Origin: a virus
Virus record (IMG/VR): IMGVR_UViG_3300036790_000270
Span: 1 to 64,000 of that record
DNA: 64,000 nt
Strand: one strand, 5' to 3'
Shown here: positions 1 to 64,000 of the stretch, one piece after another
How the letters are laid out: each line of letters begins with the position of its first letter
Numbering within the stretch: position 1 is the first letter of the stretch
The notes under the pieces: generated by a model
Database searches by the model: none
Told to the model about the DNA's origin: nothing
Seen by the model: only the letters and a program-made list of their open reading frames with translations
Program-made: the position numbers and the translations under genes

Positions 1-250
1 GGGGTGCCGGGCGTCGCCTGAATCTCCCGCAGAACCCTCAGGTAAGTATCTGGCATGGTGTTATTCCTGTTCCTTCCTCTCAAACAGATCCCAGCGGATC
101 ACGTGGACACTGAGGATCTCGCCAGCCTCAACGTACGCGTAACGAAGTGCATCGAACATGGCCTGAATGGCTGTGTGCTCGGCATCAGCGGCACTGTCGG
201 CATCCGCGGCGAGCGACAGCGACATGGCGCGGTGGTCAGGCGGTCACTGG

Positions 251-544
251 TCAGCCCAGTTCCTTTCTTGCCTTGTACTCAGCAATGAGGTTGCCCGCCC
301 ACCGGTCGTTCGCCTCAGGCGAGTCATCGAACGGGATGAACCGGTCGTGCGGTCCCGGCTCGGCCGGGTTGTACTCGCTGCCCGGCTGCATGACGCCGCG
401 CCGGAACGCCTGCTCCCATTCGCGGTGCAGTACCGACTGCCGCCACGGGAGCTTGTTCTCTAGCCGTTCCATGTCCTCGGTGATCAGCTGGCAGTTACGG
501 AACGGCGCACGTCCCGATGACGGCCGGAACCAGGTGCGCCTCAT
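251..544 (-). CDS. hypothetical phage protein
   Basis: 3' part of ORF 251..916; the ATG at 544 overlaps the TGA stop of the upstream gene (ATGA coupling). Confidence 0.55.
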   Translation of the reverse strand: MRRTWFRPSSGRAPFRNCQLITEDMERLENKLPWRQSVLHREWEQAFRRGVMQPGSEYNPAEPGPHDRFIPFDDSPEANDRWAGNLIAEYKARKELG

Positions 545-882
545 GACGCGTCCGGCAGCATGGCGTACAGCCCGCGTGCGTTCTCCGGCAGGCTTTCCGG
601 TGCGTACTCGAACCTGGTGCCCAGCGGGCCGACGATGGCGACGCGGCCGAACCCGGCTACGTACACGTGCACGACGTCGGTACCCGGGTGAACGTGCAGC
701 CCGATGTTGCCCTCGCCGAGGGGGCTGTTGCTGTACGCGCCCGGCTGTGACGGGTCGACCGCCATGCTGCGAAGCTCGCTGTAGGTGAGCTGGTTCACGG
801 TTTGTCTCCTTGCTTTCGCGTCGGTGTTCAGGTTGTCGCGCTCTTCGGCGCTCATGCTGTCCGGGTAACTGCTCACGGTCAC
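541..882 (-). CDS. hypothetical phage protein
   Basis: 113 aa ORF, GAGGAG RBS, GTGA overlap with the upstream gene. Confidence 0.65.
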   Translation of the reverse strand: MTVSSYPDSMSAEERDNLNTDAKARRQTVNQLTYSELRSMAVDPSQPGAYSNSPLGEGNIGLHVHPGTDVVHVYVAGFGRVAIVGPLGTRFEYAPESLPENARGLYAMLPDAS

Positions 883-1361
883 TTCTCCTCTGCGTCATCG
901 CCGCCGACGTCGTCACGTTCCGCGTTGAACCCGGCTAGCCTGTCTGCTTCCTCGCAGTACAGCGGGCAGGTGCCGTCTGCGGTTCGGATGCGGTTGCTGT
1001 ACGGGCACCAGTCCCCTACGTCGTTGCGGTGTTCGGGTACCTGCTCCAGGCCGTCTAGGTCCTGTAGCGGGTCCTCGGCCTCGTACCCGTCCGGCCCGTA
1101 CAGGACGCCGGCGATCAGCGTGTCCTCGTCGTCGTTCAGGCTGGCGCGCATTTCCCCGACCGCCAGTTCCTCGGCTTCTTCAGCGGTAGCCGCGACAGCA
1201 GATGCTGCCCACGCGCCCTTTGCGCCGTCGATCACTTCGCTGCCGTCATCCAGGTAGTCGCTGCCGCCGTAGACGCTGTGCTCGCCTTCGACTACTCCCA
1301 CGCTGACCGGCTCGTCTTCCACCCAGAGCCCTATGACGGTCCACGCCTTGCTGTCGCTCAT
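879..1361 (-). CDS. acidic hypothetical protein
   Basis: ATG at 1361 preceded by AAGGAG; D/E-rich; C-terminal Cys pairs. Confidence 0.65.
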   Translation of the reverse strand: MSDSKAWTVIGLWVEDEPVSVGVVEGEHSVYGGSDYLDDGSEVIDGAKGAWAASAVAATAEEAEELAVGEMRASLNDDEDTLIAGVLYGPDGYEAEDPLQDLDGLEQVPEHRNDVGDWCPYSNRIRTADGTCPLYCEEADRLAGFNAERDDVGGDDAEEK

Positions 1362-1389
1362 GCTCGGTTCTCCTTGCGTGATTGTGCTA

Positions 1390-1405
1390 AGTGCCACGTG
1401 GCACT
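1390..1405. repeat. palindromic intergenic repeat AGTGCCACGTGGCACT, copy 1 of 10
   Basis: perfect 16-bp palindrome between the stop of 1417..2493 and the RBS of 879..1361. Confidence 0.95.
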
Positions 1406-1416
1406 AACTATTCCGG

Positions 1417-2493
1417 TTAGTCGACCTGCCCGCCGACCGACCAGGACCGGCCCTCGGGCACCGTGTTCTTCACGAGCTGGTACCAGGTCTTGCCGTCGCC
1501 CAGCTTGAGCGTGCGGTGCTCCGGACGGCGGCCGGCCTCGCGCGGGCGGTGCCGCATGAAACCACGGCCGTAGGTGACCCCGTACTCGTCCTTCCGTACT
1601 TCGGTCACCTGGTGGTTGACGCCGAGAACGTACGCGCTTGGCGTGCTCGGTGCGTTTAGCTCACGGGTCTGGCGGGTTGACCTGACGGCGAACACGTCCC
1701 CTTGCCGCAGTACCTCGCGGCTTCCGCTTTCCGCTTCGATGACCTGCGGCGGCTTCAGCGCCTCGCGGGCTTCCGCTACCGTCTGCGGCTTCGCGCCCTC
1801 TGGCAGCTGCGTGAGGAAGTACAGGCCGAAACCCGGCTCGTTCTCGTCGAACGCCGACAGGAAGTACGCTGACCCGCTGACGTACTGCCCGGCCGGGTGC
1901 ACCATCCGGTGCGTCAGGTCCATGTACGCGGGCTCGCGGTGCCAGTACTGGTAGTTCGCCGTGAACACGGTCTCGCCCAGGTGGTGGACCTTGATCTCGT
2001 ACGACCAGTCACCGCCGGGCAGCTGCTGCCAGTTCCGCGTGTAATGCGTGTCCCCGAGATCCCACTTACTGGGGGCTTCCGGGCGCGTACGCGTCTCCGA
2101 GGTGTACCGGTCCGGCAGCGTCTCGACGGCCGTGATGCTGTTGTGCTTGATGCCGGCCTGGTTCAGTGCGGAGAACGGGATGATCAGGAACGGCAGTCCC
2201 GTATCCCGGACCAGTGCCTGGACTGCAGTCTGCATACTGGTGGTGGACTGCCCCCAGCCGCGCCTGCCTGACCAGCGGTCACCGTTCAGCAGCCACCAGC
2301 CGCGCCTGCTGCTCCCCGACGGCATGATCACGGCGAGAGGGAAATGCCGCCCGTAACTGAATATGGCGTCATTGCCGTCTAGCGTGCCCTGGTAGATTCC
2401 TTGCAGGTGATAGTCGCTGAAGAAGTGCTGGTTGTCGGTGCCCGCGTCCCGGATGAACCTTTCGATGATCTCAGACATTCTCTTACCGGACAT
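1417..2493 (-). CDS. hypothetical phage protein (358 aa)
   Basis: long ORF with AAGGAG RBS; no family recognised. Confidence 0.75.
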   Translation of the reverse strand: MSGKRMSEIIERFIRDAGTDNQHFFSDYHLQGIYQGTLDGNDAIFSYGRHFPLAVIMPSGSSRRGWWLLNGDRWSGRRGWGQSTTSMQTAVQALVRDTGLPFLIIPFSALNQAGIKHNSITAVETLPDRYTSETRTRPEAPSKWDLGDTHYTRNWQQLPGGDWSYEIKVHHLGETVFTANYQYWHREPAYMDLTHRMVHPAGQYVSGSAYFLSAFDENEPGFGLYFLTQLPEGAKPQTVAEAREALKPPQVIEAESGSREVLRQGDVFAVRSTRQTRELNAPSTPSAYVLGVNHQVTEVRKDEYGVTYGRGFMRHRPREAGRRPEHRTLKLGDGKTWYQLVKNTVPEGRSWSVGGQVD

Positions 2494-2550
2494 GCGTGTT
2501 TCTCCTTGTCGTGTGTTTTGCTCAGTGCCACTAAGTCGTGCTGACTGTGG

Positions 2551-2694
2551 TTAGCTGTCGTTTCGCTTGCCAGTCAGTACCAGCAGCCACAGCGTGTCGA
2601 ACGCCTCGCTGACCTCGGGCGGGTTGTCCAGCTTCTCCGCCGGGTTGTCGGCGACGTAAGCTTCTAGCAGCCGTAGTGCGGCAGTTGGCGTCAT
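2551..2694 (-). CDS. small hypothetical protein (47 aa, MTPTAALRLL...)
   Basis: read manually; GAGGAG RBS lies within the end of the GMC gene. Confidence 0.5.
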   Translation of the reverse strand: MTPTAALRLLEAYVADNPAEKLDNPPEVSEAFDTLWLLVLTGKRNDS

Positions 2695-2695
2695 G

Positions 2696-4207
2696 TCAGT
2701 TCTCCTCTAGCAGGTGCTGACCGACGCGGAGCGCGTTGGCCATGATCGTCAGCGCGGGGTTGACCGCGCCGATACTCGGGAACACCGATGCGTCCGTGAC
2801 GTACAGGTTGTCCAGGTCGTGCGCCTTGCAGTGCACGTCAACAACCGATGTTGCCGGGTCGTTACCCATCCGCGCGGTGCCCGCCTGGTGCGCGACGCCG
2901 GCTAGCGGGATCTGCTTGCCCGCGAACCACGTGTGATTGAGCATCCCGGTGACGCGCATGATCTCGCGCAGCTTCATGTACAGCCCGCGAGCTTCTGATT
3001 CGTTTGTCGGCGTGTACGCCAGGTGCACGTTCCCCCCCGTGTCCAGGGTTACCCGGTTCTGCGCCAGGGGCAGGTCCTCGGTGGTCAGCCAGAAGTCCAC
3101 GCTGTGCGCGGCGATTTTCGCCAGCGGCCATTCGGGCGCCAGCATCGCCAGCCTGCTCTCACTGCGCATCGCCGCCGCGCACGACTTGCCCACCATCTGA
3201 ATCGATCCGAGCGAACCGTAGAAGTCATGCAGGGCCATGGTCTTCTGGAACACCGTGTGATTCGGCTTCCGGTCAACCGCGATCACCGCGCGGCTGTTGT
3301 GCATCATGAAGTTCCGGCCGACCTGACCCGAACTGTTGGCGATGCCTGACTGCAAGAGGATCTTGGCAGTGTTGACCGCGCCGGCCGCGAGCACCACGTT
3401 GTCAGCGCTGTACCAGTCATGCCCGCCAAGATGCACGCCGTCCTGTGCCTGCTGTTTCGCCCACACGCCCATGACTCGCCCGTTGCGGACGACGATCTCG
3501 TCAACCTCAGCGCCGGTCACCAGCGTGACGTTCGGGTAGTCGACGATCGGTTTGACCGCGATCACGTCAGCGTCAGCTTTGCCGTTGACCAGGCAGGGGT
3601 GCCCGTCGCAGGTACCGCACTTGACACACGGCAGTTCCGGCTTGCTCCCGCTGCCGCTCTCGTTCAGCAGGACGGCGGACGGCGCGTGGAACGGGTGGTA
3701 GCCCTCGGCGGCCAGCTGACCGGAGATCTCCGCGATGCGCGGTGCGTGCCGGACCGGCGGGTGCGGGTACTGCCGGGACCATGCTCCCTCGGTCGGGTCC
3801 TCGCCGTGTCGCCCGTGCACCTGGTACATCTGCTCCGCAGCCGAGTAGAACGGTTCCATGTCGCCGTAGCTGACCGGCCATGCGGGTGAAGTGCCGTCAA
3901 CGTGCCCGGTCACGTCGAAGTCTTCCGGTCGCAGCCGGAACAGCGCCGCGCCGTACAACTTGGTCGCGCCCCCCACGTAGTAGTGGCTCTGCGGCTGGAA
4001 CGGCTTCCCGTGCCGGTCGTACCAGGTATCCGGCGAGATGTACCGGCCGTCCTCGAACACGGCCTCCGGGTCCCAGTTCTGCGCCTCCTGCGGCAGGAAG
4101 CCGCCCCGTTCGAGGATCAGGATCTTCCGGCCGGCCCGCGCCAGCTTGCTCGCGATCGTGCCGCCGCCGGCGCCGCTGCCGATGATGATGAACTCGTAGT
4201 CACTCAT
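2696..4207 (-). CDS. GMC-family FAD oxidoreductase
   Basis: IIIGSGAGGG FAD-binding motif, VGGATKLYGAALFR, AHQAGTARMG, NLYVTDASVFPSIGAVNPALTIMANALRV C-terminal GMC signature. Confidence 0.92.
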   Translation of the reverse strand: MSDYEFIIIGSGAGGGTIASKLARAGRKILILERGGFLPQEAQNWDPEAVFEDGRYISPDTWYDRHGKPFQPQSHYYVGGATKLYGAALFRLRPEDFDVTGHVDGTSPAWPVSYGDMEPFYSAAEQMYQVHGRHGEDPTEGAWSRQYPHPPVRHAPRIAEISGQLAAEGYHPFHAPSAVLLNESGSGSKPELPCVKCGTCDGHPCLVNGKADADVIAVKPIVDYPNVTLVTGAEVDEIVVRNGRVMGVWAKQQAQDGVHLGGHDWYSADNVVLAAGAVNTAKILLQSGIANSSGQVGRNFMMHNSRAVIAVDRKPNHTVFQKTMALHDFYGSLGSIQMVGKSCAAAMRSESRLAMLAPEWPLAKIAAHSVDFWLTTEDLPLAQNRVTLDTGGNVHLAYTPTNESEARGLYMKLREIMRVTGMLNHTWFAGKQIPLAGVAHQAGTARMGNDPATSVVDVHCKAHDLDNLYVTDASVFPSIGAVNPALTIMANALRVGQHLLEEN

Positions 4208-4251
4208 GCTTTTCCTTTCTGGGTTCGTGCAGGTGAGCACGCGGAAAGCTA

Positions 4252-4267
4252 AGTGCCACGTGGCACC
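4252..4267. repeat. palindromic repeat copy 2 (ends CACC)
   Basis: lies within the 30-bp GCACGCGGAAAGCTAAGTGCCACGTGGCAC (4237-4266), which is identical to 7470-7499. Confidence 0.92.
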
Positions 4268-4282
4268 TAGCCTCCCGTCTGC

Positions 4283-4537
4283 CTAGCTGACCACCCATCC
4301 CTGCGGCGTCCACGTCAGCGCCGCTGACCAGTCGCCCCCGTGCACGCACGCCGAGATGCCCCCCTGCAACGTAAGCTCGTCCAGTGACCACTGATGGTCC
4401 CCGAACGGCAGCAGCCCCGGCATCGTGGTGAATGACAGGAATTCCGGGTAATGGCCGACCGCGAACGTGAACGACCTTTTCGTGTGCGGCGCGTCATGCC
4501 CTTTCAGCAGTGGCGCCACGTGCACCAGGGCGGTCAT
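4283..4537 (-). CDS. hypothetical protein
   Basis: 84 aa ORF with GGAGG RBS. Confidence 0.55.
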   Translation of the reverse strand: MTALVHVAPLLKGHDAPHTKRSFTFAVGHYPEFLSFTTMPGLLPFGDHQWSLDELTLQGGISACVHGGDWSAALTWTPQGWVVS

Positions 4538-4663
4538 TGCCCGTCCTCCTCTGCGTCATAGCCCACCGTCGAGTAGTAGGTCTCGTCTGACTCCAGGCAC
4601 ATCCGCAGGAACCTCCGCGCCGCGCCCGCGATTTTCTTCCACATGCTGATTCCCCTTCTCCTT

Positions 4664-4679
4664 AGTGCCACGTGGCACC
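4664..4679. repeat. palindromic repeat copy 3 (ends CACC)
   Basis: directly before the AAGGAG RBS of a 36-aa ORF (4534-4644). Confidence 0.92.
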
Positions 4680-4788
4680 AAGGAAATTTTTCGTTTGCAC
4701 CAGTTGTTTCCGGTTGCGCGATACGGGCCCGGCCACCAGAAGCACGAGCCCATATCCGAGACGCCGGGCCCGTATCGCGCGAGATTAG

Positions 4789-5088
4789 CTAGAAGCGGCC
4801 TACGTAGTCGAGGGCTTCCTGGCACCCGTTGACGCCTACTGTCGCGCCTACCACGACGGTGGAGTCAACCAGGTTAAGCACCGACATGAACGTCAGCACC
4901 GCGACCAGGCTGATCAGTGCTATGTGGATGTGCAGCCGGCGGCGGAAGCGGGCAGCCTCGTCTTCTTCCGCCAGCACCAGCCGGTGCACCTCGGCGCACA
5001 CCCGGTGATGCGCCTTGTCTCGTTCGGCTTTCAGCCGTTTCACGCACTTACGGCACGGGCTCGTGATCTCACGGATTGGAAAGCTCAT
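4789..5088 (-). CDS. putative membrane protein
   Basis: CxxC near the N-terminus; hydrophobic C-terminal segment. Confidence 0.5.
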   Translation of the reverse strand: MSFPIREITSPCRKCVKRLKAERDKAHHRVCAEVHRLVLAEEDEAARFRRRLHIHIALISLVAVLTFMSVLNLVDSTVVVGATVGVNGCQEALDYVGRF

Positions 5089-5464
5089 GCGCGGGGATCT
5101 CCTTGTAGGTGCCGGTGTCAACTTCGTAGGTAGCCACGATCGGGGCGTGCTCCGACTGGTTCATGTAGCCGAGCATGAAGTCCGTCGTGTGCTTCTTGCT
5201 CGCGCCGAACGCGAAGTAGTCATCCACGTACAGGAACCGCTGCGACGGGCTGACCGCGCCAATCGTGACGATCACTGAGACTGCGCAGTCGTGCCCGTCC
5301 GGGTACACGATCATCAGCGGCTTCCCGGTCAGCGTGCTAATGCTCGCGCCCAGCGAGATCGCGTGCGCGTCCCCCGCCACCACGATCGCGTCATAGTCGT
5401 CCTCGTGCTTGCACAGGTCCAGCATCGCGCCGTACACCGCGTCCTGAAGGGTATCTGCTGGCAT
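5069..5464 (-). CDS. phosphoribosyltransferase-fold protein
   Basis: FLYVDDYFAFGAS resembles the type I PRTase PRPP-binding loop (VDDxxxTGxT); AAGGAG RBS. Confidence 0.6.
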   Translation of the reverse strand: MPADTLQDAVYGAMLDLCKHEDDYDAIVVAGDAHAISLGASISTLTGKPLMIVYPDGHDCAVSVIVTIGAVSPSQRFLYVDDYFAFGASKKHTTDFMLGYMNQSEHAPIVATYEVDTGTYKEIPAHELSNP

Positions 5465-5500
5465 TGTCTTTCTCCTTCCGTCCGATCCGTTCGGACACGG

Positions 5501-5538
5501 AAAAGGCCCGCTTAATGCCACGTGGCACTAAGCGGGCC
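5501..5538 (-). terminator. palindromic repeat copy 4, extended into a long stem plus U-tract (intrinsic terminator-like)
   Basis: minus strand reads GGCCCGCTTAGTGCC-ACGT-GGCATTAAGCGGGCC-TTTT. Confidence 0.7.
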
Positions 5539-5874
5539 CCACCGTGAGCTAGCGGTCCCAGTATTTCGGAATTTCCGCCGGCCACAATGGGCCGATGTTC
5601 GTTCCAACGCGGGACAGGTTGTACATGCCGTATACCGGATTGTTTCCGTGCCATACCTCGGACGGCTCTATTTCCCAGCCGCGCGCTGCTGCCTGCTTGC
5701 GCATCTCCTCGAATTCTTTTCGCTGCATGTCAGTAGCCGTCCTCGATCGCGTGCAGCCGCGTGTAGAATCGCAGGTTAAGCTTCCGGAAACGGCACCGGC
5801 TGGTCAGCCCGCATAGCTGCGAGTAGACCTTGATCCTGAGTAGTTCGTTGACAGTCATGTGATTTCCTTTCTGC

Positions 5875-5892
5875 TAGTGCCACGTGGCACTA
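5875..5892. repeat. palindromic repeat copy 5 (18-bp perfect)
   Basis: TAGTGCCACGTGGCACTA between the TAA at 5900 and an AGAAAGG RBS. Confidence 0.95.
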
Positions 5893-5899
5893 AGAATGG

Positions 5900-6358
5900 T
5901 TAGCTGTTACAACTGCTGATGTTCGCCGTGACGGAATTAAGAACGCTGGTGACCGTGACTAGCTGCGCGGTGGCGCCGCTGACGTCGCCGGCTGTCATGT
6001 CTTCCCCGGCCGTTACCAGGCCCGTCATGGCCGTGACGTAGTCGGCACTTCCCGGCATCGGGTCAGCGAGCGCGGTAGCCGCGTCGGTGGTGAGTTGCGG
6101 GCCGTCCGTGAATTCAAGCGCTGGCAGGTTGCCCGCGTCCGCGTCCTGCCCCGACTGGGCAAGGTCGCTCTCGATAGCGGTTGTCTCGGTGAGGCCGCCA
6201 CCGGTTGCCCACGCCGCTATTAGTACGCAGGCCGGCACGGGGGAGGAAACCTTAACGGGAGTGACTACCTGACTTGCCCCCGTGCTGCCGCACGCGGTCA
6301 TGCTCACCGCGAGTGCTGCCGTCATCAGGATGACGCCGATAATGCCCTTGATATTCAT
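5900..6358 (-). CDS. putative lipoprotein
   Basis: signal peptide MNIKGIIGVILMTAALAVSMTA-C with a lipobox Cys. Confidence 0.7.
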   Translation of the reverse strand: MNIKGIIGVILMTAALAVSMTACGSTGASQVVTPVKVSSPVPACVLIAAWATGGGLTETTAIESDLAQSGQDADAGNLPALEFTDGPQLTTDAATALADPMPGSADYVTAMTGLVTAGEDMTAGDVSGATAQLVTVTSVLNSVTANISSCNS

Positions 6359-6377
6359 GCTGTTTTCCTTTCTGCTA

Positions 6378-6393
6378 AGTGCCACGCGGCACT
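6378..6393. repeat. palindromic repeat copy 6 (central variant ACGC)
   Basis: flanks nearly identical to those of copy 5. Confidence 0.92.
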
Positions 6394-6401
6394 AAGAACG
6401 G

Positions 6402-6629
6402 TTACTTGCTCGCCGGGAACGTCCACCACAGCACGCGCGTCCATGCACTGGCGAAGCGCGCGTCATTCCCGTCTAGGCGGGACGCGGAATACCGGCGCTC
6501 CCCATCGGGCATCAGAATGGCCGTGAAACTGTATCGCCGGCCCCTGATCAAGCGCGTCCACCGTTGGCTTGACCCGTTTCCCGGCGCGATCGGCGCAATT
6601 GTTGTGATCACGCGCTGCGGCTGCCTCAT
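6402..6629 (-). CDS. hypothetical protein
   Basis: 75 aa ORF, GGAGG RBS, ATGA overlap. Confidence 0.5.
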   Translation of the reverse strand: MRQPQRVITTIAPIAPGNGSSQRWTRLIRGRRYSFTAILMPDGERRYSASRLDGNDARFASAWTRVLWWTFPASK

Positions 6630-6910
6630 GCCGTTCCTCCTTGCCTGCTGATATCAGTTACGCTTGCCTCATGCCAGGCCGTTCCGTCCCAGACGCTGAT
6701 AACCACGTGCGGGATATCCCGGAACGGATCGCCCGTGGGACGCTTGTTGTCGCCGACGGCGAAGACACTGATAGTCCACTGGTCAGCTGTCGGCAGTGAT
6801 TTGTCATTGGTTACGTAATGGTCACCGAAACTTTTTCCGTAACTGTCGGCGAACGGTAGGTGCCGGATTCTCGGCTTGACGTCAGATTCCTTGTTCCACG
6901 GTCCGCGCAT
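6626..6910 (-). CDS. hypothetical protein
   Basis: ATG at 6910 after GGAGG. Confidence 0.6.
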   Translation of the reverse strand: MRGPWNKESDVKPRIRHLPFADSYGKSFGDHYVTNDKSLPTADQWTISVFAVGDNKRPTGDPFRDIPHVVISVWDGTAWHEASVTDISRQGGTA

Positions 6911-6924
6911 GTGATCCTCCGTTC

Positions 6925-6944
6925 TTAGTGCCACGTGGCACTAA
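6925..6944. repeat. palindromic repeat copy 7 (20-bp perfect)
   Basis: TTAGTGCCACGTGGCACTAA. Confidence 0.95.
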
Positions 6945-6948
6945 ACTA

Positions 6949-7200
6949 CTAATGGATTGGTGTTCCGTCCGGGTACTGGGCACTGTTGAAGAACTCGATG
7001 CCTTCGTCGAACCCGCTGTCATACGCCGAAACAGCGCTGTACGTATCGATCCACCCCGGCATCCTTTCCGCTTTGATTACCTCTAGTGGATGGCTATCGC
7101 AGCCATAGGCGCTAACGTACGATGCGTGCGACCACCCGCGCTCACGGCCGGTTATCCGCGCCGCATTCGCCAGCTTCAAAGAGACGTCTAACCGCCTCAC
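6949..7200 (-). CDS. hypothetical protein
   Basis: 83 aa ORF in the co-oriented run. Confidence 0.5.
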   Translation of the reverse strand: MRRLDVSLKLANAARITGRERGWSHASYVSAYGCDSHPLEVIKAERMPGWIDTYSAVSAYDSGFDEGIEFFNSAQYPDGTPIH

Positions 7201-7484
7201 TGCTATCGCTCACGCGGATACCCCCAGCTTCTCCAGTTCCGCTAGCAGTTCGGCTAGCTCTGTGGCATAGGCTGATTCCTGCTCCATCCTGCTTTCTACC
7301 GGGCCCGCGTCCATCACGGCCCCCCTTCCTGTTTCGGTTACCGCGTTACCTGCGCGCGTGGCCACGGGTCACAGTTGACAGGCTGTAACCCGGACCATGC
7401 ACGTAAGTCACACAACACTTTTGACGGATGTCAGACCATGATGACTGACCACCTTTCTCATGCCAGTTGGCACGCGGAAAGCTA

Positions 7485-7500
7485 AGTGCCACGTGGCACT
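7485..7500. repeat. palindromic repeat copy 8
   Basis: perfect 16-mer; shares the 30-bp flank with copy 2. Confidence 0.95.
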
Positions 7501-7527
7501 GACACTTAGCTAACCGTCTGCCAGCGG

Positions 7528-7779
7528 CTAGAACGGTGGTTCGAATGCGTGCACGGTGTTGTCGCCGGCGCGCTCTCGCCACGCTGTCACGTGATCCGTG
7601 GAATGCTTTCCAGTGCTTTCCGGCATTATCGCTACCGGCCAGAAACGGAATTCCGGGAACACGTCACTAGACAGCCTGGTGACGTCCGTCTGAATTGACA
7701 GCCGCATGCTTTCCGCTAGCCGCTTAAGGTCGGCGCCGGTCGTGTGATCGCCGGTGGTGACCTCAACTGTGAATATCAT
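7528..7779 (-). CDS. hypothetical protein
   Basis: 83 aa ORF, AGAAAG RBS. Confidence 0.55.
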   Translation of the reverse strand: MIFTVEVTTGDHTTGADLKRLAESMRLSIQTDVTRLSSDVFPEFRFWPVAIMPESTGKHSTDHVTAWRERAGDNTVHAFEPPF

Positions 7780-7816
7780 GCTGCTACTCTCTTTCTTGGT
7801 GGCCGATTACCGATGG

Positions 7817-8200
7817 TTAGCTGCAGTCCTCGCCGAAGTACTTGACGTCCTCAGTGACGTACTTGGCCGCCGCGCCGCTCCGCACGTCGCTGTACAGGCC
7901 GGCCGCGTCCTCACCCGTGTACTTCCACGGTGCGGATTCGCTCACGGTCATCATCGTGTTCAGGTTGGCCGTGGTCCGCTTGTGGTCCCACGTTGCGAAC
8001 GCCGCGCACGTTCGCTGCGCCGGCGTTGCCGTTGCGGTGGCCGCGTTCGCCACTGCCGCGTACGCGAGTCCGACTACCAGGAACGTAAGCAGGAAGATGC
8101 TGATTCCGATCGCGCGCTTGATCCCCGTGTCCGCCTTAGCCAACGGCGCGGTTTCCTCATGCCGGTCGGTGTGCGTGCCAGTCCCGTTCGTGTACCTCAT
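7817..8200 (-). CDS. putative membrane-anchored or secreted protein
   Basis: hydrophobic helix IGISIFLLTFLVVGLAYAAVA; ATGA overlap with the upstream gene. Confidence 0.6.
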   Translation of the reverse strand: MRYTNGTGTHTDRHEETAPLAKADTGIKRAIGISIFLLTFLVVGLAYAAVANAATATATPAQRTCAAFATWDHKRTTANLNTMMTVSESAPWKYTGEDAAGLYSDVRSGAAAKYVTEDVKYFGEDCS

Positions 8201-8364
8201 GACGATATGCACCCTTCTGGGGAACACCCCACGTAGATAGGTCCCACCCATCTGGCCACGTAGCCTGTGGGCAAGTCAAAGACTGGCCGGAAGTTGGTCG
8301 CGTCGAATTGGACGTGGTAGCGGCCGCACAGTTCCCGCAAGGCGGTTTCCTGCTGTGGTGTCAT
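8197..8364 (-). CDS. small hypothetical protein
   Basis: ATG after GGAAAGG RBS. Confidence 0.55.
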   Translation of the reverse strand: MTPQQETALRELCGRYHVQFDATNFRPVFDLPTGYVARWVGPIYVGCSPEGCISS

Positions 8365-8380
8365 GCTGATTTCCTTTCCT

Positions 8381-8396
8381 AGTGCCACGTGGCACT
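8381..8396. repeat. palindromic repeat copy 9
   Basis: perfect 16-mer between the stop at 8405 and an RBS. Confidence 0.95.
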
Positions 8397-8404
8397 TGAG
8401 GTAG

Positions 8405-8614
8405 TTACGGAACGAGGGTTACCTTGGTCAGTTTCGCGTACCTGATTTGCAAGGTCACGCCGGCCGGCTTGTCATCCTTGTTGATGTACCGCCCGTCCTC
8501 CTTGTGGCCGGCTTGCACGATCCTGAAATCGTTGCCGGCGTTCCAGTCGGCCAGTACGGCGGCCTTAGACCGGTAGTCGCGTCCGTACGCTGGGACCACG
8601 GTGAGATACTGCAT
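8405..8614 (-). CDS. small hypothetical phage protein
   Basis: 69 aa (PAYGRDYRSKAAVLADWNAGNDF), GAGG RBS. Confidence 0.65.
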   Translation of the reverse strand: MQYLTVVPAYGRDYRSKAAVLADWNAGNDFRIVQAGHKEDGRYINKDDKPAGVTLQIRYAKLTKVTLVP

Positions 8615-8626
8615 TGGGTGTTCCTC

Positions 8627-9118
8627 TCAGTAACGTGCGGTGGGCGCGAGGTTTCCGCGCTTGGAGATGCCCGACGGGTAGCTTTCCCCGCCGCCAGGGA
8701 TGTCGCCTGCGTCACGGGTAAGGTTGCCCCGCGCGCTTACCCACGCCCGGTAGCCGTTGTCGGTGCCAATGGCCCGTGCGTCACCAGCCCGGTAACCGGG
8801 CGCGCTTGGGTCAACGGCCACCTTGATGCCCGCGACGGGCGTGATGTGCGGCGCGCTCACCCGCGCGGTAGCCGGTATCGGGTTGCCCGCGAAATACGCG
8901 GCGTCTGGCCGGTAGTAGACCGATCCCCCGCCGTTCCTGCGGTTCGCGTTGGTGTTGCGCCGCCGTACGCGCCCGTTCCCGCCGCGTGCGGTTCCCGCGA
9001 GCACGTTCCCGCGATCTCCGCCCGCCGGCTCCGGGGTGTCACCACGCTTAGACCTAGCCGGCGCGGTGCCCGTGCGCAGCAGCGTGTCCAGCCGCGCGAT
9101 GCTTTCGGCTAGGCTCAC
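8627..9118 (-). CDS. basic Gly/Arg-rich hypothetical protein
   Basis: GTG start at 9118 within ORF 8627..9238. Confidence 0.5.
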   Translation of the reverse strand: MSLAESIARLDTLLRTGTAPARSKRGDTPEPAGGDRGNVLAGTARGGNGRVRRRNTNANRRNGGGSVYYRPDAAYFAGNPIPATARVSAPHITPVAGIKVAVDPSAPGYRAGDARAIGTDNGYRAWVSARGNLTRDAGDIPGGGESYPSGISKRGNLAPTARY

Positions 9119-9234
9119 GCGAGCGCCGCCGCAATCACCATGATCGTGCCCAGGACCGCGCACACGATCGCCAGCACGGCTTGCTCCGTTTCTGTCATGC
9201 GTTCCTCCACCTGTTTCGGGTCGTGCCCTGATAA

Positions 9235-9276
9235 GCACGCGGCGCGGCTAGGGTGTGTGCCCTAGCCGCACCGTGC
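9235..9276 (-). terminator. hairpin downstream of the HTH gene
   Basis: GCGGCTAGGG (9244-9253) pairs with CCCTAGCCGC (9260-9269). Confidence 0.5.
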
Positions 9277-9291
9277 ACCGGTCGGGACTGA

Positions 9292-10041
9292 TCATTCAGC
9301 GGTCAGTTGGGCGAGGTACAGTTCCGCCTTGGTGATCAGGGCGTGAAGTTCATCTTCCGACATCGCTGACAGCAACGTGTCTAGGTCGAATGCGGCGTCG
9401 GCGGAGGCCGTCCGTGGCGTGGTGGCCGTGGTGCCGGGCTCGCCGTCCGCACTGTCGCCGCTAGCGGATTCGCTTGCCGGCGTGTGCGCTGCTACGCGTG
9501 CCGGATTGGCGAGATTCAGTTCGGTGCGGTCCCGCTTGATCGTGCGCTCACCAGCGCCGGCCATCGCCATCACGTGCTCGATTGAGGTCTTGGGGTCGCG
9601 GGTGTACATCAGCGTCACTAGCAGCCGGCGCGCATCGTAGGGGAGCTGGAAGTTGTCCGGCCGGATGCCCATGAAGTCACGGAAGTACGCCTTCACTGTC
9701 ATGTCTTTGGCATCCCAGGGCGCGTACGGGTACAGCGCCGCGAATGCCTCTGCCACTTTCTTGGCATCCACGATCGCGGCCGTAACGAGCTTGCTGGCAA
9801 CCGCTTCAAGTGCCGCGCCTTTCTTTGGGTCCAGCTCTGGCGCGGACGCAGCCGGCGTCTTGGGCGCGACCGGCGTCTTGGGCGCGACCGGCGTCTTGGG
9901 CGCAGCCGGCGTCTTGGGCGCGACCGGCGTCTTGGCCGTGGCGGGCGGAACGATAGCCAGCCCGGTAGCGGCTTTGGCCGTGCGCTTGATTTGCGGCTTG
10001 GTGTCGGTGGTAACGAGCTTATGTTCTGCGGTTGCCGGCAT
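9292..10041 (-). CDS. putative HTH DNA-binding protein with an N-terminal APKTP repeat tail
   Basis: TSIEHVMAMAGAGERTIKRDRTEL resembles an HTH; (V/A)APKTP tandem repeats. Confidence 0.6.
   Translation of the reverse strand: MPATAEHKLVTTDTKPQIKRTAKAATGLAIVPPATAKTPVAPKTPAAPKTPVAPKTPVAPKTPAASAPELDPKKGAALEAVASKLVTAAIVDAKKVAEAFAALYPYAPWDAKDMTVKAYFRDFMGIRPDNFQLPYDARRLLVTLMYTRDPKTSIEHVMAMAGAGERTIKRDRTELNLANPARVAAHTPASESASGDSADGEPGTTATTPRTASADAAFDLDTLLSAMSEDELHALITKAELYLAQLTAE
9848..9935. repeat. 18-bp coding tandem repeat (about 5 units, CCGGCGTCTTGGGCGC(G/A)(A/G))
   Basis: read directly from the sequence. Confidence 0.9.
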
Positions 10042-10044
10042 GAT

Positions 10045-10113
10045 CGTGCCTTTCGCTGTCTGGATGCTAGGTGTGCCCTAGTTGCGCTGCATCTGGCGTT
10101 GCGCATGATCGGG
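10045..10113. repeat. 69-bp leader direct repeat, copy 1 (49 bp identical)
   Basis: 10065-10113 is identical to 10459-10507; includes the GAAAGG RBS on the minus strand. Confidence 0.95.
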
Positions 10114-10129
10114 CTGATTGGAAACTCGT

Positions 10130-10435
10130 TTACGCCAGTCGGTCCCGTCGGTTGATATCGGCTATTACTAGGTCATACAGGGTTTGCAGCGCGGAATCCT
10201 CTACCGGCCCGATAATCTCAGGGTCGATAAGGTCCCGCACTACGCGGTACGCCTCTCCGGGGGGTAGCGGAGCAGAGTCGTCGTCATTTAGTTCGGTGAT
10301 CGTGACGGTGCTGGGATCACGATAGTTTCGATCTACGTGAGCTTGCGCACTAGCCATGTTCTCCGCCACGATGACGGAAGCGAATTTCGTGTAACCACCG
10401 AACTGAGACGGGATTAGGAGTCGGTACTGTGCCAT
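10130..10435 (-). CDS. hypothetical protein
   Basis: ATG at 10435 after GAAAGG. Confidence 0.6.
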   Translation of the reverse strand: MAQYRLLIPSQFGGYTKFASVIVAENMASAQAHVDRNYRDPSTVTITELNDDDSAPLPPGEAYRVVRDLIDPEIIGPVEDSALQTLYDLVIADINRRDRLA

Positions 10436-10438
10436 GGG

Positions 10439-10507
10439 CGTGCCTTTCACTGCGTGGTTGCTAGGTGTGCCCTAGTTGCGCTGCATCTGGCGTTGCGCAT
10501 GATCGGG
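10439..10507. repeat. 69-bp leader direct repeat, copy 2
   Basis: see copy 1. Confidence 0.95.
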
Positions 10508-10665
10508 TTTCGCTGTGCTTAGCCATTCTTGATCCACGCGGTACCGTCGGTGGTCAACTGGTAGCCGGCCATTGAAATGCTGTGGAGGACCGACCCCGGA
10601 AGGACGTATCCGTTTCGGTACAGCCGGTTGAACAGTGCTTCCATGATTTCCTCACTGCCCTTGGT

Positions 10666-10683
10666 TAGTGCCACGTGGCACTA
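10666..10683. repeat. palindromic repeat copy 10 (18-bp perfect)
   Basis: upstream of a small ORF with ATG at 10644, the first gene of the leftward run. Confidence 0.95.
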
Positions 10684-11119
10684 GCGCACGATGCGCAATC
10701 TGATTGCTGCCCTGTTACCCGGTTAGCGACTGACGTGCTGTTACCAACCCCATCGTGTGCCCTAAGCAACTGCGATGCGCTCAATCGGTAATGCGTGGCG
10801 CTGTACCTGGTAGCTAGCCATCGTGCCGGTAGTAGTTCCGGCTTGCAGGTGACTGTCTGACATGCGGTCCGCGACGGCTTGTCTCAGCACTAGCTTTGGC
10901 GTGCTCACCTGCTGCATTGAACCGCGCCGCTAGCCGATGGCCAGGATTCGCGCGATTGTCTCTAGTTCCTCTGAGAACTAGCAAGATCAGCCCTTGCAAT
11001 CGAGCCGCCGGCTATGGAACGGGTGTCTGCCTCTGACCAGCTACCTTCACGCGGGTGACGCGCTACTCCGGTAGGTTCGGCTGCCTTGCCCTTGCGCGTT
11101 GGGCTTGAAAACAGCCCAA

Positions 11120-11230
11120 CGTGACCACATTCCCATGCAATCTGTTGATGTCAATACCTTGATACCCAACTTGTTTCTAATTCGTTATTGATCTGTTACT
11201 TAACCGGTTAACACTAATCTGTTCGGTGCG
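11120..11230 (-). promoter_or_regulatory. AT-rich control region with a leftward TTGACA -35 box
   Basis: TTGACA on the minus strand at 11154-11149; -10 box weak; lies at the strand-divergence point. Confidence 0.4.
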
Positions 11231-11537
11231 GCCGGGATTTGCCCACGGCTGACCTGGGCGGATGCACCACAACGGCCGAACGGGATGACCCGTGGGTGAA
11301 TGGCCGCGACAACCGTGTAAAGGCCTGTACGTGGCTGCTAGGGGCCTTTAAACGGGTGCTGGTGACTGGCCGGCCGTGTTTGTCGCGGATGTCGCGGCTG
11401 TCGCGGGTGGTTGCGATGCGATGTTACGCAACTGAGATCTTGGGTGTTGTCCTACTTGTCCACCTATGACCGGTATGCCCGGATGTTGACACGTTAGGAT
11501 GTGAACGTAGTTCAGTTCACATCAACCGGAGGTTCGC

Positions 11538-11690
11538 ATGCTGATCCACATCATCAACGCACTGATCACGATCGCGCCGTTCATCCTGCACACGATCGAG
11601 ATCACCAGGCTGCACGGTGTGCAGGTCGTGTGCCAGCTACAGACCGCGCACGGCCAGATCTACGCCAACGCCTGCAACACGATTGGCTGA
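11538..11690 (+). CDS. small hydrophobic protein (MLIHIINALITIAPF...)
   Basis: GGAGG RBS; TTGACA at 11486 upstream. Confidence 0.45.
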   Translation: MLIHIINALITIAPFILHTIEITRLHGVQVVCQLQTAHGQIYANACNTIG

Positions 11691-11889
11691 CCACGTGCTG
11701 ATCCGCTGCACACGACGTGATCTCACGGTGGACGAGGCGATCACCGTGCTTGCCGTCGACGGCTACCGTGGCGATGCCATCGTTCGCTACCTAGCCGACG
11801 CCCGTGCTGGATCTGCCTGGCCAGTCGGTCCGGTCGATCGTGTGACCTACCTGGCTACCGGCTACACGATCGCTTACAAGCAACGCTGA
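11683..11889 (+). CDS. hypothetical protein
   Basis: 3' part of ORF 11617..11889, overlapping the upstream stop. Confidence 0.4.
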   Translation: MADHVLIRCTRRDLTVDEAITVLAVDGYRGDAIVRYLADARAGSAWPVGPVDRVTYLATGYTIAYKQR

Positions 11890-12390
11890 TACTGCCTGGT
11901 TGACGGGCTCGGTGCCGTGCGGCATCGAGCTCGTTGGCATGCCCTGTTGGCGTGCTGGTGTGCTCATGGTGGCGTGCGGCTACGTGGTGTGCTACCTACT
12001 GCCCTGGCTGGTGTGTACATGATCCACTACATGACGTCCATCATGTGTACTACACAACACATCACATACCGCATGCCAACTACCGCATTCCGTATATCAT
12101 ATGACGTATGCGATGCGCTCGCGTACCGTACGCCAATTGGCCGACCATATATGATAATGTGAATTCGAATACATGTGTGCCGTAATTGTGTTCGATTTTT
12201 TGTCATTACCACCTACCGGACCTTCGGTTGACGGAATTCCCTCTCCGTGGCAGAAAACCCCTCTGCACAGCGGAAAACAGGAAAATTTTCGGCAAAAATC
12301 CCCCATACTTAGTTCAGTCACTGAACATTCTCTCTCTCGGAAAATCCGTAATCCGGAATAAAAGCCGACCCCCTTGGGCTGTCTTCCGGT

Positions 12391-12642
12391 ATGACCGCGA
12401 TCAGCGAAGCCGTAGTCAGGTGGCTAGACGTCGACGTCAGTGAGACGCCCCCCTGTGAAGGAGTACTGCTCCAGTTCGGCCGGGTGTGCGGTACTCCGTC
12501 GGCTGTCCGCGTGTACGTGATGTGCTTTTGTGGAGGGTCGTGCACGATCTTCTTGTGCGAGCGGGATTACCGGCAGCTGACGCTAGGGTTCGCTCGTTGC
12601 GGGCGCTGCCATCTCAAGATCGACAAGTGGACGGAGATCTAG
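12391..12642 (+). CDS. Cys-rich (zinc-binding) small protein
   Basis: several Cys pairs including CFC and CGRC. Confidence 0.55.
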   Translation: MTAISEAVVRWLDVDVSETPPCEGVLLQFGRVCGTPSAVRVYVMCFCGGSCTIFLCERDYRQLTLGFARCGRCHLKIDKWTEI

Positions 12643-12755
12643 TGAAGAAGACGGAACGAGGCATGGGGTGCTGCGGCTGCGGCCCCGGCGGCGGTGGCTG
12701 CACCTGCAGTCCAGGTTGCACGTGTACCTGCTCGTACTGCGATTGCCCGAAGTAG
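12642..12755 (+). CDS. metallothionein-like Cys-rich peptide (37 aa)
   Basis: GTG overlaps the upstream TAG; GGAG RBS; 10 Cys in CC/CxC motifs. Confidence 0.5.
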   Translation: MKKTERGMGCCGCGPGGGGCTCSPGCTCTCSYCDCPK

Positions 12756-12913
12756 GAATTCGTGCCTGATGATTCGTGCGCGCAGGGACACGCCAAGAGG
12801 ACGTTGTTCTATGAGGACCTGCCGGACGGCGGCCAGCGGCGGCACTGGATCTGCACTCGCTGCCTGATCTGTGCCAGTGACCCGCCGTCCAGTGCCAATT
12901 AAGAGGGAGGACC

Positions 12914-13228
12914 GTGGCGAGGACACCGAAGATCGTTCGGCGTAACGGCGGTTACTGCGTCTGCCCGCAGCCGGTAAAGACGACGAACATGCGGGAGAAT
13001 TTCTTCCGGGACGGAACCTGCAAGCGCGGGTACTGCTACTCAGCAAAGTGCTGGGACTGCTGCGGGGAGCTGTTCAGCATGGGGCCAATAACGTGCCAGT
13101 GCGAGCACCCGCGCTGGTGCCGGTACCCCGGGATGGAGCAGCCGGGCCACTGGGACCCAGCGAAGGACGAGTTCGTTCCGGCGCGTGCCGCGGTGAAGCC
13201 GAGTATCGCCAGGCGCCATCGTGCATGA
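12914..13228 (+). CDS. Cys-rich hypothetical protein
   Basis: GGAGG RBS; many Cys. Confidence 0.6.
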   Translation: MARTPKIVRRNGGYCVCPQPVKTTNMRENFFRDGTCKRGYCYSAKCWDCCGELFSMGPITCQCEHPRWCRYPGMEQPGHWDPAKDEFVPARAAVKPSIARRHRA

Positions 13229-13472
13229 TGCGATAGTGGTCCGTATCAGCGTGACAGCGTGCGTTATCCAGGAGACGGGTGTTCTGTGTACCGAGCCAGT
13301 CGTTAATGTCTGGTCGGCTGGATGCGTTCATGAGCACGTGGTAGAGGGAATGGGTATTTGCGCCCGGCATCAGTGGCGGATGCACCTGCCGTGGACTTGT
13401 TCCGTCTGCCGGCCGTTGCACGGGGACTGCCAGGTGCAAATGCGACAGGTTACGACAGCGGAAGGTAATTAG
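13228..13472 (+). CDS. Cys/His-rich small protein
   Basis: CVHEH, CARH, CSVC motifs; start position uncertain. Confidence 0.45.
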
Positions 13473-13473
13473 C

Positions 13474-13659
13474 GTGAATTTCGCGGAGCGCGGCGGAAAT
13501 GGCCGGAATGGTGACGGTTCCTGGGCGCCGACGGACGGTCGTGGCTGCCCTACGTGCGGTGCGATCCGCAGTGGGTGGCATGGTGGGGATTGTCCCAATC
13601 GTTGGTACCAGTACGACGAGGACGGGACGTGCCTCAACGCGGGGCTTCTGCCCGGATAG
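13474..13659 (+). CDS. small zinc-ribbon-like protein
   Basis: CPTC...HGGDC; GGAAGG RBS. Confidence 0.45.
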   Translation: MNFAERGGNGRNGDGSWAPTDGRGCPTCGAIRSGWHGGDCPNRWYQYDEDGTCLNAGLLPG

Positions 13660-13823
13660 CCTGATTACGCGCCTAGTGGGACCTCTTGCGGTCTTGGCCC
13701 GCGTGCGACGGTGAAGCCGGACCGCGTCAGCCGTCGCGGGCGCGTTAGGTTTCAGCCGGTTCTGCGTACTTTCCTGAAGTTCAGCGCGGAATGCGGTAGT
13801 TTTCGTAAGTCAAGGCCTAGCCG

Positions 13824-13867
13824 AAAAAGCGCCGCGGTCAGCCTCTCACGAGGGGACCGCGGCGCTC
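13824..13867 (-). terminator. intrinsic terminator for the peptidase gene
   Basis: AGCGCCGCGGTC/GACCGCGGCGCT stem followed by TTTTT on the minus strand. Confidence 0.65.
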
Positions 13868-13894
13868 GGCTGCCAGCAACGACAGGATTTCAGC

Positions 13895-14848
13895 CTAGAC
13901 CAGGCTCTTCAGCCACGCCAGGAGCTTCTCGACACCCTCGACGAGCTCGGCGACCGGGTTCTCGCTCGCTGGCGACACTGCGGGGGGCGCCGGAACGGGC
14001 GCGGGCACCGGCTTCGGCTGGGTAATCACCGCGGGGAACGCGTTTCCGGTGATTTCCTGGTAGTCCGCGGCGAGCTGCGCGATATTCATCCCGATGAGGA
14101 AGTTCTTGCTCATTAGGTGCTCCGGCCAGATGACCACCCAGCATTCCTCGACGGCGTTCTCCCAGAATGCGTCCGTGAAGCTGGTTTCCTGTGCCCAGGT
14201 GATGAACCGCTCGTCGCCGCCCAGCGGCCCGGCTCCAGCGGCCCCGTAGCCCGCGATCATGACGCTGTGGCCGCCGTCAACCGGGCTGGTCGGGCTCCAG
14301 TCCCAGGGCTGGCCGTCGCTGAACTCCGTCTGGTTGATGTCGAGCACGTTGATGCCCGTCCACACGCTGCCGAAGACGGCGATCGCCGCTTTTACTTCAG
14401 CGGGGTTCTTGTAGTCGACTGCGGCGAAGCAGAGCGCCTTCACGCCGTCGGGACCGCCGTTTGCGACGAGGTCTTCCAGGCCGGTCTGAATGTCCATGCC
14501 GTTGTCGTCGGGTGAGCCGGGGCCGGAGGCTGTTCCGCCTGCGGGGCTGAAGCCGGGGTTCTGCGTCTCGTAGAACGTCCAGACCTGGGACTGGCCGGGG
14601 TAAGTTCCCTGGGCAGTTAGCCAGGTGGTGACCAGGTACCGCATGTTGGCCCAGGTAACCGCGACGCAGTCGCCCGCCTGGTCATTGCCGAGCATCTGCC
14701 AGCTGCCGTCTAGCCGCGTGAGGTAGTCCTCAGCTGCGGGGACGAGGGGTTCCAGCTTGTAGGCGTCGTCGGTCAGGTAGTTCTTCAGCCGGAGAGCGCG
14801 TGCCCGCTTCGGGGAACGACGGCCGTACCTGCCGGGAGTGCGTGCCAT
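13895..14848 (-). CDS. papain-like cysteine peptidase (putative)
   Basis: GNDQAGDCVAV (catalytic Cys), GGHSVMIAGY (His), FITWA. Confidence 0.65.
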   Translation of the reverse strand: MARTPGRYGRRSPKRARALRLKNYLTDDAYKLEPLVPAAEDYLTRLDGSWQMLGNDQAGDCVAVTWANMRYLVTTWLTAQGTYPGQSQVWTFYETQNPGFSPAGGTASGPGSPDDNGMDIQTGLEDLVANGGPDGVKALCFAAVDYKNPAEVKAAIAVFGSVWTGINVLDINQTEFSDGQPWDWSPTSPVDGGHSVMIAGYGAAGAGPLGGDERFITWAQETSFTDAFWENAVEECWVVIWPEHLMSKNFLIGMNIAQLAADYQEITGNAFPAVITQPKPVPAPVPAPPAVSPASENPVAELVEGVEKLLAWLKSLV

Positions 14849-14927
14849 GAAAGTCCTTTCACTCGTGACATGGCACCGGCTCCCGGGAATCGGGCCGCGG
14901 TTACTGGAGGTAGCTTACGATGTGATT

Positions 14928-15107
14928 ATGGACAATGAGTGGCGCAAGAGCACGCGCAGCATCGCGAACGGGGACTGCGCGGAGATAGGGCAAGCTGGCT
15001 GTGTCATCGGCGTCCGGGATACGAAGGAAGCTGAGCGTCTAGACCGGGTTGTCCTGGAGTTCCCGCGCGCAGCATGGGAAGCGTTCACCGGGAAGCTGAA
15101 GGCGTGA
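14928..15107 (+). CDS. DUF397 (BldB-like) protein
   Basis: WRKSTRS..GDCAEI...VRDTK...FPRAAWEAF is the DUF397 pattern; TACGAT 6 nt before the ATG. Confidence 0.8.
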   Translation: MDNEWRKSTRSIANGDCAEIGQAGCVIGVRDTKEAERLDRVVLEFPRAAWEAFTGKLKA

Positions 15108-15274
15108 ACTTACGATAAGCGCATGAGACTGACCCTGCTTAACCCGCTTCCGCGGCGCGTATGCTTCCGGCTATGGCTGACTAGCCATCGTGACGGGCTG
15201 GCTACCTGGCTGGCGTATCGTGATCACTTGCGCGCTGCGGAGTGGACCTGGCGGCTGACCGGGGGATGGCGCTG

Positions 15275-15691
15275 ATGGGAAGCTGGTTCGAGGCCAAGCG
15301 TGACGGGCGCTGCTCGCACTGCCCGCGGTCGTTCATCGCTGGCGAAGAGATTTACGCCAAGAGCAAGGGCGTCTACCTCTGCCATGACTGCGGTCTGCTC
15401 GCGGACAACCTCCCGAGTGACGTCGGTTCGTGGGAAGCGTCAGTCATGAAGGATCTTGCGAAGCTCCCGCTGGAGGCGAGTGAGGGTACCCTCGCGCAGA
15501 ACATGCTCGGCCTGGCGAGGGATCTCGACGCCGGTGACGTTCCCCCGCGGGAGCGCCCGCAGTACACCAAGGAGATGCGGATCAACCTGCTTTCGCTGCA
15601 GGACGCGTTCCCTGCCTCCGACGAAGATGACGAGACCGAGGTCGCCCGGCAGAAGCGTGAGCGCCGCGCCCGGGAGAACGGCGGGTTCTGA
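15275..15691 (+). CDS. probable terminase small subunit with N-terminal zinc ribbon
   Basis: position upstream of TerL; LARDLD... helical core and basic C-terminus typical of actinophage TerS. Confidence 0.5.
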   Translation: MGSWFEAKRDGRCSHCPRSFIAGEEIYAKSKGVYLCHDCGLLADNLPSDVGSWEASVMKDLAKLPLEASEGTLAQNMLGLARDLDAGDVPPRERPQYTKEMRINLLSLQDAFPASDEDDETEVARQKRERRARENGGF

Positions 15692-16038
15692 CGCCAGCGG
15701 CCGGCTGCCCCAGGTGAAGGAATAAGGCGCACGGCAAGATCGTTGCACCGGCCATGACCGCAACTACCGGTGTGAGCAGTAACCGTGTTTCCGTGCTAGG
15801 CCCGCCAGTGCCAGGCCACGCGTACCCGTGCTGTGATCACTGTGGCGGCGTACCCGGGCATCTGGTCGGGCATGGCATCCCCTGCACCTGCCCGAAGCCC
15901 CCGCCGCTCCGGGACTAGGAGTAACTGTGTTCCCGTGCTGCGCGCACTGCAACTGCCGCGAGGGCAAGCGTAACGGCCACCCTCTCCCGTGCCCGGCCTG
16001 CCAGATGCCCCGCCCGGCAAAGTAAAGAAGGAGGCGTC

Positions 16039-16266
16039 ATGACCATTCAGCCCCATGAAACTTACCCGGCACTGCCGAAGCGCCGGCACTGCGATGTCTG
16101 CGCCGATACGCACTTCGTCAGCAACTGCTACGTCTACGATCGTGCGGTGCAGTGCACCTGCGGCGCCGGCGACGACGAGCTCGCCTTCCACACCATGTCC
16201 TGCGACAGCGTCCCGTGCCCGTTCTGCCAGCTGCTCGGTGAGCCCGTATGGCCGATGACGAGGTAA
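16039..16266 (+). CDS. Cys-rich small protein
   Basis: AAGGAGG RBS; CDVC, CTC and CPFC motifs. Confidence 0.55.
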   Translation: MTIQPHETYPALPKRRHCDVCADTHFVSNCYVYDRAVQCTCGAGDDELAFHTMSCDSVPCPFCQLLGEPVWPMTR

Positions 16267-16523
16267 CCGTGACGCTGGTGGAAAGGCTGTGGCTGGCGTT
16301 TGTGTGCCTGCTGCTTTCCGGGGCCATCGGTTTCTGCATCGCTGAGGCGCTGGCTGCCGGGTGCGCTCGCGGCTGCAGGTGAATGCGCCGCGGCAGCCTC
16401 TTGCCGCCCGGGGTGCGGGGAAGCTTGTACCGCACCTGTAACTGGCAGGAGTAGGAGCTGTCAGTTTCCCTCCCGTTCTTTAGCCCGCCTTCCAGCGGGA
16501 GGGCGTTACCGGGAAGGCTGGGC

Positions 16524-16626
16524 CAGAGAGCACCCATCCGGCGGAACCGGCCCGTTACCTGGAAAGGCGTCATAGCCGATCTGGAGTAGAGCAGGTTCGA
16601 CCCCTGTACCGGAGGGGTGCTCTTTG
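16524..16626 (+). ncRNA. candidate tRNA-like structured RNA
   Basis: T-arm GCAGG-TTCGACC-CCTGT enclosed by the long stem CAGAGAGCACCC/GGGTGCTCTTTG. Confidence 0.35.
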
Positions 16627-16647
16627 CTGTGTCCGTAGTATCAGCAT

Positions 16648-18297
16648 GTGCAAAGTGCTACTTCAGGTGTCCTGTATGGCAGTCAGACACCTCGCTTCTG
16701 GACGTGCCCGCCGCGGCACGTTCACCCGGTGGAGGGCTGCCGTTCCTGCGCGTCGCAGGCAGCTGAGTACCCGGCGGGCACCGGCTGCGGGGACACCCAG
16801 GCTATTGACGTCCTGGCGTGGGCGGCCGACGCCGCCGGGTACGAGCCTGACCCGTGGCAGAGCTGGTTCCTCACCCAGTCACTCGGCGTGCTGCCGGATT
16901 CCACCTGGGCTGCCTCTGACGTCGGGCTGATCGTCAGCCGCCAGAACGGCAAGGGCACCATCCTGGAGATCCGTGAGCTCGGCGGCCTGTTCGTGCTCGG
17001 CGAGGAACTGATCATCCACACCTCGCATGAGTTCAAGACGTCCGCTGAGCACTTCCGCCGGGTGAAGACGGTTTTCGACGATCACCCGGCGCTGCGCAAG
17101 CGGGTCAAGCGGATCGCCGGCTCTCACGGTGAGGAAGCGATCGAGCTGTTCCCGCAGCCCACCTTGATCTTCGGGGCCGGCCGCAGGCAGATCACCCGCC
17201 GTGTTGCCGGGCGCCTGCGGTTCCTTGCCCGGTCTAAGGGCTCCGGCCGTGGCTTCAGCTGTGACTGCCTGGTTTACGACGAGGCGATGATCTTGTCTGA
17301 GGACCAGGTTGCCGCGTCCCTGCCGACCATGTCCGCCCGTGCCAACCCGCAGATCTGGTACGCGGGCTCCGCTGGCGATGAGGACAGTGCCCAGTTCGGC
17401 GCGGTCCGCAACCGGATCGTGAAAAACACCTGCGATCTGTGCGGCGCCGAGTGGAGCATCAACCCGCACAATGACGCCTGCCCCCGCGATGAGGTAACCG
17501 GCCGGCCGTCCAACTACTTCATTACCTGCGCCAAGCATGACGACCGGGACGAACCGCGCAGCTGGGCGAAGGCCAACCCCGGGTACGGGTACCGCATCTC
17601 GGAGAAGTTCACCCGGAATACCGAGATGGCGAACATGCCGCCGTTCAAGTTCGACCGCGAGCGGCTCGGCGTCGGGGCATGGCCGCAGCCGGAAGCGCCC
17701 TGGGCGGTCATCAACGAGATCGCCTGGCAGAAGCTCGCCGTCTCCCAGGAAAAAGCCGGGTTCCCCGTTCAGCCGATCGTGTTCGCCCTTGACATCGACG
17801 AGGACGGCCGGTCCGCCACCATCAGCGCCGCCTGGGACCACGGGGAGTCCGGCCGGGTCGTGCTGGAAATCCCCCGCGGCTGCTCCAGGCAGGGCAGCGA
17901 CTGGATCATGGCGAAAGCGAAGGAACTCTACGAGAAGCGCAAGCCCCTCGCCATGGTCATCCCTAAGAGCGGTCCTGCGGCAGCGCTGATCCCCGAGGGC
18001 CGCAAGCTCTGGCGGGAGCGCTGCGTGGAGATCGGTACCGCTGAGGAGGCCGCCGCGTTCGCCTGGCTGATCCAGCAGGTTCGCGCGGATAAGCTCTGGC
18101 ATTTCGGCCAGGAAGGCGCCCCCACCCTGTGGCACGCTGTCGCCACCGCGGCAACTCGTGTTGTCGGTGACGGCGGCAAGGCCTGGTCCCGGCGTGACAG
18201 CGAGTCCGATATCACGCCGGCCACCAGCGCCACCCTTGCCGCCTACATCCTGAACAGGGACCGCCGTAACTACGACTTGATGTCCTCGATCGGGTAG
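16648..18297 (+). CDS. terL: terminase large subunit
   Basis: PWQ motif, SRQNGKG Walker A, LVYDEA Walker B, WAKANPG, ALDID nuclease motif. Confidence 0.95.
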   Translation: MQSATSGVLYGSQTPRFWTCPPRHVHPVEGCRSCASQAAEYPAGTGCGDTQAIDVLAWAADAAGYEPDPWQSWFLTQSLGVLPDSTWAASDVGLIVSRQNGKGTILEIRELGGLFVLGEELIIHTSHEFKTSAEHFRRVKTVFDDHPALRKRVKRIAGSHGEEAIELFPQPTLIFGAGRRQITRRVAGRLRFLARSKGSGRGFSCDCLVYDEAMILSEDQVAASLPTMSARANPQIWYAGSAGDEDSAQFGAVRNRIVKNTCDLCGAEWSINPHNDACPRDEVTGRPSNYFITCAKHDDRDEPRSWAKANPGYGYRISEKFTRNTEMANMPPFKFDRERLGVGAWPQPEAPWAVINEIAWQKLAVSQEKAGFPVQPIVFALDIDEDGRSATISAAWDHGESGRVVLEIPRGCSRQGSDWIMAKAKELYEKRKPLAMVIPKSGPAAALIPEGRKLWRERCVEIGTAEEAAAFAWLIQQVRADKLWHFGQEGAPTLWHAVATAATRVVGDGGKAWSRRDSESDITPATSATLAAYILNRDRRNYDLMSSIG

Positions 18298-18619
18298 GGA
18301 GGGGTTTCACGCCGCCGGTTTCACCTGGCAGATCACGGTGGAGGCGCTTCGCGGGGCCGGGAGTCTGCCTTGTCCGGCTTGCCGCACGAGGATTCCCCTG
18401 ACCCCGGCTTCAGTGCCCGCGCCTTACAGGCGGTTGGCGTCCTGCTGTGCCTCGTGCAGCGCTAGCTGCTCCCAGTTCTTCCGGGCCCACGACGGGTAGC
18501 CAGGGCCGCCGTTGTAGGCGCTGCCCCGGCCGGAAACTTCGTTCACGGTGTTCCTTTCGCAGAAGACGCTGAACAGATTAGTCATGACAGCGCTAGCCGC
18601 CTCCGGGGTATTCCGCGGT

Positions 18620-19015
18620 TCACGCGCTGAGTGGCTCGTTCAGCAGGGCGATGAAGGCATCGGTCCGCGCGTGCATCGCCGTGATGAAGGCGTCGGTGTC
18701 GCCCGCCGGGACGAGCATCCGGAACGGACCGGAGACGCGGCTGACCGGTACGGGCGCGGGTGCCTCGTACTGCTGCCCCGGGACATCGTTCAGGAAGTCC
18801 CGGAGGCCGGTTTCCGGCCAGTCCCAGTTCTGCCCGTCCCAGTCCGGCATGGTGACCCCGGCGACTTCCTGCTCCCACTGGGTGCGCAGCCTGGTGTCCT
18901 CGGCTGAGTTGCGGTGGTTGTCGCGCAGGTACAGGTAGGCGAGGACGGCCGCCATAAGCAGCAGGCCGATCAGGGTACTGGTGGCAAGTTCCTGCCCGGT
19001 CACGTCAGCAACCAT
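18620..19015 (-). CDS. single-pass membrane protein
   Basis: N-terminal TM helix; coupled to the Rpf-like gene. Confidence 0.55.
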   Translation of the reverse strand: MVADVTGQELATSTLIGLLLMAAVLAYLYLRDNHRNSAEDTRLRTQWEQEVAGVTMPDWDGQNWDWPETGLRDFLNDVPGQQYEAPAPVPVSRVSGPFRMLVPAGDTDAFITAMHARTDAFIALLNEPLSA

Positions 19016-19601
19016 CGCTGGGCCCCCACGGTGAGGTGCCGGCCTCGGCGTACAGCTTCCAGAACGCCGCTGTCTGCTGCGCCTCGCTGTAGTCCCGGGC
19101 CGGCCCGGGAAGGCCGGTGACGTCTTCCCACGTGGTGCTGAGGAAGCCGTACAGGCCGCTGGCGGTACTTGCCGGGTTCTGCGCGTCCGGGTTGCCCCCC
19201 GACTCGCGGCTGATCACGCACGCCTGGAAGCTGCCGTCGCCGGCGGTGGAGACGTCGCCTGAGTAGGTGACGGCGTCTGCCTCGTGCCGGGCGGGAGCGT
19301 GATAGGCCGCCTGCTGGACGGGGGCCGGCTGCGCGGCAAGCTGCTGCAGGTATGACAGGTGAGCCAGGTGCTCAACGTGCAGGAGGTGCCACTGGTGCGC
19401 GTCGTACAGGCTCGCGACGGCCTGGTAAGCCATGGTTCGGACCGTGTTTGACGGGTGCCTGGCCGGGGATGGGGAGGCTGCGGACAGCGTGACCGGGGCA
19501 GCCGAGAAGATAGCCGCGGAGGTGATCAGGAACGCCGTTGACAGGGCCGTCAGGAATACCCGGGACAAGACGCGGAAACGCGCGCTGAGCGTGGTCAGCA
19601 T
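19005..19601 (-). CDS. secreted Rpf-like lytic transglycosylase
   Basis: signal peptide; CVISRESGGN...ASGLYGFLSTTW...QQTAAFWKLY...G.SPW. Confidence 0.85.
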   Translation of the reverse strand: MLTTLSARFRVLSRVFLTALSTAFLITSAAIFSAAPVTLSAASPSPARHPSNTVRTMAYQAVASLYDAHQWHLLHVEHLAHLSYLQQLAAQPAPVQQAAYHAPARHEADAVTYSGDVSTAGDGSFQACVISRESGGNPDAQNPASTASGLYGFLSTTWEDVTGLPGPARDYSEAQQTAAFWKLYAEAGTSPWGPSDGC

Positions 19602-19726
19602 GTATATCCTTACGTCGTTGATTGGTACCGCGCACGGGGAAGGACTTGCCGGTACGACCCCCGCGAAGCGGTCGTTTAACGCCCGACGATAACAGGCTGG
19701 TCTCAGGCTGCGCCATTGAATCTCGG

Positions 19727-19764
19727 AAAAGGGCCCTTCTGGCTAGTCCCCGGAAGGGCCTTTC
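19727..19764. terminator. hairpin between divergent genes
   Basis: AAAAGGGCCCTTC / GAAGGGCCTTT. Confidence 0.45.
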
Positions 19765-19787
19765 GCATGTCAGGTACGCTAGCCGTT

Positions 19788-20051
19788 ATGACCGTTGCAC
19801 TCGACGAGACCCGGGTCGACTTGCTGCTTGGCGAGGCCGACCGGATCGCCACGGCTAACCCGCCGTCGAAGGTCCTCGCCACGGTCATCCTCGGTCTGTT
19901 CACCGCGGTCGGCTGGGTCATCGGGCGCACCTGGTTCTACGCGGCGAAGAGCGTTGCGTTCATCGCGCTCGCCGTTCGCTACGGCTACCGGCAGGGTGCC
20001 AGGGTGCCCGTAGAGCGCAAGAGTCCTTCATCCCCTTCCCAGCTTTCGTAG
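19788..20051 (+). CDS. small membrane protein
   Basis: hydrophobic helices; TACGCT 7 nt before the ATG. Confidence 0.6.
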   Translation: MTVALDETRVDLLLGEADRIATANPPSKVLATVILGLFTAVGWVIGRTWFYAAKSVAFIALAVRYGYRQGARVPVERKSPSSPSQLS

Positions 20052-20055
20052 TGCT

Positions 20056-20142
20056 GGAGGGTTGGCTGAGAGGCAAGGCGCTGGACTGCTAATCCATGGT
20101 CACGGCTGACGCCGTGCGCAGGTTCGACCCCTGCACCCTCCG
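20056..20142 (+). tRNA. tRNA-Ser(GCT)
   Basis: GGAGGGT/ACCCTCC acceptor stem, CTGCTAA anticodon loop, long variable arm, GTTCGAC T-loop. Confidence 0.85.
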
Positions 20143-20143
20143 C

Positions 20144-20226
20144 GGAAGGTACCGCCAGGGCGGCAAACGGCTCCAGAAAAGCCGGGCGGGCACTGCGTCC
20201 CGAGGGTTCGATTCCTTTACCTTCCG
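20144..20226 (+). tRNA. atypical tRNA-Ser(AGA) or pseudo-tRNA
   Basis: GGAAGGT/ACCTTCC acceptor stem, CGGCT-CCAGAAA-AGCCG anticodon arm, variable arm, GTTCGAT T-loop; weak D-arm. Confidence 0.6.
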
Positions 20227-20262
20227 CAGTGAGCTTGCCTATACCGCCCGCTTGACCCCCGG

Positions 20263-20338
20263 TACGCTTACCTGGTAGTGCCCTACGGCCGGTCCCATCC
20301 CCCGGAGCTAGGAGTCCTGACCGAAGGGCGTCCTGGCC
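20263..20338 (+). promoter_or_regulatory. late promoter plus leader hairpin motif A (portal)
   Basis: TACGCT; CCTA-CGG-CCGG...CCGG-AGC-TAGG. Confidence 0.7.
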
Positions 20339-22063
20339 GTGGGGCTGATCGACAACATCCGGGCATCCGCTTACGAAGAGCGGGTGATCGGCGGTGTCCC
20401 GTGGAAGCCCTGGGAGAACCCGTTCTGGCGGTTTGACACCGGCGGCCCGGTGCACCCGACGCGGCAGTTTTACGGGCCGAACGAGGCGATGGGGCTGCCC
20501 GCCCTGTACGCGGGCGTCAAGCTGCTCGCCGACAACGCCGCCTCGCTGCCGCTGCGCGTCTACCAGAATTACAACGACGCCACCGGCTGGCCGAAGCACC
20601 GGCTGTGGAACGGCCCCACCATCTTCGATAAGCCGTCAGTCATCGGGACGTTCTTCGACTGGATGGCGCAGGCGATGGTGTCGGTCCTGCTGCAGGGCAA
20701 TGCCTGGGGGTTCATCTCCGGCAAGGACGGCTACGGGTTCCCGACCGGCATCGAGTGGATTCCGCCGGAGGACGTCTACGTCCTGGAGCCGCAGGACCAG
20801 CAGACCGCCAACCCGCTGCGCGCCAAGGTGTTCGTCTTCGGCCGCGAGGTCACCTGGTACGGTCCCGACGCCGAGGTCTTCCACGTCCGCGGCATCACGC
20901 TGCCCGGCCGCATCGAGGCGATCAGCCCGCTGCGCGCGTTCGCGCTGACGGTCCTGGCGGGCAAGGAGGCCCAGCGGTACGGCACCAGCTGGTACGAGGC
21001 CGGCGGCTTCCCGCCCGGTACCTTCCAGAACGCCGAGATGGAAGTTAACGCAGCTCAGGCGGCTGAGATCCGCGCGTCACTGGTGACCAGCCTGCGGCGC
21101 AGGGAGCCTTTGGTTTTCGGTCGCGACTGGGATTACAAGCCGGTCACCGTGCCGCCGAGCGAGGCGCAGTTCATCGAGGCGATGCAGCTGAACGCCACGC
21201 AGATCGCGGCGATCCTCAACCTGCCGCCCGACCGGCTGGGCGGTACCCGCGGGGACTCGCTGACGTACTCGACGTCGGAGCAGAGCACCCTGCAGATCAT
21301 CGAGGCGCTGCGCCCGTGGCTGACCCGGTTCGAGCAGAGCTTCTTCGACCTGCTGCCCCGCAACCGCTTCACCCGCTTCTACACCGATGCGCTACTGAAG
21401 ACAGACCTGGAAGCCCGGATGAACAACTACCAGGTGATGCGGAACATCGGCATGCGCACCGCTGACGAGATCCGCGAGCTGGAGGACCTGCCGCCGCTGC
21501 CGTCCGGGGTCGGTTCCGAGGAACTGCCACTGACCACCATGAACGCCATGGGCACCCGGGCCGGCGCCATCCCCAAGAGCTTCCTGAAGAGCGTCGTGCT
21601 GGAGATGGACATCGCCGCCGACCGGCTGATCAAGCTGGAGAAGACGATGATCAGCCAGGGCAAGCTACCGCAGGCAACAGCCCCTGCTCCCGGCATGCCA
21701 GGCCAGCCCGGCGCGGGAGGCTCAAGTAGCGGAAGGCCGGGCGCAAGTAGCGCCTCCCCGGCGCCCAGTGCCCCCGTAGGCGGCAAGGTCCCGATCGGGC
21801 TGCCGAATGCCCCGCTGCCGCTCACCCAGGACCCGGCGTCGTTCCTGTCCTCGCTGATCAGCGTGCAGCGCGACATGAGCTGCGACTACGAGATGCGCGA
21901 GCTGGCCCGGCACCTCTACAACTCCATCGCCGAGCGTGCCAACCGGATTGCCCGGGACGAGCCGGACGAGTACGTGCCGTCCTCCCACCTGCTGGCACCG
22001 TGGGTGCCTGGCCGCGACGACCTGCGCGAGGTCATTCTTTCCGCGAACGGGCACCGCAAGTGA
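20339..22063 (+). CDS. HK97-type portal protein with C-terminal extension
   Basis: LLQGNAW, VFHVRG, SPL, EAQFIEA, IAAIL.LPP..LG, MRTADEIRELEDLPP. Confidence 0.93.
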   Translation: MGLIDNIRASAYEERVIGGVPWKPWENPFWRFDTGGPVHPTRQFYGPNEAMGLPALYAGVKLLADNAASLPLRVYQNYNDATGWPKHRLWNGPTIFDKPSVIGTFFDWMAQAMVSVLLQGNAWGFISGKDGYGFPTGIEWIPPEDVYVLEPQDQQTANPLRAKVFVFGREVTWYGPDAEVFHVRGITLPGRIEAISPLRAFALTVLAGKEAQRYGTSWYEAGGFPPGTFQNAEMEVNAAQAAEIRASLVTSLRRREPLVFGRDWDYKPVTVPPSEAQFIEAMQLNATQIAAILNLPPDRLGGTRGDSLTYSTSEQSTLQIIEALRPWLTRFEQSFFDLLPRNRFTRFYTDALLKTDLEARMNNYQVMRNIGMRTADEIRELEDLPPLPSGVGSEELPLTTMNAMGTRAGAIPKSFLKSVVLEMDIAADRLIKLEKTMISQGKLPQATAPAPGMPGQPGAGGSSSGRPGASSASPAPSAPVGGKVPIGLPNAPLPLTQDPASFLSSLISVQRDMSCDYEMRELARHLYNSIAERANRIARDEPDEYVPSSHLLAPWVPGRDDLREVILSANGHRK

Positions 22064-22147
22064 AACGTTGCACGTCAGGTAGCAGGTGCCTACCATTTTC
22101 AATAGACGTGGCGCGTACTGCGCTGTTGCGTTTTAAGGAGACGACAG

Positions 22148-23533
22148 ATGGCTGTTCTTAGCAGCAGCGCACGCGACAACCTCCCCGATTCCGCTTTCGG
22201 TTACATCGAGCCCGGCGGCAAGAAGGTCAACGGCAAGACGGTGCCCGGCAGCAAGCGGCACTTCCCGATCCACGATTCAAATCACGTGAAGAACGCGCTC
22301 GCGCGCATCGCTCAGGGTGCCCGGTTCGGTGACCAGGCCAAGGGGAAGGTCATGGCGGCAGCTAAGCGCATGGGAATCGACCACGACGAGGCCAGCTCCG
22401 GCACCGGCCGTTCCTTCGACTCCCTTTACCCTGAGGTCCGGTTCCTCGCCGACGTCCCCGAGATCCGCAGCATCGGCGACGGCCAGCCCCAGCACATCAC
22501 CGGCTACGCCGCGGCCTTCGGGAAGCTGTCCCGGCGACTCGGCGGCTTCGTCGAGCGCGTCATGCCGACCGCCTTCAACGAGTCACGCGACGCCAACTGG
22601 CCGGACGTCGTCTGCCGGTACAACCACAAGGACGACATGGTCCTCGGCACCACCGCCGCGGGCACCCTCCAGCTGGAGGTGGACGAGCGCGGCCTGCGCT
22701 ACGACGTCGTCCCGCCCAAGCACCGCGCCGACGTGATGGAACTGATCGAGCGCCGCGACGTCCGCTACAGCTCCTTCGCGTTCCGGTGCGCCGTTCCCGG
22801 CACCGATGACGACTGGGGGCTGTCCGACTTCGGCATCCCGCTGCGCTCACTGCACAACACCACGCTGCTCGACACCGCCCCCGTCCTCGACCCGGCCTAC
22901 CGGGACACCTCCGCCGTCGCCCGCAACATGACCGGCGCCGTGGAGTCACTCGCCATGTGGGTGGACGCCGAGCCGGCTGAGGTGCGCAACATGATGGAGG
23001 CAGGCCAGGCCGCCCGCTTCTTCAAGCGCACTGACCGGCCGTCGGCCCCGGGGGCTGAGCCTGTCCCCGTTCCGGAGACCCGGGAGCAGACGATGCTGGA
23101 CGATCCGACTGTCGCCCTCCGGCACTGGACCTACGCCGACGACGACACTGACGTCACCGCTGAGCAGCACGCCGATGAAACGCGGGCGATGCACAACGCC
23201 GACACCATGTGCCGCAAGTACGTGGACGGGGAGCCCTGCGTTCAGGGTGCGGGGCACGACGGCGACTGCAAGGGCCGCTGCTACGGCCGGCCGCACGGGC
23301 TGCCCTGCGCCATGGTCCAGGGGCACGGCGGGGAGCACCAGCCGATGGCTGTCGATGACGGTAACGGCCCCGGCCGCGGGCGTCCCCCCGCGCACCGTGA
23401 CGGCAGTGAGGCAGAAGGCGAAAGCGAGGAGCAGCGTGAGGCTGCTGACCCGGCGGAAAACCGGACGCTGACCGGCCCCGAGGCACTGCTGAAGGCGCTG
23501 GAAATGCGCGGGCAGCTCACCCCGGTCGACTAA
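22148..23533 (+). CDS. HK97-type prohead protease with N- and C-terminal extensions
   Basis: ITGYAAAF, GGFVERV.P.AF, YNH, LGTT.AGTL.L.VDERGLRY, SSFAF, PAY.DT; N-terminal RDNLPDSAF...RHFPIHD..HVKNALAR module. Confidence 0.9.
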   Translation: MAVLSSSARDNLPDSAFGYIEPGGKKVNGKTVPGSKRHFPIHDSNHVKNALARIAQGARFGDQAKGKVMAAAKRMGIDHDEASSGTGRSFDSLYPEVRFLADVPEIRSIGDGQPQHITGYAAAFGKLSRRLGGFVERVMPTAFNESRDANWPDVVCRYNHKDDMVLGTTAAGTLQLEVDERGLRYDVVPPKHRADVMELIERRDVRYSSFAFRCAVPGTDDDWGLSDFGIPLRSLHNTTLLDTAPVLDPAYRDTSAVARNMTGAVESLAMWVDAEPAEVRNMMEAGQAARFFKRTDRPSAPGAEPVPVPETREQTMLDDPTVALRHWTYADDDTDVTAEQHADETRAMHNADTMCRKYVDGEPCVQGAGHDGDCKGRCYGRPHGLPCAMVQGHGGEHQPMAVDDGNGPGRGRPPAHRDGSEAEGESEEQREAADPAENRTLTGPEALLKALEMRGQLTPVD

Positions 23534-23537
23534 GCCC

Positions 23538-23876
23538 GTGGATGACGGCAAGATAGAGCGGCTGCTTCAGGCGATGGAGCAGAGACTCACTGAGAAACTG
23601 GAGATCATCATGTCTGAGCAGAGCCAGCAGCAGATCGACGTCAATAACGCGGGAACGGCCATCATCGCGCTGCTTACTGACATGCAGGCGGACATCAGCA
23701 CGATCGGTACCGGCGTCGCGAGCATCACGGCCGCGCTTGCCGCCCTGCCCGCCTCCGTCGACACCACGCAGCTTGATGCCGACGTCGCGCAGATCGCGGC
23801 AGCGCAGGCGAGCCTCGACGCGGCGGCTGCCTCGGTCGCTAACGCCGTGCCCCCGGTGACCCCGCCCGCGAGCTAA
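23538..23876 (+). CDS. Ala-rich coiled-coil hypothetical protein
   Basis: ORF between the protease and capsid genes. Confidence 0.55.
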   Translation: MDDGKIERLLQAMEQRLTEKLEIIMSEQSQQQIDVNNAGTAIIALLTDMQADISTIGTGVASITAALAALPASVDTTQLDADVAQIAAAQASLDAAAASVANAVPPVTPPAS

Positions 23877-23906
23877 GCTGAAGCCCTCGTCTGGTAGCGA
23901 GGCCCG

Positions 23907-23950
23907 GAACCCTTAATAAGCCCTGTGCTTGTTAAGGGTTCTGCCTTTTC
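23907..23950 (+). terminator. intrinsic terminator
   Basis: GAACCCTTAATAAGC/GCTTGTTAAGGGTTC stem followed by TGCCTTTT. Confidence 0.6.
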
Positions 23951-23969
23951 CGCTGTCAGGTTTGTGCCG

Positions 23970-24046
23970 TAGTCTTGAATTTGAGTTAGCCACGGCCGCG
24001 CGATCTGCGCTGGAGCTGGTCCATCCTGAAACAGGGAGGACTGGCA
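23970..24046 (+). promoter_or_regulatory. late promoter plus leader hairpin motif B (major capsid)
   Basis: TAGTCT; GCCA-CGG-CC...GG-AGC-TGGT. Confidence 0.7.
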
Positions 24047-25414
24047 GTGGCTTCAGACCTTGCCAAGTCGCTTCACGAGCAGGAGCAGGGAGTCTGGGGC
24101 AAGATTCAGTCCCTGGCCATGGCTGCCTCCGCCGAGAAGCGCAGTTTTACCGATGACGAGCAGCGCTCATTCGATGCGATGCACGCTGAGCTGGACGGCG
24201 TTGACAAGCGCCTGCGCGACATCCTTGAGGGTGAGAAGCGCCAGGCACAGACCGACGAGATGTACGCCGGCCTTGAGAAGCGCACGGGCACCCCGGGCAC
24301 GCACCGCCCGCTGAACAAGTTCGAGGAAGAGCTCCGGGCTTTCGCCCGCGGCGAGGTGCGCGCGATCGACGTCATCTCCTCGGAGTCCCGGATCATGCAG
24401 CGGCTGTCCACCGGCCGCCCCGTGAGCCCCACTGAGGTCCGTGTCCTGACCGACGCGTACATGCCGCCCGGCAGCTTTACCAACCAGACAAACGCCGGCA
24501 TCGTCCCGATTGACTTCTACGACCAGCTCCTGAGCTACCTGATTGAAGTCAGCGGCGTCATGCAGACTGGCCCCACGGTGCTGAACACCGCGGGCGGCGA
24601 GCCGATCCAGGTTCCCATTGTCCAGCAGCACACCGGCCTCACCACGGCTGGCGCCCAGGTGACCGTTTCCGCCGCGCAGTCCGCCACCCTGGCGACCGCC
24701 GACCCCGGCTTCGGCCAGAAGACCCTGACGGCGAACAAGTTCGGCATCCTCATTCAGGTCGCGCGGGAGCTGATCGACGACTCCGGCGTCAACCTGCTGG
24801 GCTACCTCGCCATGTCCTCGGGCCGCGCCATCGGTAACGCCCTCGGAAACGCGCTGGTCAACGGCGGCAACGGCATCACCGGGAGCATCCTTGCCGCGCC
24901 CGTCGCGGTTACCGGCGGCTCGGCCTCGGCAGTCAGCGCCACCAACCAGGCGCCCGGCGGCCCGTCCTACTCCAACCTGATCGACATGGAGTACAGCGTC
25001 ATCGCGCCGTACCGCCAGTCGCGGTCCTGCTACTGGCTGGCGGCCGATCACACGCTCGGCAACCTCCGCAAGCTGACTGACGCCATCGGCCGGCCCCTGT
25101 GGGAGCCGTCTACCGTCCTCGGCAGTCCCGACCTCCTGCTCGGCAAGCCGCTGGTCGCCGACCCGTTCATGCCGGCGATGGCCGCGGGATCGAGCATCTA
25201 CCCGATCGCGTTCGGCGACTTCAGCCAGTACTTCGTCCGGATGGTCGGCGGTGTCCGCTTCGAGCGGTCTGACGACTACGCGTTCGGCAGCGACCTGGTT
25301 TCCTTCCGGGCTGTTATCCGCGCCGACGGTAACCTGATGAACCCGCCCGTCTCGGTCACCCCGTCTCTCAAGGGCCAGCCGCTCGTGCTGTTCCAGAGTG
25401 CGGCAACGGGCTGA
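24047..25414 (+). CDS. HK97-fold major capsid protein
   Basis: coiled-coil delta domain, VARELIDDSGVNL, LRKLTDAIGRPLW, LLGKP, AFGDFSQY, FRAVIRADG. Confidence 0.93.
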   Translation: MASDLAKSLHEQEQGVWGKIQSLAMAASAEKRSFTDDEQRSFDAMHAELDGVDKRLRDILEGEKRQAQTDEMYAGLEKRTGTPGTHRPLNKFEEELRAFARGEVRAIDVISSESRIMQRLSTGRPVSPTEVRVLTDAYMPPGSFTNQTNAGIVPIDFYDQLLSYLIEVSGVMQTGPTVLNTAGGEPIQVPIVQQHTGLTTAGAQVTVSAAQSATLATADPGFGQKTLTANKFGILIQVARELIDDSGVNLLGYLAMSSGRAIGNALGNALVNGGNGITGSILAAPVAVTGGSASAVSATNQAPGGPSYSNLIDMEYSVIAPYRQSRSCYWLAADHTLGNLRKLTDAIGRPLWEPSTVLGSPDLLLGKPLVADPFMPAMAAGSSIYPIAFGDFSQYFVRMVGGVRFERSDDYAFGSDLVSFRAVIRADGNLMNPPVSVTPSLKGQPLVLFQSAATG

Positions 25415-25449
25415 TATAAACTAGGAACTCCAGTAGCCGCGGGGTTCAG

Positions 25450-25490
25450 GAGAGGGCTCCTGCTTATTACGATGAAGCAGGAGCCCTCTC
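25450..25490 (+). terminator. 16-bp hairpin after the capsid gene
   Basis: GAGAGGGCTCCTGCTT/AAGCAGGAGCCCTCTC. Confidence 0.6.
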
Positions 25491-25508
25491 TGCCGTACAG
25501 GAGATGAC

Positions 25509-26024
25509 ATGAAGGCTGTCCGGCTTACGCACTCCTGCTGGCTGAACGACCGCGTGCACGGGGATACGGGTGCCATCCTGTTTCTTGAGGATGATGAAGC
25601 GCACGGCCTTATCGTCGTTGGCCTGGGCATGCACGCTCCCGAGCATGAAATCGGCTCTGGCCCTGAGGCGGCGCAGGAGATCCCGGTCGTCAAGCGAGCG
25701 GATGCCCCCACTCCGGACGAGGTACTGGACCAGGCTGACATCAGCTTCGTCGGTCCGGAGGCGGCAGCGGCGCGCATGCAGGAGCTCGTCGACCTGACCG
25801 AGGAGCTGGGCCTGTACGACATCCCGGCGGACGACGCAGCCGCCGCGCTGGAGGAAGCCAGGCACGGGCAGCCGGAAATGACGAGGCCCTGGACGACCGC
25901 GGCAAAGGCCGACTGGATCAGCTGGGCGGTGCACGGCAATCACGGGCAGCCGCCGACAACTGCGGAAAACGCGGCGCTCCTGACGAAAAGCCAGCTGATG
26001 TCCCGCTATGGCGAACGGCTGTGA
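25509..26024 (+). CDS. hypothetical head-associated protein
   Basis: AGGAG RBS; C-terminal P...AAKADWISWAV...TKSQLM module seen after capsid genes in actinophages. Confidence 0.65.
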   Translation: MKAVRLTHSCWLNDRVHGDTGAILFLEDDEAHGLIVVGLGMHAPEHEIGSGPEAAQEIPVVKRADAPTPDEVLDQADISFVGPEAAAARMQELVDLTEELGLYDIPADDAAAALEEARHGQPEMTRPWTTAAKADWISWAVHGNHGQPPTTAENAALLTKSQLMSRYGERL

Positions 26025-26067
26025 CCCTCCTACACTAGAGGCATAGCGACCAGCAAGGAGTCCTCTC

Positions 26068-26598
26068 ATGGCCACTGTCAACGACGGCACCAACCCGGGC
26101 CGCAGCCCGCAGCCCGCGCGGCAGTCACCGGGCCGTACGCGCCACGGCCGTGCTGAGGCCGGCCTAGACCCGACTAACGAGCTCGGCCAGGTGCCGGGTG
26201 AGATCTTCGGCTTCTCCCAGACCTACGCGACCGGCGCCCGCGGCTCTTCCGGCAGCGGCTCCGTCCCGGCTGACGTCACCATCCAGAAGGGCCAGCTCGA
26301 CTCGGGCCTGTCCAACGTTGACGGTAGCGAGATCACCTCAACGGGTGCCCCTGGCAGTACGGGCGCGTCTAACCACGGCGGCGGCGAGACGGTCACCTAC
26401 ACCGACTTCTTCGGTTACATGGGCCAGGAGCACCGTGAGTCCTCGACTACCGGCCGCATCGACGGCGACGGCGACTGGACGCAGTTCGGGGAAGGCAGCG
26501 GCTTCAGTGGCCCCACCCTGCCGATCCTGCAGAACGCCCGGCCCACCTCTACCGGTGCCGGCCAGGGTCACGTCCGCGGGGCCGGCCGGGGCGTGTAA
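26068..26598 (+). CDS. Gly/Ser/Thr-rich hypothetical protein
   Basis: AAGGAG RBS; TACACT upstream. Confidence 0.65.
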   Translation: MATVNDGTNPGRSPQPARQSPGRTRHGRAEAGLDPTNELGQVPGEIFGFSQTYATGARGSSGSGSVPADVTIQKGQLDSGLSNVDGSEITSTGAPGSTGASNHGGGETVTYTDFFGYMGQEHRESSTTGRIDGDGDWTQFGEGSGFSGPTLPILQNARPTSTGAGQGHVRGAGRGV

Positions 26599-26783
26599 TG
26601 GCGAAGGACGAGTCGGGCGTGCGGTGGCCGGCGTGGCCTGTCGTCGGCGCCGTGGGCGCGAACGGGAACTACGACCCGGCAGCGGCGCTCCCGCGCGCTT
26701 CTGATTTCACCCTGACCCCGTCCGGGATTGCCGAGCAAGAGGCAGCGGTACCGCAGGAGGCACCCGATGCAGGACCTGAGTGA
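26598..26783 (+). CDS. small hypothetical protein
   Basis: TAATG coupling. Confidence 0.5.
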   Translation: MAKDESGVRWPAWPVVGAVGANGNYDPAAALPRASDFTLTPSGIAEQEAAVPQEAPDAGPE

Positions 26784-27024
26784 GCACGCCCGCGGCAGCC
26801 TCGCCATGAGCAGCAGCATGGCGGGCGGCAACGTCCTGTCGGAGATCCCCAAGTTCGGGTCGCCGGGCAGCCCGTCAGAGCAGACCTCTGACATCCCCTG
26901 GGGTCCCTCGCACAATGACCCTGAGCCGCAGATCGGCGCGCCGTCGGGTGCGCACACTGATACCAAGACGGGCGGCAGCGGCGAGTACCCGCTTTCCCCG
27001 CGAGCCTGGAAGAAGGTGCCGTAA
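26767..27024 (+). CDS. small Gly/Pro/Ser-rich protein
   Basis: AGGAGG RBS before MQDLSEH. Confidence 0.55.
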   Translation: MQDLSEHARGSLAMSSSMAGGNVLSEIPKFGSPGSPSEQTSDIPWGPSHNDPEPQIGAPSGAHTDTKTGGSGEYPLSPRAWKKVP

Positions 27025-27299
27025 TGGCGGCTAGCTGGGGACCAGTTGAGCGCCCTGCGGGGCGAGGCGGCCGGCCGATCGGCGCAGAGGGCACTGTCAC
27101 GCAGCCGTCAGAGGGCAGCCTGGGGGCCGGGCCGCATCACGAGGTCCGCTACGACGCGACCGACGGGCGGCACGGGCGCGAGTCCGGCATGCACCCGTGG
27201 GAGTCGGTTGACCCGATGTCCGGCCCAACCGCGAATACCGACTTCGGCCAGTCAGCCGGCCGGTTCCCCGACGGCCCCGGTGCCTGGCGCCAGACCTGA
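27024..27299 (+). CDS. small Gly/Pro-rich protein
   Basis: TAATG coupling. Confidence 0.55.
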   Translation: MAASWGPVERPAGRGGRPIGAEGTVTQPSEGSLGAGPHHEVRYDATDGRHGRESGMHPWESVDPMSGPTANTDFGQSAGRFPDGPGAWRQT

Positions 27300-27300
27300 C

Positions 27301-27690
27301 GTGACGCGCGTCATCAAGACGGCCATCGTGTTCATCGCGGTGGCCGTCGTTTTCTGCCTGGCCGCCGTGTACGACCGGGTTATCCTGCATTTCCTCGGCT
27401 GGGACGGGCAGACCAGCGACAATTACGCTGCCTGGTCCGGGTCGGTCCCTGCCCTGATCTCCGCGGTCGGGCTGTCTACGCTGATCACCGGCATGTGGTC
27501 ACATGTTAACTGCCATGAGCCGGGCTGCTTCCGGATCGGCAAGCACAAGGTAAGCGGGACGCCCTGGTGCACCGTTCACCATGAGCATGCCCGCCCGGAG
27601 CGCAGTGAGCACGAGATCCTGGCCTCCATCGAGGCGAGCATGACGGAGCTGCTGAGCCTGCTGCGGGCGCAAGCCGGCGAGCCGCATTGA
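27301..27690 (+). CDS. two-TM membrane protein with a C/H motif
   Basis: GTG at 27301; two hydrophobic helices, then CHEPGC...WCTVHH. Confidence 0.6.
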   Translation: MTRVIKTAIVFIAVAVVFCLAAVYDRVILHFLGWDGQTSDNYAAWSGSVPALISAVGLSTLITGMWSHVNCHEPGCFRIGKHKVSGTPWCTVHHEHARPERSEHEILASIEASMTELLSLLRAQAGEPH

Positions 27691-28043
27691 ACGTGCACCA
27701 CAAGCGGATGCTGAAGCTATTCGGGCTGGTGGCTGCGCTGGTGGTGGTTCTCGGCACCGTGTACGGCGAGGTAACCCCGGCTGGCCCGTGGGACGGCATG
27801 TACTTCGCCGTGGTAACCGTGACGACCGTCGGGTACGGCGACATCGTCCCGCACGGCTGGGCCGCGCACCTGGTCGCCCTGGCGATCATGATCCTGATCA
27901 TCCCCGCCTGGGCCAGCGTGTTCTCCCTGCTTACCACCGCTATGCTGGCCAGCCACGTAGACGCGCAGACTCACCGCCAGACTGCCGAGATCAAGGAGCA
28001 CGTCAGTGACACTATGGGCAACGCGCAAGCCGGGCAGCAGTGA
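27687..28043 (+). CDS. KcsA-like two-TM potassium channel
   Basis: TM1, pore helix WDGMYFAVVTVT, selectivity filter TVGYGD-IVP, TM2. Confidence 0.88.
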   Translation: MNVHHKRMLKLFGLVAALVVVLGTVYGEVTPAGPWDGMYFAVVTVTTVGYGDIVPHGWAAHLVALAIMILIIPAWASVFSLLTTAMLASHVDAQTHRQTAEIKEHVSDTMGNAQAGQQ

Positions 28044-28281
28044 CCTCATTACCGTCAGCATGACCTACGGCCCGATTACCGCCGCGGTTGAAGAGAACAG
28101 TGGTCACTTGCTTAGTTTCTGGCATGAGCTCGGCCGCCTGGTTGCCGTGCAGGACAACGAGAAGCGCGCGCAGGCCGGCTGGCAGCGGTACGCAGCGCAT
28201 CACACGGACGGCCCTATGCCTACCTGGGAGGGACTGCACGAGGAAGAACGCCAGCACTGGATTGCCGCGTTCACGGAATAG
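28006..28281 (+). CDS. hypothetical protein
   Basis: AAGGAG RBS; MPTWEGL.EEERQHWIAA motif. Confidence 0.55.
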   Translation: MTLWATRKPGSSDLITVSMTYGPITAAVEENSGHLLSFWHELGRLVAVQDNEKRAQAGWQRYAAHHTDGPMPTWEGLHEEERQHWIAAFTE

Positions 28282-28372
28282 CCCGCCTGGGGGTGGCGCG
28301 GTGGTTAGCTCCAGTCAGCGCTGTTCCCCGACGGGGGTGACTGGAATGCCGTGCTGGGCTAGGCTGTGCCTC

Positions 28373-28789
28373 ATGAATAGTACTAGATGGTTTAACGGGG
28401 TAGTTCCGATGCCTAGCGTGTTGGCGATCACGGCTTACCTGTCTTACGAGTCTTTCACTGTTCAATACGGGAACGGTGAGTTCGGTCTAGCTGACTACTC
28501 GACAGCAGCAGATGTAGACACAGCAGTTGCGACGTTTGTTGAGGATGCGGGATTCCCGTGGATTGCTGTCGGTAGCGCGGGAAATATTCCGGATAACGAC
28601 AACGAAGTAGTTAACTGGACGCTCGCCATCAATCTCGGTAGTTGGGCGCTAACTTCATTGTCGGATAGTGGAGACGGACTAAGGGTTAACGGTAGCGGGA
28701 GTACGCCGGGTTACGCTCCGTGGGATAACTTTGCTGATGCCATGGCCGCGATCCTGTCTATCACGGGAAATTCTGCGTGGCCATCGTAG
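28373..28789 (+). CDS. hypothetical protein with lower GC
   Basis: AT-richer codon usage than its neighbours; start uncertain (28373 or 28409). Confidence 0.5.
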   Translation: MNSTRWFNGVVPMPSVLAITAYLSYESFTVQYGNGEFGLADYSTAADVDTAVATFVEDAGFPWIAVGSAGNIPDNDNEVVNWTLAINLGSWALTSLSDSGDGLRVNGSGSTPGYAPWDNFADAMAAILSITGNSAWPS

Positions 28790-29490
28790 AACCTGTCCAC
28801 TGGTACCATTTCTTCTGCGGTAATGACGTTCTCTCCATGTGGGACGTGCCGCTCACTGAGCACGTCGCTGGCCTGCGCTCCGCTGGCTTTGACGGGAAGT
28901 GCTTGGTCGGTCTTGTCGGTGGTGCGGGGCAACAGGAAGACGCCCGGCGGTGGCTTGCTGCGTACTGGCCGGAAGCTGAAATCGCAGTAACGGCAGAAGA
29001 CGGCTTTGAACAGGTGACCCTAGCCGCACTGCACATGTGGTGTCAGGATGCCGACCCGGAAATACCAGTTTTTTACGGGCACACGAAGGGCGCTTTCTCT
29101 AACCACCCTGTTGCTGCCCCGTGGCGCCGGGCGATGACCGCAGTGTGCGTTGCCCGGTGGCGGGATCGCGTGGCTGACCTGGCGGCCGTTGACGCGGCCG
29201 GGCTGCACTGGCTGACACCGGAGGCATTTCCCGGTTACGTGAGCAGCCCGTTCTTCGGGGGTAACTTCTGGTGGGCGACAGCCGGGTACCTCGCGTCCCT
29301 CGCCCCGGTAGACCCCGGGGACGTTAACCGCTACAGCGCGGAAAGCTGGGTCGGCACCGGGAACCCGGTAGTGCGAGCGCTCAGCACCGCATGGCCGGAG
29401 TACGCGGGCTGCACCTTCCCGCCGGGGCGGCCGTTATGCGTATCCTCGCGTCGCACGACGGCGGCTCAGGGTGCAGCTGGTACCGGATGA
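28777..29490 (+). CDS. putative glycosyltransferase-like protein
   Basis: FEQVTL, YGHTKGA, FFGGNFWWA and AESW motifs seen in phage glycosylation loci. Confidence 0.55.
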   Translation: MAIVEPVHWYHFFCGNDVLSMWDVPLTEHVAGLRSAGFDGKCLVGLVGGAGQQEDARRWLAAYWPEAEIAVTAEDGFEQVTLAALHMWCQDADPEIPVFYGHTKGAFSNHPVAAPWRRAMTAVCVARWRDRVADLAAVDAAGLHWLTPEAFPGYVSSPFFGGNFWWATAGYLASLAPVDPGDVNRYSAESWVGTGNPVVRALSTAWPEYAGCTFPPGRPLCVSSRRTTAAQGAAGTG

Positions 29491-30503
29491 TCATGCCGCT
29501 GACCGCGGTGAACGACCTCGCTGACGGGATCAGCGTTACATTCCGGGCTGGCGGCGGGAAGCTGATGAAAAACCCGCACCCCATGGTGACGGTCGCTGAC
29601 GGTGATAATGCCGACCTGGTTGTCTCCCAGCGGGCCAGTGAGTACCGCGGCCTCGGCCTGTGGCGCCGGTGGGGCAGCTCCCCGGCGCGGCGCACCGTTT
29701 ACGAGAACGACGACGACGTCTTCTCCATCACCCCGGAGAACGATGCTGCCTACGCTTCCTACAAAGAAGGCACCGACGTCCGGGAGGCGACCCTCCGCTA
29801 CTGCCGCACCGCCAACCTGATCACCACCACCAGCCCGCACCTAGGCGACCGGTTCCGGGAAATGTGCCCGCAGGTCCCGGTGGAGGTGCTGCCCAACTAC
29901 ATTCCCCGATGGGTCCTAGACTTGCCGCGAGACCCATTCGACAGGCGGCTCCGGATCGGCTGGGCCGGCGGCTCCTCGCACGCGCGGGACATCCACACCG
30001 CGACGTCGTCGGTCCGCCGGTTCATGACGCGGTTCCCCGGCTGGGACCTGTACCTGAACGGCATCGACTACCGGCGCCAGTTCCGCTGCCCGCCCGAGCG
30101 GTCCTTCCACGTCCCGTGGATACACGTTACCGACGAGCCGCAGCTTTACTACCGGGCTATCGACTTCGACATCGGCATCTGCCCGCTGCTGTCCACCCAG
30201 TTCAGCCGGTCCAAGAGCTGGATTAAGTCACTGGAGTACTTCAGCCGGGGCATTCCCGTCGTGGCCAGCGACGTCGAGCCGTACCGCCGGTTCATCGACC
30301 ACGGTGTCGACGGGTTCCTCTGCAAGACCGACCATGAATGGCTGAAGTACCTGTCCCTGCTGGCGGGCGATGAGGAACTCCGGCTGAAGATGGGCGCCGC
30401 GGCGAAAATGAAGGCTTCCGCTAACGTCATGGAAGACCATGTGCAAGAGTGGGTCAACGCTTACACGATGCTGTTCCCGATCGGCTGGGAGTATAAGGGC
30501 TGA
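29436..30503 (+). CDS. GT-B (GT4-like) glycosyltransferase
   Basis: GCSWYR, YENDDD, IGWAGGSSH, DIGICPL...KSWIKSLEY...GIPVVASDV.PY...DGFL. Confidence 0.85.
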   Translation: MRILASHDGGSGCSWYRMIMPLTAVNDLADGISVTFRAGGGKLMKNPHPMVTVADGDNADLVVSQRASEYRGLGLWRRWGSSPARRTVYENDDDVFSITPENDAAYASYKEGTDVREATLRYCRTANLITTTSPHLGDRFREMCPQVPVEVLPNYIPRWVLDLPRDPFDRRLRIGWAGGSSHARDIHTATSSVRRFMTRFPGWDLYLNGIDYRRQFRCPPERSFHVPWIHVTDEPQLYYRAIDFDIGICPLLSTQFSRSKSWIKSLEYFSRGIPVVASDVEPYRRFIDHGVDGFLCKTDHEWLKYLSLLAGDEELRLKMGAAAKMKASANVMEDHVQEWVNAYTMLFPIGWEYKG

Positions 30504-30506
30504 TGT

Positions 30507-30869
30507 ATGAGCCGAAACTGTTACGTTAGGGGTGCCCTGCCAGCCTGCGAGCAGCAAGGATGCCAGGCTCCGGCGCTAGCCGCGCTGTCACGCCGCCTGT
30601 CTGAGCAGGCGCACACGGTCCTAGAGACGCTAGACAAGAAGGGAACGCAGATGCAGCCGACTAAGGCGCTGTGGTGCGAGCAGAGCGGCCACCCGTTCAG
30701 CGAGAAGGACCCGGACGTTCAGGTGCTTACGATTACCGGCCGTAGCCCGGACGGGGAGACGGTAGAGGAGTCGCGGACCAGCTGCGGGGAGTGCGCCGCT
30801 GTGGCGAAGACCCGGCTCGGCAAGGTACGCAACAGCCAGGTTTCCCAGCTTCCGCCTAGCGACTCGTAA
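30507..30869 (+). CDS. small hypothetical protein
   Basis: ORF fills the gap; the true start may be 30651. Confidence 0.4.
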   Translation: MSRNCYVRGALPACEQQGCQAPALAALSRRLSEQAHTVLETLDKKGTQMQPTKALWCEQSGHPFSEKDPDVQVLTITGRSPDGETVEESRTSCGECAAVAKTRLGKVRNSQVSQLPPSDS

Positions 30870-31832
30870 ATGAAGTACCTGGTAACCGGCGGGGCCGGGT
30901 TCGTCGGCAGCAGCCTGGTGAAGCGGCTCGTTGCCGACGGGCACGAGGTCACCGTCCTCGACGACATGTCCCGGGGCAAGCCTGAGCGGCTAGACGGCGT
31001 TAGCTGTCAGGTTAAGCCAGGCGACATACGCGATTCTTACCTGGTCAAGCGGGCGATGCACGGCTGCGACGCCGTCGTGCACCTTGCCTACCTTCAGGGT
31101 ACGCAGACGTTCTACGCTGAGCCCCGCCAGGTTCTTGACGTCGCCGTGCGCGGAATGCTTACCGTCCTGGACGCGTGCGAGGCCACCGGCTGCGCCGACC
31201 TGCTGCTGGTCTCCTCGTCGGAGGCGTACCAGGTAGCTCCTGTCGTGCCTACTCCCGAGGACATACCGCTGACCGTCCCCGACGTGCTCAATCCCCGCTA
31301 TTCCTACGGCGGCGGCAAGATCGCCTGCGAGCTGATGGCCCTGGCCTGGCAGCGGACTGGGGTCCTCGACCGCCTGGTCATCGCCCGGCCGCACAATATC
31401 TACGGCCCCGACATGGGCCGCGAGCACGTTATCCCCGAGTTCTGCGACCGGATGACCGTATTGAACCGGGAGCAGCCCGAGGGAACTATCCCGTTTCCCG
31501 TTCAGGGCACCGGTCAGGAAACCAGGTCGTTCTGCTATATCGATGACTGTATTGACCAGCTGGCGGTACTTGCCCGCGAAGACTGCTCCGTTGAGGGTGT
31601 CTACCACGTCGGCACCATGGACGAGTGGCGCATCGAGGACGTCGCCGGGCTGATCGCCTGGAATTACGGCCGCGACATTAAGCTCATGCCGGGTACCCTG
31701 CCCAAGGGCTCCCCGCCCCGCCGGCTGCCCGATACTGCTAAGATCCGGTCACTGCGTACCGAGTGGCACCAGACTCCGTTCCGCGAGGGTCTCACCAAGA
31801 CCGTCGAATGGTACCGCGCTAATGAGCGGTGA
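30870..31832 (+). CDS. NAD-dependent NDP-sugar epimerase/dehydratase
   Basis: VTGGAGFVGS, SSSE, YGGGK (YxxxK), RPHNIYGP, TRSFCYIDD. Confidence 0.92.
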   Translation: MKYLVTGGAGFVGSSLVKRLVADGHEVTVLDDMSRGKPERLDGVSCQVKPGDIRDSYLVKRAMHGCDAVVHLAYLQGTQTFYAEPRQVLDVAVRGMLTVLDACEATGCADLLLVSSSEAYQVAPVVPTPEDIPLTVPDVLNPRYSYGGGKIACELMALAWQRTGVLDRLVIARPHNIYGPDMGREHVIPEFCDRMTVLNREQPEGTIPFPVQGTGQETRSFCYIDDCIDQLAVLAREDCSVEGVYHVGTMDEWRIEDVAGLIAWNYGRDIKLMPGTLPKGSPPRRLPDTAKIRSLRTEWHQTPFREGLTKTVEWYRANER

Positions 31833-32946
31833 GACTGACACTTGCGGCGGCTGCGGCACTGCCGGCCTGATCCCGGTTTTTGACATGGGACGCCAGCCTC
31901 TTGCCGAGGGCGCGTCCTCCCGCAGCTACCCCCTGTGCCTGGTCAAGTGCCCGCGCTGCGGCCTTGTCCAGCTTGACTACATCGTCGACCCGGCCGAGGT
32001 ATTCCCGAAGGACCACCCGTACTCGACAGGAAACTCTGCGGCGCTGCGCGAGCATTACGGCCGTCTAGCCCGGGACCTCGCTACAAACCTGTTCACCGAT
32101 GACGTCGTCGTTGACATCGGCGCCAACGACGGGACGCTGCTAGCCTGCTACCCGCCGGGCGGCCTGGTGAAGGTCGCCGTTGAGCCGACGGACCAGGGAA
32201 AGAAGATCCCGGCGGGCATCACCTGGGAGAAGGGCTCCTTCACTGCGAATCTCGCCATAGGTATTCGCGAGGGATACGGCCCGGCCAAGGTGATCACCGC
32301 GATGAACGTTCTCGCGCACGTGCCCGACGTGCACGATTTCCTCGACGGCGTTGCTGAGCTGCTGCACGACGACGGGGTGTTCGTCACTGAGAACCACGAC
32401 CTGTACAGCATCACCGAGGGCCTGCAGATCGACACGATTTACCATGAGCACCTGCGCTACTACACCGTCGGCACTCTCGCTCACCTGCTAGAGCAGCACG
32501 GGCTGCACGTCACCCGCTCAGAGCCGACCCCGATGCACGGCGGGTCGTTCCGCGTTCGGGCGCGCAAGGTCGCCCCTGGTTTCCAGAGGCGGGCCAGGTC
32601 CGCGGCGACCGCGCTGCGCGGCATGCTGTGGCAGCTCGTCGACAAGCACCAGGCTGTCTACGGTATCGGCGCAACCACCCGCGCGACCCCGCTGATCCAT
32701 TACGCCGGCATCAAGGACCTCGTCGACTGCGTTTGCGAGCGGCCAGGTAGCGACAAGATAGGCACGTGCATCCCAGGTACCGCGATCGAGGTAGTCGACG
32801 AGGCCCGGCTCATTACCGACCAGCCGCCGTACGCCCTGCTGTTCGCCTGGCACATCGCTGACGACATCGTTCCGAAGCTGCGCGCGGCCGGGTACAAGGG
32901 GAAGTTCATCGTGCCGCTGCCGAGCCCGGAGGTCCTTGATGACTGA
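31822..32946 (+). CDS. NDP-hexose C-methyltransferase
   Basis: N-terminal zinc-binding CxxC...CPRC, DIGANDG, NVLAHVPD, YHEHLRYY, HGGS, LLFAWH...FIVPLP. Confidence 0.88.
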   Translation: MSGETDTCGGCGTAGLIPVFDMGRQPLAEGASSRSYPLCLVKCPRCGLVQLDYIVDPAEVFPKDHPYSTGNSAALREHYGRLARDLATNLFTDDVVVDIGANDGTLLACYPPGGLVKVAVEPTDQGKKIPAGITWEKGSFTANLAIGIREGYGPAKVITAMNVLAHVPDVHDFLDGVAELLHDDGVFVTENHDLYSITEGLQIDTIYHEHLRYYTVGTLAHLLEQHGLHVTRSEPTPMHGGSFRVRARKVAPGFQRRARSAATALRGMLWQLVDKHQAVYGIGATTRATPLIHYAGIKDLVDCVCERPGSDKIGTCIPGTAIEVVDEARLITDQPPYALLFAWHIADDIVPKLRAAGYKGKFIVPLPSPEVLDD

Positions 32947-33310
32947 GCTAGGCCGCTTCGAGGACGAGCGCGGTGTCATTCAGGACCTGCTAGCCGGCCC
33001 TGTCGATTCCGTCACCGAGATCTTTACGCGGGCCGGGGCCGTCCGTGGTAATCATGTGCATGCTGAGACTGTCCAGTGGACTTACGTTGTCTCCGGCAGG
33101 CTCCGCGTAGTGCATCAGTCGGCGGGCGCTGAGCCGGCTGCTAACGAATGCGGTTCCGGCGAGCTGATCTGCGATCCGATGGGCGTTGCCCACGCCTGGC
33201 AGGCAGTGGAGGACACGACAGTTCTCGTCTTCACGCGGGGCCCGCGCTCGGGGGCGGACTACGAGGACGACGTGCAGCGGCTAGCCCCGGGGGACAGGCT
33301 GATTCCGTGA
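32939..33310 (+). CDS. cupin (NDP-sugar isomerase/epimerase-like)
   Basis: FEDERG, VRGNHVH, AHAW cupin motifs. Confidence 0.8.
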   Translation: MTELGRFEDERGVIQDLLAGPVDSVTEIFTRAGAVRGNHVHAETVQWTYVVSGRLRVVHQSAGAEPAANECGSGELICDPMGVAHAWQAVEDTTVLVFTRGPRSGADYEDDVQRLAPGDRLIP

Positions 33311-34011
33311 GCACTGCCGTTATCATCCCTACCTTCGGCCGCGCGGGCAAGATGGCGGCCGTCACCCGGAACATCCTGGAGGCCAGCCACGCGCCGCTGA
33401 ACGTGTTCTTCGTGGTGGAGCGAGACGACGCGGAGTCTGTAGCGGAAGCCGGGCGGCTATTTGACGAGAACATCGTCAGCGTAGTAAACACCCGGAAGCA
33501 GTCATATGCCGGTGCGGTCAATACCGCCGTCAGTGCGCTGCTAGACCTAGAGTGGGAGTACTTCTTCCTGGGCGCGGACGACCTCGACTTCAAGCCCGGC
33601 TGGGATACCGAGGCCCTGCGGGCAGCTCAAGACGGCGCGCTGGTGATCGGCACTAACGACCTGCATAACCCTTACGTCCTAGCCGGAACTCACGCCACGC
33701 ACGTCCTGGTGCACCGGGATTACGTCACTGACCCGCGTTATGCCTACGACCCGGATATGGCGGGGCAAGTGATGTTCGAGGGTTACGATCACAACTTCGT
33801 CGACACTGAGTTCGTTGACGCGGCCAAGGCAGCTGGTGTCTTTACCCCGTGCATGACCTCCGTAGTGGAGCACCTCCACCCCGACTGGGGCCTGTCCCCG
33901 TGGGATGCCACGTACGCGAAGACCCGTGCGCGTATTCATGATGATCACGGGCTATTCCGGTCTCGCGAGCACTTGTGGACAGCGCACCCGGACGGAAGGC
34001 AGCTGCTGTGA
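33307..34011 (+). CDS. GT2 glycosyltransferase
   Basis: VIIPTFGR, FLGADD (DxD-like), VEHLHP. Confidence 0.85.
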   Translation: MSTAVIIPTFGRAGKMAAVTRNILEASHAPLNVFFVVERDDAESVAEAGRLFDENIVSVVNTRKQSYAGAVNTAVSALLDLEWEYFFLGADDLDFKPGWDTEALRAAQDGALVIGTNDLHNPYVLAGTHATHVLVHRDYVTDPRYAYDPDMAGQVMFEGYDHNFVDTEFVDAAKAAGVFTPCMTSVVEHLHPDWGLSPWDATYAKTRARIHDDHGLFRSREHLWTAHPDGRQLL

Positions 34012-34637
34012 CCATTCCACTCGTCAGCATCATCACCTCGACCTGGCAGCGGAACGAGCGGCTGCTCAACCGGTGCATCCCGTCGGTCCAGGCACAGGCG
34101 TACCCGAAAGTCGAGCACGTCATCGTCTCCGACGGCCCTGACCCGGACCTCGCTGACCAGATTGCCCTCCTGGACAGCCGGCTCGCATTCGCCCACCCGG
34201 TGCACTTCCTCGAACTGCCCGAGCACGACCCGGAGCGGCACTGGGGGCACCATGCGCGGCTGGCGGCCCTCGCGCGTGCCAAGGGTGACCTGATCGGCTA
34301 CTGCGATGACGATGACTCGCTGCGCCCGGACCACATCCGGCTGCTCGCGCAGGCACTGAAAGACGACCCGTCAGCTAGCTGGGCGTACTCCGTCATGGCG
34401 TCCTACAGCCACGCGGGTGTCTGCGAGATCGGTCACGGCGCTCCCGCGGGCGGCCAGATCGGCACACCGGTGATCATGCACCGCCGCGAGGCCCTGCAGC
34501 ACGGCACCTGGGGGCCGGCCTCGCCGATGGAAGACTGGCAGCTGGTGCAGCGCTGGACGGAAGCCGGGCTTACCCACGCGCATATCCAGGATGTCACCGT
34601 TGACGTCTGGCCCTCTGCGTACCATGAGCATTTCTGA
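34008..34637 (+). CDS. GT2 glycosyltransferase
   Basis: VSIITST, VIVSDG, KGDLIGYCDDDD, EDW. Confidence 0.85.
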   Translation: MTIPLVSIITSTWQRNERLLNRCIPSVQAQAYPKVEHVIVSDGPDPDLADQIALLDSRLAFAHPVHFLELPEHDPERHWGHHARLAALARAKGDLIGYCDDDDSLRPDHIRLLAQALKDDPSASWAYSVMASYSHAGVCEIGHGAPAGGQIGTPVIMHRREALQHGTWGPASPMEDWQLVQRWTEAGLTHAHIQDVTVDVWPSAYHEHF

Positions 34638-34992
34638 CCATGGAGCGTGTTGTCCTGCCGGTGTGGCTCGTGCTCATGCTCGGCATGCCCGGGTTCATGA
34701 TCGTGATGCTCGTATCCGGGTACCCGCAGGGACTCGCCATGATCTTCGTCATGGTCATCATGAGCTGGGTAGCAGGGCAGATACTTGAAGACTTGTCCCG
34801 GGGGAATTCCTGAGCCGCGTGGTAGCGTGACCCCATGAGCACGCCTGAGCCACTTGACGAAGAGCAGGCACCCAAGGTAGAGGTCCGTGGCGGCGACCGG
34901 GAAGCCGACTGGAACACGCCGCTGTCGTACCTGCCTGCTTACGAGGATGCCGGTGCCGGCTGCGGTCCGGACTGCGCCTGCCACGAGGATGA

Positions 34993-35583
34993 GTGAGCGG
35001 GCAGGTACGGCAGCGGCGTGACCAGCTGTTCCTTCAGGCTGCCCTCGTAATCCGGCAGGTTCAGCAGGCTGAGCACCGGTGGTTCGCCCAAGGGGACCCG
35101 GCTTCTCCTACGCTGCCCTGGATGCCGTTCCAGCCCGCCGACTTCCTCTCGATCGTCTTCGAGTGCGTCCCGGAGATGAAAGGCGGCCGGTGGTTCATTG
35201 ACGTCGGGTGCGGGCCCGGTACCAAGATGCAGCTTGCCCGGCAGTTCTTCGGGCTTGAGGCCGAGGGCATCGAGATCGACCGGCCGATGGCGGAAGCGGC
35301 GGCTGCCTACGGCACTGTCTTCGCGGCTGACGCCCTGGACACGCCTCCCGGTTTCTATGCCGAGTACGACCTGGTCTGGCTGTACCGGCCGTTCCGTGAC
35401 GTGCAGCTGGAAGAGAAGCTTGAGTCCCGCGTCATGAACGAGATGAAGCCCGGCGCGATCCTGGCCGGCGGCAGCTGGGAGCACTGCCCGGCGGAGTACG
35501 GCTGGATACCCGTCATGGACGACTGGGAGCTGCGCCGCGGCGCCTGGATGAAGCCACGCCCGGTTGCTGACCTAGTGCTGTGA
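34993..35583 (+). CDS. class I SAM-dependent methyltransferase
   Basis: FIDVGCGPG motif I, GIEID, MKPGAIL. Confidence 0.8.
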   Translation: MSGQVRQRRDQLFLQAALVIRQVQQAEHRWFAQGDPASPTLPWMPFQPADFLSIVFECVPEMKGGRWFIDVGCGPGTKMQLARQFFGLEAEGIEIDRPMAEAAAAYGTVFAADALDTPPGFYAEYDLVWLYRPFRDVQLEEKLESRVMNEMKPGAILAGGSWEHCPAEYGWIPVMDDWELRRGAWMKPRPVADLVL

Positions 35584-35861
35584 AAAACCTGGCGACCTAC
35601 CTGGCGCACTTCCACCTAACGGGATTCGGCTGGTACTGGGTCGTCTGGTTCGTCTTCGGTTTCGGCGTGCCCGAAGCGTACGGACTGCTCCGCAACACCC
35701 AGGACACCCTGAGCTGGCAGTTCTGGGGACTTGAGCGCATTAACTTCCAGCATCCTTTCGATTTCTCTGACTGGACCTGGGAGCACTACCTGATCGGCGT
35801 CATGCTGCTAGCCGGCTTCGTGTGGCTTTTCTTTCACCTGGTTGACGGTATCTGGCGCTAG
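35580..35861 (+). CDS. two-TM membrane protein
   Basis: aromatic-rich TM helices; GTGA overlap. Confidence 0.6.
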   Translation: MKNLATYLAHFHLTGFGWYWVVWFVFGFGVPEAYGLLRNTQDTLSWQFWGLERINFQHPFDFSDWTWEHYLIGVMLLAGFVWLFFHLVDGIWR

Positions 35862-35882
35862 GTACGCGCCCTGCTGACCAGC

Positions 35883-35947
35883 TAACCTTGAGCTGAACCG
35901 CCCTACGGCCGCATCCGGAGCTAGGGCACCCGACGAAGGGTGTCCAC
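35883..35947 (+). promoter_or_regulatory. late promoter plus leader hairpin motif C
   Basis: TAACCT; CCCTA-CGG-CCG...CGG-AGC-TAGGG. Confidence 0.7.
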
Positions 35948-36268
35948 GTGCGTGATATTCCGCTGATCGCTCCGCAGCCGCAGGGCTGGTACTGCCCCAA
36001 CTGCCTCGTCACCGACGTCACCGCGCCGCTGCCACCGGGCCAGTCGCGCTATCACGCCTGCGCGGGCCTGCACGGGCTGAATGCTCCCCTGATCCGGTCG
36101 GGCCTGGACGCCAAGGTTGAGGCTGAGGAGCGCCAGGACTACCTCAACGGCGACCAGCAGGCGACCGGTGACGACGGCAAGGTCTACATGGCCGTGCGGA
36201 CCACCCGCGATGACGGCGACGACGTGACCGTATTCGCGGGCCTCGCCCACGCAGAGATGAAGGTGTGA
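35948..36268 (+). CDS. hypothetical protein (WYCPNC...HAC)
   Basis: 106 aa ORF following motif C. Confidence 0.65.
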   Translation: MRDIPLIAPQPQGWYCPNCLVTDVTAPLPPGQSRYHACAGLHGLNAPLIRSGLDAKVEAEERQDYLNGDQQATGDDGKVYMAVRTTRDDGDDVTVFAGLAHAEMKV

Positions 36269-36272
36269 CCTA

Positions 36273-36647
36273 ATGGCTTATGTTTCCTTCACGGCGTTCC
36301 CTCGGCGTCATGACCTAGTGGACGAAATTTTCGACGCTTTCAACTCGAACGGGATCTATACCAGTGGCTACTACGACAGTTCCGGTATCGACCGACTCCG
36401 GGTAGCTTCTTACAACCTCAACGGCACGGATATTACTTTCCAGGTGCAGGAGAGTCAGCTCAGTTCAGGGAGTGATTCTGGCGAGGTAGATGAAGGCGCC
36501 GTACAGGTTGTCCGCCAGCAGAGTCTGACCGTAGCCACTGACAACTCGGTGTACTGCGAGGTTCCATTGACGGGAAGATTTTTCTGTTTGGTTCTACAGA
36601 ACGGTGAAGTAGATTCACCCATCGTGATCACGCTTAGGGCGGTCTGA
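36273..36647 (+). CDS. hypothetical protein with lower GC
   Basis: 124 aa beta-rich ORF with AT-richer codons. Confidence 0.55.
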   Translation: MAYVSFTAFPRRHDLVDEIFDAFNSNGIYTSGYYDSSGIDRLRVASYNLNGTDITFQVQESQLSSGSDSGEVDEGAVQVVRQQSLTVATDNSVYCEVPLTGRFFCLVLQNGEVDSPIVITLRAV

Positions 36648-36648
36648 A

Positions 36649-37173
36649 ATGTCCTGGTCTGTTAGTGCCATCTTCCAGCAGTCACTGCTGAACCCGCTGA
36701 TGGGCAAGGCCACCGGGTCTACCAACCCCACCACTTTCGGGAGCTGGACGGCCGACACCATCGACGTCGCCCTGTTCCTGACTGGCGCTACCCCGGATAA
36801 AACGGCGGCGTTTGCCTCAATCGGTTACAACACAGGCAGCGTTTGGACTACGGCGAATGAGGCCCCGGGCACCGGCGGGTACACCCAGGGCGGCACGGCG
36901 CTCGCGTCCAAGGCGAACACCGTTGACTCAGGTTCTTCTTCCCTGTGCTTCACGGCGGCTAACCCAAGCTGGACGAGTGCCACCATCTCCGGCGTGTTCG
37001 GGGACTTCGTCTACGATGCCTCGATCACCGCTACCGGCAGCACCGTCACCAAGCAGGGGCTCTGCTTCAACTACTTCGGCGGCTCGCAGTCGGTCACCTC
37101 GGGCACCTTCACCATTCAGTGGGCCACCCCGCCCAGCGGCGGCGTTACCGCGGTCTTCAACGTCAGCGTCTGA
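36649..37173 (+). CDS. minor virion structural protein
   Basis: DTIDVAL...GYTQGG.AL...AANPSW...GTFTIQW pattern typical of phage virion accessory proteins. Confidence 0.65.
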   Translation: MSWSVSAIFQQSLLNPLMGKATGSTNPTTFGSWTADTIDVALFLTGATPDKTAAFASIGYNTGSVWTTANEAPGTGGYTQGGTALASKANTVDSGSSSLCFTAANPSWTSATISGVFGDFVYDASITATGSTVTKQGLCFNYFGGSQSVTSGTFTIQWATPPSGGVTAVFNVSV

Positions 37174-37208
37174 CCTTCCCTCCGCTTTACCCCGGGAGGC
37201 GGTGAGGC

Positions 37209-38708
37209 ATGACGATCGCCGCCGTGCCGTCGGGTGGCGCGCTTGGTTCCGCGACCGCCAAGACATTCACCCTGACGCCCAGTACCGTCGGCGACTTCAT
37301 CCTGCTCTGGGTGACCGCGGAGACCGTTGCGGATTATGCCGTTTCGATCAGTAGCAGCAACATCAGCTGGGTTGTCACGCCCCTGGTCGCCCATCACGCG
37401 TTTACGAACAACCTGGTCGTTCAGTCTGTTTTCATCGGTGAGGTCACCAGCACCAGCGGTGCCACGCAGACAATCGTTACGGCCGCGGGCAGCCCGACGC
37501 TCCGGATCGCCTGGCAGGAATTCAGCACTACGGCCGGGTACGCGTCGATCACCCTCAACGTATCGGGTACCACAGACACCCTTTCTAGCGGCACGATGCC
37601 GCCGGTCACCACCACCGTTACCGGTTGCACTTACGCGGGCTACGTCTACGACAACGGCTCCGGTGTCATCGGTACTACCAGCGGTTACAAGTACCAGCTA
37701 GACACCAACAGCAACCAGTACGCGTACAGCACGACGCCTCTGGGCATTAGCACCTACACCCCGAATATCGGTGACGCGAACGGCACGTCCGGTATCGCTG
37801 TCGCCGTCTACGAGGCCGGGGTCACAGCCAGCGCCGGCCTCGCCCACGGCACGGGCGCCGCCCTGCAGCCGCAGGCAGGCTCCGTCGGCCTTCCGGCCGG
37901 CACTGGCACCGCCCAGCCGCCGACAGCGCAGGTCACTGCCCTTGCGGGGCTCGCCCACGGTGCCGGCACCGCGCAGCAGCCGCAGTTCGGCATTGCTAAC
38001 CCGCCTGCCGCCACGGGCACCGGCACCGCGCAGCAGCCGGCCGCTCAGGTCACTGCCCTCGCCGGGCTCGCGCACGCTGCCGGTACCTCCTTCCAGGTGC
38101 CGGCGCCCGCGGGGCTCGCGCACGGCACCGGCACCGCGCAGCAGCCGTCAAAGCTCGTCGAGCCGTCTGCCGGGCTAGCCGCCGGGGCCGGCAACGTGTT
38201 CCAGCCGACACCGCGCATCCTGCGCAACCCGCAGAACCTCGGTGCCGTCGTCACCCCGCTCGGTCCTAACGCGACCGCCGAGCTTCCGGTCACCGGCGGC
38301 ACCCTCACCCTCGCTGACCTGGGCGCGACCTTCGCCCTGGCTAACCTCGGCGCAAGCCTGACGGGATGGACCATGCAGACAGCCACGCTGAACATCCTTG
38401 AGTTCAACGACGTGACGATCAACCTCGCCATTACCAACAACGGCAGCGCGTACAACCTGGCGTCCGCCACGCTGAACATGCTGTTCAAGAGCGCCGCCGG
38501 CACGCCGGACGCGGACGCGCTGCTCTTCTCCTCCGCGGGCGGCTCCCCGGCCATCACCATCACCAACTCAGCTGGCGGCCTGGCGACCGTGCAGATCCCC
38601 AACGACGACCTGGATACCGAGGCGTACAACTTCTACCGGGTCGACGTGGTTGTCGGCGGGTTCCAGAACACCTGCATCAGCGGGTCGGTCACCTGGACGA
38701 GCCTGTAG
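37209..38708 (+). CDS. Thr/Ala-rich virion protein with AGLAHGTGTAQQP repeats
   Basis: internal repeats; beta-rich termini. Confidence 0.7.
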   Translation: MTIAAVPSGGALGSATAKTFTLTPSTVGDFILLWVTAETVADYAVSISSSNISWVVTPLVAHHAFTNNLVVQSVFIGEVTSTSGATQTIVTAAGSPTLRIAWQEFSTTAGYASITLNVSGTTDTLSSGTMPPVTTTVTGCTYAGYVYDNGSGVIGTTSGYKYQLDTNSNQYAYSTTPLGISTYTPNIGDANGTSGIAVAVYEAGVTASAGLAHGTGAALQPQAGSVGLPAGTGTAQPPTAQVTALAGLAHGAGTAQQPQFGIANPPAATGTGTAQQPAAQVTALAGLAHAAGTSFQVPAPAGLAHGTGTAQQPSKLVEPSAGLAAGAGNVFQPTPRILRNPQNLGAVVTPLGPNATAELPVTGGTLTLADLGATFALANLGASLTGWTMQTATLNILEFNDVTINLAITNNGSAYNLASATLNMLFKSAAGTPDADALLFSSAGGSPAITITNSAGGLATVQIPNDDLDTEAYNFYRVDVVVGGFQNTCISGSVTWTSL

Positions 38709-38734
38709 CCTTTCCCGGCTGCCTGACGTGCCGT

Positions 38735-38806
38735 TAAACTCAAGGGGAACTGCCGCGGCCTGAACCAGGAGCCGGCATCGGGATTGACCACGATGCCGGA
38801 GTCCTG
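38735..38806 (+). promoter_or_regulatory. late promoter plus leader hairpin motif D
   Basis: TAAACT; TGCCG-CGG-CCTG...CAGG-AGC-CGGCA. Confidence 0.7.
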
Positions 38807-39223
38807 ATGACGATCCTCCTGTCCAGCACTTTCACCGACAACCTGCTCGGCACGGGAACTGAGGGCGTCGCCACCCAGATCGGCAGCGGCACGCTCATTA
38901 TTTACAGTGGCGCTGCCCCGGCGGGCCCGAACGAGTCCCTGTCCGGCAACACGGCGCTGGCGACTTTTACGTTCTCAGTTGCGGGCAGCCAGGGCTCTCC
39001 GGCCGGCGGCGTGATGGACCTGGCGTTCTCCGCTACCACTGTCACCGCCGCCGCCTCCGCGACCGCGACGTTCTTCCGCATTGCCAGCTCGGGCAGCACC
39101 GCCCTGATCCAGGGGACGGTAGCTGTCAGCGGCGGGGACTTCAACCTGTCCAGCACGGCCATCACCTCCGGCGACAACGTAACCATTACCGGCACGCCGA
39201 CGATCTCCTGGCCGGTGAGCTAA
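38807..39223 (+). CDS. minor virion structural protein
   Basis: GTLIIYSG..P...ATFFRI...QGTV..SGGD.NL. Confidence 0.7.
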   Translation: MTILLSSTFTDNLLGTGTEGVATQIGSGTLIIYSGAAPAGPNESLSGNTALATFTFSVAGSQGSPAGGVMDLAFSATTVTAAASATATFFRIASSGSTALIQGTVAVSGGDFNLSSTAITSGDNVTITGTPTISWPVS

Positions 39224-39225
39224 CC

Positions 39226-39840
39226 ATGGCCAACCAGCAGTGGGTCTGCCTGCTTAACGGCGGCAACCCGTACAGCGCCGGCGCCGGCGCCGCCCTTAGC
39301 TCGGCTGCCACGGCCACCATCTCGCCGGTTAACGGCGTCGCCTCCAACCCGCCGGACATGGCGCAGGTTCAGGCAGCCGGCCAGTCTTACGGCTGGTACC
39401 CCGGCATGCTGGTCCGCGTCACCGCCCGCGGGTACCTCACCACCACTGGCACCAGCGGCACCGTCACGTTCTTCCTCGCTAGCCGGGTCGGTAACTCCGG
39501 CAGCACCTGGGTCACCCTCGCGACCGCCGCCGCCCTGACTACCGGGACGGGCTCGCTAGCCGGCCTGCAGTGGGAGCTGGACGCGCTGTCCCAGTGCACT
39601 GCGGTCGCCGCCACCGGGAACACGGTATCGACGCAGGGGAACCTCACCCTTGTCCCCGTCGCCGCCCAGACGATTCCCACTGGCACCGCGGACATCGTCC
39701 TGTCCCTGCCGAACGCCTCCGGTGTGACCGCGGCGGCGGTCGACACCACGCAGCTGCAGGGGATCTCCATGCGCTGCACCCAGGCGACCAGCGCGTGCAC
39801 CGTCCAGCTCACCCAGTGGCTTGTAGAAGCACTGGACTAG
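39226..39840 (+). CDS. Thr/Ala-rich virion protein
   Basis: 204 aa ORF in the structural operon. Confidence 0.65.
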   Translation: MANQQWVCLLNGGNPYSAGAGAALSSAATATISPVNGVASNPPDMAQVQAAGQSYGWYPGMLVRVTARGYLTTTGTSGTVTFFLASRVGNSGSTWVTLATAAALTTGTGSLAGLQWELDALSQCTAVAATGNTVSTQGNLTLVPVAAQTIPTGTADIVLSLPNASGVTAAAVDTTQLQGISMRCTQATSACTVQLTQWLVEALD

Positions 39841-39872
39841 CCAGGCCGCCCGTGCCCGGAGGGCGGTGACGC

Positions 39873-42260
39873 ATGACGACCTACCGGCTGTTCCCGTCCA
39901 CCAGCGGGCCGTCGGCCGCCACCAGCTTCAGCGGCGCCTACGGGACCGGCACCAAGTTCCAGGTGACCGCGGGCGGCCTGTGGCTGGCCGGCTTCTGGTG
40001 GTGGGTGTGCGCAACGGGCTCGCAGTCCACCGCGGCGCAGCCGTTCTGCCTGTGGCAGGTGACTGCGTCAGCGGCAGGAATACTCCTGTCCCCGGGTGTG
40101 TCCGTCACTTCCGGCACCTTGTCCGCCGGGTGGAACTACGTCCCGCTGGCCACCCCGGTTGCCCTTACGCAGGGTGCCACTTACCAGGCGGCGACTGCGT
40201 TCAGCAACGCGTTCCCGCTGACCAACAGCCAGTACGCCACCGGTGGCGCCTACGCGGCGGGCATCGTCAACGGGCCGCTCACCGCGTTCAGCGACGGCAC
40301 CGGCACCAACCCGGACCCGTACAGCAACAGCCAGTGCGCCTACCAGACCTCAAGTACCGACCCGACGGTCACGTTCGCCACCGACGGGGACTCCGGGTTC
40401 AACGGCTGGCTGGACGTCCAGGTCACCGACCAGGCGCCCGCCGGGGCCAGCTACCGGATCTGGCCGGACTACCCGGACGTGCTGGTCGGCGTCAGCAGCG
40501 ACACCACCGGCTACATCCTGGCCACCGAGTTCTCCGTGTCGGCGGCCAGCGCGCTCGACCGGATCTGGCACTACTCGCCGTCCGGCGCCGCCTCCCTGCC
40601 GACCCGCTGCAGTATCTGGAACGTCTCCACCACGACGGAGCTCAGCGGCGCGGGTAACACCTCACCGGCGTGGCTGCTGCCCGGCGGCGCCAGTGCCTCG
40701 GCCGGCGGCGGCTGGGTCTACTGCGACTACACCTCTGCAGGGGTAACGCTGGCTGCCGGCACCAGTTACAAGGTCGCCACCTACCACGCCAGCGGCAGCG
40801 AGTGGATGGCGGTCACCCCGGACTACTGGTCAACCGGCGCCGGCACGTCCGGGATCACCAACGGCGTCATCTCCGCGCCGAACAGCGCCTCGGCCAGTCC
40901 CGGGCAGGGCTCGTACGAGACGACCTGGTCCTATCCGTCGCTGTTCATCACCGGCGGTGAGAACTACTGGGTCGACGCGGAGGTCACCCCGCTCACCGCT
41001 ACGGCCGTGCTGCCCGTCCCGCCGCTGCCCGTTCCCCCCGGGCGCCTGTCCCCGGCGGCCTTCCGCTTCTACGCCCGCCCGGTGTCAAGCCCCGCGGCGG
41101 CGGTTAACGCCGAGTCCGGCTCGCTTGCTGTCGCACTGCCCGCCCTCACCACAGCCCTGGCGGGCGCGACCGGGCACAAGGGCCCGCTTGCCGTCACGCT
41201 GCCCACCCTGACGACGTCGCTGGCGGGTACTGCCCAGCACACCGAATCAGGTTCCCTCGCTATCGCGCTGCCGACCCTGACGACGACGCTGACCGGTGCC
41301 GACGGGCATAACGGCGCACTGGCGGTCACGCTGCCCGCCGTGGCGACCAGCCTGGCCGGAACCGCGCAGCACACGGAATCCGGCTCTTTCACGGTCACGC
41401 TGCCGACGCCGGCGACCTCGCTGACCGGTGCCGACGGGCACGGCGGCGCGCTTTCCGTCGTGCTTCCCGCAATGGTGACGTCGCTGAATGCGGCGCGGGG
41501 CGGCGGCGGTGCCTTCACGATCACGCTGCCGGCTCTTGTCACCTCGCTGGCGGGTACCGCGCAGCACACCGAGTCGGGCCCGCTTGCCGTCGTGCTGCCC
41601 GCGCTAGTTAGCAGCCTGACGGGCGCGGCCGGGCACAAGGGCCCGTTCACGGTCACGCTGCCGACCCTGGCGACATTGCTGGCGGGCACGTCGCAGCACA
41701 CCGAGTCCGGGCCGTTCACGGTCACGCTGCCGGCTCTCGTCACGTCGCTGACCGGAACCAACGGGACGCCAGGCGCGGTAACCGGCGCGTTCCTGATCGA
41801 GCTGCCCCCCGGCAAGCGTGACCAGGCGGAAACCGGGCCGCTCGCGCTGCCGCTGCCGGCCCTGTCCCTGAGCCTGACCGGGGAGCACGGCCGCCAGGGC
41901 GCCCTGCAGCTGGCACTGCCGGCACTCGTCACCGGGCTGGCCGGCCACGCGCCGGTCGTGATCCCCGGGGCGTTCACCCCGTCGCTTCCCGTCCCGGTAA
42001 CCGGCCTGACCGGGAAGGTCGCGCACTGCGGCCCGCTAGGGATCTCGTTCGGGATACCCGGTGACGGCCTGACCCGCTTCCAGATGTTCGGCGCTGAGTC
42101 TCGCGGCGCCGCCGTGCTAACGCTTCCCGTGCCCCGGCTGACCATGGCCGCGCAGGTACCCGACGAGCCAGGCACCCGTTCCCATTTCCGGCTCGGCCGC
42201 TGGATTTCCGCCCGGCTGCCCCGCAAGTACAGCCAGACCGAAGAAGAGGAGACACCGTGA
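39873..42260 (+). CDS. virion fibre/decoration protein with two DUF4082-like domains and LP.L.TSL.G repeats
   Basis: GWNYVPLATPVAL...Y and NYWVDAEV motifs; about 12 repeats of 21-23 aa. Confidence 0.7.
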   Translation: MTTYRLFPSTSGPSAATSFSGAYGTGTKFQVTAGGLWLAGFWWWVCATGSQSTAAQPFCLWQVTASAAGILLSPGVSVTSGTLSAGWNYVPLATPVALTQGATYQAATAFSNAFPLTNSQYATGGAYAAGIVNGPLTAFSDGTGTNPDPYSNSQCAYQTSSTDPTVTFATDGDSGFNGWLDVQVTDQAPAGASYRIWPDYPDVLVGVSSDTTGYILATEFSVSAASALDRIWHYSPSGAASLPTRCSIWNVSTTTELSGAGNTSPAWLLPGGASASAGGGWVYCDYTSAGVTLAAGTSYKVATYHASGSEWMAVTPDYWSTGAGTSGITNGVISAPNSASASPGQGSYETTWSYPSLFITGGENYWVDAEVTPLTATAVLPVPPLPVPPGRLSPAAFRFYARPVSSPAAAVNAESGSLAVALPALTTALAGATGHKGPLAVTLPTLTTSLAGTAQHTESGSLAIALPTLTTTLTGADGHNGALAVTLPAVATSLAGTAQHTESGSFTVTLPTPATSLTGADGHGGALSVVLPAMVTSLNAARGGGGAFTITLPALVTSLAGTAQHTESGPLAVVLPALVSSLTGAAGHKGPFTVTLPTLATLLAGTSQHTESGPFTVTLPALVTSLTGTNGTPGAVTGAFLIELPPGKRDQAETGPLALPLPALSLSLTGEHGRQGALQLALPALVTGLAGHAPVVIPGAFTPSLPVPVTGLTGKVAHCGPLGISFGIPGDGLTRFQMFGAESRGAAVLTLPVPRLTMAAQVPDEPGTRSHFRLGRWISARLPRKYSQTEEEETP

Positions 42261-43291
42261 GCGCCCAGGTGTATTACGATTCGCCGACTGAGGCGTCTGC
42301 GATCGTCCCGGTCACCTTTACCGCTGCAACGGGCGTCGTCACCGACCCGAGCTCGATTAGCTGCGTCGTCGTCGACCCGACCGGCGCGCAGGTCACCTAC
42401 ACCTACGGCGCGTCGGGCCCGGACAACACGATCACCCGCACCGCGTCGGGAAACTACGCGCTGAACCTCACCGGGATCGACCTGGCGGGGCTGTACACGA
42501 CGATCTGGGTCGGCACCGGCAACGGCGTCCAGCAGACGAGCCCGTACACGGTGCGCATCGTCCCGCTGTCTGCCGTCGGTACCGGGATGCAGTACTGGTA
42601 CACCGGCCGGGAAGAACTCAAGTCCCGGCTGAACATCACCGACAGCAACTCGGACTACGAGATCCAGATTGCCATCCAGGCGGTCACTAACTGGATAAAC
42701 TCGTACGCCGGCCGTCACTTCTACCAGCTCACCGAGACGCGGACGTACTGCCCGACGAATATCTGGGAGCTGGCAGTCGACGATATCGTGTCGACGCCCG
42801 CTGTCGCCGCGGCCACCCAGGTCAACCTGGATTATGACGGCGACGGCATCTACGAGGTCAACTGGGGAAACCCGGCGCCCCCGGTCGGCACCGGCCTCAA
42901 CTACGTACTGAAGCTGGGCACCCCGGGCAATTACGAGGACAACTACAACGTCAACTCAGCTGGCGTCCCCCGGCCGTACACCCAGCTGCAGGCCCTCATG
43001 AGCGGGCAGGGCGAGGACCCCGCAGGCGGCGGCTGGCTGCCCTTTATCTGGCCCTACACCCACCTTAACCGGGTGCAGGTCATCGCCACCTGGGGCTGGC
43101 CCGTTATCCCGCCGAGCGTCGCCCAGGCCTCGTTGCTGCTGTGCACCGACGTCTTCAAGTCAAAAGACGCGCCCTGGGGTATTGCCGGGACAGCCGAAAC
43201 CGGGCTGATGCGCGTGCAAAGTAACCCGTGGGCAGTCGAATTCCTGCACGATTTCATCAACACGCGCAGGAAGGTGGGAGTTTTATACTAA
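42257..43291 (+). CDS. head-tail adaptor with an extra N-terminal domain
   Basis: YTGREELKSRL, WINSYAGRHFY, VQVIATWGWP.IP.SVAQASL. Confidence 0.75.
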   Translation: MSAQVYYDSPTEASAIVPVTFTAATGVVTDPSSISCVVVDPTGAQVTYTYGASGPDNTITRTASGNYALNLTGIDLAGLYTTIWVGTGNGVQQTSPYTVRIVPLSAVGTGMQYWYTGREELKSRLNITDSNSDYEIQIAIQAVTNWINSYAGRHFYQLTETRTYCPTNIWELAVDDIVSTPAVAAATQVNLDYDGDGIYEVNWGNPAPPVGTGLNYVLKLGTPGNYEDNYNVNSAGVPRPYTQLQALMSGQGEDPAGGGWLPFIWPYTHLNRVQVIATWGWPVIPPSVAQASLLLCTDVFKSKDAPWGIAGTAETGLMRVQSNPWAVEFLHDFINTRRKVGVLY

Positions 43292-43442
43292 GGCTTTTCG
43301 TATGCTGTTCTCATGCGCGAGGTTCAGTTGCACGGGAAGGTGCGGTCCCGGCGTGCATCCTTTGGGTTACGTCCGTGGGGTGGCCGGGACCGCAGCCTGT
43401 ACAGCACCGGGCTTCCGTGTTTTAGTCCCGTAAGGTGAGGTC

Positions 43443-44453
43443 ATGGCGCCGAAGGCTAAGGTCACCGCGGTCTCGTCGAAGACCACGTCCACGGCGGCCA
43501 GCGGGCTGCAGCTGTCGGCCGCGCAGTGGAAGGTGTACAGCTCTGTTTACACCGCTACCCAGCGCAGGCTGGCGATCGCCGCTGCCGCCAAGTCGCTGCG
43601 CAAGTCCCGGCTGAGCGCCGCCTACGCGACGCAGAAGAAGGCCGCGGTGGCGCGCTCGGTTGCCTCGGCGGCGGCGATCGCCGCGAACGCGACCCGGGTG
43701 TCCTACCGGAACTCGGTGCTGGCGCACCAGAACACCGCGCTGAAGAACCGGGTGTACGCGGACATGGCGCAGCACATGACGATCGCCGGGCGCGCCCAGT
43801 ACATCGCCGGCGGCGAGAAGTCCTACGCGCAGGCCGCCGTCTTGCGGACGCTCACCACCGCGCAGGCCACCACCATCGAGGCGGCCACGTTCGCGAAGGC
43901 CGTCAAGACGGCGAAGGTAGCGGCCAGCGGCGCGAAGGTAACCGTGGCGGGCGCTGCGATAGCGAAGGCAGCCAAGGCCGCCGCGACCGCTGCCGCGAAA
44001 GCCTCCCCGGCCGGCCGTACCGCGCCCCGCCCCGCTCACCTGATGCTGCCGCTGTTCCGCGAGCCGTTCGGCGACCCCGAGGGCTACGACTGCGTCGCGG
44101 CGGCGATCGCCACCCACCTTGACTTCCGCACGGCCTACCGGATGACGCCGCAGGAGTACGGCACGCTGACCGCCCGGCTCGGGGACGGGCCGGCCCTGGA
44201 GGACGCGCTGAATGTCGTAGCCGGGGACGGCCTCAGCGGCTCCTACCGCCTCAGCAGCTTCGGCCTGACGGAGCCGCGGGCGGGCACGCGCCTGGTCGCC
44301 GGCTTTGCCACGGCTAACGGGCCGCACGCTGCGCTGCTGCTGTCAGACCTGCTGGTCTTCAGCTGGGGTGAGGTGCTGAGGCTGCAGGACGTGATGCTCC
44401 CGGGAACCGCGATCGAGGAGGCCTGGGACCTGACCTGGGAGCCGCTAGGCTGA
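43443..44453 (+). CDS. Ala/Lys-rich protein with a C-terminal papain-like peptidase domain (putative)
   Basis: YDCVAAAIA ... GPHAALL ... FSWG. Confidence 0.55.
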   Translation: MAPKAKVTAVSSKTTSTAASGLQLSAAQWKVYSSVYTATQRRLAIAAAAKSLRKSRLSAAYATQKKAAVARSVASAAAIAANATRVSYRNSVLAHQNTALKNRVYADMAQHMTIAGRAQYIAGGEKSYAQAAVLRTLTTAQATTIEAATFAKAVKTAKVAASGAKVTVAGAAIAKAAKAAATAAAKASPAGRTAPRPAHLMLPLFREPFGDPEGYDCVAAAIATHLDFRTAYRMTPQEYGTLTARLGDGPALEDALNVVAGDGLSGSYRLSSFGLTEPRAGTRLVAGFATANGPHAALLLSDLLVFSWGEVLRLQDVMLPGTAIEEAWDLTWEPLG

Positions 44454-44523
44454 GCTACATGGGAAGTTCCGGGAACAAGAAGCCATTCGACGCCGCTGCC
44501 GCCCGCGATCTCGACGAGACCCG

Positions 44524-44997
44524 GTGAACCTGACGGTTATCAGGGCCGCGCTCGCCGCGCAGGTCAACGCGGTAGCCTCGCCCGCGCTGCGCATGCTGCC
44601 CGAGCCCGAGGACCAGATCAACCCGCCCGTCGGGATCGTCATGCCGGGGCGCCCGTACGTTGACTACGCCACCACGCTGCAGGGCGAAACGGGGTTCGGG
44701 CCGGTTCTCGGCGGTACCGCGACCCCGCTGTCGGAGACGAACTTCAACCTGGACATCCTGGTCCTGATCTCGCACGCCTCCACCCTGGAGCGGATCGAGC
44801 AGAACCTGGACGCGTGGCTCGGCCTGGAGAACGACGGCACGGCCGTGTCAGTTGCCGCCGCGGTCTTGTCTGACATCACCCTCGGCGGTACCGTCCGCTG
44901 GTGCATCCCGACGACCGCTGACGCACCGGGTCCCCTTGCCTGGAGCGGCCCCGAGGCATTCGGCAGCCGCGTCCACCTGCAGTTGTCCGCCTTGTGA
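44524..44997 (+). CDS. tail terminator-like protein
   Basis: IRAALAAQ...LDAWL...SVAAAV.SD.TLGG.V; position in the operon. Confidence 0.65.
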   Translation: MNLTVIRAALAAQVNAVASPALRMLPEPEDQINPPVGIVMPGRPYVDYATTLQGETGFGPVLGGTATPLSETNFNLDILVLISHASTLERIEQNLDAWLGLENDGTAVSVAAAVLSDITLGGTVRWCIPTTADAPGPLAWSGPEAFGSRVHLQLSAL

Positions 44998-45290
44998 TGG
45001 CGCACGCTTACCTGTCGACCGCCTGCTATCACAGCAAGCACGGCGTCTTGTGCCGCCAGACGTGCAAGTACTGTGACGCGCCCTGCTCGTGCACCTGCCA
45101 CCGGGGCATTCTCCCGGTACCGTGGGTCGATCAGGCGCGAGCCGTTGCTGCGGAGCTGTTCAGCGCGATTTACCCGGCTGACGTGCCCGATGCCCTAGCG
45201 CAGCGAATCGAGACTGACCCGGCCTTGTTCTGGCTGCGCGGCGAGATAGCACCGGACGGGCAATGGCACGAACCTGGGGACGAGGGTTAG
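44994..45290 (+). CDS. Cys/His-rich small protein
   Basis: HAYLSTACYH..H..C...CKYC...C.C.CH. Confidence 0.6.
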   Translation: MMAHAYLSTACYHSKHGVLCRQTCKYCDAPCSCTCHRGILPVPWVDQARAVAAELFSAIYPADVPDALAQRIETDPALFWLRGEIAPDGQWHEPGDEG

Positions 45291-46363
45291 TGGCGCGCAT
45301 CCTGCTGGTGCAACCGGGCCCGGACTTCTCCGTTGCCGACGTTTACCGCGGCTGGCAGAAGGCGCTGACCGCGCTCGGTCACACGGTGATGGCGTACAAC
45401 ACCAGCGACCGGCTGACCTTCTACGGCCGCACCCGGATGCCCGAGCACGACAAGCCCGCCTGCGAGCACTGCGGTGAGGTGCCGACCAGGCAGGCGGTGC
45501 CCGACAGCAACGGCATCCTGGCCCTCGGCATGGACGGGCTGTACGCCACCCTCAACAAGTTCTGGCCGGACATCGTGTTCTTCATCTCGGGTTTCTACCT
45601 GACCCCGGCGATTCTCCAGTTCATCCGCACCCGGCGGCACAAGATCGTCTTCCTGCACACTGAGTCGCCGTACCAGGACGAGGAACAGCTGCAGCGCGGT
45701 GAGTTCGCGGACCTGAACCTGCTGAACGACCCCGCGAACATCAGCGCGTGGAAAGACCTGGACGTCCCCGTCGCGTACATGCCGCACGCCTACGACCCGG
45801 GCATTCACTACCCGGCCAGCCCGCGTAACTATGAGGCTGACTTCGCGTTCGTCGGCACCGGGTTCCGCTCGCGCCAGGAGTTCTTCCACCAGATGGACCT
45901 GGACGGGCTCAGCGTCGTCCTCGGCGGCAACTGGGCGAACACCGAGCCGGAGTACCGCCACCTGCTGAAGTACCTTGGCCACCCGCTGGAAGCCTGCGTC
46001 GGCAACGAGGAAACCGCCCGCGTCTACCGGCTCGCTAAGGCCGGCATCAACTTCTACCGGCGGGAATCAGAGGACGCGCACGCTGGCGAAGGCTGGGCGA
46101 TGGGGCCACGGGAAGTGGAGATGGCCGCCTGCGGCTTGTTCTTCCTGCGTGACCCGCGGCCGGAGTCCGACGAGGTTTTCGGCCGGTGCCTGCCCGCGTT
46201 CGGCTCAGCTGACGAGGCATCTCAGGAACTCCGTTACTGGACGGGTAACGACGCCCTGCGCGAGCGCTATGCGGCGCAGGCACGCGAGCGGATCGTAAGC
46301 CGCACGTTCAGCAACAATGCCAGGGCGGCACTCAACCTGATGGAAGAGGCGGGAATACTGTGA
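45290..46363 (+). CDS. CgeB-like (Glyco_trans_1_2) glycosyltransferase
   Basis: TESPY, YMPHAYDP, AFVGTG..SR, YRLAKAGINF, REVEMAACG. Confidence 0.8.
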   Translation: MARILLVQPGPDFSVADVYRGWQKALTALGHTVMAYNTSDRLTFYGRTRMPEHDKPACEHCGEVPTRQAVPDSNGILALGMDGLYATLNKFWPDIVFFISGFYLTPAILQFIRTRRHKIVFLHTESPYQDEEQLQRGEFADLNLLNDPANISAWKDLDVPVAYMPHAYDPGIHYPASPRNYEADFAFVGTGFRSRQEFFHQMDLDGLSVVLGGNWANTEPEYRHLLKYLGHPLEACVGNEETARVYRLAKAGINFYRRESEDAHAGEGWAMGPREVEMAACGLFFLRDPRPESDEVFGRCLPAFGSADEASQELRYWTGNDALRERYAAQARERIVSRTFSNNARAALNLMEEAGIL

Positions 46364-46682
46364 GCGACAGCTGGATGTGCGGGTACCGGTGGCAGGACGG
46401 GGATAACACCGAGCTGCACGAGACGCATGTCTGCGGCCTGCTGACCAACGGCGGCCAGCACACGCACGACTGCATTGTCTCGGTGTGCCGGGGGACGCAG
46501 TGATCTGCCAGCCGTGCCGGGACAACGCCCACGACGTGTGCCCCGAAGTAGCGCGCCGGGAGCACCGGGCTGACCTGAACGCCATTGAGCTTAAGGGCGG
46601 CCCGTGGTGTGACTGCCAGCACAAGCCGCGGGCTGAAGTGCAGCGCCGCATGTAGCCCTATCCCGGCAGGCAGAGCGCCGCT

Positions 46683-46763
46683 TACACTAGATAAGTAGAG
46701 CCGAGGCCACGTGTTACCACGTCGGAGCCGGACCCGTTCCTTTTTTCGGAAAAGGGGTCTGAC
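46683..46763 (+). promoter_or_regulatory. late promoter plus leader hairpin motif E (major tail)
   Basis: TACACT; CCG-AGG-CC-ACGTG...CACGT-C-GG-AGC-CGG. Confidence 0.7.
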
Positions 46764-47216
46764 GTGGGAAGAATCCACGGTCGCAACGGCATGGTCTATA
46801 TGGCCCTGCTCGCTCAGGGCACCGCGCAGCCACTCGCTTACGTCAGTGACTGGACCATGAACTTCACCGTGGCGAAGGTGGACGTCACTGCCCTCGGCGA
46901 CGCCAACCTCGTCTGGGTAGCCGGCCTGCCCGACGCCTCCGGTGACTTCACCGGTTTCTTCGACACGGCGACTTCGCAGACCTACCAGTCCGCGGTTGAC
47001 GGCCAGCCTCGTAACTTCTACCTGTACCCGACGCTCGTCGCGGTCAACGGCGGCCCCGGAAACGCGACCGTCAACGTCGGCCAGTACTTCTTCGGCACGA
47101 TCCTCCCCGACTTCAGTTCCGCTGGCGGAGTTGCCGCCGCGGTCACCATGAAGTCAACCTGGAACGCTGCCTCCCAGGTGCAGCGGTACCCGAGCACGGG
47201 CGTTCCCGGAACCTGA
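46764..47216 (+). CDS. major tail protein
   Basis: RIHGRNG.VY...DVTALGD...VAGLPDASGDFTGFFD; position before the chaperone and TMP genes. Confidence 0.8.
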   Translation: MGRIHGRNGMVYMALLAQGTAQPLAYVSDWTMNFTVAKVDVTALGDANLVWVAGLPDASGDFTGFFDTATSQTYQSAVDGQPRNFYLYPTLVAVNGGPGNATVNVGQYFFGTILPDFSSAGGVAAAVTMKSTWNAASQVQRYPSTGVPGT

Positions 47217-47228
47217 TCCTGACGTGGC

Positions 47229-47262
47229 GACGGCCCTTTCCCCGGACAGGAAAAGGGCCGTC
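47229..47262 (+). terminator. terminator-like hairpin after the major tail gene
   Basis: GACGGCCCTTT/AAAGGGCCGTC. Confidence 0.6.
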
Positions 47263-47325
47263 TCCGGATGGCGTTGGAACGCTGGGTTTCGTGTGCTCTT
47301 TGGCCTCCGGTGAAACTCACCCTAT

Positions 47326-47823
47326 ATGAGCGAACCGGAGAATTCAGTGCCCCCTCGCAAGACCCGTACCGTCGCGCCGCGCCCCGTTCAGGACGTCCCG
47401 CTGGAGGGCGAGGAGCCGGTCAAGGTGGACGGCCGGACCAGTGCCGCCCGGCAGGCCCGCCGCCTGCAGATGGCGACCGCGGAGGAAAAGGTGCGGCTGC
47501 CCGAGGAGGAGCGCGCCGTTGAGGTGACCGACGGGCAGCTGGTCGCGCCGATCAAGGAGAAGTACTTCCGGCTGCAGGAGTCCCTCGGCCTGATGCCGCT
47601 GATGGAGTGGGCGGCGGCGCAGGACGACCTGGACGCCGACAACCAGGTGCAGCTGGCCGGCCTGTTCCGGTTGCTGAAGGACCTGGTCGCGCCGGAGGAG
47701 TGGGCGGAGTTCCGCAGCTTCACCCGGGAAGCCAAGTGCATCGATGAGGACTTCATCGGCTTCGTCAACGCCGGGATGGAAGCGATGGCGGCCCGCCCTA
47801 CCGGGGAGCCCGCAGCCTCCTGA
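47326..47823 (+). CDS. tail assembly chaperone (G)
   Basis: between major tail and TMP; ends ...AARPTGEPAAS. Confidence 0.75.
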   Translation: MSEPENSVPPRKTRTVAPRPVQDVPLEGEEPVKVDGRTSAARQARRLQMATAEEKVRLPEEERAVEVTDGQLVAPIKEKYFRLQESLGLMPLMEWAAAQDDLDADNQVQLAGLFRLLKDLVAPEEWAEFRSFTREAKCIDEDFIGFVNAGMEAMAARPTGEPAAS

Positions 47824-48272
47824 AGTGGCTGCTGGCGAACTTCGCCAAGGTAAACGGTGACTTCCTGCGCGCTCACGGGCACGGCGTCGAGATGCTGTCG
47901 GCCCGTGAGCTGTGCGACGTCGCCTACGCCGCGATCATCGCGGACATGGAGCGTCACCATTACGCCCTGGTGGCTGCCGGGGCGCAGTGGAAGGACAGCC
48001 GGGACCCGCTCGGGGACGACATCGCCCGGTTCGAGGAGCGCATCGGGCTGCGGGACAACCCGGAGGCCCTCGCCCTCGCCCTGCACAAGCAGTTCCTCGC
48101 CGACCAGGGCAAGGAATGGGATGACACGCCTGTCGGCGCCGGGAACGGCGAGTGGTGGGACCAGGACGCCGAGTTCACTGACATGCGTGACCTGGACGCC
48201 GAGGCGAAGCGGCGCGCTGCGGCAGCGAAGAACTACGGGCTGTTCGCCAAGGACCGGAAGGGTAAAAAGTAG
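47796..48272 (+). CDS. tail assembly chaperone (T part, probably reached by -1 frameshift)
   Basis: the -1 frame is open from CGCCCTAC (47794-47801) through LLKWLLANF into ORF 47892..48272. Confidence 0.6.
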   Translation, partial: PYRGARSLLKWLLANFAKVNGDFLRAHGHGVEMLSARELCDVAYAAIIADMERHHYALVAAGAQWKDSRDPLGDDIARFEERIGLRDNPEALALALHKQFLADQGKEWDDTPVGAGNGEWWDQDAEFTDMRDLDAEAKRRAAAAKNYGLFAKDRKGKK

Positions 48273-48274
48273 TC

Positions 48275-48673
48275 ATGGCAGAGGTGAACCTGGACGCGGT
48301 GGCGATGGACTGGCTGCTGAACGACCCGGCCGGGCCGGTCGGCGTGCTGATCGCGGACATGTCGGAGAAGGCAGCCGCGATTGCCCGGACCGCTGCACCC
48401 GTCATGGTGACCGGCTCGCGCTGGCCGCCGAGCAACTTCTCGCACTGGGGGAAGGCTTTCAACCCGCGCTTCCAGTACGGTGACACGGGCCCGGGTGACA
48501 CGCGGGCGAGTGTGCGGTGGTCCGGGTTCCTGTACAACGGTCTCGGCCAGATGTACTCCGGGGTGAACGTCAACTACGGGCCGACGCTGTACCTGCAGCA
48601 GGGCGGCGGCCGGCACGGGCACGCGATCCGGCACCCGTTCATGACCACGGCGCTGGATACGGTGCAGCTGTGA
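48275..48673 (+). CDS. putative tail/neck protein
   Basis: LLNDP.GPV...ARTAAPV...HPFMTTALD resembles HK97 gp10-like proteins. Confidence 0.55.
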   Translation: MAEVNLDAVAMDWLLNDPAGPVGVLIADMSEKAAAIARTAAPVMVTGSRWPPSNFSHWGKAFNPRFQYGDTGPGDTRASVRWSGFLYNGLGQMYSGVNVNYGPTLYLQQGGGRHGHAIRHPFMTTALDTVQL

Positions 48674-48749
48674 GCACTGCCGGGCGTAGGTCGTATGGGT
48701 TCCGTAACTGCATTGGCCCGGCAGCTACGCAGTAGAGCGCCCGTCCCCG

Positions 48750-48823
48750 TAGGGTTATTCCGAATGCCGCGGCCTGAACTCCGGGAGCCGGCCTGATCCC
48801 CGCTCCAGAGGAGATGGCGACCG
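48750..48823 (+). promoter_or_regulatory. late promoter plus leader hairpin motif F (tape measure)
   Basis: TAGGGT; GCCG-CGG-CCTG...CGGG-AGC-CGGC. Confidence 0.7.
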
Positions 48824-51800
48824 GTGGCCAGGCTAATTGGCGACGCTTATATCGTCATCTACCCGCAGACGGACCAGTTCGGGCCGCTGCTCAAGGCGGC
48901 TGTCACCGCGCAGGTTAACGCGATCCGGCCGAAGGTCAACGTCACCCCGCAGCTGGATAAGGCCGCCGCCGCGGCGATTGAGACCGAGCTGAAGTCCCTT
49001 GGCGGCCAGGAACTCACGCTGGACGCGATGCTGTCGGCCTCGTCGATCGCGGCGATCCGGGCCGAGCTTAACGGTCTCACGAGTGACGTTAAGCTCGGTG
49101 CCGACCTGGACCCGGCTGCCCTGGCCCGGGTTGAGGCGGAGCTGAAGGCGGTCTCGGACAACCTGCAGCTGGGCGCGTCCGTTGACCCGGCGGCGCTCGC
49201 GCGGATCGCGTACGAGCTGCGGGCGATCGGGCAGAACGTGCCAGTGGACCTGCAGCTGGACAGCCCGAGCCTTTACGCGGCGCGGGTTGAGATGCAGAAC
49301 GCGCTCGGCGAGATCCGGCCGGACCTTGACATTGACCCGGCGTCGCTGGCCGCCGCACGGGCGCAGCTGGCCTCGGTTATCGCGAACGTGCCGCTCAACT
49401 TCAGCCCGGCGCAGGTTGCCGCGGCCGTTGCTGACCTGAACATGGACCTGCGGACGGGCATCACCACCGTTAACATCCCGGTCGGTCTCAGTCTCCCGGA
49501 GCTGACTGCCGCCGCCGCGTCGCTTAACGCTTACATGCGGAGCAACACCGCAACGGTGCAGGTGCCGGTGCAGGTCAGTCAGGCGCAGCTTGCAGCGGCG
49601 GTTGCCTCCCTTGACGCTTACCTGCGGACCGGTATCACCACGGTCAACATCCCGGTCGGCTTCAGTGCCGCGCAGGTCGCAGTCGCCAGCATCGCGCTGA
49701 ACAGGTACATCCAGTCGGGCATCACCCCGGCGACTGTCCCGGTGCAGGTCAGTAAGGCGTCCCTGGCGGCGATGAACGCGTCCATCAACGCCTACCTGCG
49801 CACGGGCACCACTGCCGTTAACATCCCGGTGCAGCTTAACCAGGCGCAGCTTGCCGCGATGCGCGCGTCGCTCAGTGCCTACCTGAACGCCGCCCCGGTT
49901 AGCGTGAACGTCAGCACCGCCAGCGCGATGACGAAGGTTGCCGCCCTGGGCGCCTACACCTCCCAGGTGATGGGCAACGCGTTCAGCAACGTCAACGTCG
50001 CCGGGGCGCTCGCCAAGATACTGTCGCTGCAGGCTGCCGCGGCGAGCATCGGGGCGACGTTCAGCGCGATGGCTAATACCAGCAACGTGCTCAACATGAG
50101 CCTGTCACTGGCGGGCGCAAGCGCTAACTCACTGATGAAGGCGTTCATCACGATGGTGAACGGCGGCGGCGCCTGGGGCGTGCTGACGTCCCGGATTACC
50201 TTGTTCGCCGGCGCGCTGAACCAGGTGCTGCCCGAGGTGCTGTCGAGCGTGTCCGTCTGGCACCTGGCGACTGACTGGGTGCTGGAGTTCGCCGCGGTCC
50301 TGGTGCCGGCGTCCCTGGCCGTCACCGCCTGGGGCGCGGTCATGGCATTCGTTGCAGCGGACGCGCTGACCAAGTTCCAGGCGATCTCGGCAGCGGCGAC
50401 GGTGACCGGCGAGAAGATCGGGTCGTTCAACTCGAACCTGAAGAACGGCATCGGGCCGCTTCAGTCGCTGCAGAACTACCTGAACCCGACGGTGTGGGAG
50501 CTGTACGGCGACGCTATGACGGTCGCCACGTCGAAGAGCAGCGTCTTCACCGGGATCGTGAAGCAGGTCAATACCGTCGTGGAGGACCTGGCCGCCCGGA
50601 TGACGGCGGCGTTCTCCTCAACCGGGGTGCAGACGTTCATGCAGAACGGCGCCCTCGACTTCCAGCGGTTCGGCACGATCATCGGCAACCTGGGCGGCGC
50701 GTTCGGTAACTTTGTCAAGGACGTCCCTGGTTACGCTGAGATTATAGAAGAACTGTTCGAGAAGATAACGGCTGGTATCGAGGCGTTCACGGCGTTCGCC
50801 GGGCCCGTTATCCAGGCTGGCCTCGCGATGCACGGCTTCATCCTTTACGTTGGCCTGGCGCTGACCGCCGGGGTGTCCCTGATTGCCGGCATCGGCAACG
50901 TCACCGCCAAGTTCTTCACCTTCGCCGCCTCCGCGGTCGACCTGAGTACCATCAGCGAAACCATCCAGATTGCCTTCCTCAACGCCGGGCTCGCAATTAC
51001 CGGGTTCATCGAGCGCATCGCGCTGCTGGTGAGCAACCCGTACGTCGTCGCGCTCGCCGCCATCGGCCTGGCAGCGTACGACATGGTGGAGGATTTTGAC
51101 TCCGCTTCCTCGGCGGTCAGCAACTGGGCGCGGAACCTGACGCAGGGCATCGCCCAGATGCAGGGCGGCGCGGCGCTGCAGTCAATCTCTGAGGCGTTCG
51201 GCAAGATCACCACGCAGATCCAGCTAGCCTCCTCGCCGGCCGCGTACAACCAGATCGCGGCGAACTGGAACAACCTGTCCAACACGGGGAACGCGTTCGC
51301 CAAGGACTCGACTTACGACGCGAACGAGTGGATCAGCGCCTGGTCGGACCTGGGCAAGGCCCTGCTCACCAGTTCCGGCTGGGCGACGACGGTCTCCAAG
51401 TTCGGTAACGCCATCGCGGACATGTTCGTCACCGGCAAGGGCGTTACCCTCCAGGTAGCCGCTAACGTCGGCGCCCTGGAAAACGCGTACCAGCAGCTCT
51501 CCGTCCAGCAGCAGAACCTGCTCGTCGTGACCGGGCAGCTGATGACAAGCACCCTGAAGATTCCCGGCACCAACCAGCTGGCCACCACCACCACCTACTC
51601 CTACGCGCAGAGCCTCGGCATCCTGAACGCGGCCGGCGTGCAGTCCACTGACAGCCTGGCGACGATGGAAACCAAGGTCGCCAGCCTGCTGCAGGGCTAC
51701 CAGACGCTCGGGCTGACCGCCGGCCAGGTCGGCAACGCCGTTAACGCGATGACGTTCGCCACCCAGCTGGGGCAGACCGGCATCACCAAGATGACCCAGG

Positions 51801-54334
51801 GCTACTCCAGCTTCATCTCCACCATTACCGGCGGCGAGACCGCGTTCACCACCTTCGGCGAGGGCCTCGCCACGCTCGCGCAGGCATTCAACTCCGCCGG
51901 CATCGCAACGTACACCGACAAGCTCGGCACCCTCCAGGTGAAGACCAATGAGGCCGCCACGTCGATGGACGGGCTGTCTGCCGCCGACCTGAACGTCCGC
52001 GGCGCGTTCGCCACGGAGATCACCAACGCGACCAACCTGTACAACAGCCTGCTTACCCTGGCCACCGTCTCTGACGCCGGCGCTAAGGGACAGGGGCTGC
52101 TCGCCCAGGCGGGCAAGGACATGGTCGCGACGCTGCTGCCACTCGCCAAGGGCAGTGCCACCGCGATGTCTGAGGTGTCCGCGCTCGCGCAGATCGCCGG
52201 CGGCCCGGCTACCACCTCGTTCCAGACGCTGTCTAACTGGGTTGGCAAGGTGCAGAACCCGATGCAGCAGCTGAATAGCATCGAGGGCAAGCTGACCGTC
52301 TCCTCCGTTAACCTGGAGACCGACGCCAACAACCTGGCGGGCGCGTTCGGCGTCACCTTGACCAGCGCTATCTCCGGCGCCCTGTTCGCCGCGGAGAAGG
52401 GCCCGCAGGCACTGCAGGGACTTGCGACCGCCCTGGCGGCCATGGTGAACGGCACTGGTTCCGCGACTGACGTCGAAGCGGCGCTGCGGCAGCTGATCCC
52501 GGCGCTCACCCTGATGACGGGCAGCGGCAAGAACGCGGAAGCCCAGTTCCTGGCGATGGGCGGCGCGCTGCATATCAGCCAGAGCGAGCTGGCCGCCATG
52601 TGGGACGCGGCCCAGCCGGTTCCCGGCACCCTGATCAACGCTGCTGCCGCGGCGAAGAGCTTCACGGCCGCGGTGCAGGACACCGGCAACGTGCTGAAGG
52701 GCATCCCCGGGGTTCTTACCAGCAACCTCGCCGGGTACACCCAGCTGCAGGCGATGCTCGCCAAGACCGACACCGGCCTGACCAACAACACCAGCGCGGC
52801 GAACCTGGGCAAGCAGGCGTTCATTAACTTCGCCGAGCAGGGCCTGCACCAGACGGCCGCGCAGGCGACCGCGCTGTGGGCGAACATCAACGACCAGAAC
52901 CTGGTGAAGCTGGGCGATGAGGCCACCACCACCAAGACCCTGTTCATCCAGCTAGCCGAAAACGGCATGGGCCTCACCAAGACCCAGGCGACCGCCCTGT
53001 GGACCACGCTGCGCCTGCAGTACCTGGATACCCTCGCGTCTAAGGCAGGCACGACGGAGTCGTCGTTTGTCGCCCTGGCCAAGAGCGGCCTCAACCTGTC
53101 GAACACGGCGGCTGAGAACCTGTGGACCTCGATGCGCCAGCAGTACCTGGACACCCTGGCGTCCAAGGCGGGCGAGACCGAGACCGCGTTCGAGGGCGTC
53201 GCCAAGCAGTTCGGCCTCAACCAGACGGCAGCCGAGCAGCTGTGGACGGCGATGCACACCCTCGCCTCCGGCAGCCCTTACAACGCGAACGTCAACGCCA
53301 CCATCGGCGCGTCCGGTGAGGTATCGGTGCTGGAGGACATCGCCGCGCCCGGCGTCGCCGTGACCAAGAACATCCTCGGCGAGCTGACGTTCTCCGCGGC
53401 GGGCGGCATCATCAACGGCAAGGGCCCGTCCGGCAAGGATTCCACCCTGGTAATGGCGGCGCCTGGTGAGGCCATCATCCCGACGGCGCACGTGCCGAAG
53501 ATCGCCGACATGGCGCGCAAGGCCTCCATTCCCGGTTTCACGGCCGGCGGCCTCGTTGCCGGCGCACCCGGGCTGGAAACCCAGCTCGGCCAGATCGTGC
53601 CGACGACGGCGAAGGACGTGGGCAGCTACGCGCAGTCGGTTATCCAGGCGTTCGTCACCGGGGCGTCTAAGACCGCGGACGCGTCCGCCACGGCGATGCT
53701 GCCCACTGTCGGCGCGCAGACGTCCACCCAGATCGTGTCAATCCTTGAGCAGGCGCTGAAGATCACCAACACGCCGCTGTCCTGGCTGCCCGCCCTGGAA
53801 ACCCTGGTGAGCAAGGAATCGTCCGGTAACGCGTCCGCGGTCGACCCGATCTCGGTTGACGGCCAGCACGCTACCGGCCTGTTCCAGACGCTGCCCAGCA
53901 CTTTCGCGCAGTACGCGATGCCCGGGTACGCCGCCGGCCCCACCAACGCGCTGGACGACGCGATCGCGGGCATCCGCTACATCAAGGCCGAGTACGGCAC
54001 GCCCGCTGCCATCACCGGTATCGGCAAGCCCGGCACCTACGAGGGCTACAGCGCCGGCGGCATGGTCAACGAGCCGGTGTTCGGCTACGGGAAGTTCTCC
54101 GGGATGCCGTACTCATTCGCGGAGAACGGGCCCGAGCAGGTCATCCCCGGCGGCGCGGCCACTCAGTCGCAAGCAGGGCTCCCGGGGCTCACCATGTACC
54201 AGGGAAACACGCTCATTCAGCTGCTGCAACAGCAAAACAAGCTCCTCGGGCAAATGCCGTACACGCAAGCACAGGCGATCAACCAGGCCAATGCGACCGG
54301 CGTGCGCAGGGGATACTTTGCGACGAGTGGCTGA
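48824..54334 (+). CDS. tape measure protein with a C-terminal lytic transglycosylase domain
   Basis: 1836 aa, Ala-rich; IGDAYI start; KESSGNASA...GLFQTLPSTF...AGIRYIKAEYG. Confidence 0.92.
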   Translation: MARLIGDAYIVIYPQTDQFGPLLKAAVTAQVNAIRPKVNVTPQLDKAAAAAIETELKSLGGQELTLDAMLSASSIAAIRAELNGLTSDVKLGADLDPAALARVEAELKAVSDNLQLGASVDPAALARIAYELRAIGQNVPVDLQLDSPSLYAARVEMQNALGEIRPDLDIDPASLAAARAQLASVIANVPLNFSPAQVAAAVADLNMDLRTGITTVNIPVGLSLPELTAAAASLNAYMRSNTATVQVPVQVSQAQLAAAVASLDAYLRTGITTVNIPVGFSAAQVAVASIALNRYIQSGITPATVPVQVSKASLAAMNASINAYLRTGTTAVNIPVQLNQAQLAAMRASLSAYLNAAPVSVNVSTASAMTKVAALGAYTSQVMGNAFSNVNVAGALAKILSLQAAAASIGATFSAMANTSNVLNMSLSLAGASANSLMKAFITMVNGGGAWGVLTSRITLFAGALNQVLPEVLSSVSVWHLATDWVLEFAAVLVPASLAVTAWGAVMAFVAADALTKFQAISAAATVTGEKIGSFNSNLKNGIGPLQSLQNYLNPTVWELYGDAMTVATSKSSVFTGIVKQVNTVVEDLAARMTAAFSSTGVQTFMQNGALDFQRFGTIIGNLGGAFGNFVKDVPGYAEIIEELFEKITAGIEAFTAFAGPVIQAGLAMHGFILYVGLALTAGVSLIAGIGNVTAKFFTFAASAVDLSTISETIQIAFLNAGLAITGFIERIALLVSNPYVVALAAIGLAAYDMVEDFDSASSAVSNWARNLTQGIAQMQGGAALQSISEAFGKITTQIQLASSPAAYNQIAANWNNLSNTGNAFAKDSTYDANEWISAWSDLGKALLTSSGWATTVSKFGNAIADMFVTGKGVTLQVAANVGALENAYQQLSVQQQNLLVVTGQLMTSTLKIPGTNQLATTTTYSYAQSLGILNAAGVQSTDSLATMETKVASLLQGYQTLGLTAGQVGNAVNAMTFATQLGQTGITKMTQGYSSFISTITGGETAFTTFGEGLATLAQAFNSAGIATYTDKLGTLQVKTNEAATSMDGLSAADLNVRGAFATEITNATNLYNSLLTLATVSDAGAKGQGLLAQAGKDMVATLLPLAKGSATAMSEVSALAQIAGGPATTSFQTLSNWVGKVQNPMQQLNSIEGKLTVSSVNLETDANNLAGAFGVTLTSAISGALFAAEKGPQALQGLATALAAMVNGTGSATDVEAALRQLIPALTLMTGSGKNAEAQFLAMGGALHISQSELAAMWDAAQPVPGTLINAAAAAKSFTAAVQDTGNVLKGIPGVLTSNLAGYTQLQAMLAKTDTGLTNNTSAANLGKQAFINFAEQGLHQTAAQATALWANINDQNLVKLGDEATTTKTLFIQLAENGMGLTKTQATALWTTLRLQYLDTLASKAGTTESSFVALAKSGLNLSNTAAENLWTSMRQQYLDTLASKAGETETAFEGVAKQFGLNQTAAEQLWTAMHTLASGSPYNANVNATIGASGEVSVLEDIAAPGVAVTKNILGELTFSAAGGIINGKGPSGKDSTLVMAAPGEAIIPTAHVPKIADMARKASIPGFTAGGLVAGAPGLETQLGQIVPTTAKDVGSYAQSVIQAFVTGASKTADASATAMLPTVGAQTSTQIVSILEQALKITNTPLSWLPALETLVSKESSGNASAVDPISVDGQHATGLFQTLPSTFAQYAMPGYAAGPTNALDDAIAGIRYIKAEYGTPAAITGIGKPGTYEGYSAGGMVNEPVFGYGKFSGMPYSFAENGPEQVIPGGAATQSQAGLPGLTMYQGNTLIQLLQQQNKLLGQMPYTQAQAINQANATGVRRGYFATSG

Positions 54335-54552
54335 CCGTCGCGGGCGCAGCTCCTGTGGGCCTCGTTACGAAGTTGGCCTGCGGCGGTCAGCTGCGAGCAC
54401 TGCGGGCGTTGGCTGACTGGGTTTCGTTTCGAGAGTGGCCCGCGGTAGTCGCAACAGCTGAGTAGCGGCCGGTATTCCGCCCGTATAGGGTCAGCGTAGG
54501 GAGCGCTCGGCAGACCGCTGAGCTGGCCTGAGTCGTGTCGCGCGGAGGACGT

Positions 54553-57500
54553 GTGGCCGCCTACTCAGGCAGCTCGTACCCATACTGGCTGACGTTGCAG
54601 GGCAACGGCTCTGTCGCCAACGCCGGGGCGCAGTCGGAGAACATCCCGGTCACGCCAGGGACGGACTACGCGTTCACCGTCGTCGCGGCGTACTCGGGGT
54701 TCTTCTCGGGCGGCATCAAGCTGACGCTCGCCTGGTACGAGTCGGGCGGCACGCCGATCAGCTCGGTGACCGCCACCAGCGGCGCGATGGCCCCCAACGA
54801 GCTGGTTGAAGTTGCCACCGCCTCGACGGCCGCGCCCAGCCTCGCGTCTTACGCGATCGCGACTGTCGCCCAGGACGGGCTGCCCGGGGCGTCTAACGTC
54901 CTGTCGGTCTTCGCCGCCACGGTTACCCCGGCGGCCTCGATCCCGGTCAACATCAACTACGCCTTCACCTGGACGTTCTGGCCCTGGGAAGGAGTTAACG
55001 ACGCGACGCTGGGCTGGCAGGCGGACCAGTTCCTGGTCGACAACAACGACTCGCTGGTGCTGTCCGGGGTCATTGAGCTGATGGGCGGCGCGGGCGGCGT
55101 TGAGTGCACGGCGATCCCCGAGCTGCTGGACGCCAACGGGGTCGGCCCGCGGTACCGCATCCTGGCGGCGCCGTCGCTGAACACCGCAGCGTACGGCTAT
55201 GAGGCGTCTTACGACATGAACGCCCCGCAGCCGACCCAGGACGTCGTCGCGTCGATGCTGCTGGACGGGGAGCGGCCGTTCGGCACCCGGGCGTCCAACC
55301 GGACGATCTCGCTGCCCATCATTATCTTCGGCACGCTCAACGGCGGCATGAAGCAGGTGCTGGCGGCCCGCGAGTACCTGATGAGCCTGATCGACCAGCA
55401 GGTCTGGCAGATTACCTGGACCTCGTCCGGCAGCGGCCTGCCGATGCTGTACGACTGCTTCCGGGCGCTGCCGTCGATCCCGCTGTACGGCTTCAACTAC
55501 TCCTCCGGCGGCTCGGCGGTCGGGTCGGCGGCGGCTGCCACCCACGGCGGCGCGCTCGGGCGGCCCAACTACCCGATCGCCATGATCACCGTCACCCTCC
55601 AGGCGCTGCCTTACGGCCGCAGTGACATTGACGGCATCCAGAACCTGGCGATCGCCAACAGCCTGATCAACTCCCCGGTGCCGCCGGGCAGCCAGGGCGT
55701 CGACAACTTCTCCTCGGTCACCGGCGGCCAGGGCTGGGTGCAGGACGACACCAAGTTCGTGCAGGGCGGTACCGCGTCCATCCGCTACGACGCGCCCGTG
55801 CCGGTCAGCTCGCCGTACCCGGCCGCCATTTACGCGCATAGCCTGTCCGCACCGGTCAGCGTCATCGGGCTGCCCGCCATAGCGGTCTGGCTGGGGCAGG
55901 CCTACGACACCCAGTGGGCGCCGTCCCCGTCGTTCGTCTCTAACGTCACCCTCGCCTGGACGCTGACCGACGGCCTGGGCCGCACCCTGTCGTTTTCGGC
56001 GACGCAGAATGCGGCACCCTGGGGGGCGCTGCCGTCCACCCCGCAGTGGACGCTGGTCAGCGCGCCGATCCCGCAGGCAAGCGCCAGCTTCTCCTACGGG
56101 GACGTCACCGGCTACTCCGTCGTCGTCACCAACTGGGCGGGCTCCGGCAACACGGGGCTCGTGCGGATGCACGCGTGGCTGAACGACCTGGTCGCCGTGC
56201 CGCAGACGGTGGCTAACCAGCCGTCCCCGCGCGGGGTGCTCTACAACCTGTTCTCGCTGCCCGGCAGCGCCCGCGCCCCCATCAACGTGCAGTGCCAGCT
56301 GCCCGCTACCGCGCCGGTCGTGCAGGAGATCACCACCCCGGCCTCCGGCAGCTGGATCGTGCCGCCGTCGGTCTACCAGCTTGAGGCGGAAGCCTGGGGG
56401 GGCGGCGGCGGCGGGGCGACCGTCAACCAGGCACGGCCGACCGCGGGCGCCGGCGGGGGCGGCGGCGAGTACGCGGCTGAGCCCCTGCTGAACGTGATCC
56501 CCGGTGCCGTCGTCCCTTACAGCCTCGGCTCGGGCGGTACGCCGTCCCAGGTGCAGGACACCGTCATCGACATCACGACGCCCGGCGCGCACAGCTGGCT
56601 CTGCCCGCCGAACGTCACCTCCCTGCTGGTGGAGTGCTGGGGCGGCGGCGGGGCGGGCGCGGCCGGGTCGGGCGGCGGCGGGGCGGGCGGCTACTCGTCC
56701 TCCACGGTCACCGTCGTGCCCGGCCAGTCGTACAACCTGTCGGTCGGCGCGGGCGGCACCGCTAACTCGGGGACCACGTCGGCGGATAACGCGGCCCGTA
56801 ACGGCGCGGCAACCTGGTTCGGCAACTCCAGTGCCACCGGGATCAGCAACGCCCTGGTCGCCGCGTCTGGCGGTACTTCCCCGACCACCGGCAGCACCTC
56901 GGGCGGCTCCGGCGGCAGCAACTCCGGCTGCCCCGGCACCACGCAGTACCCCGGCGGCAACGGCGGCTGGGCCCCGGGCGGCGGCGGGGGCGGCGGCGGC
57001 GGGTGCGCGGGGCACAGCGGTCGCGGCGGCCACGGCCGGGCGCCTGCCTCCAACGGGTTCGGCGCGGTGTGGTGCGGCTCCGGTTCCGGCGGCTCCGGCA
57101 GCGGCCAGGGCGGTAACGGCGGTAACGGCTCGTCCTGCCCGGGTACCCCGTCGGGCGGTTTCTTCCCCGGTGGCGGCGGCGGCGGCGGTTTCTGCGGCAC
57201 CTACTTCCAGTACGCGGCGCAGCCTGTGCAGGCGACTCCCGGTACCGCCCAGGTCAACTACATGGGTGCTAACGGCGCCAACGGCATGGTGCAGCTGACT
57301 TACGCCATCGGCAACGGCATCGCGGTCAACGGCGGGGCCACCATCTTCGGGTCGGCCGGCACGACGGGCACCGTGGTTACCGCCAACGGCGGCGCGAGCG
57401 CGGCCCTGAACTCGGTGACCGGCGCGGCGGGCGGCTCGGGCAGTGCTAACACGGTGCACGAGAGCGGCGGCGCGGGCGGCCTTAACACCTCCGGCACCTA

Positions 57501-59814
57501 CGGCAGCTGGATGCTCGGCCCGTCGGTCAGCAACCTGTTCCAGACGCTGAGCTCGTTCACCTACAGCGCGGGCAGCCACACCTCCGCGGCGGCCAGCAGC
57601 TCCTGCGCGCAGGGCGGCGGCGTCGTGCTCATTGAGTCGGCTGCTCCCGTCTTCGACCTGGTGGTCACGGACTCCGCGGGCAACACCTACGTCAACCAGC
57701 AGCAGCAGGGCGGCGGCAGCGGCGGGGCGACCGGCTGCATCTACGTTTTCAGCACCCCGCTGGCCTTCCCGGTTACTACCAGCACCACCCTGACCGTCAC
57801 CTCGGCGACCAGCCAGGAGTACGGCGCCATCTGGTACGCCTCGCCGTGGATCACCGACGCCACCGGCTCCAACAACGGGCAGGGCAACGGCACCGGGACC
57901 GCGGTCAGCGGCCAGTTCGGCACTGCCGACAACGTGTCCGCGCAGTATGAGCTGGTGCTCGCGTTCAACGCCACCAATCAGACCTTCGGGACCCCCACTT
58001 ACGGCGGCAAGCTCTGGTACGCACCCGGCTCGACCAGCTCCCTGGTGGCGGGCGGCAGCCTGTCCATGCAGGCGTACGTGGGACTGAACTCCGGCGGCGG
58101 CACCGGCTCGGCTAACGGGGACGCCTTCGCGCAGGCCATCGGCGGCAGCTCCTCCTGGGCGGTGCTGTGCATCCCGCTCATGGCGGCCAGTCAGCAGGCG
58201 TACGCGCCGCAGCTCGACTGGCGGGCCGGCACCACCCCGGGAGCGTCGACCACCTGGGGCACTGACTGCTCCATCTCGGCGGAGGGCATGATCGCCGTCG
58301 TCGGGATGGCCGGGTCCGGCAGCGGCATCACGGCGGGGCCGTCCGCGTTCAGTGACCAGGGCGGCAACGTCTACACGGTGCAGAACACGACGGTGCTGCC
58401 GTCTAGCGGCGGGGTGATGTTCCTGGCGACCGCGCCGGTCACCGCGGCGATGACGCAGGGCGCGTCGGGCACGGTCAGCTGGGGGCACGCGTCGGCCGCG
58501 CCCAACTACTGGACGGCCGCCTACTGGATTCCGAACGCCACCGGCCTGGACGGGGTCTCTGCGGTGACCGGCAGCAGCGGTACGCCGTCGGGGGTCTACG
58601 CGCCGTCTGCCAGCAACGACATGACCCTGGCGGTGCTCGGGAACGCGGTGAGCGTTACGGCGTCAGGCACGATGGCCGCGCCGTGGAACTACCTGGACGC
58701 CAATAGCCAGGCGTACCTGTCGGGGCAGACGTGGGCCTGCCAGGTGACTGACCGGACGGCGGTTACCGCCGCCACGACGATGACCTCCGACCCGTGGGCG
58801 ATGCTCCTGGCCGGGTTCACGATGAACGTGCGGGCAGGCGGCGGCGGCGCAGCCGGGGGTCCTGGTAACACGGGCTACCCGTCGACCTTCTACGGCGGCG
58901 GTCCGGGTTACGCGGGCGGCGGCAAGGGCGGCCTGGGCGCGCAGTCCCTTAATACCAACGGCGGCGGCGCGTCACTGCCCGGCGGCGGGGGCGGCGGCTC
59001 CTACGGGGCGACCACCACCTCGATCGAGGGCGGGCAGGGCGGGCAGGGCGCCGCGCGGATCACCTACTCGCCGCCGCTCACCCCGTTTAACACGCTGATC
59101 GTGCACCGGCCGGGGACGACCGCGAGCAAGAACCTGAACCCGCTGTGCCCGATCCCGATCACCGACGTGCCGAACAACACCGAGTACACGGTGACCAATG
59201 CGGTGCAGGCGTCGATCCCGGCGGCGTTCAACAGCACCTACACCGTCATCCTGGTCAACCACGCCTGGGACTCGGCCACCCTCGGTACCGCGCGGACGAT
59301 CACCGTGACGATCTCCCAGTACGAGTACCCGGGCGGCCCGGCCTCGTCAGTGCAGGTCAGTCGCGCCGTGACGCCCTCAACTGACGTGGTCAACGGAATT
59401 CTCAACATGGGCGAAGTCACCTTGCCGGTCAAGGATTACGCCAAGTTCAATAACCAGGCGTACTTCACGGTGAGTATCAACGACACTGACGCCAGCGACC
59501 GGTTCATGGACGTCCTGTTCCTGGACACCACCGGGCAGACCGTCCTGCTGAACATCGACCCGAGCCAGCCTGGCTACAACACCTACGTCAACTTCTACAT
59601 TGACGAGCCGACCGCCGACCGCGACCTCGGCTTCATCGGCGGCACCTGCCAGGACCGGCAGCACAACGTCTCGCTGATGGAGTACACCTTCGTCTCCGGC
59701 GGCCCGCTGTACATCGGCGCGGGTGACAACCTGCTGCTCACCTACAGCCCAAGTGGCGCGCCGAGTCTCGGGCTGAGTTATAGCCCGCGCTGGTACCTAG
59801 ACAGGATTGTCTAG
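54553..59814 (+). CDS. large Gly-rich distal tail/fibre protein
   Basis: directly after TMP; Dit-like NRTISLPI segment; repeated E(A/C)WGGGGGG modules; GGAGG RBS. Confidence 0.8.
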   Translation: MAAYSGSSYPYWLTLQGNGSVANAGAQSENIPVTPGTDYAFTVVAAYSGFFSGGIKLTLAWYESGGTPISSVTATSGAMAPNELVEVATASTAAPSLASYAIATVAQDGLPGASNVLSVFAATVTPAASIPVNINYAFTWTFWPWEGVNDATLGWQADQFLVDNNDSLVLSGVIELMGGAGGVECTAIPELLDANGVGPRYRILAAPSLNTAAYGYEASYDMNAPQPTQDVVASMLLDGERPFGTRASNRTISLPIIIFGTLNGGMKQVLAAREYLMSLIDQQVWQITWTSSGSGLPMLYDCFRALPSIPLYGFNYSSGGSAVGSAAAATHGGALGRPNYPIAMITVTLQALPYGRSDIDGIQNLAIANSLINSPVPPGSQGVDNFSSVTGGQGWVQDDTKFVQGGTASIRYDAPVPVSSPYPAAIYAHSLSAPVSVIGLPAIAVWLGQAYDTQWAPSPSFVSNVTLAWTLTDGLGRTLSFSATQNAAPWGALPSTPQWTLVSAPIPQASASFSYGDVTGYSVVVTNWAGSGNTGLVRMHAWLNDLVAVPQTVANQPSPRGVLYNLFSLPGSARAPINVQCQLPATAPVVQEITTPASGSWIVPPSVYQLEAEAWGGGGGGATVNQARPTAGAGGGGGEYAAEPLLNVIPGAVVPYSLGSGGTPSQVQDTVIDITTPGAHSWLCPPNVTSLLVECWGGGGAGAAGSGGGGAGGYSSSTVTVVPGQSYNLSVGAGGTANSGTTSADNAARNGAATWFGNSSATGISNALVAASGGTSPTTGSTSGGSGGSNSGCPGTTQYPGGNGGWAPGGGGGGGGGCAGHSGRGGHGRAPASNGFGAVWCGSGSGGSGSGQGGNGGNGSSCPGTPSGGFFPGGGGGGGFCGTYFQYAAQPVQATPGTAQVNYMGANGANGMVQLTYAIGNGIAVNGGATIFGSAGTTGTVVTANGGASAALNSVTGAAGGSGSANTVHESGGAGGLNTSGTYGSWMLGPSVSNLFQTLSSFTYSAGSHTSAAASSSCAQGGGVVLIESAAPVFDLVVTDSAGNTYVNQQQQGGGSGGATGCIYVFSTPLAFPVTTSTTLTVTSATSQEYGAIWYASPWITDATGSNNGQGNGTGTAVSGQFGTADNVSAQYELVLAFNATNQTFGTPTYGGKLWYAPGSTSSLVAGGSLSMQAYVGLNSGGGTGSANGDAFAQAIGGSSSWAVLCIPLMAASQQAYAPQLDWRAGTTPGASTTWGTDCSISAEGMIAVVGMAGSGSGITAGPSAFSDQGGNVYTVQNTTVLPSSGGVMFLATAPVTAAMTQGASGTVSWGHASAAPNYWTAAYWIPNATGLDGVSAVTGSSGTPSGVYAPSASNDMTLAVLGNAVSVTASGTMAAPWNYLDANSQAYLSGQTWACQVTDRTAVTAATTMTSDPWAMLLAGFTMNVRAGGGGAAGGPGNTGYPSTFYGGGPGYAGGGKGGLGAQSLNTNGGGASLPGGGGGGSYGATTTSIEGGQGGQGAARITYSPPLTPFNTLIVHRPGTTASKNLNPLCPIPITDVPNNTEYTVTNAVQASIPAAFNSTYTVILVNHAWDSATLGTARTITVTISQYEYPGGPASSVQVSRAVTPSTDVVNGILNMGEVTLPVKDYAKFNNQAYFTVSINDTDASDRFMDVLFLDTTGQTVLLNIDPSQPGYNTYVNFYIDEPTADRDLGFIGGTCQDRQHNVSLMEYTFVSGGPLYIGAGDNLLLTYSPSGAPSLGLSYSPRWYLDRIV

Positions 59815-60158
59815 TGCGCGGCCTTTCCCCAGCGCCCCGGTGGCTTCTGCTTCCGCCACACCAGGTTGCCCGGCGAGGCGTCCAGCTTGCCCCCGGGCCC
59901 GTGCCCTGCCTCGTACCCGGGGGGCCGGGGACGGTCAAAAGCCTCCAGCACCAGGTGGTGAACGTAGCGCCGGAGCATCGTGCCGTTCCGGTACAGCCGG
60001 ACCTCGGGGTACCCGTCGTTCTCCCGGATGTACCAGTTCATCAGCTTGCCGCCGCGAACTCCCCGGAGGGTTTTCCGCGGCAGGGAGCGCACGCTGCCCA
60101 GGCTGCTGACCTCGTACAGGCCCTCCCAGCCGTACACCGGCCGCCACTCTTCGTCCAT
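59811..60158 (-). CDS. NUMOD4-HNH homing endonuclease
   Basis: EEWRPVYGWEGLYEVSSLGSVRS (NUMOD4), YVHHLVLEAF...H...D....NLVW. Confidence 0.88.
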   Translation of the reverse strand: MDEEWRPVYGWEGLYEVSSLGSVRSLPRKTLRGVRGGKLMNWYIRENDGYPEVRLYRNGTMLRRYVHHLVLEAFDRPRPPGYEAGHGPGGKLDASPGNLVWRKQKPPGRWGKAAH

Positions 60159-60205
60159 GCAGGACGTAACTGCCCGCGTGCCGGGTGTATTCCGGGTGGT
60201 GAGAC

Positions 60206-63200
60206 GTGACCGCGACCCCCCCGAAGCCGAGCCTGGTCAAGACCACCGCGCTGTCGATGGCGCAGGCGGTGACCGACCGGCTGACCGCGCTGCTGCCGAC
60301 GGTACCGAGCGCCGAGTCGCCGGTAACCGTCTACCAGGCGGGCACCCTGGGCGTCGGCGGCCAGCTGAACGCGCCCACCTCGGTCTTCCCCGCGGGCGCC
60401 GGCTACTACGGGGTGTGGACCGCACCGGACCTGAACGACGGCAACGCCTACACGGTGCAGGTGGAGTGCTTCGGCGGCGGCGGGGGCGGCGGCGGCGGCT
60501 CGACCACGACCGGCGGGGGCGGCGGCGGCGGGGCGGAGTACGCCAGGGAAACCTACTACCCGGTCAAGCCCGGCGCGGACTACGTGTGGACGGTCGGGGT
60601 GCCGGGCAGCGCGGGCACCGCCAACAGCGACAACAACCAGGGCGGGACCGCGGGCGGCAGCGGCGGCGACACGGTCTTCGACATCGCCGGGAGCGGGGTG
60701 GCGGGCGGCATCACGGCGCACGGCGGCCAGGGCGGTGACGTCGGTAACACCGGGATCGGCGGGACGGCCGGGTCGGGCAGTATCAACACCACCGAGTTCA
60801 GCGGCGGCGCCGGAGGTACCAATCTTCCCGGTTCTGGCGGCGGCGGGTCCGGCGGCCAGGGCGGTACCGACAATCCCGTTAGCCTGAACCAGGGAGGCAT
60901 GCTGAGCGCGCCGCCGCTCGCCTGGCTGGTGCTGAACGACGCCTCCTCCAACGGCCAGCTGAACGACAACAGCGGGAACAACAACACCGGCGCGGTCGGC
61001 AACCCGGGCGGCGGCAGCGGCGGCTTCACCTATGCCCAGCCGGGCGCGCCTGCCCAGGTGCCCGCCTACTCCAACGGCGCGAGCCCGCCGAGCTCACCCA
61101 ACCCGAGCGCCGCCGGGGACCAGCTGCGCTTCACGCTCAGCTCGCTGACCTCACCGTCGGCGTACTTCTACACGCCCGGCTACAGCGCCAACGGGTCGCA
61201 GTTCACCGTCTCCGGCTGGTTCACCCCCGACCCGACCGGCACCTGGGGCAACACCGCGACCGGCTCACGGGCCGTGCTGGTCGGCAACAACGCGGGCTAC
61301 GCGACCGCCAGCCGGGCCGGGGTCACCTTGTACCTGGTGAACAACGGGACGCCTGCCAACCAGAGCTGGCAGCTGGTCTACTACTGCTCCGACTTCTACA
61401 ACTACCAGACGGTCAGCACACCGCTGAAGCCGGTGGCGGGCACCGCGGTCTACATCGTCGCGACCTTTAGCTCCGGCACCATGAAGCTGTACGTCAACGG
61501 GACGCTCGCCGGCAGCGCCAGCGCTGGCTTCAGCAGCATTCCCGGCTGGCCGACCACGCCGTACTCGATGCTGGCGGGCGCCAACCCGACCCTGACCGGC
61601 GACTGGTTCTTCGGCTTCATGAGCAACCTCTGGTTCGCTGACGGGGTGCTGAACGCGGCGGGAGTCAGCCAGGCGTACGCTGGCTCGGGCGGCAGCTCCA
61701 CCGAGGGCGGTGCGGGCGGCGGCGCATCGGGCGGGCCCGCTGCCAACGGGGGCGCGGGGGCTGCTGGCAGCGGGTCCTCCGGCGGGGCAGGCGGTACCCC
61801 GGCAACGCAGCCCGCAACCTCGATCGGGCTGAACACCCCGGCGTCGGCTGGCATCGCGGGCGCGGCCGGCAGCTCCGGCAACTCCGGCATCACCGGCGCG
61901 GCCGGCGCGGGCGGCGGCGGGGCAGGCTCCAGCTCAGCGCCCCCGGTGATCACCACCGTGCAGGTCCCGTTCGTCACCGCGGCTTCCTACTGCGGGACGG
62001 ACGCGGGCGGCGGCGCGGCGGGCGCGGTCTACAACCCGGTCATCCAGGGCACCACGGGGCGGCTGTTCACCGGCGGCCTGGCCAGCGACACCGCCAGCGG
62101 CTCAAAGAACTCGCTGCTGGTCCTGCCGCCCAACCTGGCGGCCAGCCTCGCCAGCGGCAGCTACACGGTACTGCGGGTCACCCTCACCGTCACCAATGCC
62201 AACACCCAGGGCAGTCAGGCGGCGCTGATGCAAGTCGGCTGGAGCGCTGACACGTTCCTGCCGATCACCTATGAGGCCGGCGACATTGCCGGGTCTGCCG
62301 GGGTGATGGAGATCCCGGCCGGGGCGTACACGGTGACCGCGGACCTCACTGAGTCCCAGCTGGGGCTCTACCTGCAGAACGGCGGCGCGACCGCCCTGGT
62401 GCTCGGGCCGGGCAGTACCCCCACCTTCGCTGCCTACAGCGCGGACACAGCGGCTGACTTTTACACCGCGGTCTACGGGCCGGGTGCCACTGATAACGCG
62501 GGAAACTCCCTGCAGCCCTACCTGACCGTCACCTACGCGCAGGCGACCACCGTCCAGCAGGGCTCCCCGGGCGGGGCCGGCGCCATCCTGCTGACCTACC
62601 TGAACCAGGCGCAGACCCTTGTCGGCACCTGGAACTCCACTGACGGGATCAATGCCAGCGGCGGCCAGCTGACTGAGACGACCGTTGTCCTCGGCTCGAC
62701 GATCACCGACGCGGCCCTCGACGGCGCCCGCACGCTGAACCGCGGTGACGCCCGGCGCAGCATGCGGGCAGCTCGGGCACGGGGCCGGGCACTGGGGGCT
62801 CGCCCCGGCCGCCGCCTCGGCGCTGTTCCCGGGGCGCCGGGCACCATCCTCGGTTACACCGCTGGCACCACTACGGTTACCCAGGCGACCGCCGGAAGTT
62901 ACACGTTCACCGTGCCCGCGGACGTCACCTCCCTGAACGTGCAGTGCTGGGGCGGCGGCGGCGGTGGCACGGGCGGCAGCAACACGCAGGGGCAGGCAGG
63001 CGGCGGCGGCGGGGGGTACGCCGGGGAACCGAACTACGTGGTCAGCCCGGGGGACGTCATCAGTTACGTCGTCGGGGCGGCCGGCGCGGGCGACCACGTC
63101 GGGACTTCCACCAGCGCTAACGGGGGCAATACCCAGTTCGACACGACCGGCGTGGCGGGCGGCGGCGTGCTGGCTAACGGCGGCAAGTCGTACAGCAGCA

Positions 63201-64000
63201 GCCTCAACTACGGGCCCGGCGGCAGCTCGTCCGGCAATACGGTCAGCTTTGCCGGCGGCAACGGCGGTCCGCTTTACTCCGGTCAGTCCAACGGCTCGGG
63301 CGGCGGCGGCTCCGGCGGCACCACGGGGAACGGCGGCGGCGGCAGCAACGGCGGCGGGGCGGGCCGGGCAGGCAACGGCGGCGGTGAGCCGGGTGGCGCG
63401 GGCGCGGGTACCGGCAGTGGCTCCGGCGGCTCGGCGCCCGGGGGCGGCGGCGGCGGCGCGAGCAAGGGCACCAGTTCTTATACCGGCGGCTCCGGCGGCG
63501 CGGGCCAGGTGCTGATCACCTACGCATCGTCCACCGCGCTGGCCACCTCGATCGCGACCGCCTCCGGCAGCGACGCAGCGGGCAACACCTACCCGGCGGG
63601 CGTGATGACCGCGGCGCTGCAGGTGAACGGCACCACCACCACCGAAAACCAGACGGTGTCCAACACCACGACCACCGACATTCTGGCGGTCACCGCTAAC
63701 GCGACCGTCGGCGGCAACCACACGGTCACCGGCAACGTCGCCGCGGCTACCTATACCGGTGCGTCCGGCGGCGCGATGGAGAACAGCACCGGCATTCACT
63801 CCTCCGGCACCGTGGAGGCTGACGGCGGCCTGACAACCGGGGGCGGCGCCAGCATCAGCGGTGGCGCGAGCATCTCTGGCGGCATCGAGAACGACAGCAT
63901 GCACGCCTCGGCGAACGTGCAGATCGACGGTACCGGAAGCGTCAACGGCACGCTCACCGCGAGTTCCGGCATCGAAACCTCCAGCATGCACTCCACCGGG
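60206..64000 (+). CDS. Gly-rich tail fibre/minor tail protein with a LamG-like domain (runs off the window end)
   Basis: manual translation from GTG 60206 (MTATPPKPSLVK...VECFGGGG...FTVSGWF...YIVATF...KLYVNG); frame spot-checked; absent from the ORF track, consistent with having no stop inside the window. Confidence 0.8.
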   Translation, partial: MTATPPKPSLVKTTALSMAQAVTDRLTALLPTVPSAESPVTVYQAGTLGVGGQLNAPTSVFPAGAGYYGVWTAPDLNDGNAYTVQVECFGGGGGGGGGSTTTGGGGGGGAEYARETYYPVKPGADYVWTVGVPGSAGTANSDNNQGGTAGGSGGDTVFDIAGSGVAGGITAHGGQGGDVGNTGIGGTAGSGSINTTEFSGGAGGTNLPGSGGGGSGGQGGTDNPVSLNQGGMLSAPPLAWLVLNDASSNGQLNDNSGNNNTGAVGNPGGGSGGFTYAQPGAPAQVPAYSNGASPPSSPNPSAAGDQLRFTLSSLTSPSAYFYTPGYSANGSQFTVSGWFTPDPTGTWGNTATGSRAVLVGNNAGYATASRAGVTLYLVNNGTPANQSWQLVYYCSDFYNYQTVSTPLKPVAGTAVYIVATFSSGTMKLYVNGTLAGSASAGFSSIPGWPTTPYSMLAGANPTLTGDWFFGFMSNLWFADGVLNAAGVSQAYAGSGGSSTEGGAGGGASGGPAANGGAGAAGSGSSGGAGGTPATQPATSIGLNTPASAGIAGAAGSSGNSGITGAAGAGGGGAGSSSAPPVITTVQVPFVTAASYCGTDAGGGAAGAVYNPVIQGTTGRLFTGGLASDTASGSKNSLLVLPPNLAASLASGSYTVLRVTLTVTNANTQGSQAALMQVGWSADTFLPITYEAGDIAGSAGVMEIPAGAYTVTADLTESQLGLYLQNGGATALVLGPGSTPTFAAYSADTAADFYTAVYGPGATDNAGNSLQPYLTVTYAQATTVQQGSPGGAGAILLTYLNQAQTLVGTWNSTDGINASGGQLTETTVVLGSTITDAALDGARTLNRGDARRSMRAARARGRALGARPGRRLGAVPGAPGTILGYTAGTTTVTQATAGSYTFTVPADVTSLNVQCWGGGGGGTGGSNTQGQAGGGGGGYAGEPNYVVSPGDVISYVVGAAGAGDHVGTSTSANGGNTQFDTTGVAGGGVLANGGKSYSSSLNYGPGGSSSGNTVSFAGGNGGPLYSGQSNGSGGGGSGGTTGNGGGGSNGGGAGRAGNGGGEPGGAGAGTGSGSGGSAPGGGGGGASKGTSSYTGGSGGAGQVLITYASSTALATSIATASGSDAAGNTYPAGVMTAALQVNGTTTTENQTVSNTTTTDILAVTANATVGGNHTVTGNVAAATYTGASGGAMENSTGIHSSGTVEADGGLTTGGGASISGGASISGGIENDSMHASANVQIDGTGSVNGTLTASSGIETSSMHSTG

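What the first reader, a model, noticed from the sequence alone, without database searches (positions are those of the whole stretch)
1390..10683. Ten copies of a 16-bp palindrome punctuate the leftward accessory-gene array
Seen: AGTGCCACGTGGCACT or a one-base variant occurs at 1390, 4252, 4664, 5514, 5876, 6378, 6927, 7485, 8381 and 10667, with a half-site at 2524. Every copy is intergenic and shortly upstream of an RBS, most lie just after a stop codon, and I found none in the structural region. All three stem substitutions (4252, 4664, 5514) give G-U pairs on the transcribed minus strand but A-C mismatches on the plus strand, and the fourth change (6378) falls in the 4-nt loop. This favours a single-stranded hairpin over a dsDNA operator. 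Known analogues: mycobacteriophage stoperators and SAS/ESAS elements, T7 early RNase III sites, T4-type promoter/stem-loop shuffling modules. Inference: mRNA processing or protein-binding sites that subdivide an early operon, or recombination joints for swappable gene cassettes.
Basis: partly seen in the sequence, partly recalled or inferred. Interest (0 to 1): 0.82.

Follow-up and report, generated by a model that had tools for sequence, protein, structure and literature searches.

The report
Lineage-specific palindromes punctuating phage gene cassettes
A roughly 117-kb soil phage places the same 16-base palindrome between the stop codon of one gene and the ribosome-binding site of the next, its relatives carry their own symmetric versions of it, and it most likely acts as an RNA stem-loop that divides long operons, although a role as a DNA site for a protein is not excluded.

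Summary
Ten copies (at most 1 mismatch) lie at the stated coordinates, against 0.04 expected by chance. The full 117,211-bp viral contig holds 13 copies, 2 deleted "half-sites" and 1 degenerate copy. All lie in one leftward gene array that runs across the contig ends.

Related phage contigs each carry their own dyad-symmetric variant:
- G0: AGTGCC-ACGT-GGCACT
- G1: AGTGCC-AGCT-GGCACT
- G2 and the MAG phage: ACTGCC-ACGT-GGCAGT
- L018: GGTGTC-ACGT-GACACC

Sites at matching gene junctions carry the variant of their own genome, so the copies evolve in concert. The layout is stop codon, palindrome, Shine-Dalgarno, start codon.

Some copies sit at the tip of 13-21-bp helices. These form well only on the transcribed strand and show G-U and compensatory changes (96% of cells paired on the sense strand against 74% on the antisense strand).

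My best reading (about 0.5) is a transcribed stem-loop between cistrons, probably recognised by an unidentified lineage-specific factor. Its role would be mRNA 3'-end protection, processing or partial termination. It also marks cassette boundaries.

The main rival (about 0.3) is a dsDNA site for a dimeric protein. The arms never vary while the centre does. The 14-nt core is also identical to sites that flank bona fide parB genes in metagenome contigs. However, G1 and G2 encode no recognisable ParB.

The closest described analogue is the unexplained 17-bp dyad repeat of Cluster O mycobacteriophages.

The parts
1390..1405 (-). Palindrome copy (exact). 11 nt after the stop of gene 1417-2493 and 28 nt before the ATG of gene 879-1361.
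2524..2532 (-). Decayed copy ('half-site'): the palindrome lacking 7 central bases. It lies at the junction where relative G2 has an intact copy (107556).
4232..4287 (-). Type A module: copy 4252-4267 (G-U variant) at the tip of a 16-bp sense-strand helix, followed by a second small hairpin. It lies upstream of the GMC-oxidoreductase gene.
4644..4699 (-). Copy 4664-4679 (G-U variant) at the tip of a 13-bp sense-strand helix whose 3' arm overlaps the Shine-Dalgarno AAGGAG.
5486..5557 (-). Type B module: copy 5514-5529 (G-U variant) at the tip of a 17-bp helix followed by UUUU (terminator-like). G2 has related modules at 112934 and 115522.
5876..5891 (-). Palindrome copy (exact). 8 nt after a stop and 17 nt before an ATG.
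6378..6393 (-). Palindrome copy with one change in the central 4 nt. 8 nt after a stop and 19 nt before an ATG.
6927..6942 (-). Palindrome copy (exact). 6 nt after a stop and 16 nt before an ATG.
7459..7500 (-). Copy 7485-7500 (exact, type A flank) with a degenerate second copy at 7459-7474 just downstream in the sense direction.
8381..8396 (-). Palindrome copy (exact) between genes 8405-8614 and 8197-8364. The G2 orthologues of these two genes sit at two different palindrome-bearing junctions, so this is a synteny breakpoint at the motif.
10667..10682 (-). First copy of the array, 22 nt before the ATG of gene 10519-10644. About 450 nt of leader lies upstream.
1..10700 (-). The window's part of the leftward array of mostly small genes of unknown function. 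The array continues across the contig ends to about 106.7 kb of the full record.

Best explanation
The palindrome is transcribed as part of long polycistronic mRNAs and acts as an RNA stem-loop of 6 bp plus a 4-nt loop, often extended to 8-21 bp. It sits immediately 3' of one cistron's stop codon and 0-10 nt 5' of the next Shine-Dalgarno sequence.

It punctuates the operon. It would give the upstream cistron a protective 3' hairpin. In its long forms it would also act as a processing site (RNase III-like helix, type A) or a partial terminator (helix plus U-run, type B). This would uncouple neighbouring cassettes.

The 6-bp arms are identical in all copies of a genome and change symmetrically between related phages. 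I therefore infer that the tip is read by a lineage-specific factor, which has not been identified.

As identical short sequences at cassette edges, the copies also serve as points where cassettes are exchanged.

Shown here: position, hairpin potential, sense-strand-specific helices with covariation, and concerted variation.
Inferred: transcription through the sites, the effect on RNA fate, and the existence of the factor.
For: - Position. In 55 oriented copies from 4 phages the order is stop, palindrome, SD, start. In G2 and the MAG phage the stop codon overlaps the first base or bases, and in 4 MAG-phage copies motif base 2 is changed so that it forms TAA. In G1 and G2 a copy also follows tRNA genes downstream of the tape-measure gene.
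- Intergenic location. All 13 G0 copies lie outside refined gene calls or upstream of the likely true start.
- Long helices. The type A module has 21 pairs, with 96.1% of cells paired on the sense strand against 73.8% on the antisense strand. There are 24 G-U cells on the sense strand against 1 on the antisense, and 5 pairs have changes on both sides.
- The type B module forms a helix with a U-run, conserved between G0 and G2 with each genome's own core.
- Sense folds beat antisense folds in all 4 extended G0 copies.
- Non-Watson-Crick cells at core pairs 1-2 in the sense orientation: 8 G-U, 1 A-C and 4 other.
- Ten-pair structure: 84.3% of cells paired on the sense strand against 77.4% on the antisense.
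- No sigma-70-like promoter accompanies the copies (1 promoter-like site in 13 kb, not at a copy).
- No T7-type RNA polymerase, integrase or HTH_ParB was found in G0-G2. ParB_N gave no match in G1 or G2 and only a sub-threshold match in G0.
Against: - Over all copies the strand bias in folding energy is weak (32 vs 21 vs 2 ties, p=0.06). In G0 alone it is 6 vs 7.
- Much of the flank G-U signal comes from one 20-nt unit repeated in G2, so it is not independent evidence. At least 3 G2 copies carry that unit in the opposite orientation.
- Within a genome the four inner arm pairs are invariant (55 of 55) while the central 4 nt vary. That pattern is typical of a dsDNA site for a dimer and unusual for a purely structural RNA.
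- The 14-nt core is identical to sites flanking bona fide parB genes.
- One G2 copy (101302) appears to lie in frame inside an ORF.
- No RNA data could be obtained, and no candidate RNA-binding protein was found.
Confidence: 0.5

Rival explanations
1. The copies are duplex-DNA binding sites for a dimeric protein that co-evolves with them. It could be a centromere/ParB-KorB-type protein or another regulator. It would act on transcription elongation, silencing or genome organisation, like stoperators or the Cluster O repeats. On this reading the RNA hairpins are by-products, or were built later around the palindrome.
For: - The site is a 16-bp perfect palindrome with a central CG. The arms are invariant in every copy of a genome and the centre is variable.
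- Relatives differ by symmetric double changes at arm positions 1, 2 and 5, or at the centre.
- The outermost position is the most tolerant, as reported for ParB sites (PMC5450999, passages).
- The same 12-14-nt core occurs in closely spaced pairs in more than 119 metagenome loci. In L150 it flanks a gene with ParB_N, HTH_ParB and ParB_C domains. In all, 13 of 119 loci have a ParB homologue in the fetched flank.
- Low-GC contigs carry 31-64-bp-period arrays with the same arms and a variable centre.
- Concerted change of 20-30 sites together with their binding protein is documented for stoperators (PMC6550527, passages).
Against: - No ParB_N match in G1 or in the complete G2, and no HTH_ParB match in G0-G2. 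G0 has only a sub-threshold ParB_N-DUF5131 protein with no orthologue in G1 or G2.
- No DNA-binding family among the 14 Pfam families matched by 131 small G0 proteins.
- The candidate host MAG has a different parS-like pair. The G0 core occurs in 1 of 301 genomes of that phylum.
- The model does not explain the stop/SD register, the placement after tRNAs, or the sense-only long helices with G-U covariation.
- No copy overlaps a promoter-like site.
- No integrase was found, so an immunity repressor is unlikely.
Confidence: 0.3
2. The palindrome is mainly a mobile or recombinogenic element. It would be a cassette joint, analogous to integron attC sites, REP elements or T4 PeSL. It spreads with or between gene cassettes, and its uniformity within a genome reflects copying rather than recognition for gene expression.
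For: - G0 has genes 8405-8614 and 8197-8364 joined at copy 8381. Their G2 orthologues lie at two different palindrome-bearing junctions, and homology stops 11 and 26 nt from the motif centre.
- Whole intergenic modules of 60-85 nt recur at non-syntenic places in G0 and G2.
- G2 has a run of small genes, each with a near-identical motif-plus-SD module.
- Only 13 of 40 array ORF calls have a G2 match, so gene turnover is high.
- Presence or absence of a copy differs at junctions shared between relatives.
- All three phages conserve a 295-aa protein whose nearest Atlas clusters partly carry Transposase_20, the IS110 C-terminal domain (10-28% of members). An IS110 element is reported to insert into REP palindromes (PMC12288879, search listing only).
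Against: - Junctions shared between G0 and G2 carry each genome's own variant, which simple co-transfer with cassettes does not explain.
- No consistent target-site duplication.
- No tyrosine or serine recombinase and no Y1 transposase was found.
- The 295-aa protein has no Pfam match at E<=1 and no DEDD domain was seen.
- Apart from the case at 8381, homology-block ends are not clearly enriched at copies.
Confidence: 0.1
3. The copies are ordinary intercistronic hairpins that act as weak terminators or stabilisers, with no specific partner. They look alike only because cassettes duplicated recently.
For: - Many other gaps in the same array hold unrelated strong hairpins, so hairpins between cistrons are a general habit of this genome.
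- Tandem paralogous modules exist in G2.
Against: - In G2 the central 4 nt differ among copies, while the four inner arm pairs are unchanged in all 55 oriented copies. This implies selection on arm sequence, not merely on pairing.
- Junctions shared between genomes changed in concert.
- Most copies lack a U-run, and none of the 7 terminator-like sites from the scan is a copy.
Confidence: 0.1

Closest known systems
17-bp dyad repeats of Cluster O mycobacteriophages (Corndog group); PMC4351075, passages read
   Same: Both are tens of identical dyad-symmetric sites per genome, densest in a long leftward array of small genes. The phages have no integrase. They also have a Ku-like protein, a ParB-like-domain protein, glycosyltransferases in the structural region and a displaced terminase. 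The function is unknown.
   Different: The Cluster O site is 7+3+7 bp with an unrelated sequence. About one third of the copies lie inside ORFs, they are said not to be tied to translation starts, and they are not involved in indels. Only near-identical genomes were compared, so no lineage-specific variants are known. In my searches, protein similarity to cultured actinophages was only 30-36% for the terminase and about 31% for the Ku-like protein, whose best hits were listed as ~110-kb mycobacteriophages.
ParB centromeres (parS, and the Bsr family of 16-bp palindromes); PMC5450999, passages read
   Same: Both are 16-bp perfect palindromes with a central CG. Variants are family-specific and symmetric, and the distal position is tolerant. 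The G0 14-nt core is identical to sites flanking a three-domain ParB gene in metagenome locus L150.
   Different: G1 and G2 encode no ParB. The copies are single, one per gene junction, rather than clustered by a par operon. They keep a register with stop codons and SD sequences, and some are tips of sense-strand RNA helices.
Stoperators of Cluster A mycobacteriophages; PMC6550527, passages read
   Same: Both are 20-30 sites across the genome, mostly not at promoters, with a consensus specific to each phage. Syntenic sites differ between phages.
   Different: Stoperators are asymmetric 13-bp sites bound by a known immunity repressor of temperate phages. Here the site is a palindrome, and no repressor or integrase was found.
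PeSL (promoter-early stem-loop) cassettes of T4-like phages; PMC4122927, abstract read
   Same: Both are short conserved motifs with a stem-loop that flank variable genes in plastic regions and serve as points of genetic exchange.
   Different: PeSLs are composite terminator/promoter units. No promoter-like sequence accompanies the copies here, and the conserved part is a 16-nt palindrome.
T7 early-region RNase III processing sites (recalled, no paper read)
   Same: Both are hairpins between cistrons of an early operon. The type A modules here reach about 21 bp with internal mismatches.
   Different: Most copies are only 6-9 bp, too short for RNase III by common knowledge. T7 sites do not share an identical tip.

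Membership tests
ParB-parS partition/centromere system | 16-bp palindromic site with a central CG, of the family's sequence type | tested here: met
   One search gives the site. One search gives the family description and the canonical sequence from PMC5450999. Searches show the identical 14-nt core flanking a ParB_N+HTH_ParB+ParB_C gene.
ParB-parS partition/centromere system | A cognate ParB (ParB_N plus HTH) encoded by the replicon | tested here: not met
   No ParB_N match at E<=0.1 in G1 or in the complete G2. No HTH_ParB match at E<=1 in G0-G2. G0 has only a sub-threshold ParB_N fused to DUF5131.
ParB-parS partition/centromere system | ParB binding and CTP-dependent loading at the site | not testable with these tools
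   Needs EMSA or ChIP with the host ParB. The host is unknown.
Stoperator/immunity-repressor system (Cluster A) | Asymmetric site oriented with transcription, bound by an immunity repressor of a temperate phage | tested here: not met
   The site is a perfect palindrome. No integrase was found. No DNA-binding family appears among the 14 Pfam families matched by 131 small proteins.
Stoperator/immunity-repressor system (Cluster A) | Many non-promoter sites with a phage-specific consensus | tested here: met
Cluster O 17-bp dyad repeat | 7-bp inverted repeats separated by 3 bp, with the published consensus | tested here: not met
   Here the site is 6-bp arms plus 4 nt (or 8+8) with a different sequence.
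Intrinsic (rho-independent) terminator | G+C-rich hairpin followed by a U-run | tested here: not met
   None of the 7 terminator-like sites in 1-13000 is a copy. Only the type B module has UUUU after the inner helix.
T4-type PeSL | An early promoter joined to the stem-loop | tested here: not met
   One sigma-70-like site in 13 kb, and it is not at a copy. Non-sigma-70 promoters are not covered by the scan.
REP element with RAYT | A Y1 (RAYT) transposase, and spread over the host chromosome | tested here: not met
   No Y1_Tnp match in G0-G2. In the 4.7-Mb MAG the motif is confined to phage contigs.
CRISPR repeat with Cas6-type endoribonuclease | A Cas6-family protein and a repeat matching a CRISPR-DR family | tested here: inconclusive
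   No Cas_Csy4 match in G0-G2 or the MAG. No Rfam match at E<=10 in 1-11300 apart from two chance hits. Other Cas6 families were not searched.
Structured RNA element (covarying helix) | Pairs kept through compensatory and G-U changes on one strand only | tested here: met
   Type A module: 96.1% of cells paired on the sense strand against 73.8% on the antisense. Five pairs have changes on both sides, and 0 of 500 shuffles reach the observed percentage paired, number of cells changed on both sides or covariation score. For the bare 16-mer only symmetric changes between genomes are seen, and these fit DNA equally well.

The most novel reading that the evidence does not exclude
Each phage lineage has a sequence-specific RNA-binding or RNA-cutting factor that recognises the tip of its own stem-loop. 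It would be functionally like a Cas6/Csy4 endoribonuclease or a lambda N-boxB pair. It would cut or insulate the polycistronic early transcript at every cassette boundary, leaving each cistron with a protected 3' hairpin and a clean, short 5' leader. This would be a natural counterpart of the synthetic 'RNA-processing insulators' used to make operon genes independent. It would also explain why hairpin and factor co-evolve and why cassettes can be swapped freely.
Probability: 0.12. Interest if true: 0.85.

Novelty: new variant of a known kind. Interest (0 to 1): 0.6.

Why it matters
Dense, identical dyad repeats in large actinophage-like genomes have been described, for example in Cluster O in 2015, but their function was left unexplained in the paper I read.

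This family adds three things that make the question testable:
- A natural series of symmetric variants in related phages, including matching gene junctions in G0 and G2.
- A fixed register with the stop codon and the Shine-Dalgarno sequence.
- Versions embedded in covarying, sense-strand-only helices.

Together these allow a clean RNA-versus-DNA test with swapped stems.

If the factor is RNA-directed, it would be a new way for phages to partition operons. If it is DNA-directed, it would link parS-type palindromes to gene punctuation in phages that lack ParB.

In either case the element marks the edges of the exchangeable accessory-gene cassettes that make up about a fifth of these genomes.

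Tried and rejected
- RNA evidence: no RNA holder was listed for window 1201-11200.
- Cultured relatives: megablast of 1-12000 against phages found nothing. The capsid and terminase proteins have only hits below 36% identity.
- Exact-motif scans of IMG/VR found single, apparently chance copies in other contigs. Beyond the contigs already found by TerL, none held several copies.
- Host-wide REP: rejected. In the MAG the motif is confined to phage contigs.
- Host parS identity: the MAG's own parS-like pair differs from the phage motif. The G0 core was found in 1 of 301 genomes of that phylum.
- Rfam: only a tRNA at gathering threshold, and two chance hits at E<=10 in 1-11300.
- Family searches in G0-G2 with no match: Cas_Csy4 (64), HTH_ParB (83), T7-type RNA_pol (91, where the control rang nowhere, so this is uninformative), Phage_integrase (104), Resolvase (105) and Y1_Tnp (112).
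- Search for a co-varying factor: the identity pattern G0=G1, unlike G2, across 42 orthologue trios singled out no plausible nucleic-acid-binding protein.
- The 317-aa lone leftward gene (13895-14848) looked like a regulator by position. It has only an unknown-function PHROG match.
- A sigma-54-like reading of TGGCAC and a target-site-duplication reading of the G2 flanks were considered by eye and dropped, because neither is consistent across copies.
- A GMC-oxidoreductase scan for more arrays returned only G2.
- Earlier notes of this scan: none exist for this genome.
- Supplements were closed. File S1 of PMC5450999 (all probes) and the stoperator supplementary figures were not seen and could refine the comparison.

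Full report
**What is there**

The 16-mer AGTGCCACGTGGCACT, with at most one mismatch, occurs ten times in the window at exactly the coordinates given. Shuffles give 0.04 matches.

The window is the first 64 kb of a 117,211-bp IMG/VR viral contig. A scan of the whole contig allowing up to 3 mismatches finds 13 copies: the ten, plus 108237, 111723 (centre AGCT) and 114318. It also finds two identical remnants at 2524 and 116360, which read as the palindrome with 7 central bases deleted. A degenerate copy lies at 7459-7474.

My first-pass ORF calls (longest ORFs with high third-position G+C, not a gene finder) put the predicted genes of 0.5-10.7 kb and 106.7-117.2 kb almost all on the minus strand. 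The first and last 10 bases of the contig are identical, next to a run of 20 G. Gene order in a complete relative runs straight across the junction. The copies therefore all belong to one leftward array of about 21 kb.

The phage is a siphovirus. It has a large terminase, portal, protease, HK97-type capsid protein and a 1,836-aa tape measure. It also has a family A DNA polymerase, a DUF5906 primase-helicase-like protein and an SNF2 helicase, a Ku-like protein and a methyltransferase. I found no integrase.

**Relatives carry their own versions**

A terminase search in IMG/VR gave 24 loci. In each larger relative the commonest 14-nt palindrome is a variant of the same element:

| Genome | Size | Variant | Exact copies |
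|---|---|---|---|
| G0 | 117 kb | GTGCCACGTGGCAC | 10 |
| G1 | 84 kb | GTGCCAGCTGGCAC | 7 |
| G2 | 122 kb, rated complete | CTGCCACGTGGCAG | 15 |
| L018 | 14.8 kb contig | GGTGTCACGTGACACC | 2 |

- Two more distant relatives (54-56% terminase identity) have none.
- A further relative sits on several contigs of a MAG titled Acidobacteriaceae and uses the G2-type stem.
- Allowing one arm mismatch and a free centre, I count 13 (G0), 8 (G1), 32 (G2), 16 (MAG phage), 2 (L018), 2 (L023) and 1 (L020), or 74 sites in all.
- All differences between lineages in the arms are symmetric, at positions 1/16, 2/15 and 5/12, so the dyad is always kept.
- Terminase identity among G0, G1 and G2 is about 81-85%, and the three are roughly equidistant.
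- Junctions next to shared genes carry the variant of their own genome. G0 4252 and G2 109530 both lie upstream of the GMC oxidoreductase. G0 8381 and G2 115522 both lie downstream of the same 69/77-aa gene. The two G0 remnants match intact G2 copies at 107556 and 106434. This is concerted evolution.

**Register with translation signals**

I oriented a site only when a high-GC3 ORF ended next to it on one strand only. G0 array sites were taken as minus. This gave 55 of 74 sites, with the other 19 left out as ambiguous. For the tool alignments I dropped one more, L020, which is a near-duplicate of a G2 site.

- In the sense direction the order is stop codon, palindrome, Shine-Dalgarno, start.
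- In G0, 9 of 13 copies begin 6-27 nt after a stop. The start follows at 16-28 nt in 8 copies and at 44-49 nt in 3 (with the ATG of the first copy read).
- In G2 and the MAG phage the stop codon usually overlaps the first base (cTGA-CTGCC).
- In four MAG-phage copies the second base of the motif is changed so that TAA is formed.
- In the MAG phage AAGGAG often abuts the hairpin.
- In G1 and G2 copies also occur in rightward modules: after the terminase, before the capsid gene, and after tRNA genes downstream of the tape measure. G0 has none at those places.
- Junctions without a copy are mostly overlapping stop/start pairs or hold unrelated strong hairpins.
- One G2 copy (101302) seems to be read through in frame inside an ORF.

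**RNA or DNA?**

*For an RNA helix on the transcribed strand*

- Several copies are tips of much longer helices that form well only in the sense direction. Minimum free energies are -35.3 vs -24.2, -21.6 vs -16.6, -46.1 vs -42.0 and -39.4 vs -29.6 kcal/mol.
- These copies fall into module families that recur in G0 and G2 at non-syntenic places.
- In the five-member type A family, a 21-pair helix has 96.1% of 103 cells paired on the sense strand and 73.8% on the antisense strand.
  - There are 24 G-U cells on the sense strand against 1 on the antisense.
  - Five pairs change on both sides.
  - G-U, G-C and A-U interchange at several pairs.
  - 0 of 500 shuffles reach the observed pairing.
- The type B family is a 17-bp helix followed by UUUU.
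- At core pairs 1-2, the non-Watson-Crick cells in sense orientation are 8 G-U, 1 A-C and 4 other.

*Against over-reading this*

- Over all 55 sites, 60-nt folds favour the sense strand only 32 to 21 with 2 ties (p=0.06). The figure is 6 to 7 in G0, and control windows split 298 to 298.
- The ten-pair count is 84.3% against 77.4%.
- Much of the flank signal is one 20-nt unit copied through G2, and at least three G2 copies carry it reversed.

*For a duplex-DNA site*

- The four inner arm pairs are Watson-Crick and identical in 55 of 55 sites, while the central four bases vary freely in G2.
- The two commonest classes there are TGTGCCACGTGGCACA-type and GTTGCCACGTGGCAAC-type sites.
- Locus L150 has four such sites around a gene with ParB_N, HTH_ParB and ParB_C domains. 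In all, 13 of 119 loci have a ParB homologue in the short fetched flank.
- PMC5450999 (passages) describes ParB centromeres as 16-bp palindromes with a central CG, family-specific symmetric variants and a tolerant distal position. It gives the canonical site TGTTTCACGTGAAACA.

*Against a ParB reading*

- G1 and the complete G2 have no ParB_N match, and G0-G2 have no HTH_ParB match.
- The ParB_N-DUF5131 protein of G0 is below the family cut-off and has no orthologue in G1 or G2.
- The MAG's own parS-like pair is GTTCCACGTGGAAC, not the phage motif.
- The G0 core occurs in 1 of 301 genomes of that phylum.

**What it is not**

- Not a sigma-70 promoter or a standard terminator.
- Not an Rfam family.
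- Not a host REP.
- Not accompanied by Csy4, a T7-type polymerase (that control was silent), a Y1 transposase or integrases.
- Pfam matches only 14 families among 131 small proteins, and none of them is a DNA- or RNA-binding domain.

**Cassette edges**

- Only 13 of 40 minus-strand array ORF calls have a G2 match.
- The clearest breakpoint is copy 8381. The genes on its two sides are neighbours in G0, but in G2 they lie 2.5 kb apart, each beside a copy. Nucleotide homology ends 11 and 26 nt from the motif centre.
- G2 has a run of small genes, each preceded by a near-identical motif-plus-SD module.
- These observations fit exchange at the copies, but they are few.

**Verdict**

I rank the explanations as follows:
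- A transcribed intercistronic stem-loop with a lineage-specific tip: 0.5.
- A duplex site for a co-evolving dimeric protein: 0.3.
- A primarily mobile or recombinogenic element: 0.1.
- Unspecific hairpins: 0.1.

The closest described case is the unexplained 17-bp dyad repeat of Cluster O mycobacteriophages, whose genome layout is strikingly similar (PMC4351075, passages). It differs in sequence and spacing, and in having a third of its copies inside genes.

Stoperators show that 20-30 sites can change in concert with their binding protein (PMC6550527, passages). PeSLs show that short stem-loop motifs can mediate cassette exchange (PMC4122927, abstract).

In my one literature search for the 12- and 14-nt cores (29 papers held at least one of the three search terms and 15 were listed), none of the 15 listed papers holds the 14-mer.

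Noticed in passing
metagenome loci L072-L190, e.g. L150:193-1387: Palindromes with the same TGCCACGTGGCA core occur in closely spaced pairs or triplets in more than 119 unrelated metagenome contigs. One class flanks bona fide parB genes. A second class (GTTGCCACGTGGCAAC) forms triplets spaced about 57 and 112 bp apart. Low-GC contigs (L079, L090, L138) hold 11-19 copies in arrays of 31-64-bp period.
   Followed up: partly
window 1-10, and full record 117186-117211: The contig starts and ends with the same 10 bases, next to a run of 20 G. The record is labelled linear and 82% complete, but it is probably a closed or terminally redundant genome broken at the homopolymer.
   Followed up: partly
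window 2524-2532, and full record 116360-116368: Both decayed copies carry the same 7-base central deletion, between the two GTG triplets of the palindrome. This suggests recurrent slippage within the palindrome.
   Followed up: no
window 2696-4207 (minus): A GMC-family FAD oxidoreductase (GMC_oxred_N and GMC_oxred_C) lies inside the accessory array. G2 has a copy with 68% identity. This is an unusual phage gene.
   Followed up: no
window 23907-23950: A 16-bp hairpin followed by a U-rich tail lies between the gene at 23538-23876 and the capsid gene. It is conserved in G2, so canonical terminators do exist in these phages and look different from the palindrome.
   Followed up: partly
window 20056-20227: Two adjacent tRNA-Ser genes (anticodons GCT and AGA) lie upstream of the portal gene. 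G1 and G2 carry tRNA-like sequences (read by eye from the folded sequence) after the tape-measure gene, each followed by a palindrome copy.
   Followed up: no
window 13895-14848 (minus): A lone leftward 317-aa gene is conserved in all relatives (62-71% identity). By eye it has a Q...GDC and GGH pattern reminiscent of a papain-like protease. It has no Pfam match, only an unknown-function PHROG match.
   Followed up: partly
full record 94095-94982 (minus; L064:10095-10982): A conserved 295-aa protein matches phrog_4285 ('transposase'). Its nearest Atlas clusters partly carry Transposase_20 (the IS110 C-terminal domain). No DEDD nuclease domain was seen. It is a possible nucleic-acid-binding candidate.
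   Followed up: partly
whole record, small proteins: Single small proteins match Ion_trans_2 (ion channel), DUF397, Rv2632c-like, an Rpf-type transglycosylase and NUMOD4. From recall, several of these are typical of Actinobacteria. This is at odds with the Acidobacteriaceae label of the MAG that holds a relative. I did not determine which ORFs they are.
   Followed up: no
window 11127-11154 (minus): By eye there is a TTGACA, a 16-nt spacer and TGn-GAATGT in an A+T-rich stretch about 450 nt upstream of the first copy. It may be the array's promoter, but the consensus scan did not report it.
   Followed up: no
G2 (L046) 101302-101317: One palindrome copy in G2 appears to be translated in frame (as TAAWQS) between the N- and C-terminal parts of an ORF whose G0 orthologue lacks it.
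   Followed up: partly

Follow-up and report, generated by a model that had tools for sequence, protein, structure and literature searches.

An uncatalogued leader hairpin with a conserved NGG/AGC internal loop upstream of capsid and other genes in a soil phage and its relatives

Nine genes in the 117-kb genome of an uncultured soil phage are preceded by copies of one short hairpin, to which we give the working name NGG/AGC-loop hairpin, and the same element recurs before the capsid genes of related phages. The reading that we favor, with moderate confidence, is that these copies belong to a family of cis-acting mRNA leader hairpins in which a protein docks on the loop and controls ribosome access, that the family spread from the capsid gene, and that about half of the leaders in this phage's lineage could thereby release the ribosome-binding site (RBS). 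On this reading, the hairpin would be transcribed as part of the mRNA and would act in cis; it probably helps to set the amount of protein made, and its invariant loop is most likely a protein docking site, whose partner could be a product of the phage or a host protein that is conserved universally. Below, the window denotes the whole 64,000-nt stretch that was analyzed (positions 1 to 64,000 of IMG/VR record IMGVR_UViG_3300036790_000270).

Nine leader sites in the phage genome

Re-reading of the sequence confirmed that all six sites listed in a preliminary description (sites A to F) share the architecture reported there, namely a TAnnnT box, a gap of 10-13 nt, an outer stem of 3-5 bp, (C/A)GG, CC[hairpin]GG with a short and variable inner hairpin, AGC, and the closing arm of the outer stem. 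The core GGCC..GGAGC alone occurs at chance level (40 matches vs 37.3 +/- 5.1 in shuffled sequences) and a loose structural descriptor is enriched ~2-fold (14 matches vs 6.3 +/- 2.5), so it is the complete architecture that confers specificity. A covariance model made from 33 instances, among whose training rows are all nine genomic sites, scored these nine at 21.8-38.8 bits on the 117-kb genome, followed by a match of 19.4 bits inside an open reading frame and then by matches of <=17.6 bits. Three of the nine had been overlooked previously, i.e., 14901-14875 on the minus strand (site H) and, outside the window, 67227-67250 and 97578-97602 (sites I and J). All nine are oriented in the same direction as the downstream gene, with the start codon 25-45 nt downstream. 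A seventh candidate of the preliminary description, at 54486-54526 on the plus strand, was rejected as a family member, since it contains neither NGGCC nor GGAGC and was not reported by the covariance model even at E <= 10.

The nine copies lead the genes for the portal, capsid, major tail and tape measure proteins, two further virion-region genes, a primase-polymerase gene and two genes of unknown function. On the plus strand, site A (20263-20338; 21.8 bits) combines a TACGCT box at 20263-20268 with a hairpin at 20282-20312 and leads the portal gene (PHROG 12), which starts with GTG at 20339. Site B (23970-24046; 38.8 bits), with a TAGTCT box at 23970-23975 and a hairpin at 23989-24020, leads the gene for the major capsid (major head) protein, which starts with GTG at 24047. 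Site C (35883-35947; TAACCT box, 35883-35888; hairpin, 35902-35925; 26.1 bits) leads the 106-aa Cys-containing gene 35948-36268, for whose product no family was matched in Pfam and PHROG searches, and has orthologues in relatives G001 and G002. At site D (38735-38806; TAAACT box, 38735-38740; hairpin, 38752-38776; 25.7 bits), the downstream gene, 38807-39223, encodes a virion structural protein (PHROG 3758). Site E (46683-46763; TACACT box, 46683-46688; hairpin, 46700-46732; 30.5 bits) has a 3-bp outer stem and an AGG/AGC loop and leads the major tail gene (46764-47216), and orthologues occur at the tail gene of G001, G002, G005, and G007. Site F (48750-48823; TAGGGT box, 48750-48755; hairpin, 48766-48792; 26.7 bits) leads the tape measure gene (48824-54334), with an orthologous site in G002. 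On the minus strand, site H (14875-14917; 24.3 bits) consists of a TAAGCT box at 14917-14912, a 10-nt spacer and the hairpin 14901-14875 (ACCG-CGG-CC[..]GG-AGC-CGGT); it leads a 317-aa gene of unknown function (14848-13895; PHROG 19005), and in G001 and G002 this gene is likewise preceded by an orthologous site. The restriction to virion or late genes that had been suggested for the element does not hold: a 1241-aa primase/polymerase gene lies downstream of one copy, which fits poorly with a purely late-gene role, and others precede genes without known function.

A TAnnnT box lies 9-13 nt upstream of the hairpin at eight of the nine sites, compared with 2% of random positions (binomial P = 2e-13), and the ninth site has CATACT instead. 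We infer that these boxes are -10-like promoter elements. Transcription usually starts 6-8 nt after a -10 box, and therefore this spacing would place the 5' end 2-6 nt before the stem, with the hairpin almost at the end of the transcript. Among the relatives, TTGnnn-N16-18-TAnnnT was found just upstream in 11 of 57 unique cases; of the 57 unique capsid leaders, only 24 have a strict TAnnnT close to the hairpin.

RNA fold and spread among relatives

In the internal loop, which is 3x3 and has C-G closing pairs, 5'-NGG faces 5'-AGC, in agreement with the near-fixed loop described previously. Every row has GG and AGC (33/33 and 29/29), letters that were required when instances were picked, and the core is also carried by all 79 loci that were chosen by capsid protein similarity alone. 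N is C, A or U, never G, and is A in 17/33 and 12/29 rows. The helix comprises an outer part of 3-6 bp, which is plain and has no further conserved loop, then 2 bp, and an inner part of 3-7 bp, for a total of about 9-14 bp. Neither the length (6-40 nt) nor the sequence of the apical part is constant. The stem is single and is interrupted by one internal loop or by two, the second one, found in distant relatives, being an inverted copy of the first (double-loop form).

Across the 33 sequences, the outer stem and the CC/GG pairs are 90% paired. The covariation that the preliminary description had read from six sites is borne out, with changes on both sides of the stems in 28 cells vs 8.5 in shuffles and a covariation score reached by 0/500 shuffles; for the double-loop form, compensatory changes are present in 11 of 16 pairs, and again 0/500 shuffles reached any of the measures. 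In 33/33 instances, folding of the inner hairpin is more favorable than that of shuffled versions of its sequence. In addition, the stem pairs include 52 G.U and 10 A.C, showing that the element folds as sense-strand RNA. In nearest-neighbour folding, the hairpin never appears in the minimum-energy structure (cost, 1.6-16.8 kcal/mol; ensemble probability, <=0.13), although the non-canonical loop is beyond what the energy model can score, and in GC-rich leaders competing folds are always available.

The preliminary description had tied its proposal to conservation and position in related phages, and indeed the core lies before the capsid gene in 79/79 IMG/VR capsid relatives with upstream sequence. 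Among the 80 matches listed in a scan of IMG/VR by DNA pattern only, 63 have a capsid homologue 34-66 nt downstream, 4 lie before portal genes and 2 before major tail genes; a portal leader copy was also found in relative G010. Ten related genomes contain 1-7 copies each, and every copy in relatives is co-oriented with its downstream gene. In most leaders, the start codon is 33-49 nt away, a distance that is better conserved across the family than promoter adjacency. We postulate that the copy in the major capsid leader, 33-49 nt from the start codon and the most conserved of all, is ancestral and that, in the lineage of this phage, the element would have spread to nine transcription-unit leaders.

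A search of the whole window against Rfam 15 returned tRNA only, the site B region gave two unrelated chance matches at E <= 10, and 13 relative loci (72.8 kb) gave no match. The hairpin family is uncatalogued in Rfam 15, consistent with the earlier remark that the motif was not recognized as a catalogued one, no family having been assigned to it at the gathering threshold.

Pairing with the start region

The 3' arm of the hairpin had been proposed to take part in a mutually exclusive, start-occluding hairpin at five of the six sites. At these five, the 3' arm/RBS duplexes reach -14.2 to -20.9 kcal/mol, compared with about -9 to -10 kcal/mol for non-cognate duplexes. More specifically, the values are -18.5 vs -9.7 at site A, where the 3' arm pairs with the region before the start; -17.2 vs -10.1 at site B, where the helix occluding the Shine-Dalgarno (SD)/start region reaches 24046 and is present in the consensus fold of 9 relatives; -16.8 vs -9.1 at site C; -20.9 vs -9.0 at site D, where the helix is a perfect 9 bp (CCGGCAUCG/CGAUGCCGG); and -14.2 vs -9.0 at site E. 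Site F, for which a weaker equivalent had been noted, gives -10.4 vs -9.6 kcal/mol. In the consensus folds of two groups of relatives, too, the 3' arm forms a helix with the SD/start region, and forcing the hairpin in folding lowers RBS pairing at 6 of the 9 sites in this genome.

In 23 leaders of the lineage, cognate duplexes average -14.0 and non-cognate ones -11.0 kcal/mol (P = 0.003). The start-occluding helix is specific in 10 of them and unspecific in the other 13, including the phage's own sites H, F, I, and J, and cognate and non-cognate duplexes score about equal in the double-loop relatives. Thus, the alternative pairing on which the proposed switch relies can form at five of the six original sites, but such a switch would be an add-on rather than the defining function of the element, and RBS gating cannot be the family-wide mechanism. 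In roughly half of the leaders, then, the 3' arm could pair instead with the SD/start region, and a factor locking the hairpin would free the RBS and turn translation on.

A comparable arrangement is found in phage Mu, where the zinc-finger protein Com activates translation of a single target gene, mom. At sites A to E and in close relatives, the hairpin also lies beside a predicted start-occluding stem, such that a stabilized upstream hairpin would open the RBS. The present system differs in having nine targets, in having an internal loop as the conserved feature in place of a defined Com site, and in the occluding stem being missing from half of the leaders and from distant relatives. As for the partner, Pfam detected no RNA-binding, sigma or antiterminator domain in 50 non-structural proteins, a negative result that is weak evidence because most of these proteins are orphans; several small Cys-rich or basic orphan proteins are encoded. 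The scaffolding protein of phage P22 autoregulates post-transcriptionally, for which we know of no defined RNA operator. The control proposed here would likewise act on head-protein synthesis at the mRNA level, and the capsid-leader copy directly follows protease/scaffold-region genes, whereas in our phage tail, portal, and replication genes have the element in front of them as well.

Alternative readings

The element might instead be a 5'-terminal mRNA stabilizer that protects highly expressed transcripts from 5'-end-dependent decay, or a processing signal that marks RNase cleavage, which we consider unlikely. Phage T7 has about ten RNase III sites, i.e., internal-loop hairpins between its genes, and leaders of the ompA type carry a stabilizing stem-loop near the mRNA 5' end. 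Our hairpins resemble these in having an internal loop, in being spread between genes and in lying close to the predicted 5' end, and their enrichment before the genes for capsid and major tail, which are the most abundant virion proteins, would suit such a role. However, a stabilizer does not depend on a particular sequence, whereas GG and AGC stay unchanged over capsid identities of 50-90%; the 9-14 bp of helix fall below the roughly two turns of double-stranded RNA that RNase III substrates need; and the adjacent -10 box is missing in many distant relatives.

Processive antitermination, in which the nascent hairpin, with or without a small phage protein, would load onto RNA polymerase directly downstream of the promoter and take it past terminators in the long operons, appears quite unlikely. 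The lambda nut sites (boxA/boxB with N) and HK022 put are promoter-proximal, sense-strand hairpins that head several transcription units of one phage, and the copies in this genome, which directly follow -10-like boxes in the sense orientation, would be alike in this respect. Three of them (14901 on the minus strand, 67227, and 97578) open gene blocks after oppositely oriented genes, and terminator-like hairpins lie inside or between units, at 22078-22126 after the portal gene and at 23906-23949 before the putative capsid promoter. Across the family, however, the hairpin keeps its distance to the start codon better than that to the promoter, and a 98%-complete relative has its only copy before the capsid gene, which marks the element as gene-specific and not operon-initial. 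Moreover, it is the internal loop that is conserved, the apical loop being variable unlike boxB, there is no two-stem put fold, and no Q- or N-like domain was found among the 50 proteins scanned.

A third possibility, which we regard as improbable, is that the loop mimics the symmetric loop of signal recognition particle (SRP) RNA and docks the M domain of host Ffh (SRP54), either titrating SRP late in infection or tethering it to these mRNAs. In domain IV of SRP RNA (RF00169), the symmetric loop is a known protein-docking surface, and the Rfam consensus of the bacterial RNA reads CAGG opposite AGCA; the phage loop likewise sets GG on the 5' strand against AGC on the 3' strand, Watson-Crick closed apically, and shares the A as well when N = A. 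CAGG/AGC and GAGG/AGCG variants occur in relatives, and a universal host partner would fit the conservation across leaders that range from AT-rich to GC-rich. If the mimicry were real, phages whose leaders differ widely in composition could employ one host protein to gate, localize or protect their most abundant structural-gene mRNAs, or could titrate SRP at a late stage of infection. Against this, RF00169 had no match in the 117-kb genome at E <= 10 (a control search matched in 13/14 genomes), and both the asymmetric loop that SRP RNA has below its symmetric loop and the GNRA tetraloop closing a 3-bp helix above it are absent. The phage loop is mostly 3x3 rather than 4x4, with the fourth position mostly Watson-Crick paired; N varies where the SRP consensus has A; the second loop of relatives is inverted; and a five-letter match could arise by chance. 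The phage element is also placed within an mRNA leader, unlike a stable RNA, and the phage itself does not encode an SRP54 M domain.

A signal read in double- or single-stranded DNA, such as an operator, a promoter-downstream element or a cruciform, is very improbable, for although the TAnnnT box lies at a fixed distance in this genome, the stems are kept paired by covariation while their sequence is not conserved, good folding is confined to the sense strand (G.U far exceeding A.C), and many relatives lack the adjacent box. Finally, the genome also contains TIGR arrays of 37-nt tandem units, and a solo unit (48696-48722) lies just upstream of site F, but the idea that the hairpin is part of a TIGR-Tas guide-RNA system whose solo units share intergenic gaps is scarcely credible: the array repeats (TGGGTTCCG and TGGCCCGGC types) differ from NGGCC..GGAGC in sequence and architecture, the leader hairpin does not have repeats flanking two 9-nt spacers, and, counting hairpin presence alone, its occurrence in every one of the 79 capsid relatives is far wider than the Tas system of one genome.

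Hairpin leaders in this genome and in its relatives

The NGG/AGC-loop hairpin, a leader RNA with a 3x3 internal loop, is a cis-regulatory RNA family that is real, strongly supported, and not yet catalogued. Its carriers are uncultured soil phages forming a large clade, and it has multiplied to nine leaders in the genome analyzed here (an uncultured virus; source record of 117,211 bp, 66.6% G+C, whose first 64 kb make up the window). A preliminary description had assigned one shared architecture to six virion-region sites, and our direct reading of all six (A, portal, 20263; B, capsid, 23970; C, 35883; D, 38735; E, major tail, 46683; and F, tape measure, 48750) matches it letter by letter. Each consists of a TAnnnT hexamer, a 10-13 nt spacer, an outer stem of 3-5 bp, (C/A)GG, CC, a short variable hairpin, GG, AGC, and the outer-stem complement, and the element is 25-60 nt long. 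The short core pattern GGCC..GGAGC was dropped as a site counter, since its frequency is the same as in shuffled sequence (40 vs 37.3), and a loose structural descriptor gave only twofold enrichment (14 vs 6.3 expected); the argument thus depends on the complete architecture and on comparison with relatives.

Three more copies surfaced via the structural descriptor. Site H lies on the minus strand (14901-14875); its TAAGCT box is ten bases upstream, and 26 nt downstream a gene for 317 aa, also on the minus strand, starts with ATG. The other two, sites I and J, lie beyond the window (67227-67250 and 97578-97602). According to a rough gene map, all three head gene blocks behind oppositely oriented genes. 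TAnnnT is found 9-13 nt 5' of the stem at eight of the nine sites (CATACT at the ninth), against a rate of 2% at random positions (binomial P = 2e-13). A covariance model (R1) built from 33 instances, in which only the outer stem and CC/GG are specified as pairs, scored the nine sites, all of them training rows, at 21.8-38.8 bits. The next match (19.4 bits) is inside an ORF and has no box, and the remainder score at most 17.6 bits. A seventh candidate proposed earlier, at 54486-54526, lacks both conserved strands and went unreported by R1 even at E <= 10, and is not a member of the family.

The genes that follow the nine copies encode the portal, the major capsid, a virion structural protein, the major tail protein, the tape measure, a 106-aa Cys-containing protein, 317-aa and 123-aa proteins of unknown function, and a 1241-aa primase/polymerase-type protein. 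The element, at first presented as preceding virion-region genes, is indeed concentrated on them but is not confined there, as the primase/polymerase-type and unknown-function genes indicate. Past the 97578 hairpin are a good SD and a 13-codon ORF (genome 97642-97683; L103:13642-13683, L103 being part of this genome). The stop of this ORF and the GTG of the 1241-aa gene overlap (GTGA), suggesting either translational coupling or a wrongly placed start. Immediately 5' of the portal promoter and leader, tRNA-Ser genes with anticodons GCT and AGA stand in tandem (20056-20227); Rfam reports only the first. In addition, the leftward accessory-gene block includes a GMC-family FAD oxidoreductase of 514 aa (2696-4240, minus strand), an unusual phage cargo.

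GenBank phages gave no near-DNA match, and the capsid is <32% identical to anything there, so that no cultured relative is available. A capsid-protein search of IMG/VR revealed 223 relatives, and we kept 80 with 50-90% identity, the loci being picked on protein similarity alone. The core was found within 110 nt before the capsid start at all 79 relative loci with upstream sequence (57 distinct leaders). Close relatives carry the single-loop form and more distant ones a longer form, laid out as GGCC, then GUAGC, a hairpin, GGAC, and then GGAGC. In whole-record searches, two genomes whose capsids are 83-84% identical had 6 and 7 copies, three with 57-65% capsid identity had 1 to 3, and five genomes of 104-210 kb had 2 to 5 long-form copies. 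Orthologous positions are kept: the major tail gene copy in four related genomes (G001, G002, G005, and G007), the copies of the 317-aa and 106-aa genes in G001 and G002, that of the tape measure in G002, and that of the portal in G010.

Scanning IMG/VR with the long-form DNA pattern alone yielded 102 stretches. A listing of 80 of them comprises 63 that are followed at 34-66 nt by a capsid homologue, 4 that precede a portal homologue and 2 a major tail homologue, 9 with none of these homologues downstream, and 2 too near a contig end. One long-form copy in a related genome (L152, G010:63752-63800) has GGAAC where others have GGAGC, and its 5' strand is altered; model R2, for the long form, gives it 29 bits. 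No ORF of at least 40 aa starts in the ~100 nt that follow, and the copy may have decayed or diverged.

Cellular genomes provided only three capsid relatives (46-51% identity), on MAG contigs labelled Gemmataceae, Micromonosporaceae, and Sciscionella; two of these three closest cellular-bin matches are from actinobacterial MAGs. The hairpin is absent from the capsid upstream region of the two MAG relatives read (46-47% identity), so neither a prophage copy nor a firm host follows. In these two, on the Gemmataceae and Micromonosporaceae contigs (L124:1008-1177 and L125:3831-4000), another shared leader, GGCAGGG..ACCCACCTC, replaces it. Pfam matches of actinobacterial flavour in the phage (Rv2632c-like, HTH_17/Rv2175c wHTH, Ku, and DUF3631; 68447-68959, 105415-105618, 109441-110433, and 111920-113104) hint at an actinobacterial host.

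Pairing and the invariant internal loop

In the single-loop alignment, pairing is present in 90% of cells and both-side changes in 28 cells, vs 8.5 in shuffles, and the covariation score was reached by none of 500 shuffles. When the partner was slid by one to three columns, pairing collapsed to 14-58%. For the long form, compensatory changes occurred in 11 of 16 pairs, with no shuffle reaching any of five measures. The stem covariation first described at the six sites thus holds across both forms, and in one relative even CC..GG has changed to the compensatory UC..GA. The variable inner hairpin beat its own shuffles in folding in 33 of 33 instances. Since strand preference by folding energy alone was not significant (P = 0.16), we counted G.U vs A.C pairs in the stems instead (52 vs 10); given this excess and the co-orientation of every copy with its gene, the element folds as a sense-strand RNA.

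Loop letters GG (5' strand) and AGC (3' strand) are fixed in 33/33 and 29/29 rows, although picking of these instances required them, and unbiased support comes from the 79/79 capsid-relative loci. Any base except G occurs at the first loop position (C, A, or U). The second internal loop of the long form is the same module inverted, its 5' strand reading AGC and its 3' strand NGG. Four bp separate it from the first loop below, except in one subgroup, where the distance is 7-8 bp. Given this variable spacing, the two loops probably represent one module present in two independent copies, not a dimer site of fixed geometry.

The motif had not been recognized as a catalogued one, and Rfam 15 indeed gave no gathering-score match in the window or in 13 relative loci, and none at E <= 10 around site B. 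A full-text literature search found no prior description of the element. One survey of viral contigs (PMC10690425) reports over ten thousand candidate structured RNAs, unnamed, with five upstream of one capsid family, and the NGG/AGC motif could be among them.

Promoter proximity and the alternative helix

In several relatives, a canonical TTGCAC-N17-TAnnnT stands directly upstream of the hairpin, which supports reading the TAnnnT box as a putative -10 element. A strict count over 57 unique leaders found TTGnnn-N16-18-TAnnnT in 11 and TAnnnT near the hairpin in 24. By-eye inspection of the nine sites in this genome detected no common -35 element, the lack of which is frequent in high-G+C actinobacterial promoters. 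Simple sigma-70 and terminator scans returned counts equal to shuffles. The terminator scan misses a terminator-like hairpin at 23906-23949 (GGAACCCTTAA..TTAAGGGTTC), whose 15-nt loop is too long for it; a T-rich run follows this hairpin, just 5' of the capsid promoter box, and close relatives conserve the 3' half of the hairpin. Many relatives (L016-L056 and others) share a box, A(C/T)TGAA(C/T), between the -10 element and the hairpin, which occurs even in L124, the 47%-identity capsid relative without the hairpin, and one subgroup has AACAGRAAATC immediately 5' of the stem.

If transcription starts at the usual 6-8 nt from the -10 box, only 2-6 nt would precede the hairpin in the transcript. 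No RNA datasets containing positions 20000-29999 of the window are listed; three soil DNA runs contain the region, one of which may be its source. Across the family, the hairpin-to-start-codon distance, 33-49 nt in most leaders and 66-70 nt in a few, is better kept than promoter adjacency, which ties function more to the ribosome-binding region than to the promoter.

For nine close and seven intermediate capsid leaders, RNAalifold retained the inner hairpin and replaced the outer stem by a long helix that pairs the GC of AGC and the 3' arm with the SD/start region. Changes in this helix are mostly one-sided (G.U/G-C), with a few compensatory ones in the apical part. In a duplex test of 52 leaders, pairing 12 nt from the GC of AGC with 26 nt around the start codon, the cognate duplex was stronger than that with a shuffled arm (-11.2 vs -7.5; P = 4e-8) and modestly stronger than the non-cognate one (-11.2 vs -9.5; P = 0.03). 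The signal came from sites A-E of this genome (-14.2 to -20.9 vs about -9 to -10) and from close and intermediate relatives; long-form relatives displayed no cognate duplex signal. Among 23 leaders of this lineage, 14 of them non-capsid sites of relatives, the cognate mean was -14.0 vs -11.0 (P = 0.003), and the cognate duplex was better by at least 3 kcal/mol in 10, which do not include H, F, I, and J. Nearest-neighbour folding never placed the hairpin in the minimum-energy structure (cost 1.6-16.8 kcal/mol), and forcing it lowered RBS pairing at 6 of the 9 sites. Hence, the mutually exclusive hairpins proposed earlier are real at five of six sites and kept in relatives, but they are a lineage-specific addition rather than the family core.

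Several intermediate and long-form capsid leaders (L025-L033, L047, L054, L079, L083, L087, and L088) conserve GATGCC 5-12 nt 3' of the hairpin. Being similar to the 5' outer arm, this motif could be a rival for pairing with the 3' arm.

Candidate partners and mode of action

To our knowledge, little has been reported on how tailed phages set head/tail protein ratios post-transcriptionally. We favour, with about even confidence, a reading in which the NGG/AGC loop is the docking site of a protein; docking would control how ribosomes reach the downstream gene, and perhaps also its stability. In this genome, docking would mostly favour the hairpin over the RBS-occluding helix. The occluding-stem logic of Mu Com/mom, a functional analogy, matches at half of the sites. 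Pfam analysis of 50 non-structural proteins, the majority of them orphans, identified no domain of a sigma factor, RNA polymerase, antiterminator, or RNA-binding protein, and PHROGs and Pfam revealed no regulator among the genes downstream of the hairpins. The phage does have small basic and Cys-rich orphan proteins, none of which can be singled out as the partner.

An element that precedes the capsid gene in every related contig examined and was copied to nine leaders in one lineage would be a ready-made regulon, and its invariant loop is a precise handle for finding the partner. A phage partner would represent a new family of post-transcriptional late regulators, and a host partner such as Ffh a new phage route to exploit a core cellular machine. 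As a sequence marker, the hairpin could help to locate capsid, portal, and tail genes across this large uncultured group of soil phages.

A role in 5' stabilisation or processing is a minor possibility: the general shape is like that of T7 RNase III sites and 5' stabilisers, whereas the short helices and invariant loop are unlike them. Antitermination seems slightly less probable still; the operon-head layout of nut/put, again a functional analogy, is matched in this genome only. We consider it unlikely that the loop mimics SRP RNA and binds Ffh. When the SRP RNA Rfam consensus is aligned to E. coli ffs, CAGG faces AGCA, and a 3-bp helix with GGAA closes the loop; this symmetric loop has GG and AGC in common with the phage loop, as well as A where N = A, and the variants CAGG/AGC and GAGG/AGCG are present in phage relatives. 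Ffh binds SRP RNA via the symmetric and asymmetric loops, according to PMC5115805. However, the phage hairpin has neither an asymmetric loop nor a tetraloop at a fixed distance, RF00169 had no match in the phage at E <= 10, and no SRP54 M domain was found there. With these other defining features absent, the NGG/AGC loop is best taken as a module shared with SRP RNA that may point to a partner; it does not make the hairpin an SRP RNA.

That the element serves as a DNA signal is very improbable given its sense-strand folding. Least probable of all is a TIGR-related role, since the hairpin has a different sequence from this genome's TIGR arrays and solo units. One such solo unit (48696-48722, + strand sense) is located ~30 nt 5' of the site F -10 box and is composed of the same two repeat types as the 37-nt tandem (TIGR-type) arrays at L103:11060-11541.

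Follow-up and report, generated by a model that had tools for sequence, protein, structure and literature searches.

Putative K+ channel genes have been reported in a range of tailed bacteriophages. In its passages on phages, Greiner 2018 (Viruses 10:456; PMC6163359) places such channels in Myrna, Phabba, BillNye, vibriophages, ME3 (an Acinetobacter phage), ventosus and PLE, with Mycobacterium phage Myrna gp260 and Streptomyces phage BillNye gp111 as named genes, and these passages also note that infection by T4 or T5 disturbs host K+ conductance. The portion of a 2026 paper that concerns phage channels states that none of them has been functionally studied (PMC13715775). Ion-conducting systems of two genes, a sensor and a channel, have been described as well; in the relevant passages of PMC6426606 this is the accepted model for lambda RexAB and for the actinophage systems CarolAnn gp43/gp44 and Sbash gp30/gp31.

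Here we describe a small K+ channel gene that overlaps the gene for a putative membrane zinc-finger protein. It lies in the window, by which we mean the whole stretch of DNA that was analysed, the first 64 kb of a virus record. The channel resembles those of Greiner 2018, as its phage passages describe them, in size (~117–124 aa), in having two helices and a G-Y/F-G-D filter, and in coming from a tailed phage, actinophages being among the published hosts of such genes. It is not their close kin, however, as tblastn against BillNye, Wakanda and Myrna gave E values of 0.8–3. Whereas the Myrna and BillNye channels lie among tRNA, nucleotide-metabolism and small non-structural genes, the window channel lies in a structural operon and overlaps its partner. 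Kcv-type channels are likewise virus-encoded and pore-only, ~80–120 aa long and free of a sensor domain, and the corresponding passages of PMC6163359 describe no partner subunit for Kcv. This likeness is one of description rather than of sequence comparison. Chloroviruses and the other algal viruses with such channels have an internal membrane, and their channel is thought to act at entry. Because a tailed phage has no membrane, the window channel must act from the host membrane after its synthesis.

Since phage K+ channel genes have already been reported (Greiner 2018), the channel taken alone is a further member of a published group. More channels of this kind may be found in Table S2 and Figure S1 of PMC6163359. 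The obligate zinc-finger partner appears to be new: a search of article full text returned no paper on the partner subunit, on this channel clade or on the zinc-finger family, and we did not find the pairing in print.

A minimal K+ channel gene in a soil phage

The source of the window is an uncultivated soil bacteriophage. Its record is linear, 117,211 bp long and ~65% G+C, and CheckV estimates it to be 82% complete. The stretch is present in three soil-metagenome DNA runs from three studies, one of which may be its source; the runs listed are DNA runs only, with no RNA run among them.

The channel gene occupies positions 27687..28043 of the plus strand, which carries all window features given below, and opens with a TTG codon to encode 118 aa. 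The gene call of the collection starts 7 codons later, at an ATG, and gives 111 aa. We consider this later start less likely than the overlapping TTG, as the N-terminus (M/V-N-V-H-H) and the gene junction are both conserved in relatives. Residues 15–86 match Pfam Ion_trans_2 (PF07885) with 50.2 bits against a cut-off of 22.5 (E 2.3e-13; 50.7 bits in a scan of the phage's own genome), residues 10–117 align with profile positions 13–120 of 122 in PHROG 14690 (E 1.1e-13, 52.2 bits), and NCBIfam gave only partial matches far under their cut-offs. Two hydropathy helices flank the pore helix and filter. The outer helix (residues 8–26, 27708..27764) aligns with that of NaK2K, and the pore helix and selectivity filter (residues 35–55, 27789..27851), identified by invariant columns, contain an intact TVGYGD signature, T47-V-G-Y-G-D52, at 27825–27842. 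The inner helix (residues 62–80, 27870..27926), placed by hydropathy and alignment, carries the invariant Pro73 and Phe79 and is followed by ~30 residues. The protein is rich in His at both its N- and C-termini (H4, H5, H90, H96, H105). By sequence it is a bona fide K+ channel module, which would be expected to form a tetramer and to conduct K+.

When compared with the PDB, the profile of the channel family recovered K+ channels only (231 sequences at E <= 0.001), with TOK, KcsA, K2P, NaK and Lmo2059 matching at E 6e-11 to ~1e-7. KcsA chains were found at E ~1e-9 to 1e-7, ranked below TOK, and their match spans only profile positions ~30–106, from the pore helix to the inner helix. Searched as a single sequence, the window channel had NaK2K, K2P, Lmo2059 and KCNQ as its best matches. 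The original prediction had been of a 118-aa minimal, KcsA-like channel with an intact TVGYGD filter, of a type rare in phages, and had named Ion_trans_2 as the family to look for. The ORF, the filter and the Pfam match all bear this out. The term KcsA-like is apt for a generic two-helix K+ pore and not in any specific sense: the protein stands at least as close to NaK, K2P and TOK pores as to KcsA, as NaK2K chains are the best single-sequence matches (E 3e-7) and KcsA is absent among the 60 best that were listed. Rarity is also a fair description, as tblastn of the channel matched 27 of 50,697 phage records at E <= 5, none of them closely.

NaK/NaK2K (Bacillus cereus), KcsA (Streptomyces lividans) and Lmo2059 share with the window channel the order of outer helix, pore helix, filter and inner helix. 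With its 118 aa the window channel is shorter than KcsA (160-residue chain 1f6g_A), and we count the invariant Pro of its inner helix as a difference from the solved prokaryotic pores. KcsA is characterized by a long C-terminal helical bundle and by a Glu71-Asp80 pair behind the filter. The window channel has neither of these subfamily features, and the position that we take to correspond to Glu71, counting back from the filter, is Val43.

In a collection of 5.8 billion proteins, 33 proteins including the window's own matched the channel at E <= 1.2e-22, and the next match was at 2.8e-8. Since 32 further metagenome proteins precede this gap, the ORF is more than a chance reading frame. The family forms a discrete set of proteins 102–135 aa long. 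In an alignment of 34 rows, G23, G37, Y39, T47, G49, G51, D52, P55, G57, H61, P73 and F79 are invariant, and T-[VI]-G-Y-G-D is present in 33. Cellular relatives reach at most ~41% identity and 73 bits among the best 80 loci, whereas intact viral members score at least 116 bits. Megablast of positions 26000–30000 against isolated phages found no close relative.

The filter varies among channels linked to a partner gene. Of 24 distinct homologues of this kind in which the filter region is present, 14 have the canonical TVGYGD and 10 do not. Eight of the variants read T-[VDA]-G-C-[DN], are one residue shorter and have Cys in place of the pore-helix Phe, and the remaining two, at one locus each, read TLG-GD (L003) and TSGNSP (L102). 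At these variant loci the channel ORFs are intact and the partners retain the zinc motif. With 10 of 24 linked channels departing from the canonical filter, the module does not strictly depend on K+ selectivity. The filter losses at L003 and L102 and the Cys-containing variant could also indicate a decaying or re-purposed pore fold whose product does not conduct K+ in vivo, and the statement that no phage K+ channel has had a functional study, in the phage-channel part of PMC13715775, is compatible with this. For the window gene we regard such decay as most improbable. Its filter, pore-helix aromatics and inner helix show no damage and agree with the invariant columns, and its ORF is open. The ratio dN/dS was below 1 in all 15 channel pairs (0.29–0.73) and in all three partner pairs (0.47–0.91), values that are rough because dS is near saturation (0.6–1.4).

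The upstream partner and its linkage to the channel

The partner gene (27301..27690) runs from a GTG start to a TGA stop and encodes 129 aa. It begins after a 1-nt gap from a 91-aa ORF of unassigned function (27024..27299) that has no family match in Pfam, PHROG or NCBIfam and whose homologues lie directly upstream of the partner in the closest relatives, L002 and L010. Helix 1 of the partner (residues 4–22, 27310..27366) has a hydropathy of 2.67 over 19 residues. It is followed by a conserved interhelix loop, LHFLGWDGQTSDNYAAWSGSVP (27379..27444), and by a second helix at about residues 49–66 (27445..27498). This helix is only weakly hydrophobic and rich in Ser, Thr and Gly; it falls below the hydropathy threshold of 1.6, hence was not assigned by program, and was placed by eye and by conservation. 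In an alignment of 33 rows, Y42, S46 and P50 in and next to the loop are invariant and H30, L32, G33, D35, Q37, S39, D40, A44 and S48 nearly so, and the loop motif is still present across the wide family. With the topology that we propose, the loop would lie outside the cytoplasm.

Four residues past helix 2 starts the motif N70-C71-H72-x3-C76-x-R-x-G80-...-C90-x2-H93, part of a membrane-proximal Cys-Cys-Cys-His cluster (27508..27582; N70-C71-H72 ... C76 ... C90 ... H93-H94) with more His beyond it; the C-terminus is a charged helical tail. N70, C71, C76, G80, C90 and H93 are invariant in the 33 rows. The window partner has every invariant column of its family and was matched by the family profile in its own genome at E 6.2e-43. 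The residue pattern would suit a Cys3-His zinc knuckle in the cytoplasm at the membrane surface. The partner matched nothing in Pfam, PHROG, NCBIfam or PADLOC, its profile gave 0 PDB matches at E <= 10, and Atlas searches for a look-alike returned only unnamed viral and actinobacterial clusters and sub-threshold structural rows.

The stop of the partner and the start of the channel share 4 nt, TTGA, at 27687..27690 (ATTGA context). Because of this overlap the two proteins are probably translated in a fixed ratio. Among the 15 loci listed, 8 have a GTGA or TTGA overlap and 5 have longer overlaps; L002, with a GTGA at the partner stop, makes a ninth, and in L003 the two genes are separated by a minus-strand ORF together with an incomplete second copy of the partner C-terminus.

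Fourteen loci were recovered when viral contigs were searched with the channel family, and 13 of them include the 5′ side of the channel. At all 13, the channel is directly preceded on the same strand by a partner homologue that ends at or overlaps the channel start (two of the loci, L015 and L016, lie on different contigs but are nearly identical, and were later counted as one). The partner query alone gave two loci, each of which has a channel homologue downstream. Scanning DNA for the pattern of the zinc motif yielded 72 loci, 71 with a match to the partner family and 15 with a channel directly downstream; 5 of these 15 were on contigs already found and 10 were new. Thus, the partner is immediately upstream in 24 of 24 distinct viral loci of this channel clade, and it has been kept across branch lengths of ~0.5–1 change per site and in several genome contexts. 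No partner was detected at the best 80 cellular K+ channel loci (0/80 at E <= 10), nor did the Myrna and BillNye channel loci give a partner match at E <= 0.001. Among longer proteins, a weak test, there was no fused partner-channel protein, the two matches being unrelated longer K+ channels. The original prediction had coupled the channel to a two-TM protein with a Cys/His cluster. We recover that protein, with helix 1 from hydropathy, helix 2 by eye and the cluster from conservation, and the strict conservation of the pair strongly suggests a functional link between the two.

The partner belongs to a larger family. Of 66 candidate homologues, 62 matched at E <= 0.001, and an exhaustive profile search against clusters at 50% identity gave 717 at E <= 0.001, of which 138 reached E <= 1e-10. 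Across 38 distant rows, C71, C76 and C90 never vary and H72 and H93 hardly do; these rows gave no PHROG match and, in Pfam, five unrelated single-row matches only. The pattern C-x4-C-x(8-18)-C-x2-H is present in 69 of 75 viral members. Short proteins that lack the first helix are numerous in the family, and the helix-1 region was matched in 19 of 25 channel-linked partners versus 6 of 50 solo members. With the partner and the distant members P0211 and P0149 as queries, tblastn found nothing in the 50,697 phage records, and a motif scan of cellular genome contigs found no relative. In the sampled viral contigs, 50 of 75 unique domains lie at loci with no channel, so the family has a function of its own. 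For the same reason, the linkage could reflect descent as a cassette rather than contact between the proteins.

To place the channel-linked partners we used a quick maximum-likelihood search in IQ-TREE on 75 partner domains. In the resulting tree, 22 of the 25 channel-linked rows group in a single clade (SH-aLRT 97) free of solo rows, and the other three form a second supported clade. The labels for channel linkage require two changes on this tree, compared to a mean of 21 when shuffled. From this we conclude that a two-helix branch of the larger phage family acquired the channel on one or two occasions and has retained it since.

The late operon and the possible role of the pair

In line with the prediction, the pair lies within a morphogenesis operon. 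The gene order begins with the terminase large subunit (16648–18297), followed by two tRNA-Ser genes, by the portal, prohead protease and major capsid protein (20339–25414) and by a head-tail connector (25509–26024; weak PHROG match), which several small unmatched ORFs separate from the partner and channel. Downstream are a sugar cassette (29391–34011) of a group-1 glycosyltransferase, an NAD epimerase/dehydratase, a C-methyltransferase and a family-2 glycosyltransferase, then a head-tail adaptor (42257–43291) and, last, a tape measure protein of 1836 aa. This order from terminase to tape measure identifies the operon as that of a siphovirus-type phage, with the pair between the capsid gene and the sugar-modification cassette. 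The pair has no intergenic space and no promoter-like signal of its own. We considered a moron with its own promoter, expressed from a prophage, and set it aside, as a sigma-70-type scan, which covers actinobacterial promoters poorly, showed nothing above chance near the pair; terminator-like signals there did not exceed chance either. Neither integrase type (PF00589, PF00239) was detected in the 117-kb record.

The original prediction went on to suggest membrane depolarisation for lysis timing or superinfection exclusion, roles that are conjectural. The position of the pair bears on whether it works like RexAB. RexA/RexB and CarolAnn gp44/gp43 also consist of two genes, one of which is proposed to control an ion-conducting membrane protein (passages on these systems in PMC6426606), and the sensor-plus-channel model accepted for them and for Sbash could be extended to the pair: the membrane zinc-finger protein would sense a cue and open the channel, the membrane potential would collapse, and the resident or first phage would be protected by exclusion or abortive infection. 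The cue could be, e.g., the DNA or an early protein of a competing phage, and a cytoplasmic zinc knuckle is plausible as a ligand sensor. The varied genome positions of the cassette are moron-like, and a serine recombinase lies near the pair in one relative, L003. We nevertheless judge exclusion of this type to be distinctly unlikely. RexAB-type systems combine a DUF4747 protein with a four-helix RexB and are expressed from a prophage beside the repressor, whereas DUF4747 is absent from the partner, the channel is a two-helix protein and the pair is embedded in a late structural operon with neither spacing nor a promoter-like signal to set it apart. There was no PADLOC match for either protein and no Pfam match for the partner, and the pair has no repressor or integrase context. 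In addition, a K+-selective pore depolarises only at high external K+.

A tally of Pfam matches over 148 ORFs neighbouring the pair gave Glyco_trans_1_2 (9), Phage_capsid (7), Glycos_transf_1, epimerase, C-methyltransferase and VIT1 (4 each) and terminase (3). The VIT1-family genes, which resemble ion transporters and follow the channel in some relatives, fit a role of the channel as an auxiliary metabolic gene, through which the infected cell would regain or hold K+ for translation and assembly and for which the partner would be a neighbour by descent. Viral K+ channels restore K+ uptake when tested in heterologous systems, which we count in favour of such a role, as we do the finding that the partner family occurs mostly with no channel. 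The perturbed host K+ conductance in T4 and T5 infection points the same way (phage passages of PMC6163359). Even so, K+ supply seems to us a clearly improbable explanation: an irrelevant partner should have been lost or replaced somewhere, yet it is kept in 24 of 24 loci, and the 10 of 24 non-canonical filters are ill-suited to pure K+ supply.

Lysis genes are rare in the same tally, with Glyco_hydro_25 at 2 of the 148 ORFs compared to 13 glycosyltransferases, and on these neighbour-gene counts we rejected the pair as part of a lysis cassette. The 117-kb record gave no match to the lysin catalytic families PF01510, PF01183 and PF01551, to the glycoside-hydrolase-like PF08924 or to the peptidoglycan-binding PF01471. 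A tie to lysis is therefore without positional support. The partner family could still be a lysis protein of soil actinophages, a holin or holin regulator, to which the channel was added to tune triggering. The partner is a small protein of one or two helices that ends in a charged tail, and no other lysis cassette was found in the record. Some solo partners adjoin lysis-type genes, namely Glyco_hydro_25, PG_binding_1, GDSL lipase and Phage_holin_2 with one each among 55 downstream ORFs; these 55 are 52 hand-picked from 92 plus those at L106, L116 and L003 and are not a systematic sample. The simple gene caller missed the partner gene in 19 of 71 loci, and 87 upstream ORFs lie outside the tally. 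We hold a holin role to be very unlikely: such neighbours are a small minority, no holin family matched the partner or its 38 distant relatives, and known holins have, to our knowledge, neither an invariant zinc knuckle nor a highly conserved loop. As the record is only 82% complete, its lysis genes may also lie in the missing part.

We favour the reading that the two genes form a late phage membrane module, in which a K+ pore and an auxiliary subunit act on host voltage or K+, and assign it a probability of roughly one half. The pair would be made late in infection along with the virion proteins. The downstream gene would supply a minimal K+ pore, presumably a homotetramer, and the upstream gene a membrane anchor whose Cys3-His knuckle, a few residues past the last helix, would face the cytoplasm beside the inner gate of the channel and its His-rich termini. 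In this position the partner could act as an auxiliary subunit in assembly or gating. Once open, the channel would tie the host membrane potential to the K+ gradient in the late phase, and such a voltage clamp might bear on the cell's energy state and on when voltage-triggered lysis sets in. KCNE proteins are small single-pass membrane proteins that co-assemble with a eukaryotic K+ pore and alter its gating. The comparison is by analogy only; the partner has a zinc knuckle and comes from a phage-wide family that mostly occurs with no channel. The solo partner loci (50 of 75), the lack of a fusion among the proteins searched, the variant filters (10 of 24) and the rarity of lysis genes all weigh against the subunit model.

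In a bolder form, which we put forward tentatively and consider unlikely as a whole, phages would have invented, in the zinc-finger protein, a new type of K+ channel beta-subunit, and the pair would be a voltage switch gated by the knuckle. In response to a cytoplasmic signal of late infection (redox state, free zinc, a packaging intermediate or nucleic acid), the membrane-proximal knuckle would gate the pore, and the switch would set the moment of lysis or shut out rivals. If this were true, the wider family, with its 717 mostly single-pass clusters, would be a general phage toolkit acting on host membrane proteins, and the TVGC-D lineage would represent a pore of novel selectivity.

The partner family is in itself a large family of phage membrane proteins, comprising at least 717 clusters and matching no family in four libraries. 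With a strictly linked and overlapping partner, a probable zinc site and natural filter variants, the channel clade offers a handle on what channels do for phages, and co-assembly, partner-dependent gating and a dependence on zinc or redox state follow as predictions. The small size of the two proteins (118 and 129 aa) should ease biophysical work. The pairing may help to explain why some phages carry K+ channels.

Filter variants and an interrupted pair

The channels linked to the zinc-finger membrane partner do not all keep the canonical TVGYGD selectivity filter. One lineage of partner-linked channel homologues (loci L113, L129, L130, L147, L152, L155, L162 and L171) carries the filter T-[VDA]-G-C-[DN], which is one residue shorter, and its pore helix has Tyr-Cys where others have Tyr-Phe. 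The channel ORFs of this lineage are unbroken, with some of the proteins extended by long C-terminal tails. The two cysteines that the variant introduces might pair in a disulfide or create a metal site.

The filter is lost (TLG-GD) at viral contig locus L003, where the partner gene, a minus-strand ORF, a partial partner copy and the channel follow one another in that order (6001-7437). The minus-strand ORF, which lies 3′ of the partner gene (6390-6845), encodes 151 aa and gave no match in a Pfam search. It is followed by the partial second copy, which comprises the partner's C-terminal zinc region and has a stop codon overlapping the start of the channel gene. In this arrangement, a mobile element appears to have inserted into the pair.

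Genes near the pair and elsewhere in the window

Directly 3′ of the channel, two loci encode a membrane protein of 151-161 aa (L010:5377-5832 and L008:4288-4773) that matches the N-terminal part of the VIT1 family of iron/manganese transporters. VIT1 matches were found for 4 of the 148 neighbour ORFs over the pair loci.

In the window, a sugar-modification cassette (29391-34011) lies 3′ of the capsid gene and 5′ of the head-tail adaptor gene and contains a group-1 glycosyltransferase, an NAD epimerase/dehydratase, a C-methyltransferase and a family-2 glycosyltransferase. In other phage lineages, too, the genes that occur most often beside the pair encode glycosyltransferases. Virion glycosylation has been described for mycobacteriophages, and the window cassette possibly serves this function.

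The phage record also encodes a 514-aa GMC-family FAD oxidoreductase (2696-4240, minus strand) and, just 5′ of the portal gene, two adjacent tRNA-Ser with anticodons GCT and AGA (20056-20227, plus strand). Two plus-strand genes among the tail genes encode a 795-aa DUF4082 protein (39873-42260) and a protein of 1759 aa that has a glycine-rich domain (54535-59814); a 499-aa ORF (37209-38708) was without match.

Neighbours of solo partner-family members

Some channel-less members of the partner family adjoin, for example, a GH25 muramidase-like gene (L106), a putative Rv2525c-like glycoside hydrolase gene read by eye (L141) or a gene for a small two-helix membrane protein (L116). These neighbours hint that some of the zinc-finger family may have a role connected with lysis.
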